The notes under the pieces are model-generated. The model was not told the origin of the DNA. It saw only the letters and a list, made by a program, of their open reading frames with translations, and ran no database searches. A stretch of 64,000 nt of DNA from a virus, in IMG/VR virus record IMGVR_UViG_3300028654_000009; one strand, given 5' to 3'. Position numbers and translations under genes: made by a program. This document shows positions 1-64,000 of the stretch, one piece after another. Within the stretch, counting starts at the first letter, position 1; the number at the start of each line of letters is the position of its first letter.

Positions 1-2
1 AC

Positions 3-212
3 CAGTCGTCGCTACTGAACGACCACGAGGTGCGCCTCAAGGTCGCCGAGAAGGACCTGGGGGCGGTGATGCGCCACATGCCGGACCTGAATCGACAGGT
101 TGGCGACCACGATGCGCGCATCAAGGAACTGGACACCCTAGTCCAGGCGATGGGCGAGCGAGTAAATGACCATGAGCGGCGGCTTCGCGCACGCGAAGGG
201 AAGCCGAAATGA
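3..212 (+). CDS. 3' part of a coiled-coil protein with repeated DHExR motifs (starts before window)
   Basis: Frame open from nt 3; LNDHEVRL / VGDHDARI / VNDHERRL; C-terminus nearly identical to 15485-15649. Confidence 0.75.
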   Translation, partial: QSSLLNDHEVRLKVAEKDLGAVMRHMPDLNRQVGDHDARIKELDTLVQAMGERVNDHERRLRAREGKPK

Positions 213-409
213 CCTCCCGCGAGCGAGCGGCATTCGCGCGGGCGGCGCGGTTCTGGCGCAACGATGTGAGGCTGACGCCGTCGATACTGGAGCACGTGAA
301 CTTCGTTGAGAGCCTGGAGGACAGGGGTGCGTGGTGGCAGTTAGACGGATGGAAGCGCATCGCGCATGTCGCCGAGTCCCTAAGCCTCGACGGCGTGGCG
401 GTGCCTTGA
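209..409 (+). CDS. small hypothetical protein (MTSRERA family)
   Basis: ATGA overlap with upstream gene; paralog at 15646-15810. Confidence 0.7.
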   Translation: MTSRERAAFARAARFWRNDVRLTPSILEHVNFVESLEDRGAWWQLDGWKRIAHVAESLSLDGVAVP

Positions 410-642
410 TGTTGTACTGCAACGGAACTCCAGCGCCCTTCTGCAACGAAGGGTGCTTCGCGCGCGTCCAGTGCGTGGTTTGCCATCGCACCAAGGCACC
501 CCGTGGGCGTTCGGTGCCGATGGAGGCGGCCAACGGTTACTGCGACTTCGAGTGCCGAGGGTACGAGGTCGCGCCAACGGCGCCACACAACTGGCCGAGT
601 GAGATGTCACGCGAGCCGCCAAGTCCAGAGGTGGAGGAATGA
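409..642 (+). CDS. small Cys-rich, probably Zn-binding protein
   Basis: TGATG coupling; CVVCHRTKAPRGRSVP...CDFECRGY. Confidence 0.7.
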   Translation: MLYCNGTPAPFCNEGCFARVQCVVCHRTKAPRGRSVPMEAANGYCDFECRGYEVAPTAPHNWPSEMSREPPSPEVEE

Positions 643-743
643 GCCTTCGCGACCTCCCGGCGCGCGCCGTCGTCTCGCTCGTGCTGACGGTCGTCGGTGC
701 GCTGTTCTGGCTGCTGTCGTGCCTCGCGGGGTGCGGGCCGTGA
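639..743 (+). CDS. 34-aa signal-peptide-like ORF ending LAGC-GP
   Basis: MSLRDLPARAVVSLVLTVVGALFWLLSCLAGCGP; overlaps both neighbours (ATGA, GTGA); GGAGG upstream. Confidence 0.6.
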   Translation: MSLRDLPARAVVSLVLTVVGALFWLLSCLAGCGP

Positions 744-1180
744 AGATTGTCCCGCTCGAACTGAAGGCGCTGAACGCGCTGGTCGAGTCGCTTCACCGTC
801 ATCACAAACCGGTCCAGGGGCATCGCTTTTCGATCGGCGTCGAGCACGACGGAAAGATAGTTGGGGGGTGTTCTGTAGGTCGCCCGGTAGCCCGCGCCGT
901 ACCGCATGCGACGACGCTGGAGGTTACGCGACTGGTGACCGACGGAACGAAGAATGCGTGCAGCGCGCTCTATTCAGCAGCTGCGCGGGTCGGCAAGGAA
1001 CTTGGATACGCGAAGATTCAAACTTACATCCTCGCCAGCGAGCCCGGGACGTCGCTGCGCGCGGCTGGATGGTCAAGGGAGGCCGCCGTCAGTGGGCGTG
1101 ACTGGAACTGTCCATCGCGCAAGGGGCGACGCACAGACCAACCACAGGAGGACAAGGAAAGATGGTCAAAGCTACTGTGA
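740..1180 (+). CDS. XF1762-family GNAT-like (Mom-related) protein
   Basis: HRHHKPVQGHRFSIG, VGRPVAR, LEVTRLVTDGTKNACSALY, TYILASEPGTSLRAAGW; GTG start at 740. Confidence 0.8.
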   Translation: MKIVPLELKALNALVESLHRHHKPVQGHRFSIGVEHDGKIVGGCSVGRPVARAVPHATTLEVTRLVTDGTKNACSALYSAAARVGKELGYAKIQTYILASEPGTSLRAAGWSREAAVSGRDWNCPSRKGRRTDQPQEDKERWSKLL

Positions 1181-1620
1181 CCCGCGCGCTGCTACTCGCC
1201 CTCGCGGGGTGCGCAACGGCACCGGTCATCACCAACCCGCAGCCGGTCGTCGCTGACGTTGCGTGGCGCTGTGTGGGAGGCACGGGCCCCACGCCGACGG
1301 TGCAGATATTAGAGCAGGCGCAGCTCACGTGCCGCAACAGCCCCGGGACGCAGATGGCGGGATTCGGCTGCGGTCGCCCTGGCTACTTCATGGCGCCGTC
1401 GCTGCCCTGTGTGTGCCAGGCCGGCGAGGAGCACGGGAGCCCAATACGCATCGCCAGGACGAGCCCGCCACTCGACGACTGGAAGAACTTGATCGTTCAC
1501 GAGCTCTATCACAGGAGGTTGCTGCAACAGGGACTGGACGAGGATACGATGCACACGGGAGCGGGTTGGGCCACGGTGGTTCCTGCCTGCGACACGAAAC
1601 TGCAAGAGGAGGGATTCTGA
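1177..1620 (+). CDS. lipoprotein with HExxH zinc-peptidase motif
   Basis: Lipobox LAGC; IVHELYH...MH. Confidence 0.7.
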   Translation: MTRALLLALAGCATAPVITNPQPVVADVAWRCVGGTGPTPTVQILEQAQLTCRNSPGTQMAGFGCGRPGYFMAPSLPCVCQAGEEHGSPIRIARTSPPLDDWKNLIVHELYHRRLLQQGLDEDTMHTGAGWATVVPACDTKLQEEGF

Positions 1621-1883
1621 TGCCCGAATGCGAACCCGACATGTCCGTGACCCCGCCGACCCCGCGCCCCGCGCCGACACTGGAGGACTGCTGTCACGAC
1701 CTGCGCCTTCAGGCGTTCGGCCTGGAGCAAGTCACGCGCGCCCTCGTGACCGAGAAGAAGGTCAGCGGCGAGGCCGCTGCGCAGGCCATGCTCGCCGTGC
1801 GGCATCTCGAAGACGCCCGCATGCGTCTCGGCAAGGTCATCCAGCACGCCGTGCAGGGAGGTGTTTCAAAGTACGATCGATGA
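1620..1883 (+). CDS. small helical protein, Acb2/Tad1-like candidate
   Basis: TGATG coupling; AMLAVRHLEDARMRLGKVIQ...GGVSKYD. Confidence 0.6.
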   Translation: MPECEPDMSVTPPTPRPAPTLEDCCHDLRLQAFGLEQVTRALVTEKKVSGEAAAQAMLAVRHLEDARMRLGKVIQHAVQGGVSKYDR

Positions 1884-1893
1884 CCCGGGATAC

Positions 1894-1986
1894 CTGGGGC
1901 TGGACGAGGACATTTTGCACAAGGGCATCGCTTGGACGACGGTCGTCCCAAGCTGCAACGAGACGTTACGAGATGGAGGGTACTAG
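1894..1986 (+). pseudogene. stranded 3' fragment of a paralog/ancestor of the HExxH lipoprotein
   Basis: LGLDEDILHKGIAWTTVVPSCNETLRDGGY* aligns with QGLDEDTMHTGAGWATVVPACDTKLQEEGF*; no start codon. Confidence 0.75.
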
Positions 1987-1987
1987 G

Positions 1988-2719
1988 ATGAAAAGAGCAC
2001 TGATTGGATTGGCACTGGCGACGATGGTCGCATGTGGCGGCACGCGACAGGGGGTCGATGTCCCTGTGTCCGACCCGAGCCTTGTGGATGTGAGCCACGC
2101 AAAACTGCTCGCGAACGAGCGCGACATCGTCAACGACGTGAACTCGTTTGGGTTCCTGGAGTCGTTCGACTCGTTCAATCCGATCGGCCCCGCAGGCAGC
2201 GGTGCCCCCGAGGCGAGCATCAAGGGATCTGGCTCGTTTCGCTACACACAGGGCACCGTGTCGGGTGCGAGCGCGTGCACGTCCGGCGGGTCGTGCTGGA
2301 CAATCAGCACCGTCGGGTCGGCTACGGCCCCGTTCCTGGTGTGCCAGTCCGGCGCCGGCTCAGGCCGCGACCTCAAACTCCGACCAGCGGTGGGCGTCGA
2401 GGCCAACAACGTTGGCTCCCTCTGGCCGGCGGCGTGGTCAAACGGAGGCGCCCAGTGGGCTGGTAATACTTACTCGGGGAATTCGGGCAATGACCCGGCG
2501 ACCTGGAACGCCACGTTTAACAACATGGCGTGCGTGTGGTCGGACACCAACCAGACCGTCACTCCGACGCTGGTCTATGCGGCTTCGTTCGATTCCACGT
2601 TCGATTTCACGAGCCACATCCCGCTCCTGTGGGTCGAGATCCAGTTTACGTCGTCGCGGGGCATTTTCCCTCGCAAATACCGGCAGGTCATGCCCATGAC
2701 GTGGTCGTCCTCGTTCTGA
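1988..2719 (+). CDS. lipoprotein (beta-rich), paralog of next gene
   Basis: MKRALIGLALATMVAC lipobox; shares motifs with 2733-3554. Confidence 0.8.
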   Translation: MKRALIGLALATMVACGGTRQGVDVPVSDPSLVDVSHAKLLANERDIVNDVNSFGFLESFDSFNPIGPAGSGAPEASIKGSGSFRYTQGTVSGASACTSGGSCWTISTVGSATAPFLVCQSGAGSGRDLKLRPAVGVEANNVGSLWPAAWSNGGAQWAGNTYSGNSGNDPATWNATFNNMACVWSDTNQTVTPTLVYAASFDSTFDFTSHIPLLWVEIQFTSSRGIFPRKYRQVMPMTWSSSF

Positions 2720-2732
2720 GATGGAGAAGAGC

Positions 2733-3554
2733 ATGAAGAAGATCATCATTTTTGTGGCGCTATTGGCGGCATGCGGTGGAACCCCAAGGCCGCAGGACCT
2801 AGCCCTCGTTGAGACGGGACCGCACCAGGCTCCAGCCGAAATCTCGGTGGCGCAAGAAAAAATCGTGGCGTGTCAGTCTTACGTGCATACATCCGACGCC
2901 GGCAACGCTGGGTTTGTCGAGTTCAAGCAGGGAGGCGGAGCTGGATCATTGGTTGGAGTGGGCGTAGGGAGTTTGCCGTACTGGCGATTCGATTCCCGCG
3001 CCTCGACGTTCGTCCCAGTTAACGCATTCGCACAGATGTGCGACGAAAATCACCGAGGCGATCCCAATCGCGACTACGCCACGTGCGACTGGGTGCTTGG
3101 ACTGAGCCACACGGCAGCGCAGACCTCGGCAGCATCAGGGCCATTGCTAGTGTGCAATGGATTGGCACTGCTCAAAACCTCGTGGTCCTCGGCAGATGCC
3201 ATCGAATTCGTCGGTGGCAACAATGGTCAGTCGTGGCTGTTCCCGGCAACTTGGGATAACCACGGAACACAGTGGACCACCAAAACCTGGATTCTCGACC
3301 ACGACACTGCCAACCCCAACCCCGGAGAGTGTCACTGGGATTTCGATCCTAGCAATCCGGTGCGTATCGACAGTGTCGAAATGCTCACGTTCGAGCCCAA
3401 CGCGACCGCGCAGACGCAGCTACCCGCAATTGGGTTCGGCACTAACTGGCTATCAATCGATGTGAATTATGTCAGTCAGGGGGTAGCCTACGAATACCGG
3501 GTAGTCCAGCCGATGCATTACGATACTCCTGGGCCAGCGCACAGCTGCCCGTAA
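2733..3554 (+). CDS. lipoprotein (beta-rich), paralog of previous gene
   Basis: MKKIIIFVALLAAC lipobox; GGAG upstream. Confidence 0.8.
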   Translation: MKKIIIFVALLAACGGTPRPQDLALVETGPHQAPAEISVAQEKIVACQSYVHTSDAGNAGFVEFKQGGGAGSLVGVGVGSLPYWRFDSRASTFVPVNAFAQMCDENHRGDPNRDYATCDWVLGLSHTAAQTSAASGPLLVCNGLALLKTSWSSADAIEFVGGNNGQSWLFPATWDNHGTQWTTKTWILDHDTANPNPGECHWDFDPSNPVRIDSVEMLTFEPNATAQTQLPAIGFGTNWLSIDVNYVSQGVAYEYRVVQPMHYDTPGPAHSCP

Positions 3555-5081
3555 TTAAATCCAAGTACCAATAAAACTAGAAGGCACCAAATAGACGGCC
3601 GTGTCCAGGTCTAATTTCCTGGATGCGGCCGTCGTTCCATTTGTAACGGAACACCATGGGAAGACAGGGGCAAAGGCTCCCATGCTGAAGCTTACCGGAG
3701 TTTCCCCATCAATTGCACCAAACATGGTTCCCGAGCCCGTAGTCCAGACCTCGGCAATATGGAAATTAGTGTCAATGGCGATGGCCGAGGCCACTCCAGA
3801 GCCTCCCGAGTAGAGCCTAAAGTTCGAAGTCGAGGCTGCCCCATTGATGCCAATCCCGACAGTCGCTCCAGAACCCTGGACATAGCCCATAAGCACCTTG
3901 GTTTGAGCGTCGACACCAGACGGCACACGGAAAACGAATAGGGCGTAAGAGGTCCCCGAATTGGGGTCCGGAGCCCATGATCCTACGAATGTTTCGGGAT
4001 TACCGGAAGCAGCGATGGCAGCCGAGCTGGAGGCCGTCCCTGAGGTGTCGAGGCGGGCTAGCCCCGTACCAGTGACTCTGGTTAGAGTCCCATTGCTTCC
4101 CAGGTCCCTCGTCCAGACCGACGCCAGGTCTCCAGGGAGGGCCGCCATTGAGTCGTAGAGCGTTTCTGGGGGCTTGGTCAAGGAAAGCAGTGCCCGAGCC
4201 CTACGCGCAGCGTACAGCGCAATCGAGTCGGTCTTGAGCATGATGCCAGCGTTGAAGGGCTGGACGTCCAGACCGATGGTTAGGCCGAGATTGCCACGAG
4301 CCGTGGCTGCGTTGGCTACGTCGCTTAGGTTGTTGGCAGCCAGCAGGGCGCCCGCAGAAGACCCGAAGAGCACGAAGGTGATGGGGTCCACCCCAAGAAC
4401 AATCGAGGTATTGGTATTGACGTATGACCGCTGGCCGTTTACGGTCCCTGTTTCGATATAGGTGACAGCTCCCACAAGGTCGGACCCGGAAGCAGCGTCG
4501 GAGCTTCGGGCGGGTGGGCCAGAAGAAGCAACGACGTAAATCCCATTAGTGGTCGGGTCCGCCTGGTTTTTGATAAGCAGACGATCGCCGGTCAGAAGAG
4601 TCGCTCCGTCCACTACAGAGCCGTTTTGGAAGTCGGTGGCGATATTGCCTGGGCCGGTAGTGGCAGCGAAGCAGGGCGATTTCCACTCTGAGCTGGACCC
4701 ACCGCCTCCGCCGGAGGCATTGATGATGGGGTTCGTAGAGGTTCCGCCGAGGATGATATTGTTGCCGGCGATGATACTGTCGACCCCTCCGCCCGGGGTC
4801 CCCACCACTTGTTCTTCCGCGTTGAAGAGGGCCCCTCCGCCGTCGAAAGCAGACAGGTCTCCGAATACGTTGTTGGAGTTGTAGCCCGGTTCGTCAATTC
4901 GGCACCGGAAAGACGTGCCGTTGAGGATATCTGTGACCTGAACGTTCCGCGATATGACGCCCGTCTTGGAAATATTCCCTATCTGCCCGATGATCACCCC
5001 TAACGTGGAGGAGCAGGTCAGCACGCCGCTGGACGAAGCAGCGCTGACCGAGATAGAAACTCGCGCCGCTACGATGGACAT
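3555..5081 (-). CDS. tail fibre / virion appendage protein
   Basis: Fibre module GDRLLIKNQ...NGIYVV; ANNLSDVANAATARGNLGL; lectin-like C-terminus; TAATG-coupled. Confidence 0.75.
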   Translation of the reverse strand: MSIVAARVSISVSAASSSGVLTCSSTLGVIIGQIGNISKTGVISRNVQVTDILNGTSFRCRIDEPGYNSNNVFGDLSAFDGGGALFNAEEQVVGTPGGGVDSIIAGNNIILGGTSTNPIINASGGGGGSSSEWKSPCFAATTGPGNIATDFQNGSVVDGATLLTGDRLLIKNQADPTTNGIYVVASSGPPARSSDAASGSDLVGAVTYIETGTVNGQRSYVNTNTSIVLGVDPITFVLFGSSAGALLAANNLSDVANAATARGNLGLTIGLDVQPFNAGIMLKTDSIALYAARRARALLSLTKPPETLYDSMAALPGDLASVWTRDLGSNGTLTRVTGTGLARLDTSGTASSSAAIAASGNPETFVGSWAPDPNSGTSYALFVFRVPSGVDAQTKVLMGYVQGSGATVGIGINGAASTSNFRLYSGGSGVASAIAIDTNFHIAEVWTTGSGTMFGAIDGETPVSFSMGAFAPVFPWCSVTNGTTAASRKLDLDTAVYLVPSSFIGTWI

Positions 5082-5629
5082 TAGGTCACCGGTTGTTCGA
5101 GAAACAATTTCGCGGTCGTGTCGTTACGTTCGTCAGAAGCGTCTGCTCGGTGACAGGCGGACGAGGCCACATTCCATTGGTGGGATTTGAGTGCTGGTGC
5201 CAGATGTTGAGTTTTGATGAGATTCCCGATACCGCACTGGAAGACCCAATCCAAGGTCCCCAGCTGCGGACCCTCAGGCCATGTATCAAAGTCAGGGAAG
5301 TAGTGTTGGATCTGCTTCCCGAATTCAGCGACACGGGAAAAGAAGAGGTTTTCGATTGCCTGAATCGTCAGCCGAACGTTGGTGAATTGGGCATAGTACG
5401 AAGCTCTGAACCCTACGCCACATTTTGAGACGGTCTGGTAGGCAGCGATTACTTCCGTAGAGGGAGCCGCAGAACCGTCCTTGCGCACCCAATCCAGGGC
5501 CAGGCATGATTCTACAGTGGGAAAGTAGTTCCCGATTCCGCCTGTGACAAAGCCCTTGTTGTCCTTGTAGAGCCAACTCTTGACCCCCTCGTGGACAGAG
5601 ATGATTTGATAGGCCCGGAAGTTATTCAT
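5081..5629 (-). CDS. phage lysozyme (T4-type/GH24-like)
   Basis: HEGVKSWLYKDNKGFVTGGIGN fits the E-x8-D-x5-T catalytic pattern. Confidence 0.8.
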   Translation of the reverse strand: MNNFRAYQIISVHEGVKSWLYKDNKGFVTGGIGNYFPTVESCLALDWVRKDGSAAPSTEVIAAYQTVSKCGVGFRASYYAQFTNVRLTIQAIENLFFSRVAEFGKQIQHYFPDFDTWPEGPQLGTLDWVFQCGIGNLIKTQHLAPALKSHQWNVASSACHRADASDERNDTTAKLFLEQPVT

Positions 5630-7866
5630 TAGAGGCCGCCTGTGTATGCTGGAGAAGTTGCCAAAACGGTTTCCGTACCGTCAAACCATTGAACAACCAA
5701 GCTGTCTGTAGTGGACCGTCCGGGCGTTCCAGATGTCAAAGAAGCAAACGTTATGGAGGTGACACCGGGACTGATGGGATTAGCGGTAGAGATTTTGTAG
5801 TTGAAGCCGGTACGGACGGTTCCGGCTGTTATTCTGGTGGCCATGTTGTTGCAACACTTCGCCGAGTCGTCATTGTCTGTCGTCCTGATCAAAATCCAAG
5901 GAGTGCCCGCGCTCCCTACCTGTGTGACGACATAGATTCCGTTATCTCCGCCGGCTGTGGCCGCTGTTACCAAGATGCGGTCGTTGAGGGCAACCGCTAC
6001 GCTGTCTACCGAGAGGGCTCCGTTAGCGTTTGCCGTTAATGTGCGACCTACAGCGGGACCGCCGCTGGCAGTGTACGCTGGCAGCGCGGCAGCGGTACTT
6101 AGGCGACATGGCGCGCGCCAGAACAAGGTAGGCTTGAGGTACATCCTGGTGTATGCCAGACTTCCTCCCGATACGTACCCACCAGCGAAAGGCTGTGCCA
6201 GTGAAGTGTTGATCCGGAGCGCCCCGGACGCTTCAACAGAAAACAGTTCATCGTCGTTGGTACCTGTAACCCCAAGACTTACTTCACGTTGAGCGGCAAC
6301 ATACAAAACCCCTGCGGCTGAATAAGGTCCACTTGCGCCCAGACCATTGGCCTTCATGGAAATTCCCAACGTACCGAAGGCTGCATAAGAGGACCTCCCC
6401 CGAATAATGGTGCAGCAACCGGCGCTATCGGTCGTGGTCTGCAGGTTAATGGGGAATGAGGTTCCCGATGTAATTAGGATTTGGTTGTCTCCCCCAACAG
6501 AACCTCTACCAATGACGATGTCACCACCGGAAGGAATATTAACCGTATTCCCGAAATCAAGGTTGTGAGAGATACCGCCACAAGTCGCCGTGTAGAAACC
6601 TGTAGGAGACATTGCTACGGTCGGAACAACGGGGATGCTGGCAGGGACCCAAGAACCTGAGGCCATGCTGGTGACTCTGACTGCTCCTGTGGCTCCCGTA
6701 GTGGCCTGGCGAAACGAGCCGCCTACCGGGAACGGCTGGTCGCGCACATATACGTTCGAGCCGCTGCGGTAAGCGATTACAAAGCGCTGGCCAGGTGTGG
6801 CCGAACCGCCAAGAGTCTGCAGAGTTCCTTTTTGTGCAGTCAGGGCGTTTACGCCAGCGACGGTTCTAGTGGTAGACCTATCGATATCAACGTAAAGGCA
6901 CTGTCCGTCAGAGAGATTGGTCAGCCCCGCACTGTCTGTCAATTGGTCATTGATCTCGTTGAGGGTGGCGTTGCTGTTGTCAAAAACAAAACGAAGCCCT
7001 TGCCAATGGAGGTTGGTACCTGTCCACTCGAACGACTCCGAGGTGTTAACAAACACATTTCCGTTGCCAGTCATTCTGATGTTGCGGTCAGCGGCGAGGG
7101 AGTACCAATACTGTCCTCCGCCAATTTCCCACAACTTGGTCATGATGGCGTTCATCCAGTCTTTAGTGGAGAACAGTGAGCGGTCTCCGGCCACAGTAGC
7201 TAGAGAGGCGGAAGACTCGTCACGCCCGCCCGGCCATCCGAACGGATTCACAGACTGGGGGTTACTGCCACCCGAGCCGAGACGAAAGAGCAGGTTGCGA
7301 GCGTCTGTAATGGAAAGGATTGCGTTGGCCCCGTCTGTGGTGACCTTGGCCAAAGGACAGATGCCCGGAGTACCGCTGAACTCGGTCGTGCTGACGACAA
7401 TTACGTAGTCGAGGGTCCTCGCCAGAGGGACGGTATAAGGCGTCTCCAGGCCCGTGTCTGGGTTGTAGAATTGAACAACGTCTGCGGTGCTGTCGTCTGC
7501 GGTTCGAGTGAAGTCGATGCCTACGAAATTGACAGCGTTGGGAGCGAAGCCCCCAGACATTCTGGGGTTGACGGTCGACAGGATCTCGTTGGCTCGGTCC
7601 TCGGGTACGTGCAGGTACGAACCAGCCTCCGAGGCCTCATAATGCAGGATGAGCCCGCCGGCCGTCTGGAGAACCAGCGAGGTCGCCGCGTTCCCTATGA
7701 CGCCAGTGGTGACCAGATTGAAGCCGCTAATGATAGTTGGGACTTTATTGGTAGCGATGAGGCCTAGAACGTCGAAGTCGTTCGCAACACTGGATTCCAG
7801 GGCCCGCAGGTGTTGCAGGTCCACGCGCTGCTGACTCAACCAGTTCTGCTGCCTCTGAATTGCCAT
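5629..7866 (-). CDS. baseplate-attached tail fibre / structural protein
   Basis: 745 aa, G/S/T-rich; C-terminal DRILV...NGIYVV module; AATCTT-N5-ATG. Confidence 0.7.
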   Translation of the reverse strand: MAIQRQQNWLSQQRVDLQHLRALESSVANDFDVLGLIATNKVPTIISGFNLVTTGVIGNAATSLVLQTAGGLILHYEASEAGSYLHVPEDRANEILSTVNPRMSGGFAPNAVNFVGIDFTRTADDSTADVVQFYNPDTGLETPYTVPLARTLDYVIVVSTTEFSGTPGICPLAKVTTDGANAILSITDARNLLFRLGSGGSNPQSVNPFGWPGGRDESSASLATVAGDRSLFSTKDWMNAIMTKLWEIGGGQYWYSLAADRNIRMTGNGNVFVNTSESFEWTGTNLHWQGLRFVFDNSNATLNEINDQLTDSAGLTNLSDGQCLYVDIDRSTTRTVAGVNALTAQKGTLQTLGGSATPGQRFVIAYRSGSNVYVRDQPFPVGGSFRQATTGATGAVRVTSMASGSWVPASIPVVPTVAMSPTGFYTATCGGISHNLDFGNTVNIPSGGDIVIGRGSVGGDNQILITSGTSFPINLQTTTDSAGCCTIIRGRSSYAAFGTLGISMKANGLGASGPYSAAGVLYVAAQREVSLGVTGTNDDELFSVEASGALRINTSLAQPFAGGYVSGGSLAYTRMYLKPTLFWRAPCRLSTAAALPAYTASGGPAVGRTLTANANGALSVDSVAVALNDRILVTAATAGGDNGIYVVTQVGSAGTPWILIRTTDNDDSAKCCNNMATRITAGTVRTGFNYKISTANPISPGVTSITFASLTSGTPGRSTTDSLVVQWFDGTETVLATSPAYTGGL

Positions 7867-7871
7867 GTCCC

Positions 7872-7877
7872 AAGATT
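7872..7877 (-). promoter_or_regulatory. putative late promoter AATCTT
   Basis: AATCTT-gggac-ATG(7866). Confidence 0.75.
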
Positions 7878-7948
7878 CGTGCTAGACTGCTCCCTTGGAG
7901 TCGTGGCCCAGGTGGCGCGACAAGAAAACCCAGTAGAAGGAGAGAAAC

Positions 7949-8224
7949 ATGCAATTCAAGATGGTATTTAAGGTAAAGTCGGTTACGCAGGATTGGAATG
8001 GTGAGGCCAAGGTCAAGATGGTCCCGACGGGGGCGCCGTTGAGTGGCACGGTCGGCTCGACCGTCAATAACGAGGTCTGGGGAGGCGGCTCACCAAACGG
8101 AGAGATTTTTCTTGACAATGTCTTGGGCGATATCGGGGCCGACCTGATTGCCGGCAAGGAATACAACGTTCTGGTTTATGACATCGACCCCGTGGAAAGA
8201 GCTGGTGGAAAGACTAAGGCTTAA
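7949..8224 (+). CDS. small beta-rich phage protein
   Basis: AAGGAG upstream; FKVKSV...SPNGEI...GKEY pattern. Confidence 0.75.
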   Translation: MQFKMVFKVKSVTQDWNGEAKVKMVPTGAPLSGTVGSTVNNEVWGGGSPNGEIFLDNVLGDIGADLIAGKEYNVLVYDIDPVERAGGKTKA

Positions 8225-9192
8225 TCCGGCGAGCTGCCGTCCTCGTCCCTAGCGGCCATGTACTTCCCTATTTCTCGTTCGAGCTGAGGCTTGTTCCAGA
8301 TGTAGGGAAGGCCCTGCTTGTCGTACCGAATGTCCGTCAATGGGTCGAACTTGTTATCGACCAAGATTTGCCACCGCTCGCGGTACCATCGCTTTTTCTT
8401 GCTGCCGTGCCAAGCATGGGACAGGGTCCCGGGGATAAAGCCAATGTGCCCGCCAGTAACCGGGAGCACCTTGGCTTGCCAATCCAGGCAGGCCTTCTTG
8501 AAGCCAGCCGACATTTCGGCATGATAGCTCTCGTCAACGTGTCCGTACATGGCCCAGGCCATATGGCTGTCAGCTGAGCCCAGGGCGGCGAAGTCCATTA
8601 CGCCGCCCACCTGCTCCCAGAACTCGCGTGTAGCCGCCCAGGCGTAACCAGGGTGGCCAAAGCTGTAAGGCTGGGTAGGCTTGCTCTGGGGCTTCTTGCC
8701 TTTTGATATGAGCTGTCCGAAAGACTGGAAGAGCTGGAGGGCTTCTCCGTTGGGGCCTAGGTCTATGGTCTCGCTCCAGGGCTGAATGACGGGGTCGTGC
8801 TGGAGCTGGTGGATTGTCTCCAAAGCCCAATCGTCATTGCTGAACCAAACATCGGCATCAATCCATGCCACGTAACGCCAGTCGCGAGGCAGCAGGTGGC
8901 GTACCCCCAGGTTGATCATAGGCTCCTTGTACCAAAAGTTGTGGCTGGACCGGAGCTGGAGGTGATTGGGGTTTTGAGAATCCGTAACCTCAAAGTTGCG
9001 ATCCCCGAAAGCAAGCTCGACCACGTAAAGCTGAACGTTGGGGGTGGCCGAGATTTTCTTTTCCCACTCGCGGAAGATGCGGTAGCGGGAATGATAGCGC
9101 ATAGGATTGCTGATAACCGCAACTACGTGGAGCGTCGAATCGCTGGCCAGGTGCGGACTGTTGATCGCCTGAGAAATACCGTGGAACTTCAT
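8221..9192 (-). CDS. glycosyltransferase-like protein (GT-A, DxD)
   Basis: YVAWIDADV, GHPGYAWA, LGSADSHMA, HAWHG; own AATCTT motif. Confidence 0.7.
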   Translation of the reverse strand: MKFHGISQAINSPHLASDSTLHVVAVISNPMRYHSRYRIFREWEKKISATPNVQLYVVELAFGDRNFEVTDSQNPNHLQLRSSHNFWYKEPMINLGVRHLLPRDWRYVAWIDADVWFSNDDWALETIHQLQHDPVIQPWSETIDLGPNGEALQLFQSFGQLISKGKKPQSKPTQPYSFGHPGYAWAATREFWEQVGGVMDFAALGSADSHMAWAMYGHVDESYHAEMSAGFKKACLDWQAKVLPVTGGHIGFIPGTLSHAWHGSKKKRWYRERWQILVDNKFDPLTDIRYDKQGLPYIWNKPQLEREIGKYMAARDEDGSSPD

Positions 9193-9197
9193 GACCG

Positions 9198-9203
9198 AAG
9201 ATT
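9198..9203 (-). promoter_or_regulatory. putative late promoter AATCTT
   Basis: AATCTT-cggtc-ATG(9192); overlaps upstream stop codon. Confidence 0.75.
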
Positions 9204-9630
9204 AGCCCTGTGAGGGCTGCATCCCGTTCGACCACCTGACAAACGAGAAAGCCACGTCTCCCATGATGTGGCCTCGATTGAAGGTCCAGTTCTCAGAAAT
9301 GGTCGAACATTTGTCCGCACGGAACAGTGTCGTGTCCGTTGCCCGGTCGAGCACCAGAATGGAGAAGTATTTCTCCCTGGAAACATCTTCCCACACTGCA
9401 GCCATGCCTAATGCCTGGATGCCGCCGTCTTGGTGGAGTCTGTAGATTTGCATCTGGCCGTGTCCCGATACTGACTGCGGCATCAACTCCATGGGTTCAA
9501 GCGTGTCAATTGTGTGAAGTTCTTTTCGGGGTGTGGAATTCATGATTCCGATGGACGCTACTCGCCCGAGCATGGAACCATTGACGTACACCACAACTTG
9601 TGCCCCAGTGATCAGCCTAGAACGCGCCAT
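9202..9630 (-). CDS. tail tube-like protein
   Basis: 142 aa, ITGAQVVVYVNG...GRV; coupled to baseplate gene. Confidence 0.6.
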   Translation of the reverse strand: MARSRLITGAQVVVYVNGSMLGRVASIGIMNSTPRKELHTIDTLEPMELMPQSVSGHGQMQIYRLHQDGGIQALGMAAVWEDVSREKYFSILVLDRATDTTLFRADKCSTISENWTFNRGHIMGDVAFSFVRWSNGMQPSQG

Positions 9631-12600
9631 TACTCGCCCTTCGCTTTCTTGATTTCGGCGTCAACGGTGTCGCCGCCCCATACGTACACCTGGTCTGAAA
9701 TCTTCGAACTCCCAGTTGCAGGGAACCCTTCACCGCCGAGCCCACGGTCTCCCGGATATCGAACTGTTAGTGCCGTTTCGATACCTGCAGGAGCGATGTC
9801 GGAGATGAGATTTTGTGCAGCCTGCCGGCCGGCAGTAGCAGCTGTGGCGTAGAAAGCGCCAAGCGAATCAATGTTCTCAGGCACTGCCTCGCTGCTCTTC
9901 ACGACCGAAACCGAGCTTCCGATCTCGACCGTAGCCGGGAAAGCGTACCGTCCGTCAATTGCGATTTGGTTGGTGCCGATCGTTCTTTGGTAAGGGAGCG
10001 GCCCTATCTGATTGCCGTGTCCGAACTGCAATACCAAAAACCCTGGGGTCGATGGAATGTTGGCGGTAGACGCCACGTCCAGGAACGTGTAGCTCCCGCC
10101 CTTTTCCCTACGAGAAGTCAGCGTGGTCAAGGATGAGCTTACCGTAATTCCCATTTTGGGATCGAACATGAATGGGCCCTTCAGGTCGTCTTCATTGACA
10201 GCATCCAGAGGCGTTACGACACCCGACCCAGTTACAGATGTGAATGCGAGATGTGTTGAATCCTTGAATACCAATATGTTACTACCCGTTCCGCTTAGGG
10301 CCGTATGGGTGCCATTGAGACCGCCAGTCATGATTCTGTTGCCTCCACGAACCATCACGAACCCGTAGTTGGTCGAACCACTGACATCGTAGACTCCGGA
10401 GTTATTACGGGCGCCCCCTAGAATGACTGGGTAGCTGCCTCCAAGCAGTGTGCCTCGGGAGAAGTAGTGGAACTCGGTAGTGCCTGCGGTCATTTGAGCC
10501 GGCAACACGTGCCACCTTAAGGTCTTGACGTCCAGGTACTCCGTACGAATCGAGGTGAACCCTCCAGACACGTAAACCCGATTTTCGTCGGCAACGTACT
10601 CGCACAGGCCATAGCTGTGGGGGTCGGCCATGTTTGGTAGAGGAGTCCAGATTTTGGTGGCCGGGTCATAGATTTCGGAAGAATTCAGCTCCAACTGACG
10701 CTGTGACTTATTGCTAGGGAAAGGGGCGGTACTGGGGTTGTATCCGATTCCGCCCGCCACGATCACTCTACCGTCTGGGAGTTTTACGCACCCGAAAGCG
10801 TAACGAGCATACGTCATGGACCCAGCCGGAACTGTTGGATTTAGGTTAGACGACAGCGAGACGATTTCGCAGCTGTTGAGTACAGTACCAACCGGAGAAA
10901 GGTCTACCCCAGTTGGGTTATCGTACATAACACCCACCTCTTCGTTGTACATCCCCCTGATATCTGAGTCGACAGCTTGCACCCCAGGCCCGAATCCGAT
11001 TGCGTCTATACACCCGGTAAACCGCGCTGTGTTGGGACAACCGGTGGCAATTTCCGAAGCGGTAGGAGCCATACCGAAATTCCATATCCCCGACAGACCC
11101 CCGTCCGGGGTAGAGGTGGCTACTGAAATGATTACTTTACCGTCAAGATATAGGTAAACCACGCCGCCTGCGGCATTGACCTCAATCAAGAATTGGTGAT
11201 ACACGGGGAACGCGTTGGAGATGGAAGGACCCCACAAAGAAGTCCGCGTGACCGAAGACTTATTGAGAATGCCACCACCAGAGTTCATCCAGTAAAGGAA
11301 AAACTTGTCGTCATTGGTGTCGACGCCGAACATGAGGTTCGTTTGTGTAGCCAACGAAGAGAACGTGGCGGCTCCGTTCCTAAACACAACTCCCTGATTA
11401 TTGGTCATCCAGCCTACAAGAGTGTACGAGAGCTGGAGCTGTCCGTTAAGTGTAGTCTGCGCGGCACCTGGTGCCGGATTCTGCATAAGGCTTGTGGAGA
11501 GGTTCACTCCATAGCCAGACTTGCCAGGTACACGTGCGTTGCCATTGACGGATACGCTGACGGGGCCGGTCAAGATAGCCGCCCCAAAGGCCTCGTCAAA
11601 ATCCCAGCCAGTGATTCCCAAACGAGTGCGGGTTGCGAAACTAACGGGCCTTCGACCGCCAATCACGAGCGCCGTAGTGGAAGTAAGAGGAACCATCGAG
11701 TGTCCCGCACGTGGAGTGATGAGCGAACCCCCAGGTTGAGTCCACGTCCCGGGTCCCTCTTGAATAGCATTCGTAGGCAAGTTAAATGTAGTGTTGCCCC
11801 CAGTCACCAGTAGTTTGGTGCCCAATTGCACCACAGCCTGGTCTGCGGCTGGAGTGACGAGCGAGGTGCTGTCCTGGACTACAGACTTTAGCCAGTTCAT
11901 GGCTGCGTTATTCCAGACTGTGGTCTGCCAGCTACTAAAGCTCGCGTTGTCAATGATGCTATAAATATCGTTAGTAGAGAGAGACACCTTGGGCAACCTA
12001 AAGCCAGCGATACCAAACAGAGGGTCTCCGAAAGGGAGAGGGGTTATGAAGCTATTGACTGTGCTATAGTCAAATTTTACTTGGGTAGGATCGCTAGTCC
12101 CGGGGGCATAAGCCACTATGTTGGTTTTAGCGGATAGCGCGCCCAGGCCCCACATGCGCAAAGGAGACTCGCCCCCGCCCGAGGTCTTCTCAATAACAAC
12201 AACGGCGCTGGTCGCGACCCAATTGACCAACGTGGTGGTATTGACCGCAGTCCAAGCAGCCGCACCGTCTCCCGTAATGGCAGTAGCAAGATTGGACATC
12301 GTGATAGCTGCAGTCCCACCGATGGTGACGGTCACGTTCCCTCCCGTGCCGAAACCGTATGTTCTGGTGGTGCCGCCTGTGCTGATGGACAGAACGTCTC
12401 CAGAAACTGGGTTGGCCAGAAACCAAAGGGGGATAGCCGCCAAGATACCTTGTGTGTTATTGAGCTGGTTAGCGTGTAGAACGGTTCTCAGCGGAGGTCT
12501 CTTAGTAACGATAAGCGGAGTCACGGTCGTTACGGCGGTGGCAGTAAGATTGTTCCAAAGCTGGGAGTACCCTCCAATTAGATAGAGGGAGTTGTTGTTT

Positions 12601-14537
12601 GAGGCGTTGCTTGAATACACTATAGGTGCAGAACCGGAGGTGCAGCTGAAGTCGAGCAGGGCCCCTTGCTGTGTGCGATAGCTAGTCTGCTTGGTGCCAT
12701 TGGTGTTGCTAATCTGGTTTATCGGAGTCAACCACGCGATCGTGTTCCCAGCTCCACCAACGATGTAGTTACCGGTGATCCATACGTCCTTGTCTTGGTC
12801 TGCAACTAGCTGGTTTGGGATGTAGCGAATGGGAGAGAAGGACGTCCATAGAGTGTTGGCTGAAAGATAGGAGGTGCCGAAGGCGGTGTTGGTGCCTCCA
12901 TAAACCCCCGGGTCCACTGCGCCGCTAGAAGATGGTGCGACAAACGAATCTGTGGCTACAGAGTCGATAACGAACGAGCTTCCAATCTGAATCCCATGAT
13001 TGCCGGAGGTGGTTACGGTAGTCGTTCCGTCTGGATTGCGAACAATGTTACTGATTAAGACCTCTTGAGGATTGTGTACGTACGCCCCGCTTCCCTCACT
13101 GCGGTGAACAGACGTGGAGGTGGCAGCCACGTTGACGATAGCTTGGCCGCCGGCCTGCGTAAATAAAGAGTAAGAGGGGTTTTGGTAGATGGTGGACTTA
13201 AGCGGATGAAACAGGACCAAAGAGCGATACGCCAATTGGGACACAGTCTGAGGTGCGGCCTTGGGGTTGGTGATGTCGATGTATTGAGAGGAAGGTCCGA
13301 CGAAGACGTTTACGATAGGGAAGGAGCCCTGATTCACAGCACTGAATTCCGAACCCCGAATGACGACATAGTCTCCAACCACGGTAGAGCCGAGCGGGTA
13401 TGAAAACGAAGAGGAAGACGAAAGCCTGGCAGTGTTGTTGCCCAACAACGTGATGGTCCAGGTAGTGGCCGGAGGTGCGGCCGTACTGATAGTTGACAGT
13501 GCGCTGGGGAACTGAATGTCCGGCTGAGCCGTACCACCAGTGATTCGAATTGCCGACACCAGGCCTCGGCTGCCTGAGTAAACACGGAGCTTCTTGACGC
13601 CAGTGGTGGTATCCTGAGTAGAGGTGGCGTAAGCGTTCGCCCCGGCGTCTTCGAATGCTCGATTGATGACTGCGGCTACCTCGTCCACCAGGGCTCGGCG
13701 AATGATAGCGAAATCCGTTCGATTGAGGGTCACGTTTACTAGGTGCAGCTCGTCCACAAGGATTGACAGAGTCGTGCCATCGTTTAGCGTCATTGGCTCG
13801 TTGACGGCTGCGTCTGCATACGCCCGGACTGTCTCGGTCCCACAAAGGACCTCAAGAATGTCCGCCACGGCGCTGGAGGTGAGCTTCGAGCTGACGGTAG
13901 CAATAGCCAGCTTCCTGAAATCTTGGTCCGAAATCCCGATGTTGGCCGGGCGGGCGATTCCGTAGTCTGATGCCCTCTTGGTCAGATAGCTCCCAGAGGC
14001 GGAAGTCAAGAACAATTGGTCAAAGGCCGACTGAGCCATAGCTTTGACGCTGGCGTCGCCCGTGGCCAGGCCGGCGATGATGGCCTCCCAGGTGGGGCGG
14101 TTACGGTAAGCCGGATTCAGGAAGGAACGAAGGGTGTCCGCAGACGCCGCGTTCGTGGCCCCGCCCGGGATAGGTCCCTCTTTGACCGCAGAAATAGCGA
14201 ATGAAACCGTCAGGGGCGCTCCCGAGGCCGTCAAGGCGATGCCGCTGATCGAAGTGACAGTGCCGGCAACGGTCAGGGTGTAGCTACCGGGAGCCAAAAA
14301 AGCAAAAACGTCAATAGTTTCAAGATCTTGCGCGGTCGGACTGACACTGGAGACGGTGACTGGACCGCTGGGCCCCGTGATGGTATAGTTGGGCGCGTAG
14401 TCGGCCCGCACGGAATTGCTCCCTGAGACCGTTTTGGGCGTATCGGTGTACCTGACGCGAATAGTAGTCAATACGCCCGAGCTGGAATAGTTCAGGGGAA
14501 CGGCGGAATCTAGGCGGAAGTCCAAGGAAATGGCCAC
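9630..14537 (-). CDS. large baseplate wedge-like protein with kelch repeats and LamG-like domain
   Basis: LFLTSASGSYL...YGIARP...SDQDFRKL wedge motif; kelch blades; start reassigned to GTG 14537 by the AATCTT-N5 rule. Confidence 0.75.
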   Translation of the reverse strand: MAISLDFRLDSAVPLNYSSSGVLTTIRVRYTDTPKTVSGSNSVRADYAPNYTITGPSGPVTVSSVSPTAQDLETIDVFAFLAPGSYTLTVAGTVTSISGIALTASGAPLTVSFAISAVKEGPIPGGATNAASADTLRSFLNPAYRNRPTWEAIIAGLATGDASVKAMAQSAFDQLFLTSASGSYLTKRASDYGIARPANIGISDQDFRKLAIATVSSKLTSSAVADILEVLCGTETVRAYADAAVNEPMTLNDGTTLSILVDELHLVNVTLNRTDFAIIRRALVDEVAAVINRAFEDAGANAYATSTQDTTTGVKKLRVYSGSRGLVSAIRITGGTAQPDIQFPSALSTISTAAPPATTWTITLLGNNTARLSSSSSFSYPLGSTVVGDYVVIRGSEFSAVNQGSFPIVNVFVGPSSQYIDITNPKAAPQTVSQLAYRSLVLFHPLKSTIYQNPSYSLFTQAGGQAIVNVAATSTSVHRSEGSGAYVHNPQEVLISNIVRNPDGTTTVTTSGNHGIQIGSSFVIDSVATDSFVAPSSSGAVDPGVYGGTNTAFGTSYLSANTLWTSFSPIRYIPNQLVADQDKDVWITGNYIVGGAGNTIAWLTPINQISNTNGTKQTSYRTQQGALLDFSCTSGSAPIVYSSNASNNNSLYLIGGYSQLWNNLTATAVTTVTPLIVTKRPPLRTVLHANQLNNTQGILAAIPLWFLANPVSGDVLSISTGGTTRTYGFGTGGNVTVTIGGTAAITMSNLATAITGDGAAAWTAVNTTTLVNWVATSAVVVIEKTSGGGESPLRMWGLGALSAKTNIVAYAPGTSDPTQVKFDYSTVNSFITPLPFGDPLFGIAGFRLPKVSLSTNDIYSIIDNASFSSWQTTVWNNAAMNWLKSVVQDSTSLVTPAADQAVVQLGTKLLVTGGNTTFNLPTNAIQEGPGTWTQPGGSLITPRAGHSMVPLTSTTALVIGGRRPVSFATRTRLGITGWDFDEAFGAAILTGPVSVSVNGNARVPGKSGYGVNLSTSLMQNPAPGAAQTTLNGQLQLSYTLVGWMTNNQGVVFRNGAATFSSLATQTNLMFGVDTNDDKFFLYWMNSGGGILNKSSVTRTSLWGPSISNAFPVYHQFLIEVNAAGGVVYLYLDGKVIISVATSTPDGGLSGIWNFGMAPTASEIATGCPNTARFTGCIDAIGFGPGVQAVDSDIRGMYNEEVGVMYDNPTGVDLSPVGTVLNSCEIVSLSSNLNPTVPAGSMTYARYAFGCVKLPDGRVIVAGGIGYNPSTAPFPSNKSQRQLELNSSEIYDPATKIWTPLPNMADPHSYGLCEYVADENRVYVSGGFTSIRTEYLDVKTLRWHVLPAQMTAGTTEFHYFSRGTLLGGSYPVILGGARNNSGVYDVSGSTNYGFVMVRGGNRIMTGGLNGTHTALSGTGSNILVFKDSTHLAFTSVTGSGVVTPLDAVNEDDLKGPFMFDPKMGITVSSSLTTLTSRREKGGSYTFLDVASTANIPSTPGFLVLQFGHGNQIGPLPYQRTIGTNQIAIDGRYAFPATVEIGSSVSVVKSSEAVPENIDSLGAFYATAATAGRQAAQNLISDIAPAGIETALTVRYPGDRGLGGEGFPATGSSKISDQVYVWGGDTVDAEIKKAKGE

Positions 14538-14542
14538 GAAGC

Positions 14543-14548
14543 AAGATT
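14543..14548 (-). promoter_or_regulatory. putative late promoter AATCTT
   Basis: AATCTT-gcttc-GTG(14537). Confidence 0.75.
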
Positions 14549-14553
14549 CGGCC

Positions 14554-14581
14554 TTGACAGATTGCCGAGGTGTGGTATCAA
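14554..14581 (+). promoter_or_regulatory. sigma70-like early promoter
   Basis: TTGACA-N16-TATCAA with TGn extension; 7 nt to ATG 14589. Confidence 0.7.
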
Positions 14582-14588
14582 TAGACAC

Positions 14589-15488
14589 ATGAGCAACATC
14601 GATTTGGAAGAGTTTGCGAAGACAATCAACAAAGCCATCGCCCGGGCCGAAAAGGTTGAGGCGGAGGTCTCTGCGCTGGTGGCCACAATCAAGGTCAATG
14701 AAGAGGATCACACCTTGATGGTCAAGCGAATTGAGGCGGATAAGCAAAAGGCCGAGCTGGAGCGGGACAAGGCAATCGAAGAACGAAAGAAGAACCACGC
14801 CGAACTTGTTGATGCGATGCGGCTTATCAAAGCTCGGGCCGAGAAGGCCGAGGGGGAGGCTTATGCCTACAAGCGTGACTTCGAGGCCGAGTTGGCCGGC
14901 AACAAGCATTATCGTGAGCGGTTCGGGGCACGCGACGACGAGACGATGGAAATGTTCTATGAGCGGCTAGTGCGGGAGCGCGACGAGGCGAAAGCGACGC
15001 TGGAAACCTATCGCTCCGTCGCTGGCGTCGCCGAAAGGACAGCCGAGGAATTGCGCGAGCGGTCTGTCGAGGCGAATGCCCGCCTCAAGAAGGTCGAGCG
15101 GGAACTCGCTGATGCGCGTGCTAGCCGTGATGGTTGGATTGAGGCGGAACGCAAGGCGCGACTGGAGCGCGACGAGACAGAGGAGGGCTCGGAGGAGTTC
15201 CGTAAGGGTTTCGCCAAAGCGCAGGAGGAACACTCGGTGAGCGAGGGCGTAATCGCTGACCTGGATCTCGGGCTTGCAGACCTGCGAGAGAACCAAATAC
15301 CGACCCTGATTGATCGGGTCAAGACCTTGGAGCGGCAGGTCGCGGATCACGACTGCGTGATGGTTAACGACTCCGAGCGGCACCGGCACGAAAAGCACGA
15401 GGCGCGCATCAATGCGCTGGAGTCGCTGCTACTGGACCCCAGCGATTGCAAGGGATGCCGGGGCCTGTGCCACGCGTGCGACCGATGA
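14589..15488 (+). CDS. coiled-coil protein with C-terminal CxxC-x3-CxxC
   Basis: Heptads; RVKTLE, RINALE; CKGCRGLCHAC. Confidence 0.85.
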   Translation: MSNIDLEEFAKTINKAIARAEKVEAEVSALVATIKVNEEDHTLMVKRIEADKQKAELERDKAIEERKKNHAELVDAMRLIKARAEKAEGEAYAYKRDFEAELAGNKHYRERFGARDDETMEMFYERLVRERDEAKATLETYRSVAGVAERTAEELRERSVEANARLKKVERELADARASRDGWIEAERKARLERDETEEGSEEFRKGFAKAQEEHSVSEGVIADLDLGLADLRENQIPTLIDRVKTLERQVADHDCVMVNDSERHRHEKHEARINALESLLLDPSDCKGCRGLCHACDR

Positions 15489-15649
15489 CCTCCCGCGAGC
15501 GAGCGGCGGCGGCCCTGGCGCAGGTCCAACTGGACCTTGCCGAGGCGAAGGAGCGCATCAAGGCGCTGGACACCCTGGTCCAGGCGATGGGCCAGCGGGT
15601 CAACGACCACGAGCGCCGGCTGCGCGCACGCGAAGGGAAGCCGAAATGA
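15485..15649 (+). CDS. chimeric small coiled-coil protein
   Basis: N-terminus matches gene at 209; C-terminus matches gene ending at 212. Confidence 0.7.
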   Translation: MTSRERAAAALAQVQLDLAEAKERIKALDTLVQAMGQRVNDHERRLRAREGKPK

Positions 15650-15800
15650 CATCTCGTGAGCGGGCGTCGTTCGCGCGGGCGGCGCGGTGGCTGGATCGAT
15701 GGCGCATCTGGCGTGCCTGGCGACGCACGCTGTGCTGCTGCGGAAACTGCCACAATGGGCGCGCGATATGTAGGCCACCTTCCCTCGACGGCGTGGCGAT
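15554..15800 (+). repeat. diverged copy of about 116-402
   Basis: 28-nt identity 186-213 / 15623-15650; mostly synonymous differences; shared cctcgacggcgtggcg end. Confidence 0.85.
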
Positions 15801-15810
15801 GCGTGGGTGA
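15646..15810 (+). CDS. small hypothetical protein (MTSRERA family)
   Basis: ATGA overlap; ends SLDGVA like 209-409. Confidence 0.65.
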   Translation: MTSRERASFARAARWLDRWRIWRAWRRTLCCCGNCHNGRAICRPPSLDGVAMRG

Positions 15811-15971
15811 AGATCAGAAAACCAAAGGCGACGGACAAGCGGCTGGTGGAGTTGACCAGGCTCTGCCAGTGTGGTCGCCCACTAGGCTTCCACGGATTCC
15901 CGAAGCCACACGCGGTCTACGACGACCAGGAAAACGTCCTTTGCGCCGGGTTCAGGGAGGCTAAGCCATGA
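15807..15971 (+). CDS. small Zn-binding-like protein
   Basis: GTGA overlap; LCQCGRPLGFH...H...CAGF. Confidence 0.6.
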   Translation: MKIRKPKATDKRLVELTRLCQCGRPLGFHGFPKPHAVYDDQENVLCAGFREAKP

Positions 15972-16141
15972 GAGTCTGTGATTGCGGACACGTGGAGGAC
16001 GACCACGGGCACGACCCAAAGCATCCGGGGTCGACTGCATGTCGGATGGGGTCGGATGGTCTCAACGACGCGGACCCGCTACTGGACGGCTACGACTGTG
16101 ATTGCTGTTGCTTCTCGTGGGACGAGGAGGAAGAGAGCTGA
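15968..16141 (+). CDS. small Cys/His-rich protein
   Basis: MRVCDCGHVEDDH...C...CDCCCF; ATGA overlap. Confidence 0.65.
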   Translation: MRVCDCGHVEDDHGHDPKHPGSTACRMGSDGLNDADPLLDGYDCDCCCFSWDEEEES

Positions 16142-16295
16142 CGATGAGTGATATCAAACCCACTGGTGGCCTCCGAGTGAATGGTTCAAGATCGGTAAAC
16201 GAAAGTTCTCTGACCAAGCGCTGGCCCGTGTCTTCAGGGTTCCAGAAATCGTCATCCAAAGAAGAATCCACCGACTGTTTTACCCGAGGTAGAAA

Positions 16296-16991
16296 ATGGT
16301 CTTGCTATTTATATTGACCGTATTGGCGTTGTCCGGCCTGGGGCTGGTGGCCCTTAATTTAGGAATCGGTCGCTGGTGTCGCCTCGAAGAGGCCGAAGGT
16401 CAGAAGCGAGTGGAGGCGCAGCGTAGAAGGGAAGAACTCGCCCCCTACATGCATGAAGCCGAGCGTGAAGTAGACGAGCTGTTGGGTATCAAAGCGGTTG
16501 ATGAATTTGTCAGTAAGACGTGCGGGTGCGACGTGTGTACAAATTATCATGGCAGTTCGAGCCTAGATAAACGGCTAGCTGGCCTGGACGACTTGGTCTG
16601 CCCAACGTGCGGACGCGACCGTGCCTGGCATTTTGTCAATAATATGTACTGCATAGTCGAATTGCGGCCAGGGGTAAAAACCATGTTCGGCGATTGGCAA
16701 CACGGCAAGCTTCAGACCCAACTATCCTACGACCAATGCCTAAAGTGCGGCCACAAAGCCTTGCCTGGCGCTTACCCGAAACACGATTGTGTGCCGAAGG
16801 GGGCCGAAAAGCTGGAACCCGGGGTGTACGTGATGCGTGGAATCACCAGCGCTTTCTCCAATCGCCAGCCGTCGTTCAGCGACTTGATTTCAGAGGCCAA
16901 GGATGCTATAAACAACCATCCTCCGTACGAGGAAGAGGTCCTAGTGCAAGAAGGCCCACGTTCTTATTTTGTCAAGAGGAAAGACCAATAA
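16296..16991 (+). CDS. membrane-anchored Cys-rich protein
   Basis: N-terminal TM; several CxxC; GAGG upstream. Confidence 0.75.
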   Translation: MVLLFILTVLALSGLGLVALNLGIGRWCRLEEAEGQKRVEAQRRREELAPYMHEAEREVDELLGIKAVDEFVSKTCGCDVCTNYHGSSSLDKRLAGLDDLVCPTCGRDRAWHFVNNMYCIVELRPGVKTMFGDWQHGKLQTQLSYDQCLKCGHKALPGAYPKHDCVPKGAEKLEPGVYVMRGITSAFSNRQPSFSDLISEAKDAINNHPPYEEEVLVQEGPRSYFVKRKDQ

Positions 16992-18073
16992 TGCCAACAA
17001 CTCCTTCGAATCCATCCCCGAGCGGCATCTCCGTCACCGTAAAAAAGTCTTACTACACGGCCGAGGCGCTCGCCATGAACTCTCCAGGGTACACGATTTC
17101 CGCTACGGACCCATCCGTTCGAGGCAGGCTTTTGAGCGGCGAAATCGTGGGCTACACCGTCGAAATGAACCCGCTAGACGCCTTCGTGATCGTGGCGAGC
17201 GCTGCTTCCCCGAACGACCTGACGACCCTCGTGCGTACTTTGAATCCGCTCCAGGTCTTCCTGACCAACCACACGTTCAATCCCTTCGGTACCAATGTTT
17301 ACTTCTTTGATCCGGCCAGAGTAATTCAGGCCTCGGCTAAGGCCCCTGTCGTGCCTGTAGTGAGCGGCTACACCCAGCAGTTCATGGCGGGGGCGACCCC
17401 AATCCCTCCGTCGGCTCCACCAGGACCTCCCATGACTCCGGCCGAGTACATGGCCAAGACTTACGCGGGATATACGGCCGAGTATGACGGGGGGAGCAGA
17501 AGTGCTCCCAAGGAGACGGGGGTTATTGTTGGCTACACCAGCTTGTGGAACGGGTACAGTGAATACGTGATTTTGGCTGACCAAAAGAACGGCGTGTCTT
17601 TGAACTCCTACCTGAATCAGGTAAACAAGCTTGCCCCCCAATTTAAAGGAGGGCCATTGCAGGCCTGGCTCACCGACCCCTGGTTCGACTTTACGCAGGA
17701 TAACGTTGTTTTTCACTTGCCTGTAAACGTCTCTCCGTTAAGTCCAGCACCCGGGCTCAGCACCAATCGGTACGGCAACTGGTGCCAGGAATACATCCCG
17801 GGCAGCCCGTGGACGGCTCCGGGGCGTTCGGCTCTTGGTCTGGGGCCCGGCTTCACACCCCCGAACCCTTCCCCGAGCCCAATGGTCCTAGGCCCACAGA
17901 ACCATATTTACCAGTTCACGGGGAATGTCACGGTCCAAGAGGCGACAGAATACGATTTGGCTTGCAAGCCGCCAATCGACCTATCAAAGTTCCCCCACAA
18001 GTGCGTCAAGTGCGGGTACCCGGCCTACAACGGGTTCGCCTCTACAGAATGTTCGAACGAGAGTTGCAAATGA
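16991..18073 (+). CDS. protein with two internal repeats and C-terminal Zn-ribbon
   Basis: GEIVGYT..LQVFLT / GVIVGYT..LQAWLT; DLSKFPHKCVKCGYPAY. Confidence 0.8.
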   Translation: MPTTPSNPSPSGISVTVKKSYYTAEALAMNSPGYTISATDPSVRGRLLSGEIVGYTVEMNPLDAFVIVASAASPNDLTTLVRTLNPLQVFLTNHTFNPFGTNVYFFDPARVIQASAKAPVVPVVSGYTQQFMAGATPIPPSAPPGPPMTPAEYMAKTYAGYTAEYDGGSRSAPKETGVIVGYTSLWNGYSEYVILADQKNGVSLNSYLNQVNKLAPQFKGGPLQAWLTDPWFDFTQDNVVFHLPVNVSPLSPAPGLSTNRYGNWCQEYIPGSPWTAPGRSALGLGPGFTPPNPSPSPMVLGPQNHIYQFTGNVTVQEATEYDLACKPPIDLSKFPHKCVKCGYPAYNGFASTECSNESCK

Positions 18074-18336
18074 ACGATTTCGAAAAGTTGATTCTGCTAC
18101 AGGCCGAGCTGCGGATGGTGGAGTTCGAGGTCGCGCGCCGAGACGTTGCTCTCAGCTTCGCTTTGGAACGAAGCGCCGATAACCCGGGCGCTGCCCAAGA
18201 TGCAACGAGACAATTGAGGCTAGCTCAAGAAGAGAAGGGCCGCCTAACGAGAGAAGTCTTCAAGGCTCAAAGGGACCTAGTCCGGAGCCATTCTGGCAAT
18301 TACAACTTGCTTTGTTACGACACCATGATAGAGTGA
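18070..18336 (+). CDS. small helical protein
   Basis: ATGA overlap; MNDFEKLILLQ. Confidence 0.7.
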   Translation: MNDFEKLILLQAELRMVEFEVARRDVALSFALERSADNPGAAQDATRQLRLAQEEKGRLTREVFKAQRDLVRSHSGNYNLLCYDTMIE

Positions 18337-18343
18337 GGGAACA

Positions 18344-18709
18344 ATGAGAATCAACAGAATCCCATACGGAGAGCCCGGTAAGACCGCAGAACCCGAAGAG
18401 ATCCTCTTCTCCGGGTTTTGTGATAGACATAACCTGACCATCGATGTCGTCGACAGGGGGCCACATCGCGGCAACGTCATTCCGAGGTATTACGCAGCCA
18501 TCAAAAACGGCGAGACCCTTGACAAAGGAATTCTCACTAGTACCATGGGTAACGGAGATACGGAGTTATTAGCTATCGCAGTCCTGAAGGAAGACCTATT
18601 GGGGAAGCTGCTGGTGGTAAACGCCATGACGAGCGATAGGACCGAAATCCAGTGTCCCTCGAATTGGCTGTACGAGCCACTAAATTTTTACTCTCAATTG
18701 ATTAGATAG
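18344..18709 (+). CDS. hypothetical phage protein
   Basis: GAGG SD; in operon. Confidence 0.75.
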   Translation: MRINRIPYGEPGKTAEPEEILFSGFCDRHNLTIDVVDRGPHRGNVIPRYYAAIKNGETLDKGILTSTMGNGDTELLAIAVLKEDLLGKLLVVNAMTSDRTEIQCPSNWLYEPLNFYSQLIR

Positions 18710-18718
18710 GAGCTGCAC

Positions 18719-19471
18719 ATGACGACAAATAACCAAATGTATTATGATGTTGAGGACCAGCGTAACCGAGCTTGGGAAAAAATCCAAGAACAGCGCAAGC
18801 TACTTGAGAAGGGGGAGGCCCGTCACAAGGATCAGTGCGACCTAATCAAAAGGCTTGAAGAGGAGCGAGGTCAGCTGAGAGAAGAAAACGAGCAGGCGTG
18901 GGAGCGGGTCAGTCAGCTGGAAGCAGAAAACCAGTCGGCGTGGAACGACGTCGCTACGTTTGAGCAGGACGGCCGCGAACAGAAGGCCCTGGTGGACTCC
19001 CAAAAGAAACAAATCGCCACCCTCGAATTCGAGGCAAAGCGCCTAAACTCTGCTCTGCTTGGGGCCGTGGAGGATGTTGCAACTTTCAAGAAGTACGGCC
19101 TCGAACAGAAGGCCCTGGTGGACTCCCAAAAGAAACAAATCGTCAGCCTCATAACCCAGCTGGGCTCGGCCTTGGAAGAGACCGACCGGAATTCTAGTGG
19201 CCTGCCCCGCCGAGAGTCCCCTTTCGTAGTGATCGGTGGCCGAGAGCAGGAGCAGCCCACCGAAACCTTTGACCTCGCCGCTATCCAGGCCCGCCTCGTT
19301 GACCTGGAAAACTGGAAGGCAGCCACGGACGTCGCCCTGGCGAATCATGGCGAGCTTATCCGGCTGCGAGGGCAAGATATCGAACAGCTCAAGGACGTCT
19401 TCGAAGAGTCGGGCGGATTCGATCCTAACGACGATTTTGGTTATCCTAACGACGGTTTTGGTTTCCGATAG
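18719..19471 (+). CDS. coiled-coil protein with internal duplication
   Basis: AGGAG SD; heptads; EQKALVDSQKKQI twice. Confidence 0.85.
   Translation: MTTNNQMYYDVEDQRNRAWEKIQEQRKLLEKGEARHKDQCDLIKRLEEERGQLREENEQAWERVSQLEAENQSAWNDVATFEQDGREQKALVDSQKKQIATLEFEAKRLNSALLGAVEDVATFKKYGLEQKALVDSQKKQIVSLITQLGSALEETDRNSSGLPRRESPFVVIGGREQEQPTETFDLAAIQARLVDLENWKAATDVALANHGELIRLRGQDIEQLKDVFEESGGFDPNDDFGYPNDGFGFR
18976..19142 (+). repeat. 41-bp exact direct repeat, 126-nt period
   Basis: cgaacagaaggccctggtggactcccaaaagaaacaaatcg at 18976-19016 and 19102-19142. Confidence 0.9.
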
Positions 19472-19482
19472 AAAGGACGCAC

Positions 19483-20253
19483 ATGCCTAATATCAAAGTA
19501 TCAAACTACCCCTACACCTGGATCGAGTTCGGTACCGAGCAGGTCACCGTGACAGGTCTCCTGGACCGCTTGTATGCGGCAAATCATTGCATCAAGAGCA
19601 TGGAGGAGGAGCTTAAGGTGGCTGACGCAACCATTGAAGGTGTCGTCCGGCAGCGAGACAAGGCCGAGGGTGAGGTAGAGCGGCTACAGGCGGAGCTGCA
19701 AGAAGCCAAAAATCTCATTGAGGCCCAGGCGAAGTTCATCAAGGATCTGGACAAAGAGGCGAATGAATACGCTGGGGAACTGCAGGCCTTCCACGACAAG
19801 GAAGACGAGAACAAGAAGAACTACGCGGCCATGATGGACCGCCTAGAGAATCTCACCTCAGGCCTGCCCAAGAACGTTCACAAGACAAGCGACCACCTGG
19901 ACCCTGGCGGCTATTGTGGCTGCGGGGAGGACAAGCAGCCGACCGAGAACGTTTGCGAACACGGCGATCACCCAGCCCCAGAAGGCAAGCGTTTCTGCTC
20001 AGAGAAGTGTAGGGAGTGTGAGATGGAGTCGGTTGACGGTTGCGATGGCAATTGCGGGCTCGTGGAGCCTAGGGGCGAGGAGACCCAAAGCCTGGAGGAA
20101 CGGCTCTTGTACCTGGAAGACACCGTCGAGTTCAATGACGGCGTATACGACCGCAGATTCCAGGAACTGAATGACAAGATCAAGAAGCTAGAGAACAAGG
20201 GCACAGTCTACGGGCCGCGTTCCCCACAGAGGACTTTTGGGAGCAAGCCATGA
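19483..20253 (+). CDS. coiled-coil protein with Cys/His cluster
   Basis: Heptads; CEHGDH...FCSEKC; RLLYLE. Confidence 0.85.
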   Translation: MPNIKVSNYPYTWIEFGTEQVTVTGLLDRLYAANHCIKSMEEELKVADATIEGVVRQRDKAEGEVERLQAELQEAKNLIEAQAKFIKDLDKEANEYAGELQAFHDKEDENKKNYAAMMDRLENLTSGLPKNVHKTSDHLDPGGYCGCGEDKQPTENVCEHGDHPAPEGKRFCSEKCRECEMESVDGCDGNCGLVEPRGEETQSLEERLLYLEDTVEFNDGVYDRRFQELNDKIKKLENKGTVYGPRSPQRTFGSKP

Positions 20254-20419
20254 ACCGAGCTACGGTGCTTGAGCACATTAAGAACTTCATCAAGCGCAAT
20301 TGGCAGTTCATGGTGGTGGGAGGCATTGGCGCGACCTTATAGCCTTTCTGCTGCCCTGGTGGGCTGGCACGGGGTGCGTCGTTCTAGCTACCATAGTGGC
20401 CCTAGCCACCGTCGATTAG
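20250..20419 (+). pseudogene. small membrane protein gene with apparent frameshift near 20336
   Basis: MNRATVLEHIKNFIKRNWQFMVVGGIGATL* continues in another frame as IAFLLPWWAGTGCVVLATIVALATVD*. Confidence 0.4.
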
Positions 20420-23400
20420 CTATTGACGTAGCTGATTACGATATCACTGTCGAGGTCCAGCACCAGTAGCTTTTCGCCGTCCCCTACCGGCAGCTGGTCG
20501 GAAGTCGAGCTGTAGGTGGGGGAAGTGACCGCTACCGCAATGACGCCGGTGACGCGGCTGGCCGCAGCCACCAGGTCCGAGATTGCGCAGGACGTTCCCA
20601 CGTCCGTCTGGTTGATGGCTGTGGCCACGGCAGACTTAACCCGGCCCGCCAGGTCAGCTGAAGCGAAACCGCTCTGTACGCGCAAGGAGAGGCCCACGTG
20701 AGCACGCCTAACGAGTGAGCCCTGGGTGATGATGCTCGAACCGACAGCTGCGTATCCCGGATAGGTTGCCCGGTCAGACTCGTCGCCGTACACAATTTTG
20801 TTGACTTCGCCCACCAGGCCTGTGCTGTAAGAATACCCGTCAGTCCCAGAGAACACGCCTTCGGGGAATTCAAGCTTGTCGAGGGCCGTCACCACGGAGC
20901 CGCCCGTCTGCCCGATCTTGAAGTAGTCGGCTACAGAGTCAAGCTGGACATCTGAGAAAGAGCCGTCCGTCTGATTGGGGGCGATGCTGACGATTTGCTT
21001 TACCAGGCTGGTGGGCACGCCCTCTATCAGTCGAATGAGGGTGTTGTCCGCGCCCATAGCTGCAGCCGGGGTAAACAGTTGTGGAGTCTTGGCCGAAGCG
21101 TCAATACGTAGAATCGTGCTGTTGACGTATTGTTCGCCGCCGGCAGTGTTACTGCCCACCTCGGTGATTTTCCATTGGCCCACGTTACCATTCCCGTACT
21201 CGGCCGTGGACACAGACAGAATGTCACCAGGAACCGGCGTGCTGCTCGCCATGTTCTTGATATGGGCCACAGAGGTCTCTTCTACCGTGTTCGGATTGTT
21301 GACCCACAGGGTGATTTCCTGGGGAGTAAAGGCCAGCCGAAGGATCTTGAAGACGCCCCTGTTGCCCAGAGATACGGCCGGCAGGTCAGACCTATTGAGA
21401 GTAGGCGTGCAGACGTAAAGGTAGTCACCCTCGTGGAACAAAGCCACGAAGGGCAGGGTGGCGTTGTTCTTGTACGAAATGCGAATGGCCGACCAACCCG
21501 AATACTTCTCGAACCGCATGCGGACCTCGTCCGTGTCAGAGAACAGAGAAAAGATACTGGGGCTGAAAGTCCACAACCACGAGCCTGCAGTACCGCTTGG
21601 CGTAATGGTAGCGGTGGTGGCCGAGTTCCAGCTGACCAGCTTGGGGAGGGTGTTCTGGTTTTGGATGAGAGTCCAGCCGCCTCCGATTAGACCTTCGGCC
21701 TCGCCCTTCTGAATTGTCACAGAGCAAGAGGCCGGAGCGTTCACAATCGTGCCAGACCTGGAGATGGCCCGAGCGCTCCCGTAAACAGCTGCGGAGGCGT
21801 CATTAGCGAGCCCACCTTGCACGGAAACAGAACCCGAGGACCCAAGGGTCTTGGATACGATTTGGACCTTCTCGCCTGAGCTGGAGGCCGATACCTCGGC
21901 AACGCTGGACAGGCCTGTCACGCCGAGCGTATTCAACCAATCCACCACGTTCTTGGCGGTGTTGGGGACCAGCCTGACGTCCTCATTGGCATAATCAGAG
22001 TTCGAGATCAGCGAGCTGGTGATGGCCGACTTGAACTTCAGCTCGGAGTTATACACACCCGGCGACACGAAATTCACCAGGTGCTCCTTGACATAGTTCA
22101 ACCCGTCGGTCAGGGAGTAAGCGATAGTGCCTGAAGCCAATTCATCCCAAGTGGCCTGGTTGATGACGCCACCGCCCGAGCCAGTCACCACGCCCGTGAC
22201 GGGGACCATAGGGTTGTTGATCGCTGCCAAAGCGTTTACTGCAGCCACCACAGCCGTAGCTGATTGCGTGCTGGCCCCGAAGAATTGAATGCCGGTCGGA
22301 TTGAAGGTGCGAGACCAGGTGGGTGTGGTGAGGGTGGCCGAGGTGTCGTTCGCCAGCATGCTGGCCAGGATGTACTGGGGACCGTGCGCTTTAATACGCA
22401 TGGTGTTCTCAACGTAGCTGGCACCGGGCGCTCCTGGGACGAAGTCTCCAGTGTTCTTGATACGGAAGTAGTCGCCGTTGTTGATGGCGCCAGTGAACGA
22501 GGTCAACCCAGCCGTATCAAACGACACGGTCCCGGGATTGGATGTGGCACCGAGAATCGTCCCGTCATTGAGAGATAGAGAGGGGATGTAGATGACCTGC
22601 TGACCGGTTCCTGCGTTGAATGCGTCTACCTGGGCCACGGTAAATACGCCCGAGTAAATAGTGGAAACGGAAGGAGAGGCAACGTCTAGCCACAGTACGT
22701 CTCCGACGTTGATACCGGTTCCCTGTGGGCCCTGAGCAATGACACCATTGTTGGGCACGGTCAGGGTCAGGGCGGTCATACCATTGAGCCCCGGCCGAGC
22801 TGCAGAAGCGATAGAGAATCCCAAGAATGCATAGGTGTCGAAAATCAAGCCATTTTGATTACACCGAGCGAGCCCCATCTTCGAGGTGGAGCGGATGGTG
22901 GAGGGTGTGGCTGCGGCCCCCGAACCGAGCTTGATGCTGACGTAGACCTGCGGCACGAAGCCATTGATATCGCTTTGTGCGGACTGAGTGTCGTCGACCA
23001 CCACCGAGACGGAAGCGCTAGCGGCGTCCGGATACACGTATCGCAAAGACACGTTGTTGCCCTCAGCCCCGTGCCTGTAGTATCTCCACACGGCGGTCTT
23101 GGTGGAATCGCCAGGGTGAGACAAGGTGCGGGCCTTCATGTAGACAGCGAAGTCTTTGAAGATGGGAGTAGGGAAGGCCGTGGCCAGTTGTACGCCTACG
23201 TTATCGCCGTCTGCCCAGTTACTATCAATGGAGTACGCCCCGGTGGGAATGATCTTCCTGTACATAGGAATGGAGAATCGTTTGGTGTCCAGGTCTCCGT
23301 CCACTACAACAGTGAGAGTGTCACGAGGAGAGATGGAGAATGGATTGGCAAACAACACTGGGCTGTTGGGGACGATGGGCGAGTTCGGGGCTCCGCCGTA

Positions 23401-26400
23401 AGCGATGTTGGTTTTGTCGCGGAAGCTGACAGACATGATGGCGCCATTAGCGTTGAGAGCGCCACTGGTAGACCTGCTCGCCGCACTAACACGCATCTTG
23501 GTGTTGTCGGAGTTTCCAATCTCCTTTACCGACAAGTCGCCGCCAGGAGCCCAAGTAGACTGCCAAAGCTTGGGGTTGAGGCCGTCACGGGATTTCTGTA
23601 GCCCCCAAGCTCGCGAATTGGCATTGGGCAGAGGCAAAGCCGGAGGCAGCAAAACCTTGAGTTCGCCGGCTGTCGTATAATTGTCGGTAACGTCTCCCAA
23701 CATCTGGTAGACCGCGAAGCCTTGAGGTGTACCTAGCTCGGAGTTCGCAGACTCGATAGACCCTTGGTTCGCCACTACGCTGGAGCCGAGGATGCCGGAG
23801 GGAATGTTCGAGGTCCCGCTTTGACCAGCTACCTTTACGATACTGCCATTGGAGCCGATAGTGTTGGTGCGGATGCGAACGCTGGAGGTCTTGTAGACCA
23901 CACCCGAAGCTCCCTCGACGCCGGCAGTAATAGCGTTGGCGAGCGAATTGGCATCGGACACAGTAGGCAGCAGGATCTGCTGGAGGTCCCTCTTGCTGCG
24001 GGCGAACGAGATGCCAGCCTGCGGGAGGGTGAGAGCCGAAATGGTAGCGATATTGGAATCGGGGTGAGTCCACTGTCCAGAAGCCAGGTTGATGGTTTCT
24101 GAGGTGGCGATAGCAATGCCAATACCGGGAGACGCGGAGGTCACGTTGGCCTCCATATTGTTGGCGCTGACACCGCCATGGAACACACAGAACCTGTTCC
24201 CAAAGCTGGTGTAAGAACCAACACACCCTTGACGGTCCACACCGAATGAGGTGAACAAAGCCGTCCCTGCGGAGGGTAGGTCGTTCCAGGTTAGAGACCC
24301 TCCCACAAACTGCTTAGGCTTGAGTGCTTTGACAGAGCCTGTGGTCTGACACCCGCCATAAGCGATAGCCATTGTGCCGTCGCCCACAAGACCGTAAGTC
24401 TGCTCGGTAAAGGTCCACCCAGAGGCTACAGCGGTAGAGCTGGTCCAGGTGTTGGCCGAAACGTCGTAAACGGTGTATGTTCCCACCTGAGCGACACCAA
24501 AGGTACCGATCCCACATCCTACTGCCAAAACCTTTTGGGTAGCAACAGAGGCCATACCAAAACCGAAGCGATTGACCGGCATGGAGGCCCGTGCGGTCCA
24601 AGTCTTAGTGGTAGGGTCATAGATGGCGGATTGAGCAGAAGGCCCACCACCCGCAACTCCGCCAGCGATAAACACCTTGCCAGCATCAGCGCCAGCCGTA
24701 CCTGCTCCAGCTGGCAGCAATACTGCAGAATGAGAGTGGACAGCCACAGGCATATTGCGGACGTTGATGAACGCGTTCCCGATCGGGTCGTACTCTTCGC
24801 TGGTGAGGATCGGGGCTCCTGCAGCGTCAAGTCCACCGGCAATCAAAACCCTACCATTGGCCATCAAGGTGGCGCTGTGGTTAGACCTTGCAACAGACAT
24901 CGTAGGCCCTACCACCGCATCAATTTCGGAGGTGTTGGTAGAAATATAGGGAGCGTTCCCGCCAACAGTCAAGATGCCTCCACCCTGAAGTAAGGTAGAA
25001 GTGTGGTACCACCGAGGAGTGGTAAGTGAGGTGAGTGTGGCCCACACGCCAGTAGCGGGATTGTACGACTCCACCAACTGGGTAGGACCGGTTCCAATGT
25101 GGAAGTAAAGGAACGAAGGCTCCTCCTCATTGGTCAGACCACCGGTAAACACAACGGTCCCGTCAGCCTTGGCTACGGCCTGGTGAGCAAACCGGGGAAT
25201 CTGGCCTTCGCGCTTTTCAAACACCAACTTATTGACAAAGCCGCTGCCGTCCACCGAGGTCGAGACAACCTTGTAAGGGTTACGCAAAGCCGAGGGGATC
25301 GCAGAATCCCACAGTACCATAATGTCCTCGGGCAGGACGTTTAAGAAGTCCCCGTGGCCCACAGCCCCGGACTGCAATTGAACACGCTGGGCGTCTGTGG
25401 TCACACCAATGATAGTGGCAGTAAGAGGTGTACTGGACTGTACGCTATGGGGTACCACAGCTGCGGAGGAGTCGACACCAAACCAAACGTTGTTCGAGGT
25501 GATATTGGGGTTCGTGACGTTGATAAAGCCGCGCGTCCACAGTGAGCCGAGAGACAGCCTGTCGCCGGCAGTCAAAGGAACGGCCAGAGCGATTTGACCC
25601 GTGCTTCGGTCGACCGAGTAATCGCTGTTGGAGCCGGCTGAACTGCCCACCGCAAACACGCCGTTGCCCACCAACGTGCCGCCAGTGATTGATAGTGCGG
25701 ACAAAGCTGACAGGCCTCTGTTGGAGGTCAACACCAGCACGCCATTTTGAGAAGTGGTCGTGACGCCTGGTAGCTTGGCATTAAGAACGGCCACCCATGC
25801 GGCCAGGGTGTTTACGCCCACGCCGCTGAACCCAGTGCCCGCCAGGACAAAGTCATTGTCGCCAATGGAGTACGTAATGGCGGGCGTCCCGTCTACACTC
25901 AGGATGAGCGTTTGGGTGCCAGACAAAGCGTTCCAGGTCGAAGGACGGTTGCTGTTGAGGAAGGCCACAGAGCCGTCCTTCGAAAGCAACAGGTCGTTCT
26001 TGTATAGGTTGGTAGTGAAAGCACCCGTGGCCGGGAATGCCAGGGCCGCGTTCGCATCCGTGTCGGGGAAATTGACCGCCACCACCTGGAGCTGTTCATT
26101 GGTCTCGGCGCGCGCAGTGATAACCACCTGTGAGCCGCTGTTCAAAGTACGTGCGGACCACAGCAGGGCCGAGTTGGCATTGATAGACGCAGCTACCTCG
26201 TAGCCAGAAGCCGTGGTGATATTGATAAAGTCTGCAGCACCGAACACATGCGTGGTTACAACACTGCCCACACGAATAGAGAGCTTGCAGCCGTCCACCA
26301 GGACAAAAGGCGCCACGTTGAGGGTCAACAGGAAAGCCTTGGTGATCGGGCGATTGGTAGTCTCGATGTATTGCTCGCCACCTACAGCCGAGTCAATAAG

Positions 26401-27429
26401 GACCTCGGAGCCTACTCCCTGCCAGGTTTCTTCGTAGCCCGTACCGTCGTCGATGTAAAGGGCTGAAGGCTGGCCGACCTTGTTGACGATTCGTGCCGAG
26501 GATACCCGCTTGTTCTCGGTATCTGAGATAGCCCCCAGAGCTGCGGTCTCGATGGACAGCGCCGTTCCCTTGGACTTCGAGCCACGCACCTTGCGGATAC
26601 GGTCGCGGTAGTCATTGTCGGTCTCGGTGTCGTGTCCAGAGGTGAAGGGGAGCGGGTTGTTGACTGTCGCCCCAGTGAAGGGCACGCTGCCCGTGAACTG
26701 CACGACCGAGTTTGCTGGAGCGTTCCCAGAGGCCCCTGCGACGGTCGCCACGACGGCCACAGAAGCCACCTGGACTTCGCCGTCGGGAATGGTGGCAGAG
26801 AACAGGGTCGAGAACTGGATAGCCGCAGTGATAGCTCCCTGAGGGGTCGCCACGATCGTCCCGGCGTCCACAGTCCTGGCGCCACCTTGAGCCAACACCA
26901 CGGTCTCCCCGAGGTTGTGGAAAGAGCTGGTGGGCGTGCTAAGGTTGAGGGTGTAGTAGGTCCCTGCGTTGGTGATGGAAGTGTAGTGAAGCGGGCCCTC
27001 GATATTCGGGGTGTTCCGGCCTACGTACACATTGCCCGTGCTCGGCCAGCCAGCCGCGTTCTCGACATTGATAGTGACAGCGCCCACAATGGGCGCGAAG
27101 CCGCCTGGGTAGATTTTGGAGCTGACCTTGTTGAAGGAAACGTCGGTGATAGTGACCGTGCCGGTAGCCTTTGACAGCAGGTTCCGGGGTACGCCTTCAG
27201 ACGCTCCAATTCGGTCCAGGGCATTGCCGGTGGCATTGTCCAGGCCCTGAGCCAGCAGCATCTGGAATACGTCGGCAGAAATGCGCGTGTCGGCCTGGGC
27301 GGCCGCTTCAAGCAGCGACAGGATAGGCGCCCCGACCTTCAGGCGCCTGATACCAATACGCGAGGTGACAGCGTCGATGCTGTCCCCGAGGAGTTGCGGA
27401 TAGCTTTTGGGAGTCGGGGTGTTAGCCAC
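20416..27429 (-). CDS. giant baseplate J-like protein (~2337 aa) with kelch propeller
   Basis: ATGNALD...KATGTVT, GHDTETDNDYRDRI; C-terminal VKSAVATAIN...ISDLV; kelch blades; GTG 27429 fits the AATCTT-N5 rule. Confidence 0.85.
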   Translation of the reverse strand: MANTPTPKSYPQLLGDSIDAVTSRIGIRRLKVGAPILSLLEAAAQADTRISADVFQMLLAQGLDNATGNALDRIGASEGVPRNLLSKATGTVTITDVSFNKVSSKIYPGGFAPIVGAVTINVENAAGWPSTGNVYVGRNTPNIEGPLHYTSITNAGTYYTLNLSTPTSSFHNLGETVVLAQGGARTVDAGTIVATPQGAITAAIQFSTLFSATIPDGEVQVASVAVVATVAGASGNAPANSVVQFTGSVPFTGATVNNPLPFTSGHDTETDNDYRDRIRKVRGSKSKGTALSIETAALGAISDTENKRVSSARIVNKVGQPSALYIDDGTGYEETWQGVGSEVLIDSAVGGEQYIETTNRPITKAFLLTLNVAPFVLVDGCKLSIRVGSVVTTHVFGAADFINITTASGYEVAASINANSALLWSARTLNSGSQVVITARAETNEQLQVVAVNFPDTDANAALAFPATGAFTTNLYKNDLLLSKDGSVAFLNSNRPSTWNALSGTQTLILSVDGTPAITYSIGDNDFVLAGTGFSGVGVNTLAAWVAVLNAKLPGVTTTSQNGVLVLTSNRGLSALSALSITGGTLVGNGVFAVGSSAGSNSDYSVDRSTGQIALAVPLTAGDRLSLGSLWTRGFINVTNPNITSNNVWFGVDSSAAVVPHSVQSSTPLTATIIGVTTDAQRVQLQSGAVGHGDFLNVLPEDIMVLWDSAIPSALRNPYKVVSTSVDGSGFVNKLVFEKREGQIPRFAHQAVAKADGTVVFTGGLTNEEEPSFLYFHIGTGPTQLVESYNPATGVWATLTSLTTPRWYHTSTLLQGGGILTVGGNAPYISTNTSEIDAVVGPTMSVARSNHSATLMANGRVLIAGGLDAAGAPILTSEEYDPIGNAFINVRNMPVAVHSHSAVLLPAGAGTAGADAGKVFIAGGVAGGGPSAQSAIYDPTTKTWTARASMPVNRFGFGMASVATQKVLAVGCGIGTFGVAQVGTYTVYDVSANTWTSSTAVASGWTFTEQTYGLVGDGTMAIAYGGCQTTGSVKALKPKQFVGGSLTWNDLPSAGTALFTSFGVDRQGCVGSYTSFGNRFCVFHGGVSANNMEANVTSASPGIGIAIATSETINLASGQWTHPDSNIATISALTLPQAGISFARSKRDLQQILLPTVSDANSLANAITAGVEGASGVVYKTSSVRIRTNTIGSNGSIVKVAGQSGTSNIPSGILGSSVVANQGSIESANSELGTPQGFAVYQMLGDVTDNYTTAGELKVLLPPALPLPNANSRAWGLQKSRDGLNPKLWQSTWAPGGDLSVKEIGNSDNTKMRVSAASRSTSGALNANGAIMSVSFRDKTNIAYGGAPNSPIVPNSPVLFANPFSISPRDTLTVVVDGDLDTKRFSIPMYRKIIPTGAYSIDSNWADGDNVGVQLATAFPTPIFKDFAVYMKARTLSHPGDSTKTAVWRYYRHGAEGNNVSLRYVYPDAASASVSVVVDDTQSAQSDINGFVPQVYVSIKLGSGAAATPSTIRSTSKMGLARCNQNGLIFDTYAFLGFSIASAARPGLNGMTALTLTVPNNGVIAQGPQGTGINVGDVLWLDVASPSVSTIYSGVFTVAQVDAFNAGTGQQVIYIPSLSLNDGTILGATSNPGTVSFDTAGLTSFTGAINNGDYFRIKNTGDFVPGAPGASYVENTMRIKAHGPQYILASMLANDTSATLTTPTWSRTFNPTGIQFFGASTQSATAVVAAVNALAAINNPMVPVTGVVTGSGGGVINQATWDELASGTIAYSLTDGLNYVKEHLVNFVSPGVYNSELKFKSAITSSLISNSDYANEDVRLVPNTAKNVVDWLNTLGVTGLSSVAEVSASSSGEKVQIVSKTLGSSGSVSVQGGLANDASAAVYGSARAISRSGTIVNAPASCSVTIQKGEAEGLIGGGWTLIQNQNTLPKLVSWNSATTATITPSGTAGSWLWTFSPSIFSLFSDTDEVRMRFEKYSGWSAIRISYKNNATLPFVALFHEGDYLYVCTPTLNRSDLPAVSLGNRGVFKILRLAFTPQEITLWVNNPNTVEETSVAHIKNMASSTPVPGDILSVSTAEYGNGNVGQWKITEVGSNTAGGEQYVNSTILRIDASAKTPQLFTPAAAMGADNTLIRLIEGVPTSLVKQIVSIAPNQTDGSFSDVQLDSVADYFKIGQTGGSVVTALDKLEFPEGVFSGTDGYSYSTGLVGEVNKIVYGDESDRATYPGYAAVGSSIITQGSLVRRAHVGLSLRVQSGFASADLAGRVKSAVATAINQTDVGTSCAISDLVAAASRVTGVIAVAVTSPTYSSTSDQLPVGDGEKLLVLDLDSDIVISYVNS

Positions 27430-27434
27430 CACCG

Positions 27435-27440
27435 AAGATT
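27435..27440 (-). promoter_or_regulatory. putative late promoter AATCTT
   Basis: AATCTT-cggtg-GTG(27429). Confidence 0.75.
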
Positions 27441-27441
27441 A

Positions 27442-27496
27442 GAGCCCAGGTCGAGGGCGTCTACGGTTCGGTGACCTGGGCTCCTCGACCTGGGCT
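27442..27496. repeat. intergenic inverted repeat with two alternative partners
   Basis: 27443-27456 pairs with 27483-27496 (14 bp); 27442-27452 pairs with 27473-27483 (11 bp). Confidence 0.8.
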
Positions 27497-27501
27497 TAAG
27501 G

Positions 27502-28473
27502 CTAGCCGAATACTCCCACAGGGTACCGCTGTTGGAGTTCGTCCATAGCGGCCTGGAATTCGAGACGCTTTGCCGTAATCGTGGCAATGTCGGGGCTATC
27601 AGGGGATACCTCGGCGATTTGGTTAGCCTTTCTCATAAGGTCGAGGGCTTCGTTTTTGAGAGCCTGCCGAATCAACTTGACGGTTTGGGGAGTCAATACG
27701 AGCCCTTCAAGGACGCCGTTGGTGAACTTGAGACTGTGCGACCAAGACAAGTTCGAGGCATCATATTCTTGCTTCAGAATCGCGAGCCGGTGCTCGGCTT
27801 TCACTTTCCCGGCACGCAGCTCCCTGACGGTATCAAAACCAAGCTCCTCGCACAGCGCGGTGTACAGGCCAATTACCTTGTCCCTGGCCTCCTCGGTGGC
27901 CTTGAGCTTCTTCTCGGTCTCGATCAAGTTCTCAACGACATCCTCCACCGTCGGGTGCTCGGCACACACGCCCTCCCTTACGCGCGCGATTTCCTCGACT
28001 GCCAGGCCTACGTTCTTGAGCGCTATGTCGCGCTCGACTACGTAATCCGAGGCCCGGTCGACCAACATATCGTAGGTGTCTTGCAGGGTCTTGTTGGCTT
28101 CCTTGTAAGTTTCGACTTCCTGGCGCAAGGTCGTGGCCGAGGTTTGGTACGCGAGATGATCCTCGGTCGCCCACTTCTGCAGCTGGGCGTTCTGGCCGCG
28201 CAGACGTGCGGTCTCCCAGCGTAGGCTGTCGATCTCCTGGTACAGCCTATTGACAGTCCCCGGCTGGTGTTCGCTGCAAACCAGCGCCTGGCACCGAGGA
28301 CAGGCCTGCTCTTCCAAGCGGGCCTCTAGCTTGTCCTTTTGCTGGCAGACAATTTCCAAGGCCTTGTCCTTGTGCTCGATTGTGGTTTTGAGAGTTCTGA
28401 TTTCTTCTTCAAGCTCTTGCACACGGTCTTGAAGCTCTTGTACATAATCCATGGGGTCCCAAGCGAAGCTCAT
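27502..28473 (-). CDS. coiled-coil protein with CxxC
   Basis: AAGGAG SD; heptads; CPRCQALVCSEH. Confidence 0.85.
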   Translation of the reverse strand: MSFAWDPMDYVQELQDRVQELEEEIRTLKTTIEHKDKALEIVCQQKDKLEARLEEQACPRCQALVCSEHQPGTVNRLYQEIDSLRWETARLRGQNAQLQKWATEDHLAYQTSATTLRQEVETYKEANKTLQDTYDMLVDRASDYVVERDIALKNVGLAVEEIARVREGVCAEHPTVEDVVENLIETEKKLKATEEARDKVIGLYTALCEELGFDTVRELRAGKVKAEHRLAILKQEYDASNLSWSHSLKFTNGVLEGLVLTPQTVKLIRQALKNEALDLMRKANQIAEVSPDSPDIATITAKRLEFQAAMDELQQRYPVGVFG

Positions 28474-28937
28474 CGAATTTCTCCTTTACAGTTTTGGCTA
28501 CACTCAACTTTGACAAAGCCCACGTAAGCAGGTGCCTTGCACCTAGGGCAGGTGTGTGGGAACTTCGAGAGGTCCACACGAGGGCCCACCATTTCGATAC
28601 GGGCTGCCTTGAAGGGAGCGAATGCGTCCCAAGAGGGCCAGCCGCAATCAACTGCCTTCACGTGCGGCCGGGGTTTGTAATAATACTCGGACACCCAGCT
28701 ATGAGTCCACATGGACGGCACTACAACGGACGGATCGCTCAGCACGCTAAGAAGCTCGCTAAACGGCTTCGCGGGCATGGGCGAAGCCGGGTGTGGCATG
28801 ACCGGGTAGGGGTAGGGTATGCGGCTGAGGGCCCGATTTAGCTCTTCTATGCTCGGTTGCAGAAGTTCCTTGACGCGCTCCCATTCTGCTGCCACCAAAG
28901 GCTTCTGAATGCAACTGTTATCAAAATCCTCTTCCAT
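28470..28937 (-). CDS. protein with C-terminal Zn-ribbon shared with 16991-18073
   Basis: AAGGAG SD; DLSKFPHTCPRCKAPAYVGF. Confidence 0.75.
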   Translation of the reverse strand: MEEDFDNSCIQKPLVAAEWERVKELLQPSIEELNRALSRIPYPYPVMPHPASPMPAKPFSELLSVLSDPSVVVPSMWTHSWVSEYYYKPRPHVKAVDCGWPSWDAFAPFKAARIEMVGPRVDLSKFPHTCPRCKAPAYVGFVKVECSQNCKGEIR

Positions 28938-28945
28938 GATGCTCC

Positions 28946-29446
28946 TTAAATATGCTGCGAGGGGACTTGGGGGACTGTCGTGTGGCCGTGGTCTACAGTG
29001 ACACAACGCAAGCCGAGCGTAGCACGTTCCTTACCTTCTGCCAAGGTCAGAGTGTTGAGGTCATAGTCCTTTTGTTCGGGAGAGCAAATCACGGCGATTG
29101 ATACTGTCGACTTGTCCTTCTTGCAGGCCAACACCTGGGCGAACAAATCGCTCTCAATCTGGCCTGTGCTGCAGGTCCACCCCAAAGCCGGGCTGACCGC
29201 TTTGATAATCCCGTTTTCGTACTGGTGCTTTTCTTCACCGTGTGCTAGGACAGTCACCTCGAAGGCCGATTCGAACCTCGGGTGTGTGTCGTCGTAGCTC
29301 AGGGGCTGAATGGTTGGCTGTTCCACGGGAAGCGGAACAACGGCTTTTACGGAACGCCCGTAAGGCGCAGCATAAGCCGCCAGGCCGAGGGTCACGCAGA
29401 AAGCAACAGCTGTGGTCAAAAGGAACTGGGCAAAGATTTTGAGCAT
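28946..29446 (-). CDS. secreted/membrane-anchored protein
   Basis: N-terminal hydrophobic signal; Cys residues; AGTCTT-N5-ATG. Confidence 0.75.
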   Translation of the reverse strand: MLKIFAQFLLTTAVAFCVTLGLAAYAAPYGRSVKAVVPLPVEQPTIQPLSYDDTHPRFESAFEVTVLAHGEEKHQYENGIIKAVSPALGWTCSTGQIESDLFAQVLACKKDKSTVSIAVICSPEQKDYDLNTLTLAEGKERATLGLRCVTVDHGHTTVPQVPSQHI

Positions 29447-29451
29447 ATTTG

Positions 29452-29457
29452 AAGACT
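29452..29457 (-). promoter_or_regulatory. variant late-type motif AGTCTT
   Basis: AGTCTT-caaat-ATG(29446). Confidence 0.45.
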
Positions 29458-29472
29458 ATCACATCTTTCTTC

Positions 29473-29500
29473 TTGACGCCAGACCAATCATAGCTATCAT
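29473..29500 (+). promoter_or_regulatory. sigma70-like early promoter
   Basis: TTGACG-N16-TATCAT; 7 nt to ATG 29508. Confidence 0.75.
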
Positions 29501-29507
29501 TGGGTTC

Positions 29508-29720
29508 ATGACCAAGAAGCAGCTGATTAACTTTTCGAAGGACCTTTACTCGGCCGTCCATGCCGACACGTCCCTGGACAGCGACTCGTTTTGTAGGATG
29601 GAGGCCGCAGCGTTCGAGTTTCGGGCCACTATCAATGAGCTGGTCTCGGGCGTTGTGACGCAAAGCAAGGCCAACGAGAACTTGACGTGCGTCCGAGAAC
29701 CAGGCCGCCGCCTTCATTAA
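29508..29720 (+). CDS. small hypothetical protein
   Basis: Leaderless position after early promoter. Confidence 0.7.
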   Translation: MTKKQLINFSKDLYSAVHADTSLDSDSFCRMEAAAFEFRATINELVSGVVTQSKANENLTCVREPGRRLH

Positions 29721-29756
29721 CCCAGAATCCCCACCCGCAAACGATTGGAGCAAGCC

Positions 29757-29927
29757 ATGATGAATTACACGCCAACTTTGACCGTCAAGGAGCTGATCGA
29801 GCAACTCTCAAAACTTGACCAGGACCTTCCTGTTTGGCTTGAGGGCTGTGACTGTTTGGGGAGGGCTGGGTCGGTCACGGTCGAAGACGGAAGTGTTCTC
29901 ATCAAACTGACTGTCCTGGTTGATTAG
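29757..29927 (+). CDS. small phage protein
   Basis: LTVKELIEQLSKLDQDLPV motif; GGAG SD. Confidence 0.75.
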   Translation: MMNYTPTLTVKELIEQLSKLDQDLPVWLEGCDCLGRAGSVTVEDGSVLIKLTVLVD

Positions 29928-29935
29928 GAACTGAT

Positions 29936-30175
29936 ATGGCCACCAACCGAGAACTAGAAAGAGCAGCCATGTATTACGCAATGGCTGCTCAGCGGGCCCA
30001 AGACACCAGTTACGCTTACGACAGGGCGGTCGAGGACCATATTGGAGGCGGAAGCTCGAACTTCAAAGCCATGGACGCTTACAAGCAATACCGTAGTGCT
30101 CAAACAGAACTCTCAGACGCCCTCGACCGACTTATAGCAGCTGCCCGTAACTTCCCCCACGTCGCCAACCTCTAG
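29936..30175 (+). CDS. small helical-hairpin protein
   Basis: AGGA SD; Ala-rich helices. Confidence 0.75.
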   Translation: MATNRELERAAMYYAMAAQRAQDTSYAYDRAVEDHIGGGSSNFKAMDAYKQYRSAQTELSDALDRLIAAARNFPHVANL

Positions 30176-30177
30176 AC

Positions 30178-32772
30178 TTAAGTCTGGATGTTGTAAGACA
30201 CAGGGACCGGCTGCTTCACTCCGACCAATGATATCTGGGCTGATATCGACGCCGTAACTCCGGACTTGGTAACCTTTACCCCGTCTACAGAGCTAAACGC
30301 TGGCTCTTCCGCAAACATTCTCTTGACAGCTGCTAGAGCTTCGTTCACATCGAGGTCTGCTGTCGACATACCCACCCTGAATGGAATACCAAAGTTTGGG
30401 TGCTGAAGAAGTGTTCCCCTCGTGACTGAGAGCGCGATGCGGATGTTCTGAATGATATTTGTTAAACCTGCCGACAACCGCGTGTCACCGTCTGGGGTGA
30501 TAATGAGGTCGTTTGTGTCTGTCAAGAGTAAGTCTACTCCACCTGCAGCCGTCAGTGGGTCGAACACATCGATAGTAGGGATTGACTTCGTCACGAAGTC
30601 TGTGTCGGCCGGCTGGCGGTCAGAAGGAATGTAAATCAGGCTTTGGCTATTGACAGTGTCAGGTAGAAATGCTGACAGCTTCCCGTTAGAGGCGAGCGTG
30701 TAGCTTCCCATTGTCGGGTCACCGTCTACTCCAATCGTGATATAGCTGTCAGTAACTTTGATAGCGTTGATTCGGCGCTGCGTTCTAAGGGTCGTGTTAG
30801 AGCCGATGAAGACCTGTTGGCCGATGTAAAGGTTGTTCTTCGTGTCGTCCGTATAAGGGATGACGACTTCGTTGCCTGAGCCGTTGGCCAGGAGGTAGAT
30901 ATCAAACCCTACCTCATCGATGTAGGGTTGCCTTAGGCCATTGAGAGTGGCTATCTCCATCCACCTGTTGGCGTCGTTGAGGTATTTCTGGGCCAGGCTT
31001 TCGAGGGTAGAGCCATAGGGGAATGGCACTGCGTATTTGCTGGTGGGTATTTGGAATGCGACACCTGACCTTCTGGCTAGGGTCGACATCAAAACCATGT
31101 TGTTGTCGAGGCTGGTGGGCTCAGAGTCGCCTGTGGCTGCGAAAGCGTCTAGAGCTGCTGCTGCCTCATTGAGAGCGTAAAGAGCTTCCCAGTCTGATTC
31201 GGTGGGTGTTGCTTTTACCTGCTTGATGTTGGTTTGATAGGTAGTTTGATAAGTGCTGTTGCCTGCACCAAGAGCGAAGGCCAGGGCGTCTGCGGCTTGT
31301 CTTACGTTGTTTCGGTTGGCCTCATAGTTGACGCGCTTGAAGTTGCTGACCCTGATTCTTTCAGACTCGATTTGCTGGGTGACTCTAGGCGGGAGCTTTA
31401 AAGAGCTGATATCGGCCTGGAGCATCAGCTGGACCGATTGAGAGTTCTGGCTGAAAGGCTGAAAGGCCGGATGCGTAGACTGCTGGCGCTTGAGGTCTGG
31501 GCCCATACGACTGGAGACGATATCATTCGTCTCGTTGGCGATAGAGCCGCCAGCCTGGAGCTGGCGCTTGACAGTATCATTAGTCTGGTTAGCTGCGTTC
31601 CTACGGCCTGTGCTGGTGCCCTGGAGCTGGACCCAGGAAGCATACGCTTCTTTCTGGATAGCTGCAGGCATCTCGGCCAGCGAGAGGGCCAGGCCTTGAG
31701 CGTCCTTTGCGGCAAGAGCTATTTCACGCAGAGGTTCGAACACGAGTCTATCGATGTCTCCAATGATAGCTGGAGCGATCCTCGAAGCCGACTGCAGGAC
31801 CTGCCTTACGGCCTGAATGGTGTTGAGTACGCGTGCAAGCTTGTTGGGGTCCCTTCGGAGAGCTGTACCGAGGACTGTGTTGAAGGACGAGGTGTCGAGG
31901 TTGATACGGCGCCAGGCTTTCAGGCTGAGGTCGTACGTGGTCTCAAGAGGAGAGATGGCGGACCTGGTGGCCGAGAAGCTTACGGGCGTTACCAGGTAAA
32001 TCGATTGGTCCTTCCACATGCAGAAGGCTAGGCGGAGGTCTCTTCCGGCTTTCGTCTTCTTGACGGCGTAATAGCTTTCGAGGAAGCGCTGGAGCTTTTG
32101 GAATTGATACCAACCCGTGGTCTTAGCCACAATGCTTGGGTCGCCTACGCGGGCGTTGTCGACGTTCGAGTTGTTTGGGTCGAAGTCAGCGTTAGGATGA
32201 ATGTTAGGGTTAGTAAGGGCTGTATTAGAAAAGGCTGAGAAAGCTGTAGCTACATCCTGCTTGACGATATTCAATTGCTGGACAGTCCCTCCGGCAATGG
32301 TCTCGAAAAGAGAGAAGCCAAGCTGTTGAGCAGCTGAGCCACGTCCGGGGAGAACGCCCGTTGAACCACGGATTGAGAGCAGCTTAAAGGGAGCCCCGTT
32401 GTGCTCCTCGATGATGCCACCCTGGGTGGCAGAAACGGTGATAGCGATTTGGTCGCTGACAGACAGAGACTCAGGGGACACAGGCAGGGTGAATTGATAG
32501 CCCGGTTCGATCTGGTGGCTGGTGGTTCCGTCTGCAGCTGCTACTGCTCGCACTATCAATAGCTGGTAGGGCCTGAGCTGGTTCCAACGTGCGCTGTCGA
32601 TATCATTCTGCACCCAAAAGGCTTCAGCTGCTGTCAGAGGGCTTTTGTTCTCTGAGGCAAGCTGGAGGAGCAGGTCGGAGTCTACAACGGCGTCCAGGCC
32701 AGACACAGGCCTTGCCGAGCTAACGGAGGCTGTACCGGCCTGAGAAATCTGGTTGAAGAAGCTATCGCTCAC
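30178..32772 (-). CDS. baseplate/tube-initiator protein with LysM-like and gp25-like domains
   Basis: FTLPVSPESLSV; TLESLAQKYL...WMEIATLNGL; GLTNIIQNI...GTLLQHPNFG. Confidence 0.75.
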   Translation of the reverse strand: MSDSFFNQISQAGTASVSSARPVSGLDAVVDSDLLLQLASENKSPLTAAEAFWVQNDIDSARWNQLRPYQLLIVRAVAAADGTTSHQIEPGYQFTLPVSPESLSVSDQIAITVSATQGGIIEEHNGAPFKLLSIRGSTGVLPGRGSAAQQLGFSLFETIAGGTVQQLNIVKQDVATAFSAFSNTALTNPNIHPNADFDPNNSNVDNARVGDPSIVAKTTGWYQFQKLQRFLESYYAVKKTKAGRDLRLAFCMWKDQSIYLVTPVSFSATRSAISPLETTYDLSLKAWRRINLDTSSFNTVLGTALRRDPNKLARVLNTIQAVRQVLQSASRIAPAIIGDIDRLVFEPLREIALAAKDAQGLALSLAEMPAAIQKEAYASWVQLQGTSTGRRNAANQTNDTVKRQLQAGGSIANETNDIVSSRMGPDLKRQQSTHPAFQPFSQNSQSVQLMLQADISSLKLPPRVTQQIESERIRVSNFKRVNYEANRNNVRQAADALAFALGAGNSTYQTTYQTNIKQVKATPTESDWEALYALNEAAAALDAFAATGDSEPTSLDNNMVLMSTLARRSGVAFQIPTSKYAVPFPYGSTLESLAQKYLNDANRWMEIATLNGLRQPYIDEVGFDIYLLANGSGNEVVIPYTDDTKNNLYIGQQVFIGSNTTLRTQRRINAIKVTDSYITIGVDGDPTMGSYTLASNGKLSAFLPDTVNSQSLIYIPSDRQPADTDFVTKSIPTIDVFDPLTAAGGVDLLLTDTNDLIITPDGDTRLSAGLTNIIQNIRIALSVTRGTLLQHPNFGIPFRVGMSTADLDVNEALAAVKRMFAEEPAFSSVDGVKVTKSGVTASISAQISLVGVKQPVPVSYNIQT

Positions 32773-32777
32773 GATTG

Positions 32778-32783
32778 AAGATT
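32778..32783 (-). promoter_or_regulatory. putative late promoter AATCTT
   Basis: AATCTT-caatc-GTG(32772). Confidence 0.75.
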
Positions 32784-32792
32784 GCTAGCGGG

Positions 32793-33461
32793 TTATTGGG
32801 TCGGGTACGGGGTGCAAGTACGCGGGTCGACCATGGGGCGAGACGGCTGAAAATACGACCACGAAAAGTCACACGCCCATTGCAGGGTGTCTCCGGCGGA
32901 GCCGTGCAAGGTAATCCCGAACACGGAAGCGGCCACCGATGCCCAATCTGCGCTTGAGCGCTCCCCTGGAACCCCCGCCCCTATATCAATTGAAAAATCT
33001 GCCCCTGAAAGCTGGGGAGGCACTGCCGACATAATCGTCAACTCACTAAGTTTCTTCATCGTTCCGTGGTAGCCGGTCCCTGGGGTACAGAAAACGTTGT
33101 TCACCTTGAATAGGGCACGCTTCGTAATGAATGCCGGGTCCTTGCCTTCCGAAGATGCATGGCAGTTCACGACAACGTCAAGCGGGTCTCCTACTGCTGG
33201 CCTCGATGTTTGAATCCACACGGGTGGGTCAATGAACGCATTCCATAGTATGGGACATGACTGCACGGAGTAATAAAAGCCCCCCTTCGTCTGTGCTCCT
33301 ATAGTGACGATCCCCCCAGCCGGAATACCGGACGATGCAGAAAAAATGTCGCTGGGGGTGCTCATTGATGTCCGGCACTCTTGCGGAGTTACGGCGGCCT
33401 GGGCGAATACAACCCCGGGAACTAGTAACGACAGAAATAGGATCGCGATCCTGGTGTTCAT
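32793..33461 (-). CDS. secreted protein
   Basis: AGGAG SD; signal peptide MNTRIAILFLSLLVPGVVFA-Q; six Cys. Confidence 0.75.
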   Translation of the reverse strand: MNTRIAILFLSLLVPGVVFAQAAVTPQECRTSMSTPSDIFSASSGIPAGGIVTIGAQTKGGFYYSVQSCPILWNAFIDPPVWIQTSRPAVGDPLDVVVNCHASSEGKDPAFITKRALFKVNNVFCTPGTGYHGTMKKLSELTIMSAVPPQLSGADFSIDIGAGVPGERSSADWASVAASVFGITLHGSAGDTLQWACDFSWSYFQPSRPMVDPRTCTPYPTQ

Positions 33462-33475
33462 ATGAATTCTCCTAG

Positions 33476-35557
33476 TTATGGGTTTCCACTGCAAACAACT
33501 TCAGTTATGCACTGTTGTATCGTGATCACCTCGGAAGTCTGGGATTGAAGATGCAGAGAGATGAACTGCTGCGCGGTGGCCGAGTTCCATGTCGCCATGG
33601 TCGCGATCGTAAAGTCAATCGCCTTGGGACTAAACCCGGTCGTCGCCGCGTTGTGTGTCAGTTCGGAAGTTGCCACTCCCGCGCAGCTAGCGCCAAGTGG
33701 GCCACGTACGGTGAATTCAACGACTAGCCTCCCTTGGTCAGCCGCAGCCGTTGGGACGCTCGCATTCGTGAGTGTGGCAACGGTGGTGTCTGACGTTGTC
33801 CCGGTTGTTCCTATTTTTACAAACCACGATCTCGTGCTCGTGACCCCCGTTGCCGTCTTCGACATCGTCACTGTCCAGCGGAACACCGTCCCAATCTGGA
33901 ATCCCTGAGGCGGAACCCAGAGGAGCGAGCCTGTGATCAGCGTGAGCGTCGCCGCTGGGATTGCCTGGTCGGCTACACTGACCGATCGCGCGCCGTCGCG
34001 CCACCCACCGTTGGGGGTCCAGTCAAAAGCGGAATTCAACTCCGCCACAGGAACGGGAGCCCCATTCCCGAGCTGGTAAAGGTCCCAGTAGTTAGGCCCA
34101 GCCTGAGCTAGGAGGCGCGCGCCTGCGTTGGTAGCGCCCATGTTGCAAACCCCGCCGATTCCCGGGTCCCCTCCACGGAAGGTATTATTCCTTGAGGCCA
34201 GGGTCGCGGACACGATCGAACCGTTCAGGCGTACCCCAGGTTTTCTGACACGGTTGATTGCTCCGTCATTGGTGGCATTGCCGCCATTGATATAAAGCTG
34301 GATGGTGTCAATCGAATCGCTGTTGGAGAATTCTAGAGCTGCCGGCCCCCAAGTCGTGCCATGAGACAACTGGCCACCGATGAAAGTTCCACAGCAGGTA
34401 TTGGCAGTAGAGCCTCCATTGAAACGAACACAGTAAGCATTGCCCGGGACCGCTTGAACGATATTAGAGCCGCTTACTGTAGTAGGAGTATGGACCACAT
34501 CGTCGGCATTGACTGTACATCCAGTAAGAGTAGTCGTTCCTCCACCTCCGGTGTAGTTAACCAAGGTAGGCATACCAGCGGTGGTCATTACCCAGATATA
34601 CCCTGACGCCGGTAGCGTGTTTGCGGCGACGGTTAGCGACTGCCCAGACGCAGTAAGAACCACTGCCGAAGATGTGGTGATTGCGGTGGTTACAGGTGCC
34701 GGGGTTGCGGGATTGTCGAGCTGTCGACAGAACAACTCGGTCAAAAGGAATCGTGTCGTGTCTTTGGCCTCAGTTGGTGTTGTGCTGATTCCGAGACGAA
34801 TCGAACCCGCTAGAGAGTCACAAACGAAAACACTGTCAAGCCTCATTCCGGCGGCAGACGCTACCACCAGGCCATGGAGAGCCTGGTTTTGATCTCCATT
34901 GCGGCAGTCCAGAAAGATGTCACGTAAAGACGGCGCCTTTATCGTATTGATTCCAGTGGAGTTGAAAGCTAGCATCGCTCCGAAAGCGGTTCCCCCGTCA
35001 GAAGAAGTGCCCCACCAGGCCAAGCGGGTGCCGCCGAGCCGCGTGTAGTCTCCGACGTCGGCAGAATAACAGCTGCCAATCCCTCTGAGGCTAACCGGGC
35101 TTGTGAATATGGCACTGATTGGCCAACCATAAGAGTTGGTGGCCGACTGTCCGAACTCCACTACGGCCCCAGGAAAGGCGGCTCCGTTTAGGGTCGAAGT
35201 CATCAGCGTAATGGCCGCAGTATTGTCTGTGCCGAAGCTAACACCACAAGCTCCGGAAGTAGTGGACCCAGCAGTCGCTGACAACGTCACTACGCTCGAC
35301 GAAGTAAAGGCAGAAATGGTGGTTGTTAGTTGTGCCCCAGAAGCGCCAGCACGGGCCACCGTGACTCTCTTGCCGACATCCGTGGACTTGAATGGCGCGC
35401 TAGTCGCACAAGTCAACGTCGCTGATCCGGAGGTCATCGCACCATCGAACACTGTAATCAGATCGCCGACGAAGCCGAAGTCGTCTTGTGCGCTATAAAA
35501 AATCTCTCTGGTCAGTCCAGTCGAAAAGGGTCCAGCTTGGGGAGGGGAGAACGGCAT
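33476..35557 (-). CDS. tailspike/beta-helix-like virion protein
   Basis: DFGFVGD...GTDNTAAI pectate-lyase-like start; T/S/G-rich. Confidence 0.7.
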   Translation of the reverse strand: MPFSPPQAGPFSTGLTREIFYSAQDDFGFVGDLITVFDGAMTSGSATLTCATSAPFKSTDVGKRVTVARAGASGAQLTTTISAFTSSSVVTLSATAGSTTSGACGVSFGTDNTAAITLMTSTLNGAAFPGAVVEFGQSATNSYGWPISAIFTSPVSLRGIGSCYSADVGDYTRLGGTRLAWWGTSSDGGTAFGAMLAFNSTGINTIKAPSLRDIFLDCRNGDQNQALHGLVVASAAGMRLDSVFVCDSLAGSIRLGISTTPTEAKDTTRFLLTELFCRQLDNPATPAPVTTAITTSSAVVLTASGQSLTVAANTLPASGYIWVMTTAGMPTLVNYTGGGGTTTLTGCTVNADDVVHTPTTVSGSNIVQAVPGNAYCVRFNGGSTANTCCGTFIGGQLSHGTTWGPAALEFSNSDSIDTIQLYINGGNATNDGAINRVRKPGVRLNGSIVSATLASRNNTFRGGDPGIGGVCNMGATNAGARLLAQAGPNYWDLYQLGNGAPVPVAELNSAFDWTPNGGWRDGARSVSVADQAIPAATLTLITGSLLWVPPQGFQIGTVFRWTVTMSKTATGVTSTRSWFVKIGTTGTTSDTTVATLTNASVPTAAADQGRLVVEFTVRGPLGASCAGVATSELTHNAATTGFSPKAIDFTIATMATWNSATAQQFISLHLQSQTSEVITIQQCITEVVCSGNP

Positions 35558-36075
35558 TACGTGATCTCCTCAATACGTGCGTTCCCCGTGGCGGATGTCC
35601 AGATTCCGTTTATCTGGCCCGTGAAACACGGCTGGATGGCCTCATAAACCTGGTTAGGCAGAATAAGGATTGCTGAAGTCGCCGTCGCGGCAGTGCCCCT
35701 GCCAAGCCGAAGTGGAAATGCGGAGTCGTTCAGGATGACGAAAGACCGGCGTGCGGTGTTGCTGGCCAACAGCTGTACAGAGGTTAGCGAGGCAGCCACG
35801 GTAGATACAGTGGGATTCGTGGCAGACGCAGCAGCGGCCACTACCGAAGCGACGTTGATGACAGAGGCGTTACCAAGCCCAGCAGCAAGACCGTAAATAG
35901 ATTCATTGGTGACCTGCATAGGTTGTCCTAAGGGGGGAGCCGTACCAGTTGATTGAGTCACCCCCGAAGGGCCGATGATGCAGCCTCCCTGAGCAGAGAA
36001 CCAAATCGTCCCCGTCCCCGAGAAGATCAGGGTGGGGGTAGTATCATTGAGTGAGAAACTCGCTGAGGTTGCCAT
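35557..36075 (-). CDS. small virion-type protein
   Basis: LLASNTARRSFVILNDS module; coupled to fibre genes. Confidence 0.7.
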   Translation of the reverse strand: MATSASFSLNDTTPTLIFSGTGTIWFSAQGGCIIGPSGVTQSTGTAPPLGQPMQVTNESIYGLAAGLGNASVINVASVVAAAASATNPTVSTVAASLTSVQLLASNTARRSFVILNDSAFPLRLGRGTAATATSAILILPNQVYEAIQPCFTGQINGIWTSATGNARIEEIT

Positions 36076-36097
36076 TATCTAGTCCCCTTCATTATCA

Positions 36098-38875
36098 TTA
36101 ATTGCACCAGTGGGAAACGATGGTGACAAGGAACACTACGACACCGGCCGTGGTCACGGTCCCCATGTTTTTTGCACAAATAGCAAAGTGTTCGCCGGGC
36201 TGCACGAAGATATCCGGAGTCAAAATCTGGCCGCATTGGTTGGTAGGTATGAAACCTATCGCAGAGCCAGTAGGGATAGCGTGTAAGGACAAAGGCTTCC
36301 TTCGCGGTGCTTTTGTGTTAGCACTTTCGGCAGTAGCCAAAGAAGTGGCTGTGTGTCCCCAGGCGGCGGAGTAGTTGTATAGTACAGGGCCGCCAGTCAA
36401 AGCGGTGGTCACGATTGCTTCTATCTTGATAGAGTCGATAGCCAACGTTCTACCCGTTACTGTGCTGGAGCCGGCTGGGTTCGTGAAATCACAAACGATA
36501 CCGTCAGTACCTACAGTCAAGGTCGGTAGGCAGGCAAACTGTCCGCCCAAGCCGGTGCCCAAAGCTGCGGTGGTGTTGGTCATTGCGGCGCCGGCACCTG
36601 CCGCCTGGTTGTTGGCCAAGTTGGCCGTACTCCCCTGCGTCTGCCCACCAGCTCCTTGTGAACCCGTATTGCCATTCGAGCCCTGAGCCTCAACCCACGG
36701 CTGGTTTAGGTTCTGCCCAGCCATGTTAATGCCGTACTCGATGACCTTGAAGCTTAAAGCACCAGAAGCAGCTGAGCCGCCGATAGCGTGTCTGAAAGAG
36801 AATGGACACGAACCTGGACGGAACGGACGACCACTGGCGGCTGGCGAGTTAATTCGCCCCATCGACGTGTAGCCGTTACCGTCGCGCATGTCGAGCCAAA
36901 ACACACACACGTTCGGGTTGATATAAATCGATCCGTCGTACTCCACACCAGAGGTGGGAACAAAGTTGGCGCCGCCGAACACAGTTGCAAAAGCAGATGT
37001 CAGGGTTTCTGTGCCGGCGTTGTTGGCGACCCCGAACATGCCAGAAGAATTCAGACGGAAGTACGCCCCGTCGGTAGGAGCGTAAGGTGTCGAGGTGGGC
37101 CGCTGGAAGCAACCGAAGTCGATGGTGGTATTAGTGGCGTTCACCGTGCCCGTGAACATGAACTTAAAGTAGATGATCTGGGTACCCGAGGACCAGCAAG
37201 GGAAGAACCGCCGAGTAGAAAATGCAGCGCCGGTATTCGCAGTCGTGATCGATCCACCGTTGGTGGTCACTCCCGTACCTGGATAGGTCACCGTCATCGT
37301 GGTCGTATCGACCGTATGTTTACCTGTGTTTTGGGCGGTATAGCAGAAATTCTCCTGGTCGAACACGTTGTCAATGCTGACACGTGCGCTGAAGTCTTCG
37401 CTGGTTTCAGGAGAGAGAATCCACGGGAAGCCATTCGAGCTTCCGGCATCCGACTCAGTAAAGTTAGTAACCCTTAAAGCACCAGACTTGCCAGTATTGA
37501 GAGGGTTCGTTGTGCCCGGTGTGTAGGCGGGGTAGAATAGCGTGGCTGCCGCCTGATCGAGCCCACCAGACTGTCCAGCTGTAGTAGAGCCTTGAGCTAC
37601 TGCGCTTCCTCCACCTCCGCCAGCCGTAACGTTCACCCTCAGCGCTCCGGTGGTGTCTAACGAAAGCGGAGAGGTCTGGCCGCTGGTGTATGTAGGGCTG
37701 GCGGTGGCCACAGCTCCCTGCATAAGGGGACCCGACTGGCCAGAAGTGGTAGAGCCCTGGGCTAGAGGCAGCAGGGCCAACGTGGCCTGCGTAGCTATGG
37801 TGCCTATGGTGCCGATGTTGGCAGTGATGGTGCCAGAGACAGGTTGAGTAACGGCACTCCCGTCTACCTTCCATGCTACAGTGTTAGGCGTGTTGCCGGG
37901 TTGTACAGTCCAGGTGCCGGACTGAGAGGCCGGGATTGCCGACTGGTCAGACGCAATGGCTACGGCCAGCGAGGAGGCCATGACCTTCTGGCCGAGAGTG
38001 GCGGGGAGCTTCCCCGACATGGTGCTGACGGTAGCGTCCAGTGCCAATGAGCCTGAGGTGCCAATGTTGGCAGTGACAGTACCGGAGATGGTCGGGGTCC
38101 CGCTGATCGACACTGAGCCAGAGATCGGCTGGGTTACCGCACTACCGTCAACCTTCCAGGCTACGGTGTTGGCCGTGTTGCCGGGCTGGACTGTCCAGGT
38201 ACCGGACTGGGTTGCAGCTACGGTGCCCGATACAGGAACGGTACCCGAAATGGCGACTGTACCGCTGACGGGCTGTGTGGTGGCCGAGGCGTCTACCCTG
38301 AGAGCGCCAGCGGTCGTCAATGATAGCGGGGAGGTCTGGGCGGTGGTATAGGTGGGCGAACCGGTGGTGACTGCGCCTAGGGAAAGTCCGCCTTTTTGTC
38401 CGCTTGTCGTGGAGCCCTGAGAGACCTGAAGCCCAGTAACGGAGGCGTCTAGGGCGAGGGAGCCCGAGGTTCCAATGTTTGCCGTGACCGTGCCTGTGAC
38501 CGCCACGGAGCCCGTAATGGTAGTCGAGGTGAGGGAGACGGGGACCGTGTTGTTGGGGCTGATTGCCACCACGAGAGCTTTGTCGGTGGCGACAGCTGCT
38601 GTACTGGCGGCTTTGACAGTGGCAACGTTGGTGCCGTCAGTCAGCTTTGTCTGCTGCGTGCCACCGGTTAGGGTGGCGTCCAGGGCCAGGGTGCCGGCGG
38701 TCCCGATGTTAGCCGTAATCGTGCCAGAGACAGCCACAGGCGTCCCCGAGGCGATACCCTGAATGGTTATGACATCGGTCGAAGCGCTGCCGGCCGTCCC
38801 CAGGGCGGGCTGCTTGGCTGCGGTGGCTGCGCCCGTGGGGAGTACGCTCTGCTGCACCTGGGAAATTGTAAGCAC
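36098..38875 (-). CDS. repeat-rich fibre/appendage protein
   Basis: Repeats TANIGTxGxLALDA, AQGSTTSGQ, WKVDGSAVTQP; globular C-terminal half. Confidence 0.75.
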   Translation of the reverse strand: MLTISQVQQSVLPTGAATAAKQPALGTAGSASTDVITIQGIASGTPVAVSGTITANIGTAGTLALDATLTGGTQQTKLTDGTNVATVKAASTAAVATDKALVVAISPNNTVPVSLTSTTITGSVAVTGTVTANIGTSGSLALDASVTGLQVSQGSTTSGQKGGLSLGAVTTGSPTYTTAQTSPLSLTTAGALRVDASATTQPVSGTVAISGTVPVSGTVAATQSGTWTVQPGNTANTVAWKVDGSAVTQPISGSVSISGTPTISGTVTANIGTSGSLALDATVSTMSGKLPATLGQKVMASSLAVAIASDQSAIPASQSGTWTVQPGNTPNTVAWKVDGSAVTQPVSGTITANIGTIGTIATQATLALLPLAQGSTTSGQSGPLMQGAVATASPTYTSGQTSPLSLDTTGALRVNVTAGGGGGSAVAQGSTTAGQSGGLDQAAATLFYPAYTPGTTNPLNTGKSGALRVTNFTESDAGSSNGFPWILSPETSEDFSARVSIDNVFDQENFCYTAQNTGKHTVDTTTMTVTYPGTGVTTNGGSITTANTGAAFSTRRFFPCWSSGTQIIYFKFMFTGTVNATNTTIDFGCFQRPTSTPYAPTDGAYFRLNSSGMFGVANNAGTETLTSAFATVFGGANFVPTSGVEYDGSIYINPNVCVFWLDMRDGNGYTSMGRINSPAASGRPFRPGSCPFSFRHAIGGSAASGALSFKVIEYGINMAGQNLNQPWVEAQGSNGNTGSQGAGGQTQGSTANLANNQAAGAGAAMTNTTAALGTGLGGQFACLPTLTVGTDGIVCDFTNPAGSSTVTGRTLAIDSIKIEAIVTTALTGGPVLYNYSAAWGHTATSLATAESANTKAPRRKPLSLHAIPTGSAIGFIPTNQCGQILTPDIFVQPGEHFAICAKNMGTVTTAGVVVFLVTIVSHWCN

Positions 38876-38880
38876 ATCCC

Positions 38881-38886
38881 AAGATT
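38881..38886 (-). promoter_or_regulatory. putative late promoter AATCTT
   Basis: AATCTT-gggat-GTG(38875). Confidence 0.75.
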
Positions 38887-38890
38887 GCTC

Positions 38891-38918
38891 TTGACGGATT
38901 CCAAGGTTCGGCTATCAT
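38891..38918 (+). promoter_or_regulatory. sigma70-like early promoter
   Basis: TTGACG-N16-TATCAT; 7 nt to ATG 38926. Confidence 0.75.
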
Positions 38919-38925
38919 CGACTTT

Positions 38926-39180
38926 ATGGCAAAAATGACCATCAACTCGACCACCCCCGAAATCGAACAAGCCCGCGCTCACTACTGGAAAGTCATGAAC
39001 ATCTGGCTTGCCCTGAAGGAAGCGCACGAGAGGCTTACCGCCCAGCTTACAAAGGTTGACGGGCAGGTCCAGGCGGCCCTGGAGGAGCTGAAAGAGGCAC
39101 AGGCTGACCTGGCGTATTCGGCCGAGTACCAAGCAGCATGGGAGGCCGAGCTGGCGGCGAGAAAGGCGCGGGGAGAGTAA
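38926..39180 (+). CDS. small helical protein
   Basis: Follows early promoter. Confidence 0.8.
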   Translation: MAKMTINSTTPEIEQARAHYWKVMNIWLALKEAHERLTAQLTKVDGQVQAALEELKEAQADLAYSAEYQAAWEAELAARKARGE

Positions 39181-39605
39181 TGGCCTGGATCGTATTCGCG
39201 TTCATTCTTCTGTTCTTCGTGTTTGTTCTCGCCCTCGGTGCGATGTTTAGTCGCTACCGAAAATTCGGAGGGGTTCTCGGCATAGTCCTGTCGCTTTTCT
39301 TGCTCTTGCGGCCCATCGGGGCGATCGCTGGGTTCGTGATCGGCAGGTGCTATCAGATGGATGCTATTGAAGCAGTAGAGCTGCGGGCGTTGAAAGCTGA
39401 CTCTCTGCCCCCACTGCCTCCAGGCTTCCACTTAGACACTTCTGTACCGTCAGTCGGCGGCTGGATGAATCCGGCCGGGCTAGTGATTGGCTGGTCTCTA
39501 GGCGCTATTACGGATCTCGTAGCAGGAACGCTTTTCGCCCTTGCGTTTGGATGGGAAGAGTTTAACGCGAGAGCCCAAAGCAGACGCAAGTACAAGAAAT
39601 TTTAG
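39180..39605 (+). CDS. membrane protein (about 3 TM)
   Basis: TAATG coupling; hydrophobic segments. Confidence 0.75.
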   Translation: MAWIVFAFILLFFVFVLALGAMFSRYRKFGGVLGIVLSLFLLLRPIGAIAGFVIGRCYQMDAIEAVELRALKADSLPPLPPGFHLDTSVPSVGGWMNPAGLVIGWSLGAITDLVAGTLFALAFGWEEFNARAQSRRKYKKF

Positions 39606-39607
39606 AC

Positions 39608-39635
39608 TTGACAGGGCGTGTAAAACCCCTAATCT
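39608..39635 (+). promoter_or_regulatory. sigma70-like early promoter
   Basis: TTGACA-N16-TAATCT; 6 nt to ATG 39642. Confidence 0.7.
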
Positions 39636-39641
39636 GTTGGC

Positions 39642-39911
39642 ATGAGTATAATCCTAGCGTTAATTCAATTGGTACCTGCGGTCGTTCTGGTGTGGTCTAC
39701 GATTTCTGACCGTAAAAGGGCAAGGATTGCCAAGGAGGAAGAGTTCAAGCGGATCAAGTGGGAGGCGGCACATTGGGCAAACGACAAAGATGCGTATGTG
39801 CCCCAAGGGGACCGCTACCTGTACTGCGAAAGAGATTCTCAAACCATGACCTTGATAATCAAGGGCGAGTACCCCATAAAACGCGCTCCTCACTTACCCA
39901 AGCTCAAGTAG
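39642..39911 (+). CDS. small membrane-anchored protein
   Basis: N-terminal TM. Confidence 0.75.
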   Translation: MSIILALIQLVPAVVLVWSTISDRKRARIAKEEEFKRIKWEAAHWANDKDAYVPQGDRYLYCERDSQTMTLIIKGEYPIKRAPHLPKLK

Positions 39912-39924
39912 TTCTCGGGTCTGG

Positions 39925-41922
39925 TTAAATATCCCTAGTGGAAACCGCCCCACTCAAAATCGATCCCGAATAGCTCGGCGTAATTGTAATCTGGCCTACA
40001 ATTGTGGTTCCAGGGGTGTCGTACACCTTCCTTCGCTCTTGGGTCAAAAGCCCTGAGCTGTAGGTGTACGAAATCGTCTTTATCAGGTTGGTGGTAGCAG
40101 TGTTCGTCCAGCTTTCGAAGGTGATAGCCCCCGAGGTGTAGGTCACCGTCAGGGTCACGCCAACGGTAACGGGGTCGACTTCCAGCAGTGTGTCGATGCT
40201 TTGCGTGGTCGAGAGGCCCACGTCGCGAGTCATGGTGTAGCCCGTCAAGACGCCCGAGCTATAGATAAAGGCGTATGTGATCTGAGCCTGCACAACTCCT
40301 GAGGTGTCGTAAGCCTTTACGATCTGTGTCGAAACTAACCCCGAGGAGTAGGTGTAATCCACAGTTTTGATTGTCTGTGGCACCACGTTGGCCCAGGTCT
40401 CGTTCATAAGTAAACCGGAGGAGTAGGTCGGTGTCCAATTGATAGTTGGAGTCGCCGGATCGTTCATCAAGATCGCATTGTAGTCCACCCCACCGCCGCC
40501 CCCACCAGCTGGAGCAGCCCAGGTGCCGTCAGCTCTGAGGAAGTTTGTGGTGCCTCCCCCTGAGGCCGGCGTAAGGCCTTGCAGGAGCGAGGTGAACAGG
40601 TTGAGGTCAGCCGTCAGTTGGGTCGAGGTGACGTCAATCGGCGTAGCCGAGGAGCCCGTGTTGTTGCCCTTGTAGGTGTGGGCAGCCATATTGGCTAGCT
40701 TGGCGTTCGTTACCGAGCTGGCGGTTAGGTCCGTCCCCGAGCCCGAGGTAGCAATGGTGGCAAGACCTGAGACTGCCCCTGCGGCGATAGCAATTGATAC
40801 GGACGAAGCAGCTGTTATCAATCCTTTGCCGTTGACGGTGAAACTGCCAACGTGTGAAGCATCGCCAAAGGTCCCTGTGTTCGAGTTGACCGTGGCCAGG
40901 GTGGTGGCCAGCGCGCCGGCAACGGTCGTTATATCTCCCGTCAAGGCCGGGAACCGGCCAGCTGGGAGGGTACCTGCCACAAGGTCAGAAGCGGACCCCG
41001 AGGTAGCAATAGCTGCTAACCCAGACACAGCCCCAGCCGCTATCGAAATGGCCACGCTGGCAACAGCTGTGACGAGGCCCTTCCCATTTACCGTCAGTTG
41101 CGCAACGTGTGCAACATCCCCAAACGAGCCAACATTGGAGTTGACCGTGGCAAGGGTTGTCGCGTAAGACCCACCAGGCGTCGTTATGTCGCCAGTAAAT
41201 GTACCCTGGCGAGCTGCGGGAATGGTACCGGCCACCAGGTCAGAAGCCGACCCCGAGGTGGCAATGGTGGCGAGCCCCGAAACCGCTCCAGCTGCGATGG
41301 AGATAGCGACACTGGAAGCGGCCGTCACCAGGCCCTTCCCGTTGACCGTGAAGCTCCCTACGTGGCTGGCGTCGCCCCAGGAGCCTACGTTGGCATTTAC
41401 GGTGGCCAGGGTGGTGGCCAGGCCCCCTGCGGCGGTTGTCAGGTCACCTGTCAGGGCAGGGAACCGGCCCGCCGGCAAAGTCCCCGCCACAAGGTCTGTG
41501 GCTGAGCCTGAGGTGGCGATAGCGGCGAGGCCCGACACGTCCGAGGCCGAGATGGCCAAAAGAGTCTTGACCTGCGTAGCGGTCAAATCAAGAGCATTGG
41601 CGGTGCCCGCCGTATTGTTGCCCTTGAGCGTAAAGGCGGCCATCTGGGCCAGCTTGGCATTGCTAACCGCGTTAGACGCTATGGTGGCGACCTGGGAGCC
41701 GGTACCGGGCCCGGCCAGGACATCTCCCGTGAGCTGCGTAATCCCGCCGGCTGTCCCTGGGTGGACGTGGTCAATCGCTGCAGCTAGGAGGCTGGTACCC
41801 GCGCTAGCCGTGCCGTTGGCTAGGGGCAGCGTAGAGTTGTCGACATACGCCGCATCTCGGAAGGCGGTGGGAGTGCCCAAATCCGAGATGCGAATTAGGC
41901 CGGCTGACTTAGATGCGCTCAC
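39925..41922 (-). CDS. tail-fibre-like protein with three 85-aa repeats and duplicated C-terminal beta module
   Basis: 255-nt period repeats; TYSSG-rich module twice. Confidence 0.8.
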
Positions 41923-41928
41923 TCAGTC

Positions 41929-41934
41929 AAGATT
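41929..41934 (-). promoter_or_regulatory. putative late promoter AATCTT
   Basis: AATCTT-gactga-GTG(41922). Confidence 0.7.
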
Positions 41935-41939
41935 GCGGT

Positions 41940-42188
41940 CTACGCGGGCGTTGGAGCCCTTTCATCCGTTTCCAGAACACAATGCATGCAATAGCCCATT
42001 TTTCTCCCAGCCGCGTTCTCTTCCAAATAATAGTTCGAGGTAGCGCAATTGGGACACGTTCTCAAACTAGGCGCCTTGGGTGGTTGCCACTCGGCCTGCC
42101 TCGGAGCAAATTCCTCTCTGTCGAAGGTGTTATTGAAAATGTCACGCCGGTTGTCGTTCGCTTCCGAACCATACCCCCGGGTGTCCAC
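41940..42188 (-). CDS. small Zn-ribbon protein
   Basis: CPNC...CMHC. Confidence 0.6.
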   Translation of the reverse strand: MDTRGYGSEANDNRRDIFNNTFDREEFAPRQAEWQPPKAPSLRTCPNCATSNYYLEENAAGRKMGYCMHCVLETDERAPTPA

Positions 42189-42224
42189 CCGGTCCCTCTT
42201 CTGCGCTCTTGGAATTTGGCCTCC

Positions 42225-42908
42225 TTACATGTGCTTCGCTTTGATATCCTCAGCCAGGTGTTTTACTCGTGAGAGGTACGGAGTCATCACGACCTTTTCG
42301 TCGCGAAGGTCCTCCAAGAACTTGAGAAAGCGGTTGCGCACGGTCTTCTTGAACGGCCACATCCAGTAGTAGTTCCCCGTGGTGAACTCAGAAGTCAGCC
42401 AGTCCAGGTAATAGTCCTGGTAGTTGGTATCAATGTCGTGTGCCCAAAAGGTGGCTGCCATGCTGACCTTGTATGCTTCGAATTCGATTATAGCACGGCC
42501 GAGGGCAGGGAGGGGAGCAAAGAAGACCAGGCCGAGCAATCCCCACAACGCACCGATTCCCACGAAGGGAATCAGGATAGGTGAGAACAGCGCCAGGATG
42601 GCCAAAATCTGCGGGAACAGGTACCAGGCGCTCATCAGGCCTGTGGAATACTTTTGAGACTGCAGGGCGTGGTAGCCCTCGTGCAGGATGACAGCGAAGT
42701 CGCCCGAGGTGGGAGACGCGTCTGTACAGGTCGGCTGAGCTGTCCAGCGACCGAGCGTGGTCCAGAACGAGTTCATGTAGCCTTTGTTGCCCAAACGCGC
42801 GAACAGCCAGCCGATAGCCCGGTGGAGCTTCGAAGCTGACTTCTGGGTTACCTCGTAGCTGGGGACGAACTCTTGAACCAGCTCGATGGCTTCCTCGACG
42901 CCAGTCAT
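42225..42908 (-). CDS. membrane protein with HExxH (zincin-like)
   Basis: ILHEGYHALQ, TM hairpin, EFEAY. Confidence 0.75.
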   Translation of the reverse strand: MTGVEEAIELVQEFVPSYEVTQKSASKLHRAIGWLFARLGNKGYMNSFWTTLGRWTAQPTCTDASPTSGDFAVILHEGYHALQSQKYSTGLMSAWYLFPQILAILALFSPILIPFVGIGALWGLLGLVFFAPLPALGRAIIEFEAYKVSMAATFWAHDIDTNYQDYYLDWLTSEFTTGNYYWMWPFKKTVRNRFLKFLEDLRDEKVVMTPYLSRVKHLAEDIKAKHM

Positions 42909-43150
42909 TACTTCTTCCCCAGCAATGCGAGCTTGGCTCGGCGTGCTTGTTCTTCGGCTGCGTTCTTGATGCGGGTGGCATCATTAACGGCCACGTCGTA
43001 AGCCTTCTTGGCTTCAATCAGCTGAGCATCCACGGCCTTCTCGACGGCCTTGACTCCACCCTGCTTTGATAGCCAGTGTGCAAAGACAGAGTAAGCCAGC
43101 GACAGAACGGACAGAATCAGGGCCATGCAGCTAATCGTCAAAGCGTCCAT
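42908..43150 (-). CDS. TM-anchored coiled-coil protein
   Basis: N-terminal TM; TAATG coupling. Confidence 0.7.
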   Translation of the reverse strand: MDALTISCMALILSVLSLAYSVFAHWLSKQGGVKAVEKAVDAQLIEAKKAYDVAVNDATRIKNAAEEQARRAKLALLGKK

Positions 43151-43389
43151 TACTTGGCCTCGGTCGAGTCGTTGACGGTTACGTCGGTGGCAACCAGCGT
43201 GGGAGCCTGGAAGGACGGGTGGCCGGACACAACGTTCCCAGCGCAGTAGATCCCGTAGAGCGCTGGGAGAGCCGTTGCGAGGGTCCCGTAAGCTGTGGCC
43301 GGCACGAAGATGGCAGCAGCGATCAGCACGCTTACGGCGATGATAAACCCGATGAACTTAGTTGAGCCTAGCTTGGGGATGAAATCCAT
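43150..43389 (-). CDS. holin-like two-TM protein
   Basis: LGSTKF...YCAGNVV; start at ATG 43389 after AATCTT. Confidence 0.6.
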   Translation of the reverse strand: MDFIPKLGSTKFIGFIIAVSVLIAAAIFVPATAYGTLATALPALYGIYCAGNVVSGHPSFQAPTLVATDVTVNDSTEAK

Positions 43390-43395
43390 ATTCCC

Positions 43396-43401
43396 AAGAT
43401 T
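43396..43401 (-). promoter_or_regulatory. putative late promoter AATCTT
   Basis: AATCTT-gggaat-ATG(43389). Confidence 0.7.
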
Positions 43402-43630
43402 AGGAGGAGACCTTGACAGGTCCGGTGGAGGTTCCTGCTCCACTTACGGTAACGGCCGGATTGCAAATGAAATCTGGCTGGTACCACGGAGTGTACTTAT
43501 ACGGCACAGAGGAAGCGGGCAGCGGCTGGAAATAGAACGGGCTGCCCATCGCAGCCAACATGCTTCCAATCTCCTGCGGGGTTCCCTCGACCTCGATATC
43601 AATCCCCTGGACTTTGGTCTTCAGCTTCAT
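43400..43630 (-). CDS. small hypothetical protein
   Basis: IEVEGTPQEI motif. Confidence 0.7.
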   Translation of the reverse strand: MKLKTKVQGIDIEVEGTPQEIGSMLAAMGSPFYFQPLPASSVPYKYTPWYQPDFICNPAVTVSGAGTSTGPVKVSS

Positions 43631-43796
43631 GCCTGGAAGATTCAGTCTTAGGGCGCATCAACTCGGCAATGCGGACCTTTGCTCGCTCAATCCTGCGGTC
43701 CATTTCCTCACGTGAACACCCACGTTCGAGGTCGCGCAGGAGACGTTCGGCGTCCTCCCCATACAGGGTCGGAGTCGCCACGATCGGGAGGCTCAT
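43599..43796 (-). CDS. small hypothetical protein
   Basis: PIVATPTLYGEDAERLL motif; ATGA overlap. Confidence 0.7.
   Translation of the reverse strand: MSLPIVATPTLYGEDAERLLRDLERGCSREEMDRRIERAKVRIAELMRPKTESSRHEAEDQSPGD
43637..43642 (-). promoter_or_regulatory. putative late promoter AATCTT
   Basis: AATCTT-ccaggc-ATG(43630). Confidence 0.6.
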
Positions 43797-43957
43797 TGTT
43801 CGCTCTCTGCTTCCTTGCGGTCAGCCTGGCGGGCCCGGCGCTTCGCTGCGCGGCCTTCTAGGCGGTTCTTGCGGTGCGGGCCTAGATACCGCTTGCAGCC
43901 ACGACAATTGATATCGCAGTTCTTGCATTCAATCCGATATCTGTCAAACGTCGTCAT
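43793..43957 (-). CDS. small basic Cys-containing protein (54 aa)
   Basis: MTTFDRYRIECKNCDINCRGCKR...KRRARQADRKE; similar to next gene. Confidence 0.65.
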   Translation of the reverse strand: MTTFDRYRIECKNCDINCRGCKRYLGPHRKNRLEGRAAKRRARQADRKEAESEQ

Positions 43958-44156
43958 CTTCCCAGCCCTCTCTGATAAAGTCCATTACCGAGGCATTGTA
44001 ATCGATGATGGTACGCTCAATCTCACGGACATCTTGCTGCCTGGCCGAGCGCTTCTCTCGGCGCCCGTTACGCCGGTCCTTGTGGTCGAAGCGGTCTTCG
44101 CGCCAGTCGTAAGTAGCCCGCTTGAGGCCAGCCCGGTAGGTATCAAACTGTGCCAT
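43944..44156 (-). CDS. small basic protein
   Basis: MAQFDTYR...KRSARQQD. Confidence 0.7.
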   Translation of the reverse strand: MAQFDTYRAGLKRATYDWREDRFDHKDRRNGRREKRSARQQDVREIERTIIDYNASVMDFIREGWEDDDV

Positions 44157-44534
44157 TTACTTGCTCCCATTCCACCCCAAGAAAAAAGAAAGAGCAGCCA
44201 CGATGGCAGCTCCGACAATGCTGTAAACCATTTTTTTGATATCTCGCTTTTGTTCTACCCTGTTCGCCTCTGCTTGTCGCAGGTTATGCAGGTCAGATTT
44301 GGCTTCCTGCCGGTATTGCTTCAGCTCCTCTACGTCGCGCTTCAACGTACCTAACTCTTCCTTGACCTCAGTAGTATCCTCTTTAATACTCGACACCGCG
44401 CTTTCAAGCCTAGCCATGGAGGGCGCCATCTCCATTAGAATTTCCTCCAGCCTCCACAAGCGGTCAGCGTGCTCGTTCGTCACTCTGCCCATTGGTGTAT
44501 CGTCGTTTACATAATGCGGAGCCGGCTTTGCCAT
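44157..44534 (-). CDS. coiled-coil protein with C-terminal TM
   Basis: Heptads then YSIVGAAIVAALSFFLGW; ATG 44534 after AATCTT. Confidence 0.75.
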   Translation of the reverse strand: MAKPAPHYVNDDTPMGRVTNEHADRLWRLEEILMEMAPSMARLESAVSSIKEDTTEVKEELGTLKRDVEELKQYRQEAKSDLHNLRQAEANRVEQKRDIKKMVYSIVGAAIVAALSFFLGWNGSK

Positions 44535-44540
44535 AGAAAC

Positions 44541-44554
44541 AAGATTACAATCTA
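44541..44554. promoter_or_regulatory. divergent pair of late-type motifs (AATCTT on -, AATCTA on +)
   Basis: aAGATTacAATCTa; 6 nt to ATG 44534(-) and 5 nt to ATG 44560(+). Confidence 0.7.
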
Positions 44555-44559
44555 CAGTG

Positions 44560-45033
44560 ATGGCTCTTTCACAAAGCAAGCTACAACAAGGCCTCCTTCA
44601 GGCGTTTTCGTCTCCAGGTGGAGCTGTCGGCGGGGCCCGGGCGTTGGCTCAGGCTTACTCGAAGTATGCCTTAGATGCCAACAGTTGTGCGGCTGGCACT
44701 ATCCTGCCGGCGGTGTTGGTCCCCAAAACGGCCGGCCTGACCCAGTCTTTGATAGCAGCGTTCAGCTCGGGGCTGGCGCCGGCTACTCAGAATTTGATAG
44801 CAACGGCCTTGTCTTTGTTCTGGCTCGGAGTCCCCTTCACCGCAGCGATCCCGGGGGCGGTTACCGCAGCCATCCCGGGATCGCTTGCTATCGCGTTGCT
44901 TTCGATTTCTGGTGTTCCTAGCTCGTCTGTAGTGTCTTCGAAGCTTTGGGCCACAGCCCTCCACACCTGGACTACCACCTCCGTAATAGCTACTCACACC
45001 GGCATCGGAGCGTGCGTTAGCCCTATTTTCTAA
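44560..45033 (+). CDS. small A/G/P-rich probable structural protein
   Basis: Composition and late-type motif; near spike gene. Confidence 0.65.
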   Translation: MALSQSKLQQGLLQAFSSPGGAVGGARALAQAYSKYALDANSCAAGTILPAVLVPKTAGLTQSLIAAFSSGLAPATQNLIATALSLFWLGVPFTAAIPGAVTAAIPGSLAIALLSISGVPSSSVVSSKLWATALHTWTTTSVIATHTGIGACVSPIF

Positions 45034-45712
45034 GCTGGACTACCGTGCCGACGTCTTGGAAGACGTCCTCGAAATCCCTATACCAATCCCCGCAATACAC
45101 CAGAGCATTCGCCATGACTGCCGGACCTTCCACCGCACCCCGAAACTTGAGCCGGCCCTTGACGAAGCAGACCGACTGAGCCCTCTGGAACACAAGCTCC
45201 TGCCAGTGAGCCGTATCGGTGGCCACAGGAATCAGAGAGATGCTGTTGACGTGGTCTTTTTCGTACGAGACGATAGCCTTCTCGACCCAGTCGTAGATGG
45301 TGGTAGCCTTAAAGCGCTGGGCAGCAGCGGGGCTGATTGCAAGGCCTTTGACTGTCGTGAAAATATCATCCGGCTGACCCTTGTCGAGCCCTCGAAGGGC
45401 TGTCCAAAGCTTCTTGGCGTCAGAGAACTCCTTTTGAGAGTACACATGCAGCCTGTCGTCGCTGAGGTAGGTGCGGCCGTAAGGCGGATTGCTAAAGGCG
45501 TTGGTGTTATGGTCCTCGGTGACATCCCAGCTGTCCTCAAGACCGTTGTTCTTGGGGAGCATGAACTCCACCGTAGCCTTGACGATGGAGTTAGGTCCCG
45601 AGCATGGGTCGAGGTCAATTGTCCCATGGAAGAACTTCCGCACGGGCTTCAGAATCTGCTCAGGCGTGCCCCAATGCATGGACGCGCCCACATCGATATG
45701 ATCGCTACTCAA
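45023..45712 (-). CDS. phage DNA N6-adenine methyltransferase (Dam-like) with insertion
   Basis: WGTP, IDLDPCS, NPPYGR, IPVATDT..W, KGRLKF; TTG start after AGGAGG. Confidence 0.85.
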   Translation of the reverse strand: MSSDHIDVGASMHWGTPEQILKPVRKFFHGTIDLDPCSGPNSIVKATVEFMLPKNNGLEDSWDVTEDHNTNAFSNPPYGRTYLSDDRLHVYSQKEFSDAKKLWTALRGLDKGQPDDIFTTVKGLAISPAAAQRFKATTIYDWVEKAIVSYEKDHVNSISLIPVATDTAHWQELVFQRAQSVCFVKGRLKFRGAVEGPAVMANALVYCGDWYRDFEDVFQDVGTVVQLRK

Positions 45713-45947
45713 ACTTTCCTCCTTTGATGTCTTCAAGACGTTGTGAGATTCGACGAAGAGCTTCGGTAGGTCCCCTTTCAAGTAGAGTTTGCACGGCCCA
45801 GTCGCCGAACTCGATCATGGCGCGCGTGGCACTTTCGCGGTGCTCACAGCAACGCTCGGAATGCCCGAACTTATCGTCACCAGCCCCGACGTAGCATTGA
45901 AGCCGGTCCAAGCATTCCTCATGCGCAAGCTTACGTGGCGTCTTCAC
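45705..45947 (-). CDS. hypothetical protein
   Basis: GTGA overlap in operon. Confidence 0.65.
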   Translation of the reverse strand: MKTPRKLAHEECLDRLQCYVGAGDDKFGHSERCCEHRESATRAMIEFGDWAVQTLLERGPTEALRRISQRLEDIKGGKFE

Positions 45948-46330
45948 TTGCTTCCCTCATCCATCCGCAACAGCGCCCGAACAGTCCGGAGGTCGTCCAG
46001 GGTGACGCCCCTGGGGAAGCTATACCGGCAGCGGTCATAGTCCTTGCGGAAGCGTGACCATTCCTCGATCATCTCCTGCTCGGCTGCGTAAGCCTCCCGT
46101 GAGGGGTAGCCTCGTCCGTCGATTGGGTTGCCTTCTTTGCTGCTGAGGTTATCCATGCGGAGATTCCACTGCAACGGCCGGCCCACGAAGTCTGCCTTTT
46201 CCGCCTCTTCCACCGTCATGTAAATGCGACCCACCGCAACCACCCGCACGTCGAAGATGGACACCTCGCGCCAGCGGTGGGTGCGGACCACAATCAGCTT
46301 GTCGCCAACCGAATACTTTGCCTTGGACAT
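45944..46330 (-). CDS. beta-barrel phage protein
   Basis: SVGDKLIV...VVAVGRIYMTV; AAGGAG SD. Confidence 0.8.
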   Translation of the reverse strand: MSKAKYSVGDKLIVVRTHRWREVSIFDVRVVAVGRIYMTVEEAEKADFVGRPLQWNLRMDNLSSKEGNPIDGRGYPSREAYAAEQEMIEEWSRFRKDYDRCRYSFPRGVTLDDLRTVRALLRMDEGSK

Positions 46331-46348
46331 GTCAAACTCCTTAATGTG

Positions 46349-46376
46349 AAGATACCACAGCTCTGCGGGCCGTCAA
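46349..46376 (-). promoter_or_regulatory. sigma70-like early promoter
   Basis: TTGACG-N16-TATCTT with TGn extension. Confidence 0.75.
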
Positions 46377-46381
46377 GGCCG

Positions 46382-46387
46382 AATCTT
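46382..46387 (+). promoter_or_regulatory. putative late promoter AATCTT
   Basis: AATCTT-gggaaa-ATG(46394). Confidence 0.75.
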
Positions 46388-46393
46388 GGGAAA

Positions 46394-47308
46394 ATGGAAG
46401 TCATCCCGTCTTTTCACCAAACCCGCAAGGTGGGGGCCCACGAGGCCAACAACCGTGGCTTCGATAACACAATGCTCCGGGCGGGCGAGGTCAAGGCTAT
46501 CATTTATCCGGAAGACACCAACTCCAGGTCGAAAAAGTGGATTGAATACGACGTGTTAGTCTCTCACCGCGAGAACGGGACCAGCGTCACCAAGCTCTAT
46601 CATAATTGTATTCTAGCTAACGATTTGCAGGGCCTGGCAGACAGCTCGTTCAGGACACTGCGCGTAGACGTGCCTCCTCCAGGAAGCATCACAGACAGTT
46701 TCTCCCAGCTTAAGCCCGGGGACGGGTCGAGAGTTCTGCTCCTTTGCATCAACGGCGACACAGCTAACGCGGTGATTATTTCGGGGTTGCGGAACAGCTC
46801 GGAGGACGACCTGGGGGTCAAGGACCTGGGCCACCACCTGGACTATGAATTCAACGGCGTGCACCTGAGCATCCAGGATGACGGTAGCTTCTCGATTACG
46901 AAGAATGGGCCCACCACCCCTGCCGGCGATTTCGATAGCGCCAGGGGCACGGCAGAGGCCAATGGCACAGTTGTAGAGGTAGACGTAGACGGCTCTTTCC
47001 GGGTCTCGACCAAGGACAACGCCCAGTCGGTAGTCATCGACAACAAGGCCGGCACGATTACGGTATCGGGGGACCAGGACCTGACGCTTAACGCCGACAC
47101 GATTCACATCGGGACCAAGGCTACAGAGGCGGCCGTGCTGGGCAACACTCTAGTGTCGCTGCTAAGCAGCATGGTGGACGCGATTACTGCCATCACCCAT
47201 ATCTGCCCGGTGGGCACCTCGGGGCCGCCAGTGAACACGCCGGCTTTTAAGGCTTTACAGGCCCAGCTTCAGACGGCTCTGTCGTCGTTCGTGACCGTGG
47301 GAAAGTAA
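46394..47308 (+). CDS. baseplate central spike (gpV/gp5-like)
   Basis: OB-like N-terminus, beta-helix repeats, AVLGNTL...ITHICPVGTSGPP tip. Confidence 0.75.
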   Translation: MEVIPSFHQTRKVGAHEANNRGFDNTMLRAGEVKAIIYPEDTNSRSKKWIEYDVLVSHRENGTSVTKLYHNCILANDLQGLADSSFRTLRVDVPPPGSITDSFSQLKPGDGSRVLLLCINGDTANAVIISGLRNSSEDDLGVKDLGHHLDYEFNGVHLSIQDDGSFSITKNGPTTPAGDFDSARGTAEANGTVVEVDVDGSFRVSTKDNAQSVVIDNKAGTITVSGDQDLTLNADTIHIGTKATEAAVLGNTLVSLLSSMVDAITAITHICPVGTSGPPVNTPAFKALQAQLQTALSSFVTVGK

Positions 47309-47537
47309 CCGCCCACGCCTTTTGGAGATTCTCATTCGCTTCCAGAAGCGCCGCGTAAGCCGCATCGACTTTGTTGTCTGCGTTATGCAGTAACTGCCAT
47401 CGCCGGTCTCGGTCTATGTGCCTAGTGAACCGAATATCGTCTCTCTCATTGCAGGCAATGATGAGGTCATCGAGCTTTTCGGACTGGGCCTGCTCTAGGT
47501 CTTCCAGATGTTCCATCTCCGCTTCTGTTATCGGCAT
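47247..47537 (-). CDS. small helical protein
   Basis: TGATG coupling. Confidence 0.65.
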   Translation of the reverse strand: MPITEAEMEHLEDLEQAQSEKLDDLIIACNERDDIRFTRHIDRDRRWQLLHNADNKVDAAYAALLEANENLQKAWAVTFPRSRTTTEPSEAGPVKP

Positions 47538-47833
47538 CAGACTCGCTTCCCCTGTTCTTGGGCCCGGTCACTTGCCTCTGCAAAAGCGGCGTAGGCCTGG
47601 CCGCGCAAGCGCACCGCTTCCTTGAAGTCTTCCGTCGCTCGGTCGAAACTGTCCAGCGGGAAAACCCTGCCGTAGCCATAGATAGAAGAGTGTATGGCGT
47701 GGATCAGGGCAGTCGAACGTTCCAGGCAAACTCGGTCAGCTTCGTTAAACGCTTCCGAGGCTTCGTAAAGCGCCTCGGTGTCCCTGGTGAGGTCAGAGCC
47801 GGGCTTGTTGTTGGGAGTCACCGTGTCACTCAT
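47537..47833 (-). CDS. small helical-hairpin protein
   Basis: GGAG SD; in operon. Confidence 0.7.
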   Translation of the reverse strand: MSDTVTPNNKPGSDLTRDTEALYEASEAFNEADRVCLERSTALIHAIHSSIYGYGRVFPLDSFDRATEDFKEAVRLRGQAYAAFAEASDRAQEQGKRV

Positions 47834-48116
47834 CTTTCGTCTCCACTTCGTCAGAAGGATACGCGCACTCGATTCGGTCGCAGCACTCGGCGCACTCCAT
47901 GTGCATGTCTTCCCAGTTGGCATCGCATCCTACGACGCGGTACATCTGGCCGTCCCTGTCACGGGTGGCCCGGCCAATGCGCAGGACCTCGACCTTGACG
48001 CAGTCCGGGCAAAGAGTCTCGCCGGTCCCCATCAGGAAGAACAGCGGATAGCTCCCGATGGGGGTGAACTTCCCCATACGCAGGTCTCGAATCAGGTGGT
48101 GGTAGGTGTAGGTCAT
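47826..48116 (-). CDS. Zn-binding phage protein
   Basis: GSYPLFF...LCPDC...CAEC...IECAY. Confidence 0.8.
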   Translation of the reverse strand: MTYTYHHLIRDLRMGKFTPIGSYPLFFLMGTGETLCPDCVKVEVLRIGRATRDRDGQMYRVVGCDANWEDMHMECAECCDRIECAYPSDEVETKDE

Positions 48117-48403
48117 GATTGGTCGCCCTTCAGGAAGTTCTGGTAGGTCGTCTCGGCGGCGTCGCGGGCGCAGAGGAACTTGACGACACTGTCGTACTTC
48201 GCGTTCAGAGCGCTGATCCCTTTGGGGCCGACGTAGTCCTGCTTGTTCACGCCGGCCAGAGCCTGATTCAGCTCTACGACCGCAAGCTGGTAGCGCTCGT
48301 CAGCCTCGAACCAGATATCCGCCAAGAGCTGGCGCTCCTGGTAGAAGTCTTCCTCCCCCAGAAGTCGGGTTGTTTTCGATGCCCAGCTGTCCGATTGGCT
48401 CAT
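48113..48403 (-). CDS. small helical protein
   Basis: AGGAG SD in repeated leader. Confidence 0.8.
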   Translation of the reverse strand: MSQSDSWASKTTRLLGEEDFYQERQLLADIWFEADERYQLAVVELNQALAGVNKQDYVGPKGISALNAKYDSVVKFLCARDAAETTYQNFLKGDQS

Positions 48404-48471
48404 GGGATTCTCCTAGAAAGGGTTTTCGTCGGGACAAGAATTACTCTATGATACTCCACCGGAGTCGTCAA
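48401..48471 (-). promoter_or_regulatory. early promoter plus repeated leader
   Basis: TTGACG-N17-TAGAGT then aattcttgtcccgacgaaaacc...aggagaatcccATG. Confidence 0.75.
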
Positions 48472-48649
48472 GCTGAATTTTAAGAATAATGAGAGCTTCC
48501 TCTTCTACCGCAACGCGCAGCATGGGCGTCTCAACGTCGAGCATGGCAGTTACGGCCATTTTTACCGCCGTTTCTGGTTGGGTCCCACGTCGCCTGACGT
48601 AAAACGCGGCCAGCCGGAACACGGCGTCTACCAGGTCGTGGAAGGTCAT
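48446..48649 (-). CDS. hypothetical protein
   Basis: ATGA overlap. Confidence 0.65.
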   Translation of the reverse strand: MTFHDLVDAVFRLAAFYVRRRGTQPETAVKMAVTAMLDVETPMLRVAVEEEALIILKIQLDDSGGVS

Positions 48650-48915
48650 GACCCCATCTGGCTTCCAGCCGACCAGTCAGCGTCCGATCGGGCCTTATCG
48701 GCCTCCTTCTGGAGGGCGTTTATCCAGTCGCGGGCCTGGTTCAGCTGGCCACGCAGACGTTTAATTTCGGCGTCACGATTGATGATGATCTCCCGGGCCA
48801 GTCTCAGAGATTGCTCTAGCTCGTCAAGCTGATTGCCCAGGCTTAAAATTTCCGCTTCCGGGTCGCCATCCCCAAGGCCAACGTTGGTCCAATCTGGGCC
48901 TGCTGGGCACATCAC
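48646..48915 (-). CDS. short coiled-coil protein
   Basis: Heptads; overlap coupling. Confidence 0.7.
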   Translation of the reverse strand: MMCPAGPDWTNVGLGDGDPEAEILSLGNQLDELEQSLRLAREIIINRDAEIKRLRGQLNQARDWINALQKEADKARSDADWSAGSQMGS

Positions 48916-49199
48916 ACACCAACCTTCGCGGCTTCAATGACACCAGCCGAAATGACGTCCTGGGCCACCGAAGCGACCTCCTGGACGTAGTCGAACCAGC
49001 CCTCCACACGGTCGGAGTCTGCACCCCGCAAACACGACGTCAGCAGCTGCTCGTTGGTGAAGTCGCCGGCAACCAGCTGGGTCAGGTCGAGGTCCGGGTC
49101 GATGCCCACCTCGTCGATATTCGCCTGCGCAAGCTCGGTGAAGCGCCAGGGGCGGTGGGAGGGAGGGGTGAACACGAAAGCCATATTGGAAGCGGTCAT
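48912..49199 (-). CDS. acidic hypothetical protein
   Basis: AGGAG SD; CLRGAD..RVEGW.DYV. Confidence 0.75.
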   Translation of the reverse strand: MTASNMAFVFTPPSHRPWRFTELAQANIDEVGIDPDLDLTQLVAGDFTNEQLLTSCLRGADSDRVEGWFDYVQEVASVAQDVISAGVIEAAKVGV

Positions 49200-49219
49200 G
49201 GTGTCTCCTGTGAAAGGGG

Positions 49220-49414
49220 TTAGTAAATCGCCAAATCTTTCGGAATCCGATTATCATAGTTCGAGTTCCAGCAGGGCCCGCAGAAGCCATTGCGGTAATT
49301 CGTTGGCGTGTCGCACAGGCGACACTTGCCGTTGTCGCGCCGGTCGGGGAAACGAGCCTCCAGGTCCTTCTGGCGCTGCGACTTGGAGAGCGAAGTAGAC
49401 GATTTGTTCTTCAT
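49220..49414 (-). CDS. small Zn-finger protein
   Basis: CRLC...FCGPC. Confidence 0.7.
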   Translation of the reverse strand: MKNKSSTSLSKSQRQKDLEARFPDRRDNGKCRLCDTPTNYRNGFCGPCWNSNYDNRIPKDLAIY

Positions 49415-49421
49415 TGGTTGG

Positions 49422-49601
49422 CTACCGGTTGACGGACCGCGAGAGCCGCTCCGACGGGGTCTCAGCGGCGGACTTTTCGATCTGCTCTCGGATTGCGGGG
49501 ATAGACTTGAGCACCGCCCGAGCGATGATGAGCCAGAAAAGCGCGACGCAGAAGAAAAAACACGCGAAGAGGGACAAAAGAATGATAATCACGGTTGCCA
49601 T
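49422..49601 (-). CDS. small membrane protein (59 aa)
   Basis: MATVIIILLSLFACFFFCVALFWLII; AGGAG SD in repeated leader. Confidence 0.7.
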   Translation of the reverse strand: MATVIIILLSLFACFFFCVALFWLIIARAVLKSIPAIREQIEKSAAETPSERLSRSVNR

Positions 49602-49667
49602 GGGATTCTCCTAGAGAGGTTTTCGTCGGGACAAGAATTACTCTACCAGGGTTTTGAGAGTCGTCAA
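49599..49667 (-). promoter_or_regulatory. early promoter plus repeated leader
   Basis: TTGACG-N16-TAGAGT with TGn extension. Confidence 0.8.
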
Positions 49668-49673
49668 GAACTT

Positions 49674-50144
49674 TCAACCGAATTTCTTCTGATTCCGGCG
49701 GTGGCGGGCAAGGTGCCCCTTCTCCAGCTTGAGGAACTTTTTGGCCTCCTCGGGGGTCCTCAGGACTTGTGACGCAAAAGGCGAAAGCTCGTGAACCTTC
49801 TTGGCGCAGGCCTCGCCCAGCGAGAACCAGCCCTTCGGAAGCTCCTTCTCGGGGTCGAACCCGTAGAGAACCAGGCCCTCGGCGGTGTAGTCCGCCACGT
49901 GGGCGAACGCCTCCAGCTCTTCGTCCGTGATCCCGGCCGCATGAGCCTTGGGGCGGTCCATCATGAACAGGTCCATAAGCGTCATGCTGCTGGCCACCGG
50001 CGTTCCTACATACTGGGCGGGGAGAAACCACTCGTTGGCAATGATATTCTCCCAGTACGCGATATACCGGAGGTCGTTGGCGATCTCCTTGTCGTAGTCG
50101 ATTTTGTGGGACCAGGGGTTCTTCTTGCTGAATGAGTAGCTCAT
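49674..50144 (-). CDS. hypothetical protein
   Basis: Leaderless position after promoter. Confidence 0.75.
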   Translation of the reverse strand: MSYSFSKKNPWSHKIDYDKEIANDLRYIAYWENIIANEWFLPAQYVGTPVASSMTLMDLFMMDRPKAHAAGITDEELEAFAHVADYTAEGLVLYGFDPEKELPKGWFSLGEACAKKVHELSPFASQVLRTPEEAKKFLKLEKGHLARHRRNQKKFG

Positions 50145-50151
50145 GTCAATC

Positions 50152-50179
50152 ACTCTACCAGACTATCAAAAGGTGTCAA
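50152..50179 (-). promoter_or_regulatory. sigma70-like early promoter
   Basis: TTGACA-N16-TAGAGT; 50152-50181 identical to 59789-59818. Confidence 0.8.
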
Positions 50180-50184
50180 GGAAC

Positions 50185-50190
50185 AATCTT
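50185..50190 (+). promoter_or_regulatory. putative late promoter AATCTT
   Basis: AATCTT-agggt-ATG(50196). Confidence 0.75.
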
Positions 50191-50195
50191 AGGGT

Positions 50196-50636
50196 ATGCG
50201 TTTTCAGCCTGACGGATACTCTTGCGGCCCCGTGGCAGCAATGAACGTTATCCAGGCAATGACAGGGCGAAGACCCCACCGGGCGACCTTCCTGAAAGAC
50301 TCGGGGACCTCCAAAACCAACGGGACAACCCACTTCGGGCTCCAGCAAGCTATCGAGCGGGCCGGGTTCAAGCCGGTGGAGATCGCAGGGGCGTTTGATA
50401 CCGCTTACGAAACGCTCCAGGACTGCTTGGCGAAGGGCTGGGGAGCCGTTTTGCTGACCGAGCGAGGGAACCACTGGATAGCGGCTGTGGGTCGCCTGGG
50501 AGAGCGCGTAGCGGTGTTTGACAGCTTCCCCCACAGCGGCCACCCGGGCGTCCATGTGTATTCCAGGGCCCAGCTCCGAAGAGTCTGGACTCCCTGCGGC
50601 CCGGGTGGCCGCTACGCTATTGCCGTTACGCGCTAA
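50196..50636 (+). CDS. C39-like cysteine peptidase
   Basis: QPDGYSCGPVA, NGTT, NHWIA, AVFDS (Q-C-H-D). Confidence 0.8.
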   Translation: MRFQPDGYSCGPVAAMNVIQAMTGRRPHRATFLKDSGTSKTNGTTHFGLQQAIERAGFKPVEIAGAFDTAYETLQDCLAKGWGAVLLTERGNHWIAAVGRLGERVAVFDSFPHSGHPGVHVYSRAQLRRVWTPCGPGGRYAIAVTR

Positions 50637-50752
50637 TCGCCGTCCTCGTCGTCGCCTGGGTCCCATTCAATCATCGCCACCGTAACCAACATTGCGATTG
50701 CCCCGCAAACCACTCCGATAGCGAACAAGACGGTACCAGCCAAGGGGTCCAT
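50633..50752 (-). CDS. tiny membrane protein (39 aa)
   Basis: TAATG coupling; one TM plus acidic tail. Confidence 0.55.
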   Translation of the reverse strand: MDPLAGTVLFAIGVVCGAIAMLVTVAMIEWDPGDDEDGD

Positions 50753-51828
50753 TAAAACCCGTCCAGGTCGGGGTGGTGGTTGTGCGGATTGCCCCAATGA
50801 ACCAGCTCGCACAGGGTCCGGTCAATAGCGACCCGGTCAGGCCCGTGTGGCAGCTTCGAGGTCTGGTAGGCGGACTCGATTAGCTGGTCGGTGCTGGCTG
50901 CATACTCAATCAGCCTGTCGTAGCTCCAGGCTCCATTGCGAATCGCCAACAGCTCCTCGGCGTCTGGCCTCTTTACGATGCAACCCTTCCCTTCAAGGAT
51001 TTCCTTGCACATCCGCATCAGCCGCACGAGGTGGGCCCCGTGCTTGGCGTCGTAACCAGACTGAGCTTCCAGAGCGGCCCTGGCCGGGTTGCGCTCGGTC
51101 TTCCACTTCTGATAGCTGACGTACTCACGCATGGCGGACCCGTACTTGCGCTCAGCGATAACGATGGGGATCAGGGCAGCCGACACGATCCCGTCAATGG
51201 CCTGGTGAATGAGATGCTCGTCTAAGATTTGGCCCTTGGTCGCTCCCAGCCCGCCGGCCACGTCTTCCAGCTTCTGGACCTTGGAGTTGATGAGCCCCAT
51301 TTCCTCCTTCGGGATTGTGGAATGCTCGGGGAGGTTGAAGTCAGCTCGCTCGGGCTTGCGGTCTCGGGGCTGCAGCAAGAAGCTCCGATGGGTCTTGATG
51401 CGCTTGAGCTGCGAATAAGCGTACCCAGAGAAACGGTGTCGAGCGGCCTTGGTCAGGAACAAGTCTCGAATGCCATACAGGCGCATCCAGTTGAAGTCGT
51501 CGCCTTCTTGCGGGTACAACCAATCGCTCTCGTCAGTGAACAACAGCTCAATGACGTTGGGGTTACACTCGGTAGCCAGAGCTACGAACTTGCGGATATC
51601 ATAAATCACGCAATCGATGTCGCCCTTGATTTCGGCTTGCTCGAACTTGTTGAGGAAGCCGTAGAAGTACCGCAGGGGCGGGATGGCCACGCCCCTGATG
51701 TCGAGGTCGGACGCAGGCGTGTTGGTCCCGTAAGCGTGGCTGCCGGCCTTGCACAAAAAGATGGTGCCGTTCTTGAGCCAGTCTAGGTTGCCCTTGTAAT
51801 GGGACCAATCGAATTTATCGGTAGACAA
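50752..51828 (-). CDS. DNA pol beta-superfamily nucleotidyltransferase (RlaP/Nuc-transf-like)
   Basis: GSHAYGTNTPASDLDIRGV, NPNVIELLF, GYDAKHGAHLVRL, LLAIRNG. Confidence 0.85.
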   Translation of the reverse strand: MSTDKFDWSHYKGNLDWLKNGTIFLCKAGSHAYGTNTPASDLDIRGVAIPPLRYFYGFLNKFEQAEIKGDIDCVIYDIRKFVALATECNPNVIELLFTDESDWLYPQEGDDFNWMRLYGIRDLFLTKAARHRFSGYAYSQLKRIKTHRSFLLQPRDRKPERADFNLPEHSTIPKEEMGLINSKVQKLEDVAGGLGATKGQILDEHLIHQAIDGIVSAALIPIVIAERKYGSAMREYVSYQKWKTERNPARAALEAQSGYDAKHGAHLVRLMRMCKEILEGKGCIVKRPDAEELLAIRNGAWSYDRLIEYAASTDQLIESAYQTSKLPHGPDRVAIDRTLCELVHWGNPHNHHPDLDGF

Positions 51829-51997
51829 GGTCCTTCTCCTCCCAAGTTTGCACCGAGCACAGATTCTTAATGCTCTTCTGCTTCTCTTGATGGTACAGAA
51901 TCGTCAAAACCTTCAGGTCAAAGGTGAGCTTCTCGACTTCCTTTTTGAGGGCGAGGTTCTCTTCCTGGACCTCGTCTAAATGCTTCCAGCCCATCAT
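51815..51997 (-). CDS. short coiled-coil protein
   Basis: ATGA overlap. Confidence 0.65.
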   Translation of the reverse strand: MMGWKHLDEVQEENLALKKEVEKLTFDLKVLTILYHQEKQKSIKNLCSVQTWEEKDLVYR

Positions 51998-52242
51998 TCA
52001 GTCCATTCCAGCTCTTCGTGCTCATTCCCAAGCTCTCGGGCCTGCGCAAGAATCATCTCCTCGGCCTCGATGAGGGCCTGTGCCATCCTGAGGATGTGTT
52101 CTTGTAATCGCTCCACCAAGACCTGCGCCTCCCAGGCCTCGTGCGAGCGGTCTTGGTAAGCGAGCCACAGTCGGTCGTATTCCGGCTGAGGCACATTTTC
52201 TAGCCGATAAGGTACCCTCTGGAAACGGTGTTGGGTGGGCAT
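51994..52242 (-). CDS. small helical protein
   Basis: AGGAG SD before MPTQH. Confidence 0.7.
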   Translation of the reverse strand: MPTQHRFQRVPYRLENVPQPEYDRLWLAYQDRSHEAWEAQVLVERLQEHILRMAQALIEAEEMILAQARELGNEHEELEWTE

Positions 52243-52250
52243 GGAGTCTC

Positions 52251-52580
52251 CTATTCGAAGTCGCTGAGGTCTTTTCCGTCGAAGATTAAAGCGTGGATCT
52301 TTTGCAGGGTCGGGGTCCCTAGCTTCCTGAGCCCGTGTTTTGTTACGGCCCTGATGTTGGAAACCAGCTTGGTGCGAAGACGTTCTTCTCGGTCGTGTGC
52401 GGTGTACGGACGGGCGAAGGAGTTGCTTCCCAGAAGGGCTCCCGTCTCTGGGTTGATGCTGTAAGGTCCGGCCACAATCATCGTAGGCAAACGTGAACTC
52501 ACCGTCGCCACCACCTCCCACGAGTTGTGGTCGATGACAACCTTGTCACCCACCTTCAGTGCTGCCAGCCAGCCAGCCAT
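52251..52580 (-). CDS. beta-barrel phage protein
   Basis: WLAALKVGDKVVI; resembles 45944-46330. Confidence 0.7.
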   Translation of the reverse strand: MAGWLAALKVGDKVVIDHNSWEVVATVSSRLPTMIVAGPYSINPETGALLGSNSFARPYTAHDREERLRTKLVSNIRAVTKHGLRKLGTPTLQKIHALIFDGKDLSDFE

Positions 52581-52816
52581 CAGTTCCTCTTTTCCATCCC
52601 CTTTGGAAGCCGGTACCAAAAAGCCTGGTGGTCAATCATCACCACATCGCCCAGCTCGATGGAAGAAACAAACAGGTCAATCAGCAGAGAGTGCAGGGAC
52701 CCCCGGCGGATACCCATGTCGAGGTCTTTCGTTCCGACCCGCTTGGTGACGTCGTAAATCGATTCAAGGTCGGCGGGGTCGAAGTAGCGGGTATCAATAT
52801 TCCAGTAAGTTGCCAT
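52580..52816 (-). CDS. hypothetical protein
   Basis: AAGGA SD. Confidence 0.7.
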   Translation of the reverse strand: MATYWNIDTRYFDPADLESIYDVTKRVGTKDLDMGIRRGSLHSLLIDLFVSSIELGDVVMIDHQAFWYRLPKGMEKRN

Positions 52817-52825
52817 GTATTCCTT

Positions 52826-53095
52826 TCAGGACAAGATCAGGTCGAGAGATTCAGAGAGTCCTACCTTGATGACGACCAAGAAGAAGTCGTCCATCTTTCT
52901 GGGGAGTACGTCCTCAGAGTAGCGTTCTGCAAACACCTTGATTGCAATGCGCTTGCCGGCGTCGTCAGAAACCACCTCGGCGGCAGCAAACCACGTTTCT
53001 CCCCCGTATCGAAAGTAGACCTCACTTAGGGCGTCTTCAAAAGGGTCGCTGGGCTTATCGGTGCTGAAACCTTCTCGTAACGGATTTTTGCTCAT
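52826..53095 (-). CDS. hypothetical protein
   Basis: ATGA overlap; GGAG SD. Confidence 0.7.
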   Translation of the reverse strand: MSKNPLREGFSTDKPSDPFEDALSEVYFRYGGETWFAAAEVVSDDAGKRIAIKVFAERYSEDVLPRKMDDFFLVVIKVGLSESLDLILS

Positions 53096-53487
53096 TGTCT
53101 CTCCAGTAGGTACGCAAGAGTTTTAAGGCCTTCCGACAGTTCAATCTTCCTTTTGATACCGGACAGCTTGTTGACCTTTTCGAGGTCCCACAAACACAAG
53201 GCCACGTCGAGGTCTTCTCCGATGAGGGCTCGCATGGTTTCTTCCGAGTCCACCCACCTGGGCTGCCAGGCCTTGCGCCCTTCCATCTTGAATCGCATGG
53301 TACGCAACGTCCCTCGAAGGCCAGCCTCGACGATTACGTAGCCAATGATATCGACTGGGTGGCCGTCAACCGAGAACACCTTGCTGCGGCCCACGTTGGA
53401 CAGGTTCAACTGCCCTTTGAAGACCCGCAAAGAAACCTTCTTAGCTGCTTCCGCCAGCTTCTGACGGTTCAAACGGAACAGGGACAT
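53092..53487 (-). CDS. hypothetical protein
   Basis: GGAGG SD before ATG 53487. Confidence 0.7.
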   Translation of the reverse strand: MSLFRLNRQKLAEAAKKVSLRVFKGQLNLSNVGRSKVFSVDGHPVDIIGYVIVEAGLRGTLRTMRFKMEGRKAWQPRWVDSEETMRALIGEDLDVALCLWDLEKVNKLSGIKRKIELSEGLKTLAYLLERQ

Positions 53488-53653
53488 CGGAGACCTCCAC
53501 TTTGTAGTCGGTACTGAGGAAGTTGCCGTCCGCCAGTCCGTCTTCGTATCCTTCATCGTAAGCGTGGTCATGGATGTCTTTCAAGACGATTACGAGCATC
53601 AAGACCCCGATCACCAGCCCAACGATAGCAATGTACAACAACAGTCCGGTCAT
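53441..53653 (-). CDS. TM protein with AxxxGxxxG motif
   Basis: TM plus AYDEGYEDG. Confidence 0.7.
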   Translation of the reverse strand: MTGLLLYIAIVGLVIGVLMLVIVLKDIHDHAYDEGYEDGLADGNFLSTDYKVEVSDVPVPFEPSEAGGSS

Positions 53654-53675
53654 TTTGACTCTCTTTCTTTTGTTA

Positions 53676-53912
53676 TCAGTTCAATGTTTCAGGCTTGTGG
53701 ATACGCTGGGTGGTCTCCAGGAGCAAACGCTCCTCTTCATTCTCACGAGCCTGAATCCGAGCTGCCAGCTCGGCGCGGACGAACTCCAGTCGGGCCCGTT
53801 CACGACCGATAAAAAAGAACCCCAGGTTGGTCACCAAGAACAACAAGAAGGTCGCCAGAAAAATCACTGCAGCACCGGGGTCTTGTCGTCGTCTTCGTAG
53901 TTCAGCTCGCAA
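53676..53912 (-). CDS. small TM protein
   Basis: One TM plus charged helix; start uncertain. Confidence 0.6.
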   Translation of the reverse strand: MRAELRRRRQDPGAAVIFLATFLLFLVTNLGFFFIGRERARLEFVRAELAARIQARENEEERLLLETTQRIHKPETLN

Positions 53913-54178
53913 CTGTCCCAGCCGTTACGATAGCCGTTTCCGTAGCCCGTCCGGTAGCCTTCGTCATGGGCCTCTTGCTCTTCGGCCGTGAACTCCTCGA
54001 AGGTATCCTCCATGCCCTGGATGTGCCCATACACATAGCCGAGGAGGCCGACGCCCAAGAAGACAACCGCACCGATGAGGGCCACGAGGACCCACACGTG
54101 GCTTACCACGAGGGGGAGCAGCAAGAACCCGAAGAGACCACCAAACAGGACGGCCAGGAAGTTATCATTTATCTTCAC
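53864..54178 (-). CDS. TM protein with repeated GxxxG motif
   Basis: Two TM plus AHDEGYRTGYGNGYRNG; GTGA overlap. Confidence 0.7.
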   Translation of the reverse strand: MKINDNFLAVLFGGLFGFLLLPLVVSHVWVLVALIGAVVFLGVGLLGYVYGHIQGMEDTFEEFTAEEQEAHDEGYRTGYGNGYRNGWDSCELNYEDDDKTPVLQ

Positions 54179-54519
54179 TTCGCGTCCGCCTTGTCTCGCC
54201 CAGCCAGGGCGTTCTCGACCTGCTGGATACGCTGGTGGAAGTCGCCCACCGAGGTCAGCCGAGCGGCCACCCGCTTGGACTCGACGTGAGCCAGGAACCG
54301 GCGCCCCTTGGGGTTGAAGTCGTGCTCCTGCAGAGCATACAGGACGGTCTTGCCGCACCGATTGTGCTGGCTCCGGAAGACCGTCCGGTTGAGAGCCTCA
54401 CGCTGGCTCGCCAGCTCTCGGTGGGCCTGGTCAAGCGTCTCATAGAACGCTTGACGCTGGGCCTTGGTGGGGACGCCCCCTTTGGTTACCACGGTATCGT
54501 AAAGCTGATTGAATGTCAT
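54175..54519 (-). CDS. hypothetical helical protein
   Basis: AAGGAG SD. Confidence 0.75.
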   Translation of the reverse strand: MTFNQLYDTVVTKGGVPTKAQRQAFYETLDQAHRELASQREALNRTVFRSQHNRCGKTVLYALQEHDFNPKGRRFLAHVESKRVAARLTSVGDFHQRIQQVENALAGRDKADAK

Positions 54520-54529
54520 GGGTCTCCTT

Positions 54530-54916
54530 TCAGTCGATTTTGATGGAGGTAACGGTGAAGTCGTATTCTTCGGCCAGCTGGCGCAGCTTGCACACCTCAG
54601 TCGCGGTCATGAGCAGAGTGCCGCCGTCCATGTGGTGCAGGAAGCGCTTGATCGCTTCGGGCTGAAACGATGGGACAATCATGCTGACAGCCTTCACAAG
54701 CTCGAAGACCACGCGATCCTCGACCGGGGTGTCATAAACCGCAACGCGGTAAGTATCCTCGTCGAAGCGCTCTTCGTCGGACTTCTCTTCGGGCTGCGGA
54801 TTGGTCAGCTGGTCCTCGTCAAGAAGCTGAAGGACCAGTGAAGCCACCTTGGCCTGGTCACTCTCGGAAAGGAAACCGAAATTGGCCTGGACGATGTCGA
54901 GCTGCTTGCGAGACAT
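54530..54916 (-). CDS. ClpS/L7-L12-CTD-fold candidate, paralog of next gene
   Basis: YRVAVYDT...ELVKAVSMIVPSFQPEAIKRFL; shared N-terminal domain. Confidence 0.6.
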   Translation of the reverse strand: MSRKQLDIVQANFGFLSESDQAKVASLVLQLLDEDQLTNPQPEEKSDEERFDEDTYRVAVYDTPVEDRVVFELVKAVSMIVPSFQPEAIKRFLHHMDGGTLLMTATEVCKLRQLAEEYDFTVTSIKID

Positions 54917-55290
54917 TACACCACCTCCTTAATGTTCGAGTAATTGCTGAGGAAATGCCTGAAGGCCAGCTCCTGGTCAGCATAAATGACGAAGGGGATT
55001 CCGTCAATCGCATCCTTAGCTCCCTTCAGCGAGAAGCCCAGAGCGGCACGGAAGGCCTTGATGGCGGGCAGAATGCCGTTCCCGGTGGGGTTGGTCCTGG
55101 TATCGTAGCGGTTCTCGAAAGAGAGGCGAACGGTGCGAGACGTGGACGTGGGCACGCCGGACTCACAACCGGCCGTGGCCGGCGGGCACAGCTCGCGAAG
55201 AGCTGCCTGGAACAGCGCCTCCTGGCCGGCCTCGGAGAGGGTGTTGAAGGCGGCAACGATGAGGTCGAGCTTTTGGGAAGAAGTGGCCAT
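54916..55290 (-). CDS. ribosomal protein L7/L12 C-terminal-domain-like protein
   Basis: ILPAIKAFRAALGFSLKGAKDAIDGIP resembles bL12 KIxVIKxVRxxTGLGLKEAKDLVExxP. Confidence 0.7.
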   Translation of the reverse strand: MATSSQKLDLIVAAFNTLSEAGQEALFQAALRELCPPATAGCESGVPTSTSRTVRLSFENRYDTRTNPTGNGILPAIKAFRAALGFSLKGAKDAIDGIPFVIYADQELAFRHFLSNYSNIKEVV

Positions 55291-55326
55291 TTGAAGTCTC
55301 CGTGGAAGGGGTTTGTGTCGAGATTC

Positions 55327-55354
55327 AAGATATCAGAGTCTGCGTGACTGTCAA
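55327..55354 (-). promoter_or_regulatory. sigma70-like early promoter
   Basis: TTGACA-N16-TATCTT with TGn extension. Confidence 0.75.
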
Positions 55355-55614
55355 ACTTTATTTTTAGGATTCAGCTTGTCTGCGATGTGCTGAGCTTCGG
55401 CGAACTTCTGGAACCAAACGGAGTAGGCCTCGAACGCCACCCTCCAGTTCGCCAGGGCGTTGTCGCGGGCAGCCTTGGCACGGTCCAATGCCTTGCTCCG
55501 AATCAGTCTTCGGTCCAGGACCGTGAAGTGCTTCATCGCGACCTCGGCCTCCTGGGCGGCCCGATTCAGATTCTCTTCGACGGTCTGCTGCTCGGTCTTT
55601 TGGGTGTAAGACAT
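55351..55614 (-). CDS. small helical-hairpin protein
   Basis: GGAGG SD. Confidence 0.75.
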   Translation of the reverse strand: MSYTQKTEQQTVEENLNRAAQEAEVAMKHFTVLDRRLIRSKALDRAKAARDNALANWRVAFEAYSVWFQKFAEAQHIADKLNPKNKV

Positions 55615-55631
55615 AACGACCTCCAGGAACA

Positions 55632-55659
55632 ATGATACTCGATTCCGGGCACTCGTCAA
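55632..55659 (-). promoter_or_regulatory. sigma70-like early promoter
   Basis: TTGACG-N16-TATCAT. Confidence 0.75.
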
Positions 55660-55663
55660 CACT

Positions 55664-55669
55664 AATCTT
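55664..55669 (+). promoter_or_regulatory. putative late promoter AATCTT
   Basis: AATCTT-cgggc-ATG(55675). Confidence 0.75.
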
Positions 55670-55674
55670 CGGGC

Positions 55675-56064
55675 ATGGCTAACACGGTTCAGTTTGAGGT
55701 ATCCATCAAAGGGGAAAACACCGGCAAGACTTACTCGGGAGTCTTCGAGGTGAAGACAAATCTCAGTCTTCGTGACTCACTGCGTGAAGACCAGGTGCGT
55801 CGAAACACCCTGGGGACCAATCCCGGGGAAGCCTCCGACTACGCGACATCGATCGCGGGCGCCCTGGCCTATCTGGCCGTGCGTATCGTCAATGCTCCTG
55901 ACTTCTGGGCCAAGTCCAACGGTGGCGTTGATCTGGAAGACGAAAATGTCCTAGTCGAAGTGAATAACGCCTGCGTAAAGGCCATCCAGGATGAGCGGGA
56001 TAAGGTCAAGGCCTTGGCCACAGACGCCCAGAAAGCGCTCGCCACTAAGGCCGCAGGGGCCTAA
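55675..56064 (+). CDS. probable tail assembly chaperone
   Basis: GETxxxYxGxF...LAVRIVNAPDFW...DLED; upstream of tape measure. Confidence 0.6.
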   Translation: MANTVQFEVSIKGENTGKTYSGVFEVKTNLSLRDSLREDQVRRNTLGTNPGEASDYATSIAGALAYLAVRIVNAPDFWAKSNGGVDLEDENVLVEVNNACVKAIQDERDKVKALATDAQKALATKAAGA

Positions 56065-56567
56065 TGGACGACTTGTTCCGGCAGTGCCAGACATTGGCGC
56101 TGGCGGACGTCCTTGCCGAAAAGCCTTCGGCCGAGTATTCGCTCCGGCGAATCTTCCGAGCGTATTCCGAAAAGTTCCACACACCCCTCCACCTGGTGGA
56201 CGACATTCCCTTGGTGGACGTTTTGACGCACTACTACGAGACCTGCTTTGAGTCAATGCTGGACGGCGACGATGCAGCCCAAAACGAGCTTGACGAGCTG
56301 ACCAAGACCCTCTCTATGTCCGAGCAAGAGGCCGAGAAGGCCCGCGCCGAGAAGGCCAAGCAGCAATACCGAGACTACCTGTTCGAGCAAGAGCTTAAGC
56401 GAGAGGCGGCGTCCCAGGAAAAGCCCAAGGCCCAGGAAGTCCTCAAGAAGACAGAGGAACTCATCAACGCTTTGCAGAACGAAGAAATCAAGATGCAGTT
56501 CGTCAGCGAAGAAGAGATGGATGCACTATCCAATCAGGACGGCGTGGGCTCTCTGCTGGACCTGTAA
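56064..56567 (+). CDS. probable second tail assembly chaperone
   Basis: RAYSEKFHTPL; acidic; TAATG coupling. Confidence 0.55.
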   Translation: MDDLFRQCQTLALADVLAEKPSAEYSLRRIFRAYSEKFHTPLHLVDDIPLVDVLTHYYETCFESMLDGDDAAQNELDELTKTLSMSEQEAEKARAEKAKQQYRDYLFEQELKREAASQEKPKAQEVLKKTEELINALQNEEIKMQFVSEEEMDALSNQDGVGSLLDL

Positions 56568-57898
56568 TCCTCCCAAAGCTGCGCCCGGGCGAAAGCCTGA
56601 CACCGGCCCATAAACTGGGCTGGCGTATCGTCTGGGTTGTCTAGGGCTAGCTTACGGGCCGCAGTATCGTCCAGGGTGATTCTAATGCCGAGGCGAACCT
56701 TGGCTTCGAAGTCGATGGCCCCTATCTCTACGATTGAGTCGATCCGCCCAGGCCTGGTGGCCGTGCCGTCCTCTCGGACCTGTCCCAATGCGGGGTCGAT
56801 GTGTTTTAGGTGGTTGGTGGTTATGAGCAATATCCTGCCATGAGAAGGGGCCAAGCCGTCAATCGCGTTGAGAATGGTATCGAAGGTCAGCTCGGAACCG
56901 GGTACCTGGTTTTCGCGACCATGAAAAACTGCGTCGAAGTCTTCCAACAGTATGATGTGCGGGGAGGGGAAAGAATCGGCGTACTCAATAACACTTCTGA
57001 AACCCTGGTTATCGATAGCCGCAAGATCGACGGTGAGTACAGTTAGGCCAAAGCGCTGGGATACAGCCCGGACCAGAGAGGTTTTGCCCGTACCCGGAGG
57101 ACCGTAAAGCAGGGCGCCATAGTTCCAGGGTACCCCTCGCTTTTTGTGCCATTCTTCGTGGTCTATGAAGAACTCCAATTCGCGCTCGATTCGCACCATG
57201 CCTGGCGACAGCTCAATGTTTGAGAAAGGGTCGGAGGTGGGATCAATGTCAACTTCCTCCTCGGAGGCCCCCATCCAAACCTGTCCGTTGTTGATATTCA
57301 ATCGCTTGAACTTGGCCGGACCCATAGCTCGGGTCAGCAATTTGTTGTTAGGGATGATGCTCCCGTGCTTGTCAACATTGCATCTTACAAACATGACGTT
57401 TTTGCTTGTGCCGGCGGCGCTGTCCGCCTTTTCAATAAGCTCCTTCGTCTCTAGGCCGATCCTGCGTACCAGTTTCCCCCAGTCAAAGGTAAACCGGAAG
57501 AAGATGAATGAGCCCACTATGGTATCGGGGACGTCGCCTCTCCCGCTTTCCCCAGGCTTCTTGAAGAACAGTGGCCTGCCCTCGAACAAAAAGAACATGT
57601 CTCCGGAGGTCAGCTCATGCGCGGTAACGTCGGTAAGCTGTTGCGATATCATCACCCTCATGGGGCTAACGCTTTTGGTTCCAAACGGAATGCGCACCCT
57701 GGAATTCCTATAGAAATATGAAAGCAACTCCTGGTTTGTGCCTTCTGAGCCGTACTTGATTTCCTCGAACAATAGGGTTTTCAGCACCCCAAGCGCAAAC
57801 GCCCCTATGTCCCGCAGGCTTGAGGCAACAACAGAGCCTATGAAGCCTGCGGCGCCGAGTTCGAACAGAAGCTTGTGAGCGAAAATGAAGGCTAGCAC
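56534..57898 (-). CDS. BCS1-like AAA+ ATPase
   Basis: RGVPWNYGALLYGPPGTGKTS, LLEDFD, ILNAIDG, TTNH...DPAL...RPGRID; N-terminal TM. Confidence 0.85.
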   Translation of the reverse strand: MLAFIFAHKLLFELGAAGFIGSVVASSLRDIGAFALGVLKTLLFEEIKYGSEGTNQELLSYFYRNSRVRIPFGTKSVSPMRVMISQQLTDVTAHELTSGDMFFLFEGRPLFFKKPGESGRGDVPDTIVGSFIFFRFTFDWGKLVRRIGLETKELIEKADSAAGTSKNVMFVRCNVDKHGSIIPNNKLLTRAMGPAKFKRLNINNGQVWMGASEEEVDIDPTSDPFSNIELSPGMVRIERELEFFIDHEEWHKKRGVPWNYGALLYGPPGTGKTSLVRAVSQRFGLTVLTVDLAAIDNQGFRSVIEYADSFPSPHIILLEDFDAVFHGRENQVPGSELTFDTILNAIDGLAPSHGRILLITTNHLKHIDPALGQVREDGTATRPGRIDSIVEIGAIDFEAKVRLGIRITLDDTAARKLALDNPDDTPAQFMGRCQAFARAQLWEDYRSSREPTPS

Positions 57899-58113
57899 GG
57901 TTCCTCCCAAAACTCGATGTATTGGAATCCGTTCCGGAATCCCAGGGAGCGAAAGCGTTCCTTGGTGGGGAAGGACTCGGGTATTGCGGGCTCATACTCC
58001 GGCCACGCTTTACAGCGTCCACCGTCGCAGCCGTTGGCGTCGCAGTCACGACAGTAGCCGTTGAGAAGCAGGTCCTCGTCGAAGCAGCTGGGGCAAGCGC
58101 AATGGATTTCCAT
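57892..58113 (-). CDS. small Cys-rich protein
   Basis: CPSC...YCRDCDANGC. Confidence 0.65.
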   Translation of the reverse strand: MEIHCACPSCFDEDLLLNGYCRDCDANGCDGGRCKAWPEYEPAIPESFPTKERFRSLGFRNGFQYIEFWEEPC

Positions 58114-58121
58114 GTGGTTCC

Positions 58122-58667
58122 TTAGTTGGGGAGACAAGGGGCCGTATGGGTGGCGTCGCAGACATGGAGCCCTACCGGCTCAAGGCCGAACATGGCATCT
58201 ACACCCTTCTGTAGCGTCGATCCGGTCGGGTCGCTACAGGTGGTCGGGTCAGAGCCGTAAAACTCGACCGGATGGTCGTGGACACCCAGGACCTCTTCGT
58301 TGTGGATTAGCTCGTGGGCGAGGGCCGACGGCCACAGAGCCCAGGAAGAATCGGGTGCCATTACGATGGTGAGGTCGCCCTCGGTCAACCCAGTGACGCA
58401 TTCCCCCGTCTGGGGATTGGTGAATCCTTGCCAGGGGAGACCCTGAAGGCGTCCGCCGTGATTGCAGGTGCCCGTACAGGTAACCGCCTTGGGGCCATAC
58501 CAGTGGACCTCGGGCTTGGCGTTTGGCTTCCCATAAGCGGTGAGCGCTGCCTGCAGGTTCTCGGCCGCCATCACTGGGGCGGGTACCTCGAACTCAGGAT
58601 TCACGACCAGCTGGGAACACCCCTGAAGGAGGAAAGCTGCCAGGGCGACAGTCATCAAGTTCTTCAT
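58122..58667 (-). CDS. lipoprotein with HExxH zinc-peptidase motif
   Basis: Lipobox LQGC; ALAHELIHNEEVLGVHDH. Confidence 0.8.
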   Translation of the reverse strand: MKNLMTVALAAFLLQGCSQLVVNPEFEVPAPVMAAENLQAALTAYGKPNAKPEVHWYGPKAVTCTGTCNHGGRLQGLPWQGFTNPQTGECVTGLTEGDLTIVMAPDSSWALWPSALAHELIHNEEVLGVHDHPVEFYGSDPTTCSDPTGSTLQKGVDAMFGLEPVGLHVCDATHTAPCLPN

Positions 58668-58673
58668 GATTTA

Positions 58674-58701
58674 ATGATACTCGTCTTGGCAGCTTTGTCA
58701 A
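58674..58701 (-). promoter_or_regulatory. sigma70-like early promoter
   Basis: TTGACA-N16-TATCAT; 6 nt to ATG 58667. Confidence 0.8.
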
Positions 58702-58704
58702 AGT

Positions 58705-58893
58705 CTATTTGTTCTTTGGGACGTAATTCTTCCAAAAAGAATCAGGGGGCGGACTGGTTCCTAGCTCTTTCCAGGTCCCGTCCGCCTCCAAGATAAAGCC
58801 CCGCGTCTCGTCGCCCTGGAACACCCATTTTAGGTCTCCAGGGCCGCAAGGCCGGCCGGAACAGACTACAAACAGTGTCCTGAAATAGCTCAA
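58705..58893 (-). CDS. small hypothetical protein
   Basis: TTGA overlap; GGAG SD. Confidence 0.55.
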   Translation of the reverse strand: MSYFRTLFVVCSGRPCGPGDLKWVFQGDETRGFILEADGTWKELGTSPPPDSFWKNYVPKNK

Positions 58894-59240
58894 CGGTCTC
58901 CGCCGCCTTTGATACGAAATGGAGAGTTTGCGGAGCGACGGGCGGCCCACTCCGGGAATCGCAGGGCTTGCAGCTTGAGGATGCCCAGGTCCGCCTTGCC
59001 GTGGTAGGTTTCCGACCCGATCGAAATGTCCTCCAGCTTGCCGCCGATGCGGGTGCGCTTGACGATTCGGAAAGCCTTGATTCCGACACGAATCATGTAG
59101 CCTTCCTTGTCCTGACCACGAACGCCGTAATAGCTGAAACGATTGCCCCCGGCCACCCGGAACAGCCCGGCGTCACGCAGGGTGGCCTCGACGGCGGTGC
59201 GCTTGTCGTTCTGGTTGCTGCGGGAAGTGATGGAAGTCAT
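58890..59240 (-). CDS. basic hypothetical protein (MTSI start)
   Basis: AAGGAG SD in repeated leader. Confidence 0.8.
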   Translation of the reverse strand: MTSITSRSNQNDKRTAVEATLRDAGLFRVAGGNRFSYYGVRGQDKEGYMIRVGIKAFRIVKRTRIGGKLEDISIGSETYHGKADLGILKLQALRFPEWAARRSANSPFRIKGGGDR

Positions 59241-59308
59241 TGGCGGCTCCTTGAGAGGGTTTTCGTTCGGGACAAGAATTACTCTACCAGAGTTTTGAGA
59301 GTCGTCAA
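59241..59308 (-). promoter_or_regulatory. early promoter plus repeated leader
   Basis: TTGACG-N16-TAGAGT; 59269-59310 matches 49628-49669 at 41/42 nt. Confidence 0.8.
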
Positions 59309-59311
59309 GAG

Positions 59312-59638
59312 CTATTTCTTCGCTGCCCGCTTGCCGGCGTCCAGAAGGTACTTGCCGGTCGCCGCGATCATCTTCTCGCGCTCGGTGAAGTATTGCGTCT
59401 TTTGAGACGCGCCGTAGTCCTCCCCGTTGCGGGTGGAATGGGTCACCAGGGTGAAGTAGTGGCCCGGAGCGAGCCTATACCCCCAGCTTTCATTCTCATC
59501 GGTCAGCTCTTCGGAAACCATGTCGCAGGTCCCCTGGGTAATGCGCACCCCGATCTGGCGCCCCTTGGCATCCAAGAACCCGAGGTCGAAGTAAGCCGTT
59601 GCCTTGTCGTCATTCTTCTTTACAACGATGGAAGTCAT
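59312..59638 (-). CDS. hypothetical protein (MTSI start)
   Basis: LDAKGRQIG...STRNGEDYGASQ; AAGGAG SD. Confidence 0.8.
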   Translation of the reverse strand: MTSIVVKKNDDKATAYFDLGFLDAKGRQIGVRITQGTCDMVSEELTDENESWGYRLAPGHYFTLVTHSTRNGEDYGASQKTQYFTEREKMIAATGKYLLDAGKRAAKK

Positions 59639-59667
59639 TGGCGGCTCCTTGAGAAGGTTTGAACAAA

Positions 59668-59781
59668 TGAGCGGGGCGGAGACCGGGGTGTCAATCGTAG
59701 GGCTGCAGTCCCTACAAGGTCCTCCGGGCGTTTAAGTCTCGGCTAACCGTTAGGCGCTTATCTTCATTTCCGCCCCGCTCA
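59668..59781 (-). ncRNA. candidate ~115-nt structured RNA or leader
   Basis: Perfect 13-bp end-to-end stem starting at the predicted TSS; internal GTAGGG/CCCTAC hairpin; followed by TTTGTT. Confidence 0.55.
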
Positions 59782-59788
59782 CAGAATT

Positions 59789-59816
59789 ACTCTACCAGAC
59801 TATCAAAAGGTGTCAA
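59789..59816 (-). promoter_or_regulatory. sigma70-like early promoter
   Basis: TTGACA-N16-TAGAGT with TGn extension. Confidence 0.8.
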
Positions 59817-59821
59817 GGCCG

Positions 59822-59827
59822 AATCTT
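59822..59827 (+). promoter_or_regulatory. putative late promoter AATCTT
   Basis: AATCTT-acttt-GTG(59833). Confidence 0.75.
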
Positions 59828-59832
59828 ACTTT

Positions 59833-62421
59833 GTGAGCGATCAGAGCAAAACAATCAAAATCGGCGTTGCGATGGACGAGCAGGCCGCCCGGCGCACCGA
59901 GCGGACCCTCAACGATTTGATGCGGGCAGCCGAGAAGACCGGCTCGGCCTTCGCGGGGCTCCAAAGGAGCATGAATGGCGGGAGCGGGGGCAGCTTCACG
60001 GCGAACAAGACCGTTCCGGGTGTGGCCGGCGGACCCGGTAGCCAGTTCGCCGCAAAGACGGCCACAGCTCGGGGAGGCATCTTCGGGAACCTCCTCGGCG
60101 TCCAGGACACGGGGGCCATGCGCGGGCTGGTTTCGGGGACTCAGTCGGCATTTTCTTCTATCGGGACCGGCGTCAAGTCGTTCGTAGACCGGGCAATAGG
60201 AGATATTGGTCGACTATCGAGGGCAATTGCTGGGCTGGGGGCGGCTGGTGGTGGAGCTGGTGGTGGAGCTGGTGGGGGCGGTGGCGGGGGCGGCAGCAGT
60301 GGGGGAACAGGAGGAGGCAGTGGGCGGGGGCGACGGGGGACGGGGGTCATAGGCGGAATCAATGCGGCGAATGCTCTGGTTGGCGGCAACGTTATGGGAT
60401 TCCTGCAGTCCGGGGCCGGTACTTTGGGTCTGGCTGGGGCAGCTCTCTACGGCGGTTTCAAGCTCGGAGAAACTGTCAATACAGTGGTCTCGGGCGAACG
60501 CCAGGCGCGCATCGACTACACCACCGGAGACCCCTTCGCTGTCATGAGCCGCAAGGTGGCCATGGCGCAGCCGTTCCTGCAAATGCACGGAGCTGTCCAA
60601 GGCCGTGACGTATCCTCAATGTACGCCTTTCAGCGAGCAATGGCCAACAAGGGATTGCAAAAATCCCTCAACCAGATTGACCTTCGTACCGAGAGAGAGA
60701 TGCGGGGGATCGGGGCCGGCACGGCAACGTACGGTATAAAAAGCGGTATCAATGCGCTGAGGGGCTACGTACCCTCCCACAATGGCGTCATGGACCTAGT
60801 GACCAGAGGGCTCAACCAGACCTGGAATACCCTCAGCGGAGGCATGTGGGGAAAGGCTGTTTCAGCCGGTGGCTCCTATCTCAACAATACTGAGGGAACC
60901 ACTTCGGAAACCAAATTCGACCTAGAGCGCAAAGCTGCCCTAAACAACGTGGACGCCCAGTCGGCTGCACAGATGTCGGCCGCTATGGCCGCAGAGCGCG
61001 CGTTGATGAACCCAGTAATCGCTGACCAAGCCAACAAGATTTACGGTGGGGCGATGGGGCGCGTAGGCGCTATGCGGTCGATGGGAATGTCAGCTGGAGA
61101 GGTCACCCGACGGGGGCCTAACGGCCAGACCTATACCACCTCCCGGTTTGAAGAGATGGAGGCCAAGCTCATGAAGGGTGGGTGGACACACGGAGACGCT
61201 TCTTCTAACTGGCAACAAACATTGGGAATCGGCGCTGGATATTCCAGGATCACAGGGGGCGGCGGCCCTAATCCAATGCTGGTTTCTGCGGGCATGGCCG
61301 GATTCACCAACGCGGCATCTTTGATTCGAGCCGGAGGGGCTATGACTGGTTCTGTGGCTGGAGCTGGGGCGATGTATCGCGCGGCGCAATCTTCTATGGG
61401 GACTGGCGGGCTCGACGTTGCAGTAGGAAGAGACCTGTTCGGTGAGGTGGCGTCTTCGGCTGCCGCTTCTGGCAACTACGGGGGCTCGTCGGCCGCACAG
61501 AATTACGCTTCTGCAGCTACCGGGTTGATAGGTGGGTCTGGAGCCGATGTTGGCGGCCAGCAGAGAATGGCAGGTCAACTCTCGGGAGGCATGAATGACT
61601 TCGGGGCATTCACGTCAGGGGCCAAAGCACCACTTTATAAGGCTACTTCTCTTATGGCTGCTATCGGAGCTATGGGCGGCTACTCTCTTGGGGCTGAAGA
61701 GCTTCGGCGCCTCGATCCGAAACAGCTCACCGCCATAGCCCGTGGAGAGAAGGGGGCTGTGTCCCCAGCTCTTGCTTCTTTGGGTATCACCCCAGAAATC
61801 GCCGCCAAGTATCTCAAGGCCTCCGGCTCTGCTCCTTTGATGGAGGTGAACGCTTCTCGTGTTGGAGGCTCGGCGGGGGCTGTCGTCGCCGCATACCAAA
61901 AGGAAGTATCGACAGGTGGTACTGTTCAGACCATGGTAGAAAAAGCGGTGGGTCCGAGAGGCCATAATGAGAAAGCCTCCGACTACGCCAAGCGACGCTG
62001 GGCAAAGGTCCAAGAGATTACTGGACAGCTTGGCGCCGCCGCTCACGCCGCAGGGCTTGCCACTTCACTTGAGAGCGGTGCGGGTATGTTTTTGGGGCAA
62101 TTTACTCAATCCAAAGGCTGGGCGTCCGCACTCCACGGCAAGGGCGTAGGTGCTGCGGCTCCGACTGGGCTCGAAAAGGAGGCGCTTACAAAAACAGCAG
62201 AAGTGGTGGCTGACGACGGCAAGCAGGCTAAGGGCGCAGCTGACATCATCAAGAACGTCGATCCTCTAGCTCTCAGGAAAAAGGCGGCTGGCAGTGTGGC
62301 TTTGCTCGGGTCCGAAAGCTATGGGGCTGGTATCAACGGCTCGGTAGGCGCCCTCATCGGGGCGCTACAGGCGTTCGCGAAGGAAATTTCGAAGGACACT
62401 GGCCTCCAGAAGGTGAAGTAA
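59833..62421 (+). CDS. tape measure-like protein
   Basis: 862 aa, A/G/M-rich helical; follows chaperones and precedes hub-like gene. Confidence 0.75.
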   Translation: MSDQSKTIKIGVAMDEQAARRTERTLNDLMRAAEKTGSAFAGLQRSMNGGSGGSFTANKTVPGVAGGPGSQFAAKTATARGGIFGNLLGVQDTGAMRGLVSGTQSAFSSIGTGVKSFVDRAIGDIGRLSRAIAGLGAAGGGAGGGAGGGGGGGGSSGGTGGGSGRGRRGTGVIGGINAANALVGGNVMGFLQSGAGTLGLAGAALYGGFKLGETVNTVVSGERQARIDYTTGDPFAVMSRKVAMAQPFLQMHGAVQGRDVSSMYAFQRAMANKGLQKSLNQIDLRTEREMRGIGAGTATYGIKSGINALRGYVPSHNGVMDLVTRGLNQTWNTLSGGMWGKAVSAGGSYLNNTEGTTSETKFDLERKAALNNVDAQSAAQMSAAMAAERALMNPVIADQANKIYGGAMGRVGAMRSMGMSAGEVTRRGPNGQTYTTSRFEEMEAKLMKGGWTHGDASSNWQQTLGIGAGYSRITGGGGPNPMLVSAGMAGFTNAASLIRAGGAMTGSVAGAGAMYRAAQSSMGTGGLDVAVGRDLFGEVASSAAASGNYGGSSAAQNYASAATGLIGGSGADVGGQQRMAGQLSGGMNDFGAFTSGAKAPLYKATSLMAAIGAMGGYSLGAEELRRLDPKQLTAIARGEKGAVSPALASLGITPEIAAKYLKASGSAPLMEVNASRVGGSAGAVVAAYQKEVSTGGTVQTMVEKAVGPRGHNEKASDYAKRRWAKVQEITGQLGAAAHAAGLATSLESGAGMFLGQFTQSKGWASALHGKGVGAAAPTGLEKEALTKTAEVVADDGKQAKGAADIIKNVDPLALRKKAAGSVALLGSESYGAGINGSVGALIGALQAFAKEISKDTGLQKVK

Positions 62422-64000
62422 TGGCCTCCAAAGCTGCGCGCTATGATTTGATTCGGGAGTACCAGGCCTCCCTGAAGGACGACCTCAATGGAGTCAGCGA
62501 CCAGAGGTACATCTCACTGTCGCCAGCGTGGCTGATCGCTGTCATTCGGTTAGGGAAGCCTATCAGCTTTTCTCGACGCGAGTACAAGAGCGTAGGAGAC
62601 GTCAAAGAAGGCGCGTTCACCCGGAACGATATCCCCCTGCTGATTGACGAAGACTGCGTCCAGCTGTCGATCAGTAACCCCAAGGGCAGCCACACCAAAC
62701 ACCTGAATGCGACTCTCAAGAACTCTGGCACCAACTACCTAAACCAAGACGTACTGCTGCCAGGCGATTGGGTGATGGCCTGGATGTTCAATAACCGGGA
62801 AGACCTGTCTCGCATCAGGCAGCAGGTTTTGGACCGCAAGCCTTGCAACAACTTCACCGACGGACTCAAGTTCGTAGGCCGGGCCCACTCGATTCGCAAG
62901 CACATATCTGTGTCAGCCGAGGGCCAACGTGACTCCGGGTTTTCTCTGCAGTGTGTTGGTTTCGAAGAATTGGACAGCAACTTCTTTTATGACATGGCGC
63001 TGGCCACCAGCGCTGGCGTAAGCAACGAAATCTCTCTCTTCATGGCCCAACTTGGGCTCGACTTTAGTAAGTGGGCGAACCAGGAAGAACAGGCCGCAGG
63101 CGTTCTCAAAGACAACGCTGACCGACTAATTGAGACGATGATTGATACCATTGTCGGCAAGGGCGTGTCTGCAGAGGTCAACGCCCCAATCGAAGAGGGC
63201 GCAGCCCGTGCACACGCGCTAGACTCTTCGGCGACCTCGGGATTCTCGGAACTAAAGATAGCTCCACAGGCCAACAAAGAGGCGCCTTACGCCTACCTGG
63301 TCCCCCGGGACGTGGGCTCACTTTTGGGCCTCAGCACCATCGAGGCAACGAAGTCCGGCATCTATGGTTACGCCGATATTCTGGAAACGCTCATCGGGGT
63401 CCAGAAGTACGACCCGAGCGTCAACAACGCCTCGGGGATCTTCGTGCCCGCCTTGTTCTATCCCGAGGTCACCGGCACACAGTCTCGACGCAGGACCGAC
63501 ATCAAGCTGAAGGGCACCTTCTTGCCCGTCAATCCGTCGTTCGTCAATAGACCTCTGTGGACCTTGCTACAGCAATTCCTAAACGACACCATCAATGAGA
63601 TGTATACTGCCCTGAAAGTGAACCCTGACGGGGCGGTGGTGCCCACCGTGGTTGTCAGGCAGATTCCTTTCACGACCGAGTCCCTGGTGGAGCGCCCCGA
63701 GTTCCCTGTCACGCGGTTTATGGAGCTGCCCAGGTGGGTTGTCTCCCCCACCATGATTTGGAACATTGATGTGGGAAGGTCCAACGCGACACGAGCCAAC
63801 ATGATCCATGTCTACGGAGAGGCCACCACATCGGGGACCTCCATCGGGGACGTCACGACCCAAATGGTCCGCAACCCACCCATTTTTGACAGCACGGATA
63901 TCCAGCGCTCGGGCATCCACGCCATGATGAAGACTGTGAACTGTGCCCTGGAAGACGCCCAGCGCACCGATGGCGCACGAATCTGGATGGAGGCCATCGC
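62421..64000 (+). CDS. probable baseplate hub protein (runs off window)
   Basis: TAATG-coupled ORF MASKAARYDL... with no stop seen; DCVQLSISNPK, PGDWVMAWM, GLKFVG, INEMYTAL, VVVRQIPF. Confidence 0.65.
   Translation, partial: MASKAARYDLIREYQASLKDDLNGVSDQRYISLSPAWLIAVIRLGKPISFSRREYKSVGDVKEGAFTRNDIPLLIDEDCVQLSISNPKGSHTKHLNATLKNSGTNYLNQDVLLPGDWVMAWMFNNREDLSRIRQQVLDRKPCNNFTDGLKFVGRAHSIRKHISVSAEGQRDSGFSLQCVGFEELDSNFFYDMALATSAGVSNEISLFMAQLGLDFSKWANQEEQAAGVLKDNADRLIETMIDTIVGKGVSAEVNAPIEEGAARAHALDSSATSGFSELKIAPQANKEAPYAYLVPRDVGSLLGLSTIEATKSGIYGYADILETLIGVQKYDPSVNNASGIFVPALFYPEVTGTQSRRRTDIKLKGTFLPVNPSFVNRPLWTLLQQFLNDTINEMYTALKVNPDGAVVPTVVVRQIPFTTESLVERPEFPVTRFMELPRWVVSPTMIWNIDVGRSNATRANMIHVYGEATTSGTSIGDVTTQMVRNPPIFDSTDIQRSGIHAMMKTVNCALEDAQRTDGARIWMEAI

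Follow-up and report, generated by a model that had tools for sequence, protein, structure and literature searches.

AATCTT boxes at the heads of virion genes as candidate -10-only late promoters in an uncultured relative of Myxococcus phage Mx1

In the phage DNA analysed here (a stretch of 64 kb, hereafter the window), the word AATCTT stands directly upstream of the start codons of genes that head tail, baseplate, and lysis-type units. This arrangement raises the question of whether the word is a promoter, a ribosome-binding element, or a by-product of intergenic sequence, and, if it is a promoter, what reads it. The phage is, on sequence evidence, an uncultured relative of Myxococcus phage Mx1, and its host is presumed from this kinship to be a myxobacterium. 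In the literature searched, neither a published description of the motif nor any promoter of the Mx1 group was found.

Position of the box and start codons of the genes behind it

The initial annotation placed AATCTT exactly 5 or 6 nt before a start codon at 14 sites, and a check of the window sequence found the exact hexamer at all 14 coordinates on the strands given. The two variants that it listed, AATCTA and AGTCTT, likewise mark true gene heads, each 5 nt before an ATG. The units that begin with these 14 exact and two variant boxes are of the tail, baseplate, and lysis type:

7872..7877, minus strand: AATCTT, 5 nt to ATG 7866; gene 5629-7866, 745 aa, tail-fibre-like (gene caller agrees on the start; Mx1 orthologue 139197-141188)
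9198..9203, minus strand: AATCTT, 5 nt to ATG 9192; gene 8221-9192, 323 aa
14543..14548, minus strand: AATCTT, 5 nt to GTG 14537; gene 9630-14537, 1635 aa, Kelch-repeat protein
27435..27440, minus strand: AATCTT, 5 nt to GTG 27429 (or 2 nt to GTG 27432); baseplate-J-like gene 20416-27429/27432
29452..29457, minus strand: variant AGTCTT, 5 nt to ATG 29446; 166-aa gene, then SD-led or overlapping genes to 27502
32778..32783, minus strand: AATCTT, 5 nt to GTG 32772; gene 30178-32772, 864 aa, baseplate assembly/sheath-initiator
38881..38886, minus strand: AATCTT, 5 nt to GTG 38875; 925-aa gene 36098-38875, then a run through 36075, 35557, and 33461
41929..41934, minus strand: AATCTT, 6 nt to GTG 41922; gene 39925-41922, 665 aa
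43396..43401, minus strand: AATCTT, 6 nt to ATG 43389; 79 aa, first of a TAATG-coupled run (43389, 43150, 42908)
43637..43642, minus strand: AATCTT, 6 nt to ATG 43630; 76 aa
44541..44546, minus strand: AATCTT, 6 nt to ATG 44534; 125 aa, XhlA/'hemolysin'-like, product probably acting in lysis
44549..44554, plus strand: variant AATCTA, 5 nt to ATG 44560; 157 aa
46382..46387, plus strand: AATCTT, 6 nt to ATG 46394; 304 aa (Mx1 orthologue 79561-80583)
50185..50190, plus strand: AATCTT, 5 nt to ATG 50196; 146 aa
55664..55669, plus strand: AATCTT, 5 nt to ATG 55675; 129 aa (Mx1 orthologue 74303-74728), then TAATG-coupled gene 56064
59822..59827, plus strand: AATCTT, 5 nt to GTG 59833; 862 aa, then TAATG-coupled gene 62421

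The gap to the start codon is 5 nt at nine of the exact sites (7872, 9198, 14543, 27435, 32778, 38881, 50185, 55664, and 59822) and 6 nt at the other five (41929, 43396, 43637, 44541, and 46382), and the codon itself is ATG at eight, GTG at six, and TTG at none. In a positional test in which the ATG or GTG had to open an ORF of at least 75 aa, a start codon lay 5-6 nt past 14 of the 29 copies of AATCTT in the window, against an all-hexamer background of 1.5% (binomial P = 1.7e-18), and the word ranked first among the 4096 hexamers. The Shine-Dalgarno (SD) word AAGGAG scored 5/38 in the same test, and one-mismatch variants of AATCTT were near background (9/370). The box is best written N-AATCT-T, in which N is never A, and a G-rich discriminator lies downstream of it. 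As a negative control, the phage's replication module was examined; its 44 kb contain 20 copies of AATCTT, none of them in the start-codon arrangement.

Five more copies lie on the sense strand within late genes (8363, 12288, 12546, 56150, and 61388); thus, either a box of 6-7 bp is insufficient alone or internal starts are tolerated. Avoidance of the word on the sense strand of late genes is not visible in the window. Between late units, intrinsic terminators show no enrichment (21 versus 18.4 expected), and neither the window nor the replication module has a peak at 22-24 nt of the kind sought for a 'GATC-box' promoter class. The variant AATCTA at 44549 (plus strand) lies 2 nt from the opposite-strand AATCTT at 44541, and the two form a divergent late/late pair. 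The box at 9198..9203 overlaps the TAA stop codon of the upstream tail-tube-like gene 9202-9630.

The motif-headed genes had been described as lacking an SD sequence, which is borne out because a gap of 5-6 nt leaves no room for one; most genes without the motif carry SD sequences of the AGGAG/AAGG type. The TAATG coupling reported for downstream genes is seen at 5081, 5629, 9630, 35557, 42908, 43150, 56064, and 62421. Several ORF starts had also been corrected with the help of the box, and three of these corrections stand: 14537 and 43389 coincide with the starts chosen by an independent gene caller on near-identical contigs (14537 in two of three contigs), and 46394 is consistent with the N-terminus of the Mx1 orthologue. 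The start at 44534 agrees with an XhlA-like match in PHROG, which opens at residue 19, but has an SD-led rival, the in-frame ATG 44435 chosen by the gene caller. In the remaining case, 27429 and 27432 form a tandem GTG GTG, and both starts are possible.

Divergent early promoters and the register of the box

About half of the boxes stand back to back with a divergent, host-type early promoter, with the box 4-5 bp from its -35 element:

14554..14581, plus strand: TTGACA, 16-nt spacer, TATCAA; 7 nt to ATG 14589 (299-aa gene); 51 bp from start to start
38891..38918, plus strand: TTGACG, 16-nt spacer, TATCAT; 7 nt to ATG 38926, leaderless; module of 50 bp
46349..46376, minus strand: TTGACG, 16-nt spacer, TATCTT; SD-led gene from 46330
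50152..50179, minus strand: TTGACA, 16-nt spacer, TAGAGT; 7 nt to ATG 50144, leaderless; module of 51 bp
55632..55659, minus strand: TTGACG, 16-nt spacer, TATCAT; leader with SD
59789..59816, minus strand: TTGACA, 16-nt spacer, TAGAGT

Three divergent regions measure only 50-51 bp from start to start and are filled by the early -35, the 16-nt spacer, the early -10, and AATCTT; as this space is fully used, no other co-oriented promoter fits. A GTCAAG block recurs upstream of the boxes because these adjoin divergent early promoters: it is the reverse complement of the early -35 (TTGAC). Since the block belongs to the divergent promoter, no co-oriented -35 exists, which agrees with the initial annotation and with position counts from -25 to -1 and a sigma70 scan, neither of which found such an element before late genes. 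The same counts from -25 to -1 found no co-oriented TGn extension of the -10 upstream of the boxes. An ECF-like pair, GTCAAG plus GATACC/TCTACCA with AATCTT opening a short leader, was considered and rejected, as on the other strand it reads TTGAC, 16-nt spacer, TAnnnT and serves the divergent gene. A co-oriented two-block motif with a GGAAC-type -35 and a GTC-type -10, the mark of an ECF sigma factor, was not found.

The phage's own leaderless early promoters, in which the -10 hexamer lies 6-7 nt before the ATG, provide an internal ruler. A start codon 5-6 nt past AATCTT is 6-7 nt past the register NAATCT, and this agreement in spacing supports a -10-like reading of the box. Moreover, the motif-linked starts are exclusively ATG or GTG; in mycobacteria, leaderless initiation requires a 5'-terminal ATG or GTG, which also suffices for it (PMC4633059).

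A phage sigma factor and the box in related phages

The initial annotation proposed that a phage-encoded sigma factor or RNA polymerase (RNAP) reads the motif. The sigma half of this proposal has gained a candidate. Walking along contig k141_1227868 (165.8 kb) of the same phage, whose identity to the window is 99.6-100% over 1988-46075, led to a sigma70-family protein of 362 aa (L073:11750-12838) that shares 38% identity with the putative sigma factor of Mx1, WNM70309 (E = 6e-73). The family, which takes in the Mx1 protein, has at least 369 members in metagenomes; the sigma of these phages (335-362 aa) has an N-terminal extension of roughly 130 aa. A profile of the family aligns with SigA/RpoD (E = 1e-8) over regions 2.1 to 4.1 and stops there. 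In all 120 members listed, the C-terminal end falls within about 25 residues after ...ERKLLxLKG, and the matches listed in a fold search were all sigma chains or sigma-RNAP models. The related genome G002 encodes the same sigma, and a sigma factor without region 4.2 is present in each complete relative examined (this phage, Mx1, and G002).

The RNAP half gained no support. A Pfam search of the complete Mx1 record, in which the controls matched, found no beta or beta' domain, and the gene lists over about 79 kb of this phage's contig contain no RNAP domains; beta/beta'-like subunits of the phiKZ/AR9 type were thus not found in either. The absence from Mx1 leaves the alternative of an own RNAP unsupported. 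In a search for a T7-type RNAP, the control itself had no match. A 66-aa 'sigma4-like' ORF by dnaE (L071:3604-3801) was considered as a stand-alone region 4 and rejected, as Pfam gives no match to it and PDB none better than E = 0.34. A degenerate peptide pattern for the sigma factor returned 42 metagenome loci, none of which encodes a sigma.

A lack of positional enrichment before structural genes of relatives had been named as an outcome that would count against a promoter; the box is present before late genes in Mx1, G002, and L017. In Mx1, [C/T]AATCTT precedes late genes by exactly 6 nt at six sites and by 9-36 nt at 12 sites; an SD is visible in most of the longer leaders. The leaders are 17-33 nt long in L018 and G002 and about 80 nt long in L017; in G002, CAATCT is the top hexamer 5-40 nt from the starts of long ORFs. 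Orthologous late genes of Mx1, G002, and L017 keep the motif at their heads, at a distance from the start codon that varies. In particular, each of the Mx1 orthologues of genes 7866, 14537, 27429, 32772, and 55675 carries the motif, and the heptamer is all that the upstream DNA of these five pairs has in common between the window and Mx1. The proteins of genomes that keep the box at orthologous heads are only 35-43% identical. Two differences from Mx1 were noted: the base before the box is C or T there, whereas G is also allowed in this phage, and the spacing of 5-6 nt, found at every motif-linked head of the window, occurs at about one third of the Mx1 sites (6/18).

Other searches for relatives had different outcomes. 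Neither megablast nor tblastn with the 925-aa protein found a close relative among phage genomes, and a locus search with the 864-aa protein alone gave no match, whereas its direct alignment with Mx1 succeeded. Loci L001-L006 were rejected as relatives' gene heads since their matches fall in internal repeats.

Candidate mechanism, alternatives, and known systems

We read AATCTT as a transcription signal and not a ribosome site because its spacing varies in relatives, where longer leaders mostly carry an SD. It is probable, on the sequence evidence assembled here, that the word is a -10-only late promoter that is read by the phage sigma factor and gives rise to leaderless mRNAs. AATCTT would be the sole recognition element of these promoters. 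If the start codon opens at +1, the invariant A and T of the word would fall at -11 and -7, the positions of the bases that sigma70-family factors flip from the non-template strand. Host core RNAP carrying the 362-aa phage sigma, which has regions 2 to 4.1 and lacks the 4.2 helix-turn-helix, would open DNA at the box without a -35 contact, and the first transcribed base would be the A or G that opens the start codon or a base next to it. Messages for virion and lysis proteins would thereby have neither a leader nor an SD, and the downstream genes of each unit would be translated by TAATG coupling or from their own SD. That the phage sigma reads the box is suggested by the co-occurrence of the two in three genomes and by the missing region 4.2; the start-site position, the late timing, and leaderless translation are predictions. 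A broader proposal is tentative: the whole virion and lysis regulon might be made as leaderless mRNAs, of which nearly half would start with GTG, from 7-bp single-box promoters served by a new family of sigma factors without region 4.2, with the 50-51-bp modules acting as a compact temporal toggle in which the early and the late holoenzyme exclude each other from the DNA.

The same -10-like box might instead be read by a host sigma factor, primary or alternative, after a phage protein has displaced or remodelled region 4 of that factor, in which case the phage sigma would serve another gene class. T4 AsiA is one precedent. Another is Thermus phage P23-45, whose middle and late promoters use host sigma A once gp39 displaces region 4 of that sigma (PMC7403470). 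Moreover, one base separates the box from a host-type -10 that the phage itself carries twice (TATCTT at 46376 and 55354), one early -10 reads TAATCT, and the case for the phage sigma includes no physical tie to the box. We nevertheless regard a host sigma as unlikely, given that a sigma without region 4.2 is conserved in this phage, Mx1, and G002, that promoters reduced to a single box, with neither -35 nor TGn, are those expected for such a sigma, and that no homologue of gp39 or AsiA came to light in an analysis not aimed at them.

Considerably less probable is a role for AAUCUU at the RNA level, either as a non-SD ribosome-binding or enhancer element or as an endoribonuclease site at which polycistronic RNA is trimmed. 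The box does stand at SD distance from the start codon, and six sites (9198, 27435, 32778, 41929, 43396, and 43637) follow co-directional genes, so that read-through RNA could exist there, and hairpins precede two of them. However, six boxes abut a divergent promoter and have no upstream co-oriented gene to supply such RNA, AAUCUU is not complementary to the canonical 3' tail of 16S rRNA, and in Mx1, G002, and L017 the word stands 9 to about 80 nt ahead of the start codon, most of these leaders having an ordinary SD of their own. A by-product of copied intergenic cassettes or base composition, with no function of its own, merits almost no credence: about 45 nt are common to 50185 and 59822, and the 10 nt before the box recur at 14543, 46382, and 59822, but this view is refuted by eight sites that have nothing in common beyond the box, by the positional P value of 1.7e-18, and by retention of the word at orthologous heads despite the protein divergence given above (35-43% identity).

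The probable sigma-read promoter has a close counterpart in T4, whose late transcription uses the sigma factor gp55, the co-activator gp33, the clamp gp45, a TATAAATA box at -10, and the host core polymerase. Both systems have one short box near -10, no -35, and dozens of copies that head virion genes, as well as a phage-made sigma70-family protein without a -35-reading part and a host core polymerase (here proposed). The features of the T4 type found here are a single box before virion genes, no -35 or TG, and a phage sigma without region 4.2. The T4 late box has been named together with gp55, gp33, and gp45 (PMC3014915). The systems differ in the box itself (AATCTT versus TATAAATA) and in the sigma factor, which is here about twice as long, keeps regions 3 and 4.1, and has an N-terminal extension. 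Furthermore, T4 late mRNAs have a leader with an SD, whereas 14-16 messages of the window would be leaderless. The combination of a T4-type late promoter with leaderless expression would be what is new.

Such promoters would offer a simple rule for late transcription across the Mx1 group of myxophages, and the box could improve gene-start calls in these genomes. The sigma family, naturally without region 4.2 and paired with a candidate cognate box, may be of use for studying -35-independent promoter opening, and the 50-bp early/late modules for timed expression as compact natural parts. It is also implied that host ribosomes are efficient on leaderless ATG and GTG messages, which is not established for Myxococcota; to our knowledge, efficient GTG-initiated leaderless translation has been demonstrated for mycobacteria and not for Myxococcota.

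The Thermus phages phiYS40 and P23-45 have middle and late promoters without a -35, placed directly against start codons; leaderless late promoters of Thermus phages were reportedly described by Sevostyanova et al. in 2007 and Berdygulova et al. in 2011. The likeness lies in the missing -35 and the adjoining start codons. In contrast, the Thermus phage promoters depend on host sigma A with gp39/gp76 and on a TG extension, whereas the present boxes lack a TG and the phage encodes a sigma factor itself; the P23-45 promoters have been assigned to the extended -10 class and a role to gp39 (PMC7403470). In Actinobacteria and their phages, host-type promoters likewise place the -10 box 6-7 nt ahead of an ATG or GTG without an SD, a layout that the early genes of this phage share. 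The late box differs in that it is not a TANNNT hexamer with a -35, and the presumed host is a myxobacterium.

The AATCTT box and the gene starts of the window

Very large tail and baseplate genes predominate in the window, whose G+C content is 55-62%; among their products are Baseplate_J, sheath-initiator, Kelch-repeat, and tail-fibre-like proteins. Of the 29 AATCTT in the window, 14, all found as the initial annotation had listed them, are followed after 5 nt (nine sites) or 6 nt (five sites) by an ATG (eight) or GTG (six) with which a long co-oriented ORF begins. When all 4096 hexamers were scored by the same positional criterion, AATCTT ranked first (14/29 vs 1.5% background; binomial P = 1.7e-18). 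The Shine-Dalgarno (SD) word AAGGAG scored 5/38, and one-mismatch versions of AATCTT stayed near background (9/370), the nine including AGTCTT (29452) and AATCTA (44549), variants singled out earlier that indeed lie at genuine gene heads. Genes devoid of the box are mostly preceded by AGGAG/AAGG-type SD sequences or show TAATG coupling. Eight of the 14 boxes have no sequence in common apart from the box itself. No box has an A directly in front of it, and the three positions on its 3' side hold mostly G or C. Five further sense-strand AATCTT lie inside late genes, and these too would be expected to fire.

An independent gene caller, applied to near-identical contigs, returned the same starts at 7866, 9192, 14537, 29446, 32772, 38875, 41922, 43389, and 43630. 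The start correction proposed earlier at 43389 was recovered, that at 14537 in two of three contigs. The corrected start at 44534 has a rival in an SD-led ATG at 44435, the longer form being favoured by a PHROG XhlA-like match; the box at 27435 leaves two candidate starts, 27429 or 27432. The 125-aa product of 44157-44534 (minus strand) matches PHROG 'hemolysin' (XhlA-like) families and is followed by several small ORFs, to ~43600, with which it possibly forms a lysis cassette. AATCTT heads this unit, back to back with the late-type AATCTA serving the gene that starts at 44560.

Divergent early promoters and the proposed register of the box

A block recurs upstream of the box: GTCAAG, preceded by GATACC or TCTACCA. 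Its reading as a co-oriented two-part promoter was rejected, as the opposite strand reads TTGAC(A/G), an invariant 16-nt spacer, and then TATCAT, TAGAGT, TATCTT, or TATCAA. These blocks are predicted host-type sigma70 promoters of divergent, mostly small, early-type genes; an ATG often follows the -10 element after 6-7 nt, and several of the promoters are apparently leaderless. Because the GTCAAG block belongs to the opposite strand and the other eight boxes share the box alone, the boxes in the window lack a co-oriented -35 element, as the initial annotation states, and a TGn extension as well. At six AATCTT, the -35 of the divergent promoter lies 4-5 bp from the box. In particular, three divergent pairs (14537/14589, 38875/38926, and 50144/50196) have all 50-51 bp between their start codons accounted for: start codon, 5 nt, AATCTT (other strand), 4-5 nt, -35, 16 nt, -10, 7 nt, start codon. 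Another co-oriented promoter cannot fit into these modules.

Numbered from the initial base of the start codon (+1), the box at 5-nt spacing reads A-11 A-10 T-9 C-8 T-7 T-6. A-11 and T-7 are the bases captured by sigma70-family factors on the non-template strand. Taken as NAATCT, the hexamer leaves 6-7 nt to the start codon, just as the -10 elements of this phage's leaderless early promoters do. We infer a register in which the A and T of the box occupy -11 and -7.

Three near-identical early cassettes, each with TTGACG, a 16-17-nt spacer, and TAGAGT, repeat one promoter-plus-leader unit that serves small early genes:
48403-48471, minus strand, early cassette
49601-49667, minus strand, early cassette
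59240-59308, minus strand, early cassette
In all three, a conserved ~35-nt leader ends in an AGGAG/AAGGAG-type SD, followed by ATG. The early-type genes also include an RlaP-type nucleotidyltransferase (RNA-repair family) and an AAA ATPase, at 50752-51828 (minus) and 56534-57910 (minus). Two boxes have a hairpin directly 5' of them, at 9170-9203 and 27441-27485 (minus strand), with 6-bp and 9-bp stems; both are at co-directional gene junctions, with no T-run after either, and may be RNA-stabilising or pause structures.

The box in related phages

Window 1988-46075 is 99.6-100% identical to metagenome contigs of ~138-166 kb (e.g., ENA k141_1227868, 165,848 bp). Among cultured phages, Myxococcus phage Mx1 (OR576727.2) is the nearest relative, its proteins sharing 28-43% identity with those of the window; G002 is a complete relative (158.6 kb, 49% G+C). 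For the first ~2 kb of the window (~62% G+C), the 165-kb contigs of the same phage give no match. The stretch 679-2717 is 99% identical to another contig family (~27 kb, L064-L066) carrying a 5'-3' exonuclease, to which 15840-15965 is 83% similar. The switch near 1988 falls within a 243/244-aa gene common to both families and marks either a mosaic made by recombination or a chimeric assembly.

In Mx1, [C/T]AATCTT is found upstream of late genes (portal, prohead protease, baseplate, Kelch, tailspike, one gene between sheath and capsid, and others), either exactly 6 nt from the ATG (6 sites) or 9-36 nt from it (12 sites), and an SD is visible in most of the longer leaders. The Mx1 orthologues of window genes 7866, 14537, 27429, 32772, and 55675 have the box at 22, 10, 36, 6, and 26 nt, respectively, with no sequence common to the window and Mx1 flanks outside the box. 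In G002, the baseplate and baseplate-J orthologues carry it 17 and 33 nt upstream, and CAATCT is the top hexamer 5-40 nt from the starts of long ORFs; in the relative L017, the box lies ~80 nt upstream. The comparison with these relatives speaks against a ribosome site. Sequence and gene are kept, the distance to the start varies, and most longer leaders have a separate SD, which argues from sequence comparison that AATCTT is a transcription signal, the leader of which is predicted to have shrunk to nothing in the window phage. Moreover, across 44 kb of replication and nucleotide-metabolism genes of the same phage (contig 59069-102861), none of 20 AATCTT has the 5-6-nt arrangement, and the only two leadered ones both adjoin packaging genes. 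This control and the room limits of the 50-51-bp modules agree with the transcription-signal reading.

A candidate sigma factor

The initial annotation proposed that a phage-encoded sigma factor or RNA polymerase reads the box. Walking k141_1227868 revealed a 362-aa ORF (L073:11750-12838) located directly after the helicase gene, as in Mx1, and 38% identical (E = 6e-73) to the annotated putative sigma of Mx1; G002 encodes the same protein. RNAP beta/beta' was not detected in Mx1 by Pfam or in the gene lists of ~79 kb of the window phage's contig. At E <= 0.001, 369 proteins belong to the sigma family, many of them encoded on 150-180-kb contigs. A profile built from 31 of these proteins hits the primary sigmas of Thermus, Taq, and E. 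coli (E ~1e-8); the match begins at region 2.1, covers region 3, and ends with the region 4.1 helix. All 120 members listed terminate within ~25 residues past the conserved ...ERKLLxLKG motif, so that the region 4.2 helix-turn-helix, the -35 reader, is missing from them. The listed PDB matches of an AlphaFold model (mean pLDDT 78) are all sigma chains or sigma-RNAP models. The most economical reader of the box would be the host core polymerase with this phage sigma, since sigma and box co-occur and the absence of region 4.2 fits the absence of a -35 element.

The proposed system combines a single-box late promoter, like that of the T4 gp55 system, with leaderless expression, which is already known from Thermus phages and Actinobacteria. 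New are the box sequence, a longer sigma that retains region 4.1, the predicted loss of nearly all leaders, GTG starts included, and the fixed back-to-back arrangement of box and early promoter. Promoter analysis is absent from the Mx1 genome announcement (PMC10720576) and from a 2026 preprint on myxophage diversity.

A 66-aa ORF coupled to the first dnaE gene looks sigma region 4-like by eye, with no Pfam match and a best PDB E of 0.34. DnaE itself is called as two overlapping genes, of 598 and 801 aa. The whole locus, L071:3604-7977, belongs to the same phage and lies outside the window.

Follow-up and report, generated by a model that had tools for sequence, protein, structure and literature searches.

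A compact, repeatedly copied pairing of predicted early and late promoters in an uncultured relative of Myxococcus phage Mx1

Closely spaced and opposed early and late promoters are known from the A2b/A2c-A3 region of phage phi29, where the late promoter lacks a usable -35 box and has the early -35 box within its upstream region, so that occupancy of that stretch decides between early and late transcription (PMC3100819). The binding sites of the phi29 protein p4 overlap the -35 boxes of the early promoters that adjoin the late promoter A3, and the switch depends on p4, on p6 and on bent DNA of about 120 bp, while both promoters are read by host sigma A (PMC3100819). A second related arrangement is that of the PeSL (promoter-early stem-loop) cassettes of T4-type phages, which are short and repeated, carry strong sigma70-like early promoters paired with a terminator stem-loop, border small accessory gene blocks between conserved virion genes and serve as homologous exchange points by which these blocks are shuffled (PMC2839356, PMC4122927). 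Finally, Warman et al. described bidirectional and overlapping divergent promoters in bacteria, with a symmetric -10 region common to both directions, at which two polymerases compete for a short piece of DNA, and a strongly activated direction can repress the opposite one (PMC12825309).

We analysed a window of 64,000 nucleotides of DNA from an uncultured relative of Myxococcus phage Mx1. The motif GTCAA-N4/5-AATCTT was found exactly six times, against an expectation of 0.03, and six matches were reached in none of 100 shuffles; two matches lie on the minus strand (14543-14558 and 38881-38895) and four on the plus strand (46372-46387, 50175-50190, 55655-55669 and 59812-59827). The original prediction of six loci at which a -35 box lies 4-5 bp from an opposed late motif was thus confirmed, as was the exact string common to three of them, the 16-mer GTCAAGGCCGAATCTT. 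All six sites are divergent junctions, with a predicted strong sigma70-type promoter on one strand and AATCTT on the other. The further remark that the arrangement was not recognised as a described one goes too far, since close precedents exist in the phi29 A2b/A3 region and in the PeSL cassettes of T4-type phages. Compared with phi29, however, only 4-5 nt separate the two elements of a module, an evident regulator site is missing, and a phage sigma factor probably recognises the late box. As in the PeSL cassettes, a strong early promoter is repeated at the borders of accessory blocks, but here it is paired with a divergent late promoter and not with a terminator: terminator-like sites were found at none of the modules and were not enriched in general (16 versus 19 expected).

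On the early side, every GTCAA reads on the opposite strand as a -35 box TTGAC(A/G), followed in all six modules by a spacer of 16 nt and a -10 box (TATCAT, TATCTT or TAGAGT in five modules, TATCAA in one), which is preceded by an extended -10 TG in 4/6. Sigma70-like sites are overrepresented in the window (17 versus 5.5 expected) and every strong one is directed into one of the islets of small early-type genes. Early genes with the layout -10 box, 7 nt, ATG suggest that leaderless starts are normal for this phage; the folding of a conserved early 5'UTR cassette was no better than that of shuffles. Within the islets, at least seven strong early promoters lack a late-box partner, and upstream of the -35 box of such unpaired promoters runs of AAGAAAT or AAAAAT are seen (e.g. 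at 59308, 39608, 49667 and 55354). These runs occupy the place at which the paired promoters carry the complement of the late box, AAGATT, at -41 to -46, so that the late box might have a second use as an UP-like element for the alpha subunits of the host polymerase. We give this idea little credence, given the poor match to the UP consensus and the small sample.

On the late side, each AATCTT lies 5-6 nt ahead of the ATG or GTG start codon of a long ORF, and the late boxes of the modules precede tail or baseplate genes. Throughout the window AATCTT is the commonest hexamer at 5-6 nt before gene starts (14 starts, compared to six for the best Shine-Dalgarno hexamer at the same position), and the genes behind late boxes are homologous to the baseplate J, kelch, baseplate assembly and neighbouring proteins of Mx1. 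An interpretation of AATCTT as a translation signal that replaces the Shine-Dalgarno sequence was rejected, because the box precedes leaders of 26 and 36 nt with their own Shine-Dalgarno sequence in Mx1 and because the early genes show the same layout of -10 box, 7 nt and ATG. The boxes correspond to the single-box late promoter of the Mx1 group, (n)AATCTT a few nt before the starts of virion genes and without a -35 partner, which is analogous to the gp55-dependent late promoters of T4. The late box would then be a -10-like element, probably read by a phage sigma factor, from which a leaderless mRNA would start at the start codon of the tail or baseplate gene. The annotated sigma factor of Mx1, encoded at 2071-3078 of OR576727.2, showed a weak match to region 2 (E = 9e-4) and no match to region 4; the sigma gene lies outside the window.

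Module 1 (14535..14591) connects a kelch-repeat tail protein gene, homologous to Mx1 135800 (GTG 14537, minus strand; late box 14543-14548), via the spacer GGCCG to a plus-strand early promoter with TTGACA at 14554-14559, TATCAA at 14576-14581 and a predicted leaderless ATG at 14589. Module 2 (38873..38928) has the same orientation, with the gene of a 925-aa protein (GTG 38875, minus strand), its late box at 38881-38886, the spacer GAGC, TTGACG at 38891-38896, TATCAT at 38913-38918 and a putative leaderless ATG at 38926 (plus strand). The other four modules are oriented the other way around. Module 3 (46328..46396) has an early promoter on the minus strand (TTGACG 46371-46376, TATCTT 46349-46354) before a ProQ-like gene that has a leader with a Shine-Dalgarno sequence (ATG 46330), the spacer GGCCG, and a late box at 46382-46387 on the plus strand before the gene of a 304-aa protein (ATG 46394) homologous to Mx1 79561. 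In module 4 (50142..50198), TTGACA (50174-50179) and TAGAGT (50152-50157) precede an apparently leaderless ATG at 50144 on the minus strand, and the spacer GGAAC separates them from the plus-strand late box (50185-50190) of a 146-aa protein (ATG 50196). The junction of module 5 (55612..55677), which is orthologous to Mx1 74261, consists of a minus-strand early promoter (TTGACG 55654-55659, TATCAT 55632-55637) with a Shine-Dalgarno leader before ATG 55614, the spacer CACT and a plus-strand late box (55664-55669) before a 129-aa protein (ATG 55675). Module 6 (59789..59835) combines TTGACA (59811-59816) and TAGAGT (59789-59794) on the minus strand with the spacer GGCCG, a plus-strand late box at 59822-59827 and the gene of an 862-aa protein (GTG 59833); its early leader would be long because the first early gene on that side starts only at 59638.

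Late boxes also occur outside these modules, and in fact eight of the 14 in the window have no GTCAA. Solo boxes, all on the minus strand, were found before the baseplate J gene (27435-27440; GTG 27432), an 864-aa baseplate assembly protein (32778..32783), a 665-aa protein (41929..41934), two small genes (43396..43401, ATG 43390; 43637..43642, ATG 43630), a 125-aa gene (44541..44546, ATG 44534) and a 323-aa gene (9198..9203, ATG 9192), where the box coincides in part with the TAA stop codon of the preceding gene. The box at 27435, in the minus-strand feature 27435..27496, is preceded by a strong hairpin (-34.7 kcal/mol, z = -5.7). A degenerate module at 7864..7951, with the sequence GTCTAGCACGAATCTT, has a minus-strand late box (7872-7877) before a 745-aa tail-fibre-like protein (ATG 7866) and GTCTA (7883-7887) in place of GTCAA; the opposite gene at 7949 (plus strand) has a Shine-Dalgarno sequence, and a recognisable sigma70 -10 box was not found there. 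A looser divergent junction of the form GTCAA-N15-AGTCTT was identified at 29444..29510, where a variant box AGTCTT (29452-29457, minus strand) with GTCAA 15 nt upstream precedes ATG 29446, and TTGACG (29473-29478) and TATCAT (29495-29500) on the plus strand precede a putative leaderless ATG at 29508.

The abundance of boxes without GTCAA bears directly on the prediction that GTCAA could belong to the late promoter, as the upstream element of a bipartite signal, with an incidental sigma70-like match on the opposite strand. The constant spacing in six copies would fit such a signal, as would the GTAGA or GTCTA found at a similar distance from some solo boxes. However, 72 late boxes of relatives and Mx1 contain no information upstream of -3, and information only at positions -3 to -1 (cGC); moreover, every GTCAA has a good -10 box 16 nt away and a gene that faces outward. 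We consider this reading close to refuted.

The geometry of the junctions is compact. The predicted transcription starts of the paired promoters are 50-52 bp apart in the six modules, relative to the late promoter the early -35 box is located at about -17 to -22, relative to the early promoter the late box is located at -41 to -46, and in three junctions the gap from start codon to start codon is 50-51 bp. With starts at this distance two polymerase complexes should exclude each other, and mutual exclusion at the predicted overlapping footprints is likely. The bacterial bidirectional promoters mentioned above reportedly have starts about 18 bp apart. The modules, in contrast, consist of separate elements that belong to different promoter classes, with starts about 51 bp apart, and a pseudo-symmetric common -10 region with closely spaced starts is absent from all six.

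It was proposed that the footprint overlap makes the module a steric early-to-late switch. In such a dedicated toggle the distance of 4-5 nt would be selected, the late holoenzyme at AATCTT and the sigma70 holoenzyme at TTGAC would evict or block each other, and every module would be a built-in device that turns early genes off and late genes on. The distance between the starts and the 4-5 nt spacing in all six modules fit this idea, GTCAA at 2-6 nt is enriched at the late boxes of relatives (4/72 versus about 0.35 expected), and at overlapping divergent promoters strong activation in one direction does repress the opposite one through polymerase competition (PMC12825309). The geometry is right; the distribution of the elements speaks against selection as a switch. 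Most early promoters (at least seven strong ones in the islets) and eight of the 14 late boxes are unpaired, so that the switch must operate elsewhere without the module. The spacing in related phages, proposed as a check, turned out to vary from 2 to 19 nt: the distance between -35 and late box is 2, 4, 4, 4 and 11 nt in divergent junctions of relatives, and in Mx1 it is 5 nt at 74261, 10 nt at 13011 and 19 nt at 121393. Equivalent junctions, including the looser one in the window, show spacings of 10, 11, 15 and 19 nt. Mx1 moreover has late boxes whose partner is another type of promoter, a GATC box, at 10 and 14 nt. Across the family the spacing is tight, yet not fixed; some selection for tight spacing may act in this lineage, in which all six canonical junctions have 4-5 nt. 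We regard a dedicated toggle as unlikely, and take the exclusion to be a by-product, which may help to silence the promoter at the head of an islet late in infection, rather than the general early-to-late switch of the phage.

The conservation of the core sequence requires separate consideration. The spacer GGCCG occurs in three modules and GGCCT in the single Mx1 copy, at the orthologous junction, where 15 of 16 positions match GTCAAGGCCGAATCTT; by our own arithmetic the chance of this is roughly 1e-5. The identical GGCCG spacers exceed the needs of both promoter boxes, and copying explains them only if it was recent or if something keeps the core uniform; the 16-mer as a whole may therefore have a function. 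The core could be the operator of a phage switch protein that represses the early promoter through occupation of its -35 box while activating the late promoter next to it, like p4, whose phi29 sites overlap early -35 boxes beside a late A3 promoter with a poor -35 (PMC3100819). The identity of the core, spacer included, in three copies and the Mx1 match agree with an operator. Against it, the spacers of the remaining three modules differ throughout, the core has neither dyad nor direct-repeat symmetry, no conserved sequence lies upstream of the solo late boxes, and a metagenome scan for the core returned chance-like matches only, which together make an operator very unlikely. A hairpin interpretation of the core (GGCC ... 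GGCC) was dropped as well, being inconsistent across copies. Another conceivable reading is that the core is a selected two-way element. It would then be both an obligate either/or site, bound early by region 4 of host sigma70 and late by the phage late sigma, and a homology patch through which islets and late genes are exchanged and inverted without any gene losing its own class of promoter. If true, this would explain the scrambling of a late operon that is collinear in about 55 relatives; for the two halves jointly, we consider it quite improbable.

In these ca. 55 related loci the late genes that they hold are collinear on one strand, in the order p129-p167-p526-p304-bp864-J-kelch-v142-tf745. 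In the window this late block has the reverse orientation and is divided by early islets on the opposite strand, roughly eight in number, six of which are headed by a module. Sequence comparison also shows the modules to be mosaics of one another: the early half of 14543 matches that of 46372 (38 nt, 84%), its late half matches that of 59812 (25 nt, 92%), and the early half of 59812 matches that of 50175 (44 nt, 91%). The identical 16-mer core joins different early halves to different late halves. Of the three interpretations offered originally, that of a portable unit by which early-gene islets are placed between structural genes is the best supported, by the position of modules at the heads of six islets, the mosaicism and the synteny; exchange between modules is suggested here by the mosaicism, for PeSL cassettes by comparison of close relatives or by mini-circles.

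We favour, with a probability of roughly 55%, the reading that two independent promoters are packed edge to edge and were spread by recombination. Each site would be the complete control region of one divergent gene pair, with a strong host-sigma70-type promoter (TTGACR, 16 nt, TAnnnT, frequently with an extended -10 TG) at the head of an islet of small early-type genes and the Mx1-group single box on the other side. The modules occur where opposite-strand islets break the late block, and each interrupted late unit would need its own late box for restart. The 4-5 nt between GTCAA and AATCTT would simply be the closest packing of both elements, and an origin of the junctions by copying and recombination among themselves would account for the uniform spacing within the genome. 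The junction is thus a compact, repeatedly copied pairing of ordinary promoters and not a new kind of promoter; neither a new promoter class nor a regulator is implied. With such an arrangement a large lytic phage could intersperse early genes read by the host among its own late genes while spending hardly any DNA, as 50-51 bp hold both promoters and both predicted leaderless starts, and the copied junctions suggest that the genome can be rearranged with every gene keeping a promoter of the right class. Mx1, a phage that can be grown on Myxococcus xanthus, has a nearly identical junction (74261) at which polymerase competition is directly testable.

The nearest relatives share about 50% protein identity with this phage, a distance too great for recombination events to be caught. 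A search of sequencing runs for this phage listed DNA runs and no RNA run. Four of the DNA runs, from rhizosphere, that covered 44001-64000 were near-clonal, with a few SNPs, none of them within a module; joints were not seen in this region, which provides no evidence for or against islet mobility. Pfam and PHROG searches found no homing endonuclease or recombinase among the islet proteins. Megablast of 20 kb of the window against a phage collection gave no match. The exact 16-mer had 13 single matches in IMG/VR, which is about chance by estimate, and the 16-mer followed by a start codon had 23 matches in JGI metagenomes, none of which combined a sigma70 partner with a long ORF or resembled Mx1-type DNA. 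As single queries, the 862-aa and baseplate J proteins retrieved no viral loci; these were recovered with alignments that included the Mx1 proteins. The 862-aa protein has its two closest homologues, P0001 and P0002 (40% identity), on Logan contigs. The sequencing runs that carry DNA of this phage are rhizosphere metagenomes.

The divergent junction GTCAA-N4/5-AATCTT was found six times in the window (at 14543, 38881, 46372, 50175, 55655 and 59812), where 0.03 occurrences were expected, and the 16-mer GTCAAGGCCGAATCTT is identical in three of the six, as the original prediction had it. The original interpretation is partly supported. We consider these modules to be two ordinary promoters of different classes, placed edge to edge at the heads of islets (blocks of small early-type genes on the strand opposite the late genes) and multiplied by recombination.

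On its opposite strand each GTCAA forms a -35 box TTGAC(A/G); the -10 box, 16 nt further on, is TATCAT, TATCTT, TAGAGT or TATCAA, and four of the six modules have an extended -10 TG. Sigma70-like sites are enriched at 44-64 kb (17 versus 5.5 in shuffles), and the strong ones there are all directed into small-gene blocks. The early starts at 14589, 38926 and 50144 are leaderless, 7 nt past the -10 box, and those at 46330 and 55614 have a leader of 17-18 nt with an SD. The start codon lies 6-7 nt past the -10 box in the early-type genes at 14589, 29508, 38926, 39642 and 50144. Early promoters without a late partner contain A-rich runs (AAGAAAT, AAAAAT or AAAATT) around -40 to -50, as seen in the 21-bp stretches that precede the -35 boxes at 59308, 58701, 55354, 49667, 48471 and 39608; in the modules this position is taken by AAGATT, the late box reversed, and either may serve as an UP-like element. 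Copies of a cassette of some 70 nt (48400-48471, 49590-49672 and 59229-59320, minus strand) head three different small islet genes; the cassette comprises an early promoter (TTGACG, 16 nt, TAGAGT) followed by a conserved 5'UTR with AGGAGAATCCCATG at its end, a leader that folded no better than shuffles.

The other element of the module, AATCTT, sits 5-6 nt ahead of the start codon (ATG or GTG) of a long ORF. Over the whole window it is the top hexamer at 5-6 nt before starts (14 gene starts versus 6 for the best SD hexamer), and the genes behind it encode baseplate J, a baseplate assembly protein, a kelch-repeat tail protein, a tail-fibre-like protein and their neighbours, which makes the label 'late' reasonable. 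We read AATCTT, from its sequence context, as a -10-like promoter element that would start leaderless mRNAs, because the layout (a -10-like box, 5-7 nt, the start codon) is common to the late genes and the leaderless early genes, and because the -10 element of gene 39642, downstream of the -35 box TTGACA, is TAATCT and thus nearly identical to the late box. Leaderless mRNAs appear to be used by both temporal classes of the phage. A ribosome-binding or translation signal was rejected, since in the related Myxococcus phage Mx1 AATCTT also precedes leaders of 26 and 36 nt that carry their own SD, which fits a promoter. The annotated sigma factor of Mx1 shows a weak match to region 2 and none to region 4, compatible with a phage sigma lacking region 4, albeit weakly. 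Directly upstream of the baseplate J late box lies a strong hairpin (27441-27496, minus strand; -34.7 kcal/mol, z = -5.7), which looks like a terminator followed by a late promoter; a weaker hairpin ahead of the late box at 9198 was no better than shuffles.

With the early start counted 7 nt past the -10 box and the late start set at the start codon, the distance between predicted starts is 50-52 bp in every module, and 50-51 bp separate the two start codons in three of them. Numbered from the late start, the early -35 box occupies about -17 to -22; numbered from the early start, the late box occupies -41 to -46. An ordinary polymerase footprint spans roughly -55 to +20, so two polymerase complexes should not be able to coexist at this distance; the proposed overlap of footprints is sound, and on these predicted positions polymerase exclusion at the modules is probable. 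The module cannot be the general early-to-late switch of the phage, since eight late boxes, as well as at least seven strong early promoters within islets, stand without a partner. At overlapping divergent promoters competition takes effect only under strong activation of one of the two directions (Warman et al., PMC12825309).

The window originates from an uncultured myovirus-like phage in rhizosphere metagenomes. In the phage collection the sole match of its baseplate J (2338 aa) was Mx1 (OR576727.2, 38% identity), and ten window proteins had tblastn hits in Mx1. Using alignments of window and Mx1 proteins we found 79 related IMG/VR loci (L018-L096), of which L018 is closest (52% identity). 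The suggestion that GTCAA is part of the late promoter was rejected: 8 of the window's 14 late boxes lack it, including the boxes at 27435 (baseplate J) and 32778 (baseplate assembly gene), and in a set of 72 distinct AATCTT boxes linked to starts in relatives and Mx1, information is confined to -3 to -1 (cGC), with none at -4 to -30. Close spacing is enriched: 4 of the 72 late boxes have GTCAA 2-6 nt away, versus about 0.35 expected. There is no one preferred value: the -35 box and the late box are 2 (L087), 4 (L075, L091 and L041) or 11 nt (L052) apart at verified divergent junctions of relatives and 5, 10 or 19 nt apart in Mx1, a range of 2-19 nt, and a fixed spacing is found only in the window genome. 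At the orthologous junction before the 129-aa gene the module is present only in the window and Mx1. The window junction 29446/29508 has GTCAA-N15 and a variant box AGTCTT, and a decayed copy of the module lies at 7872. In Mx1 (L016) the late box has a second kind of partner, a compact promoter of another type (the GATC box), at 29927-30010 and 10982-11047 (14 and 10 nt from the GATC word, respectively, which in both pairs lies 18 nt ahead of the ATG of the opposite gene). Tight back-to-back packing of promoters is therefore a general trait of the group, not limited to one element pair.

In about 55 related loci, including L018, the late genes present have one order on one strand: p129, p167, (p862), p526, p304, baseplate assembly, baseplate J, kelch, v142 and tail fibre. 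The late block of the window consists of two halves in opposite orientations, broken by opposite-strand small-gene islets on the left (7949-8224, 14589-20253, 29508-30175 and 38926-39911) and on the right (47.2-50.1, 50.7-55.6 and 56.5-59.6 kb, with an early stretch ending at 46330). Every late gene facing an islet has a late box, and canonical modules make up six of the eight islet-facing junctions. A few of these boundaries also bear islets in Mx1 and in some relatives, with similar junctions (e.g. 6 kb of NAD-metabolism genes before baseplate J in Mx1). The module fits best as the form that a junction takes where the head of an early islet meets that of a restarted late unit. The portable islet unit is thereby the best fit of the three readings originally offered, although no exchange was caught: in four metagenome runs the populations were clonal and no joints were found. 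Late genes and converging islet genes overlap at their 3' ends (47247-47308 and 56534-56567); no terminator-like site was found at these overlaps, so late transcription may run antisense through islets.

The modules are related piecewise. An early half is common to 14543 and 46372 (38 nt, 84%) and another to 50175 and 59812 (44 nt, 91%), the core and late half up to the GTG are common to 14543 and 59812 (25 nt, 92%), and the late halves of 46372 and 55655 resemble the solo late boxes 43396 and 27435 (pairs I6 and I15). Pairings left of the core differ from those right of it, the pattern expected from crossovers within the core, and because the modules occur in both orientations, exchange between them could also have yielded the inversion of the late block. 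The spacer GGCCG is identical in three modules and reads GGCCT at the orthologous junction of Mx1, for which we estimate a chance of the order of 1e-5 and which exceeds what two boxes need. The shared GGCCG spacers are most simply explained by recent copying or gene conversion. This excess would also suit a protein site over the 16-mer core, conceivable by analogy with phi29, where the sites of p4 extend over early -35 boxes that neighbour the late promoter A3, itself devoid of a -35 box (PMC3100819), but the core lacks symmetry and the other three modules differ. In their piecewise relatedness the modules resemble PeSL cassettes, through which T4-type phages shuffle accessory genes (PMC2839356, PMC4122927); they lack the terminator stem-loop, however, and are therefore not PeSLs. 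The arrangement is a variant of known ones, namely the early/late divergent region of phi29, PeSL-type cassettes and competing divergent promoters.

Other repeats in the window include a 255-nt unit in three tandem copies (67-71% identity) inside the gene of a 665-aa late protein (40727-41536), four 61-nt repeats inside a 925-aa gene (37782-38733), and paralogous genes at 116-251 and 15553-15688, each beginning with MTSRERA.
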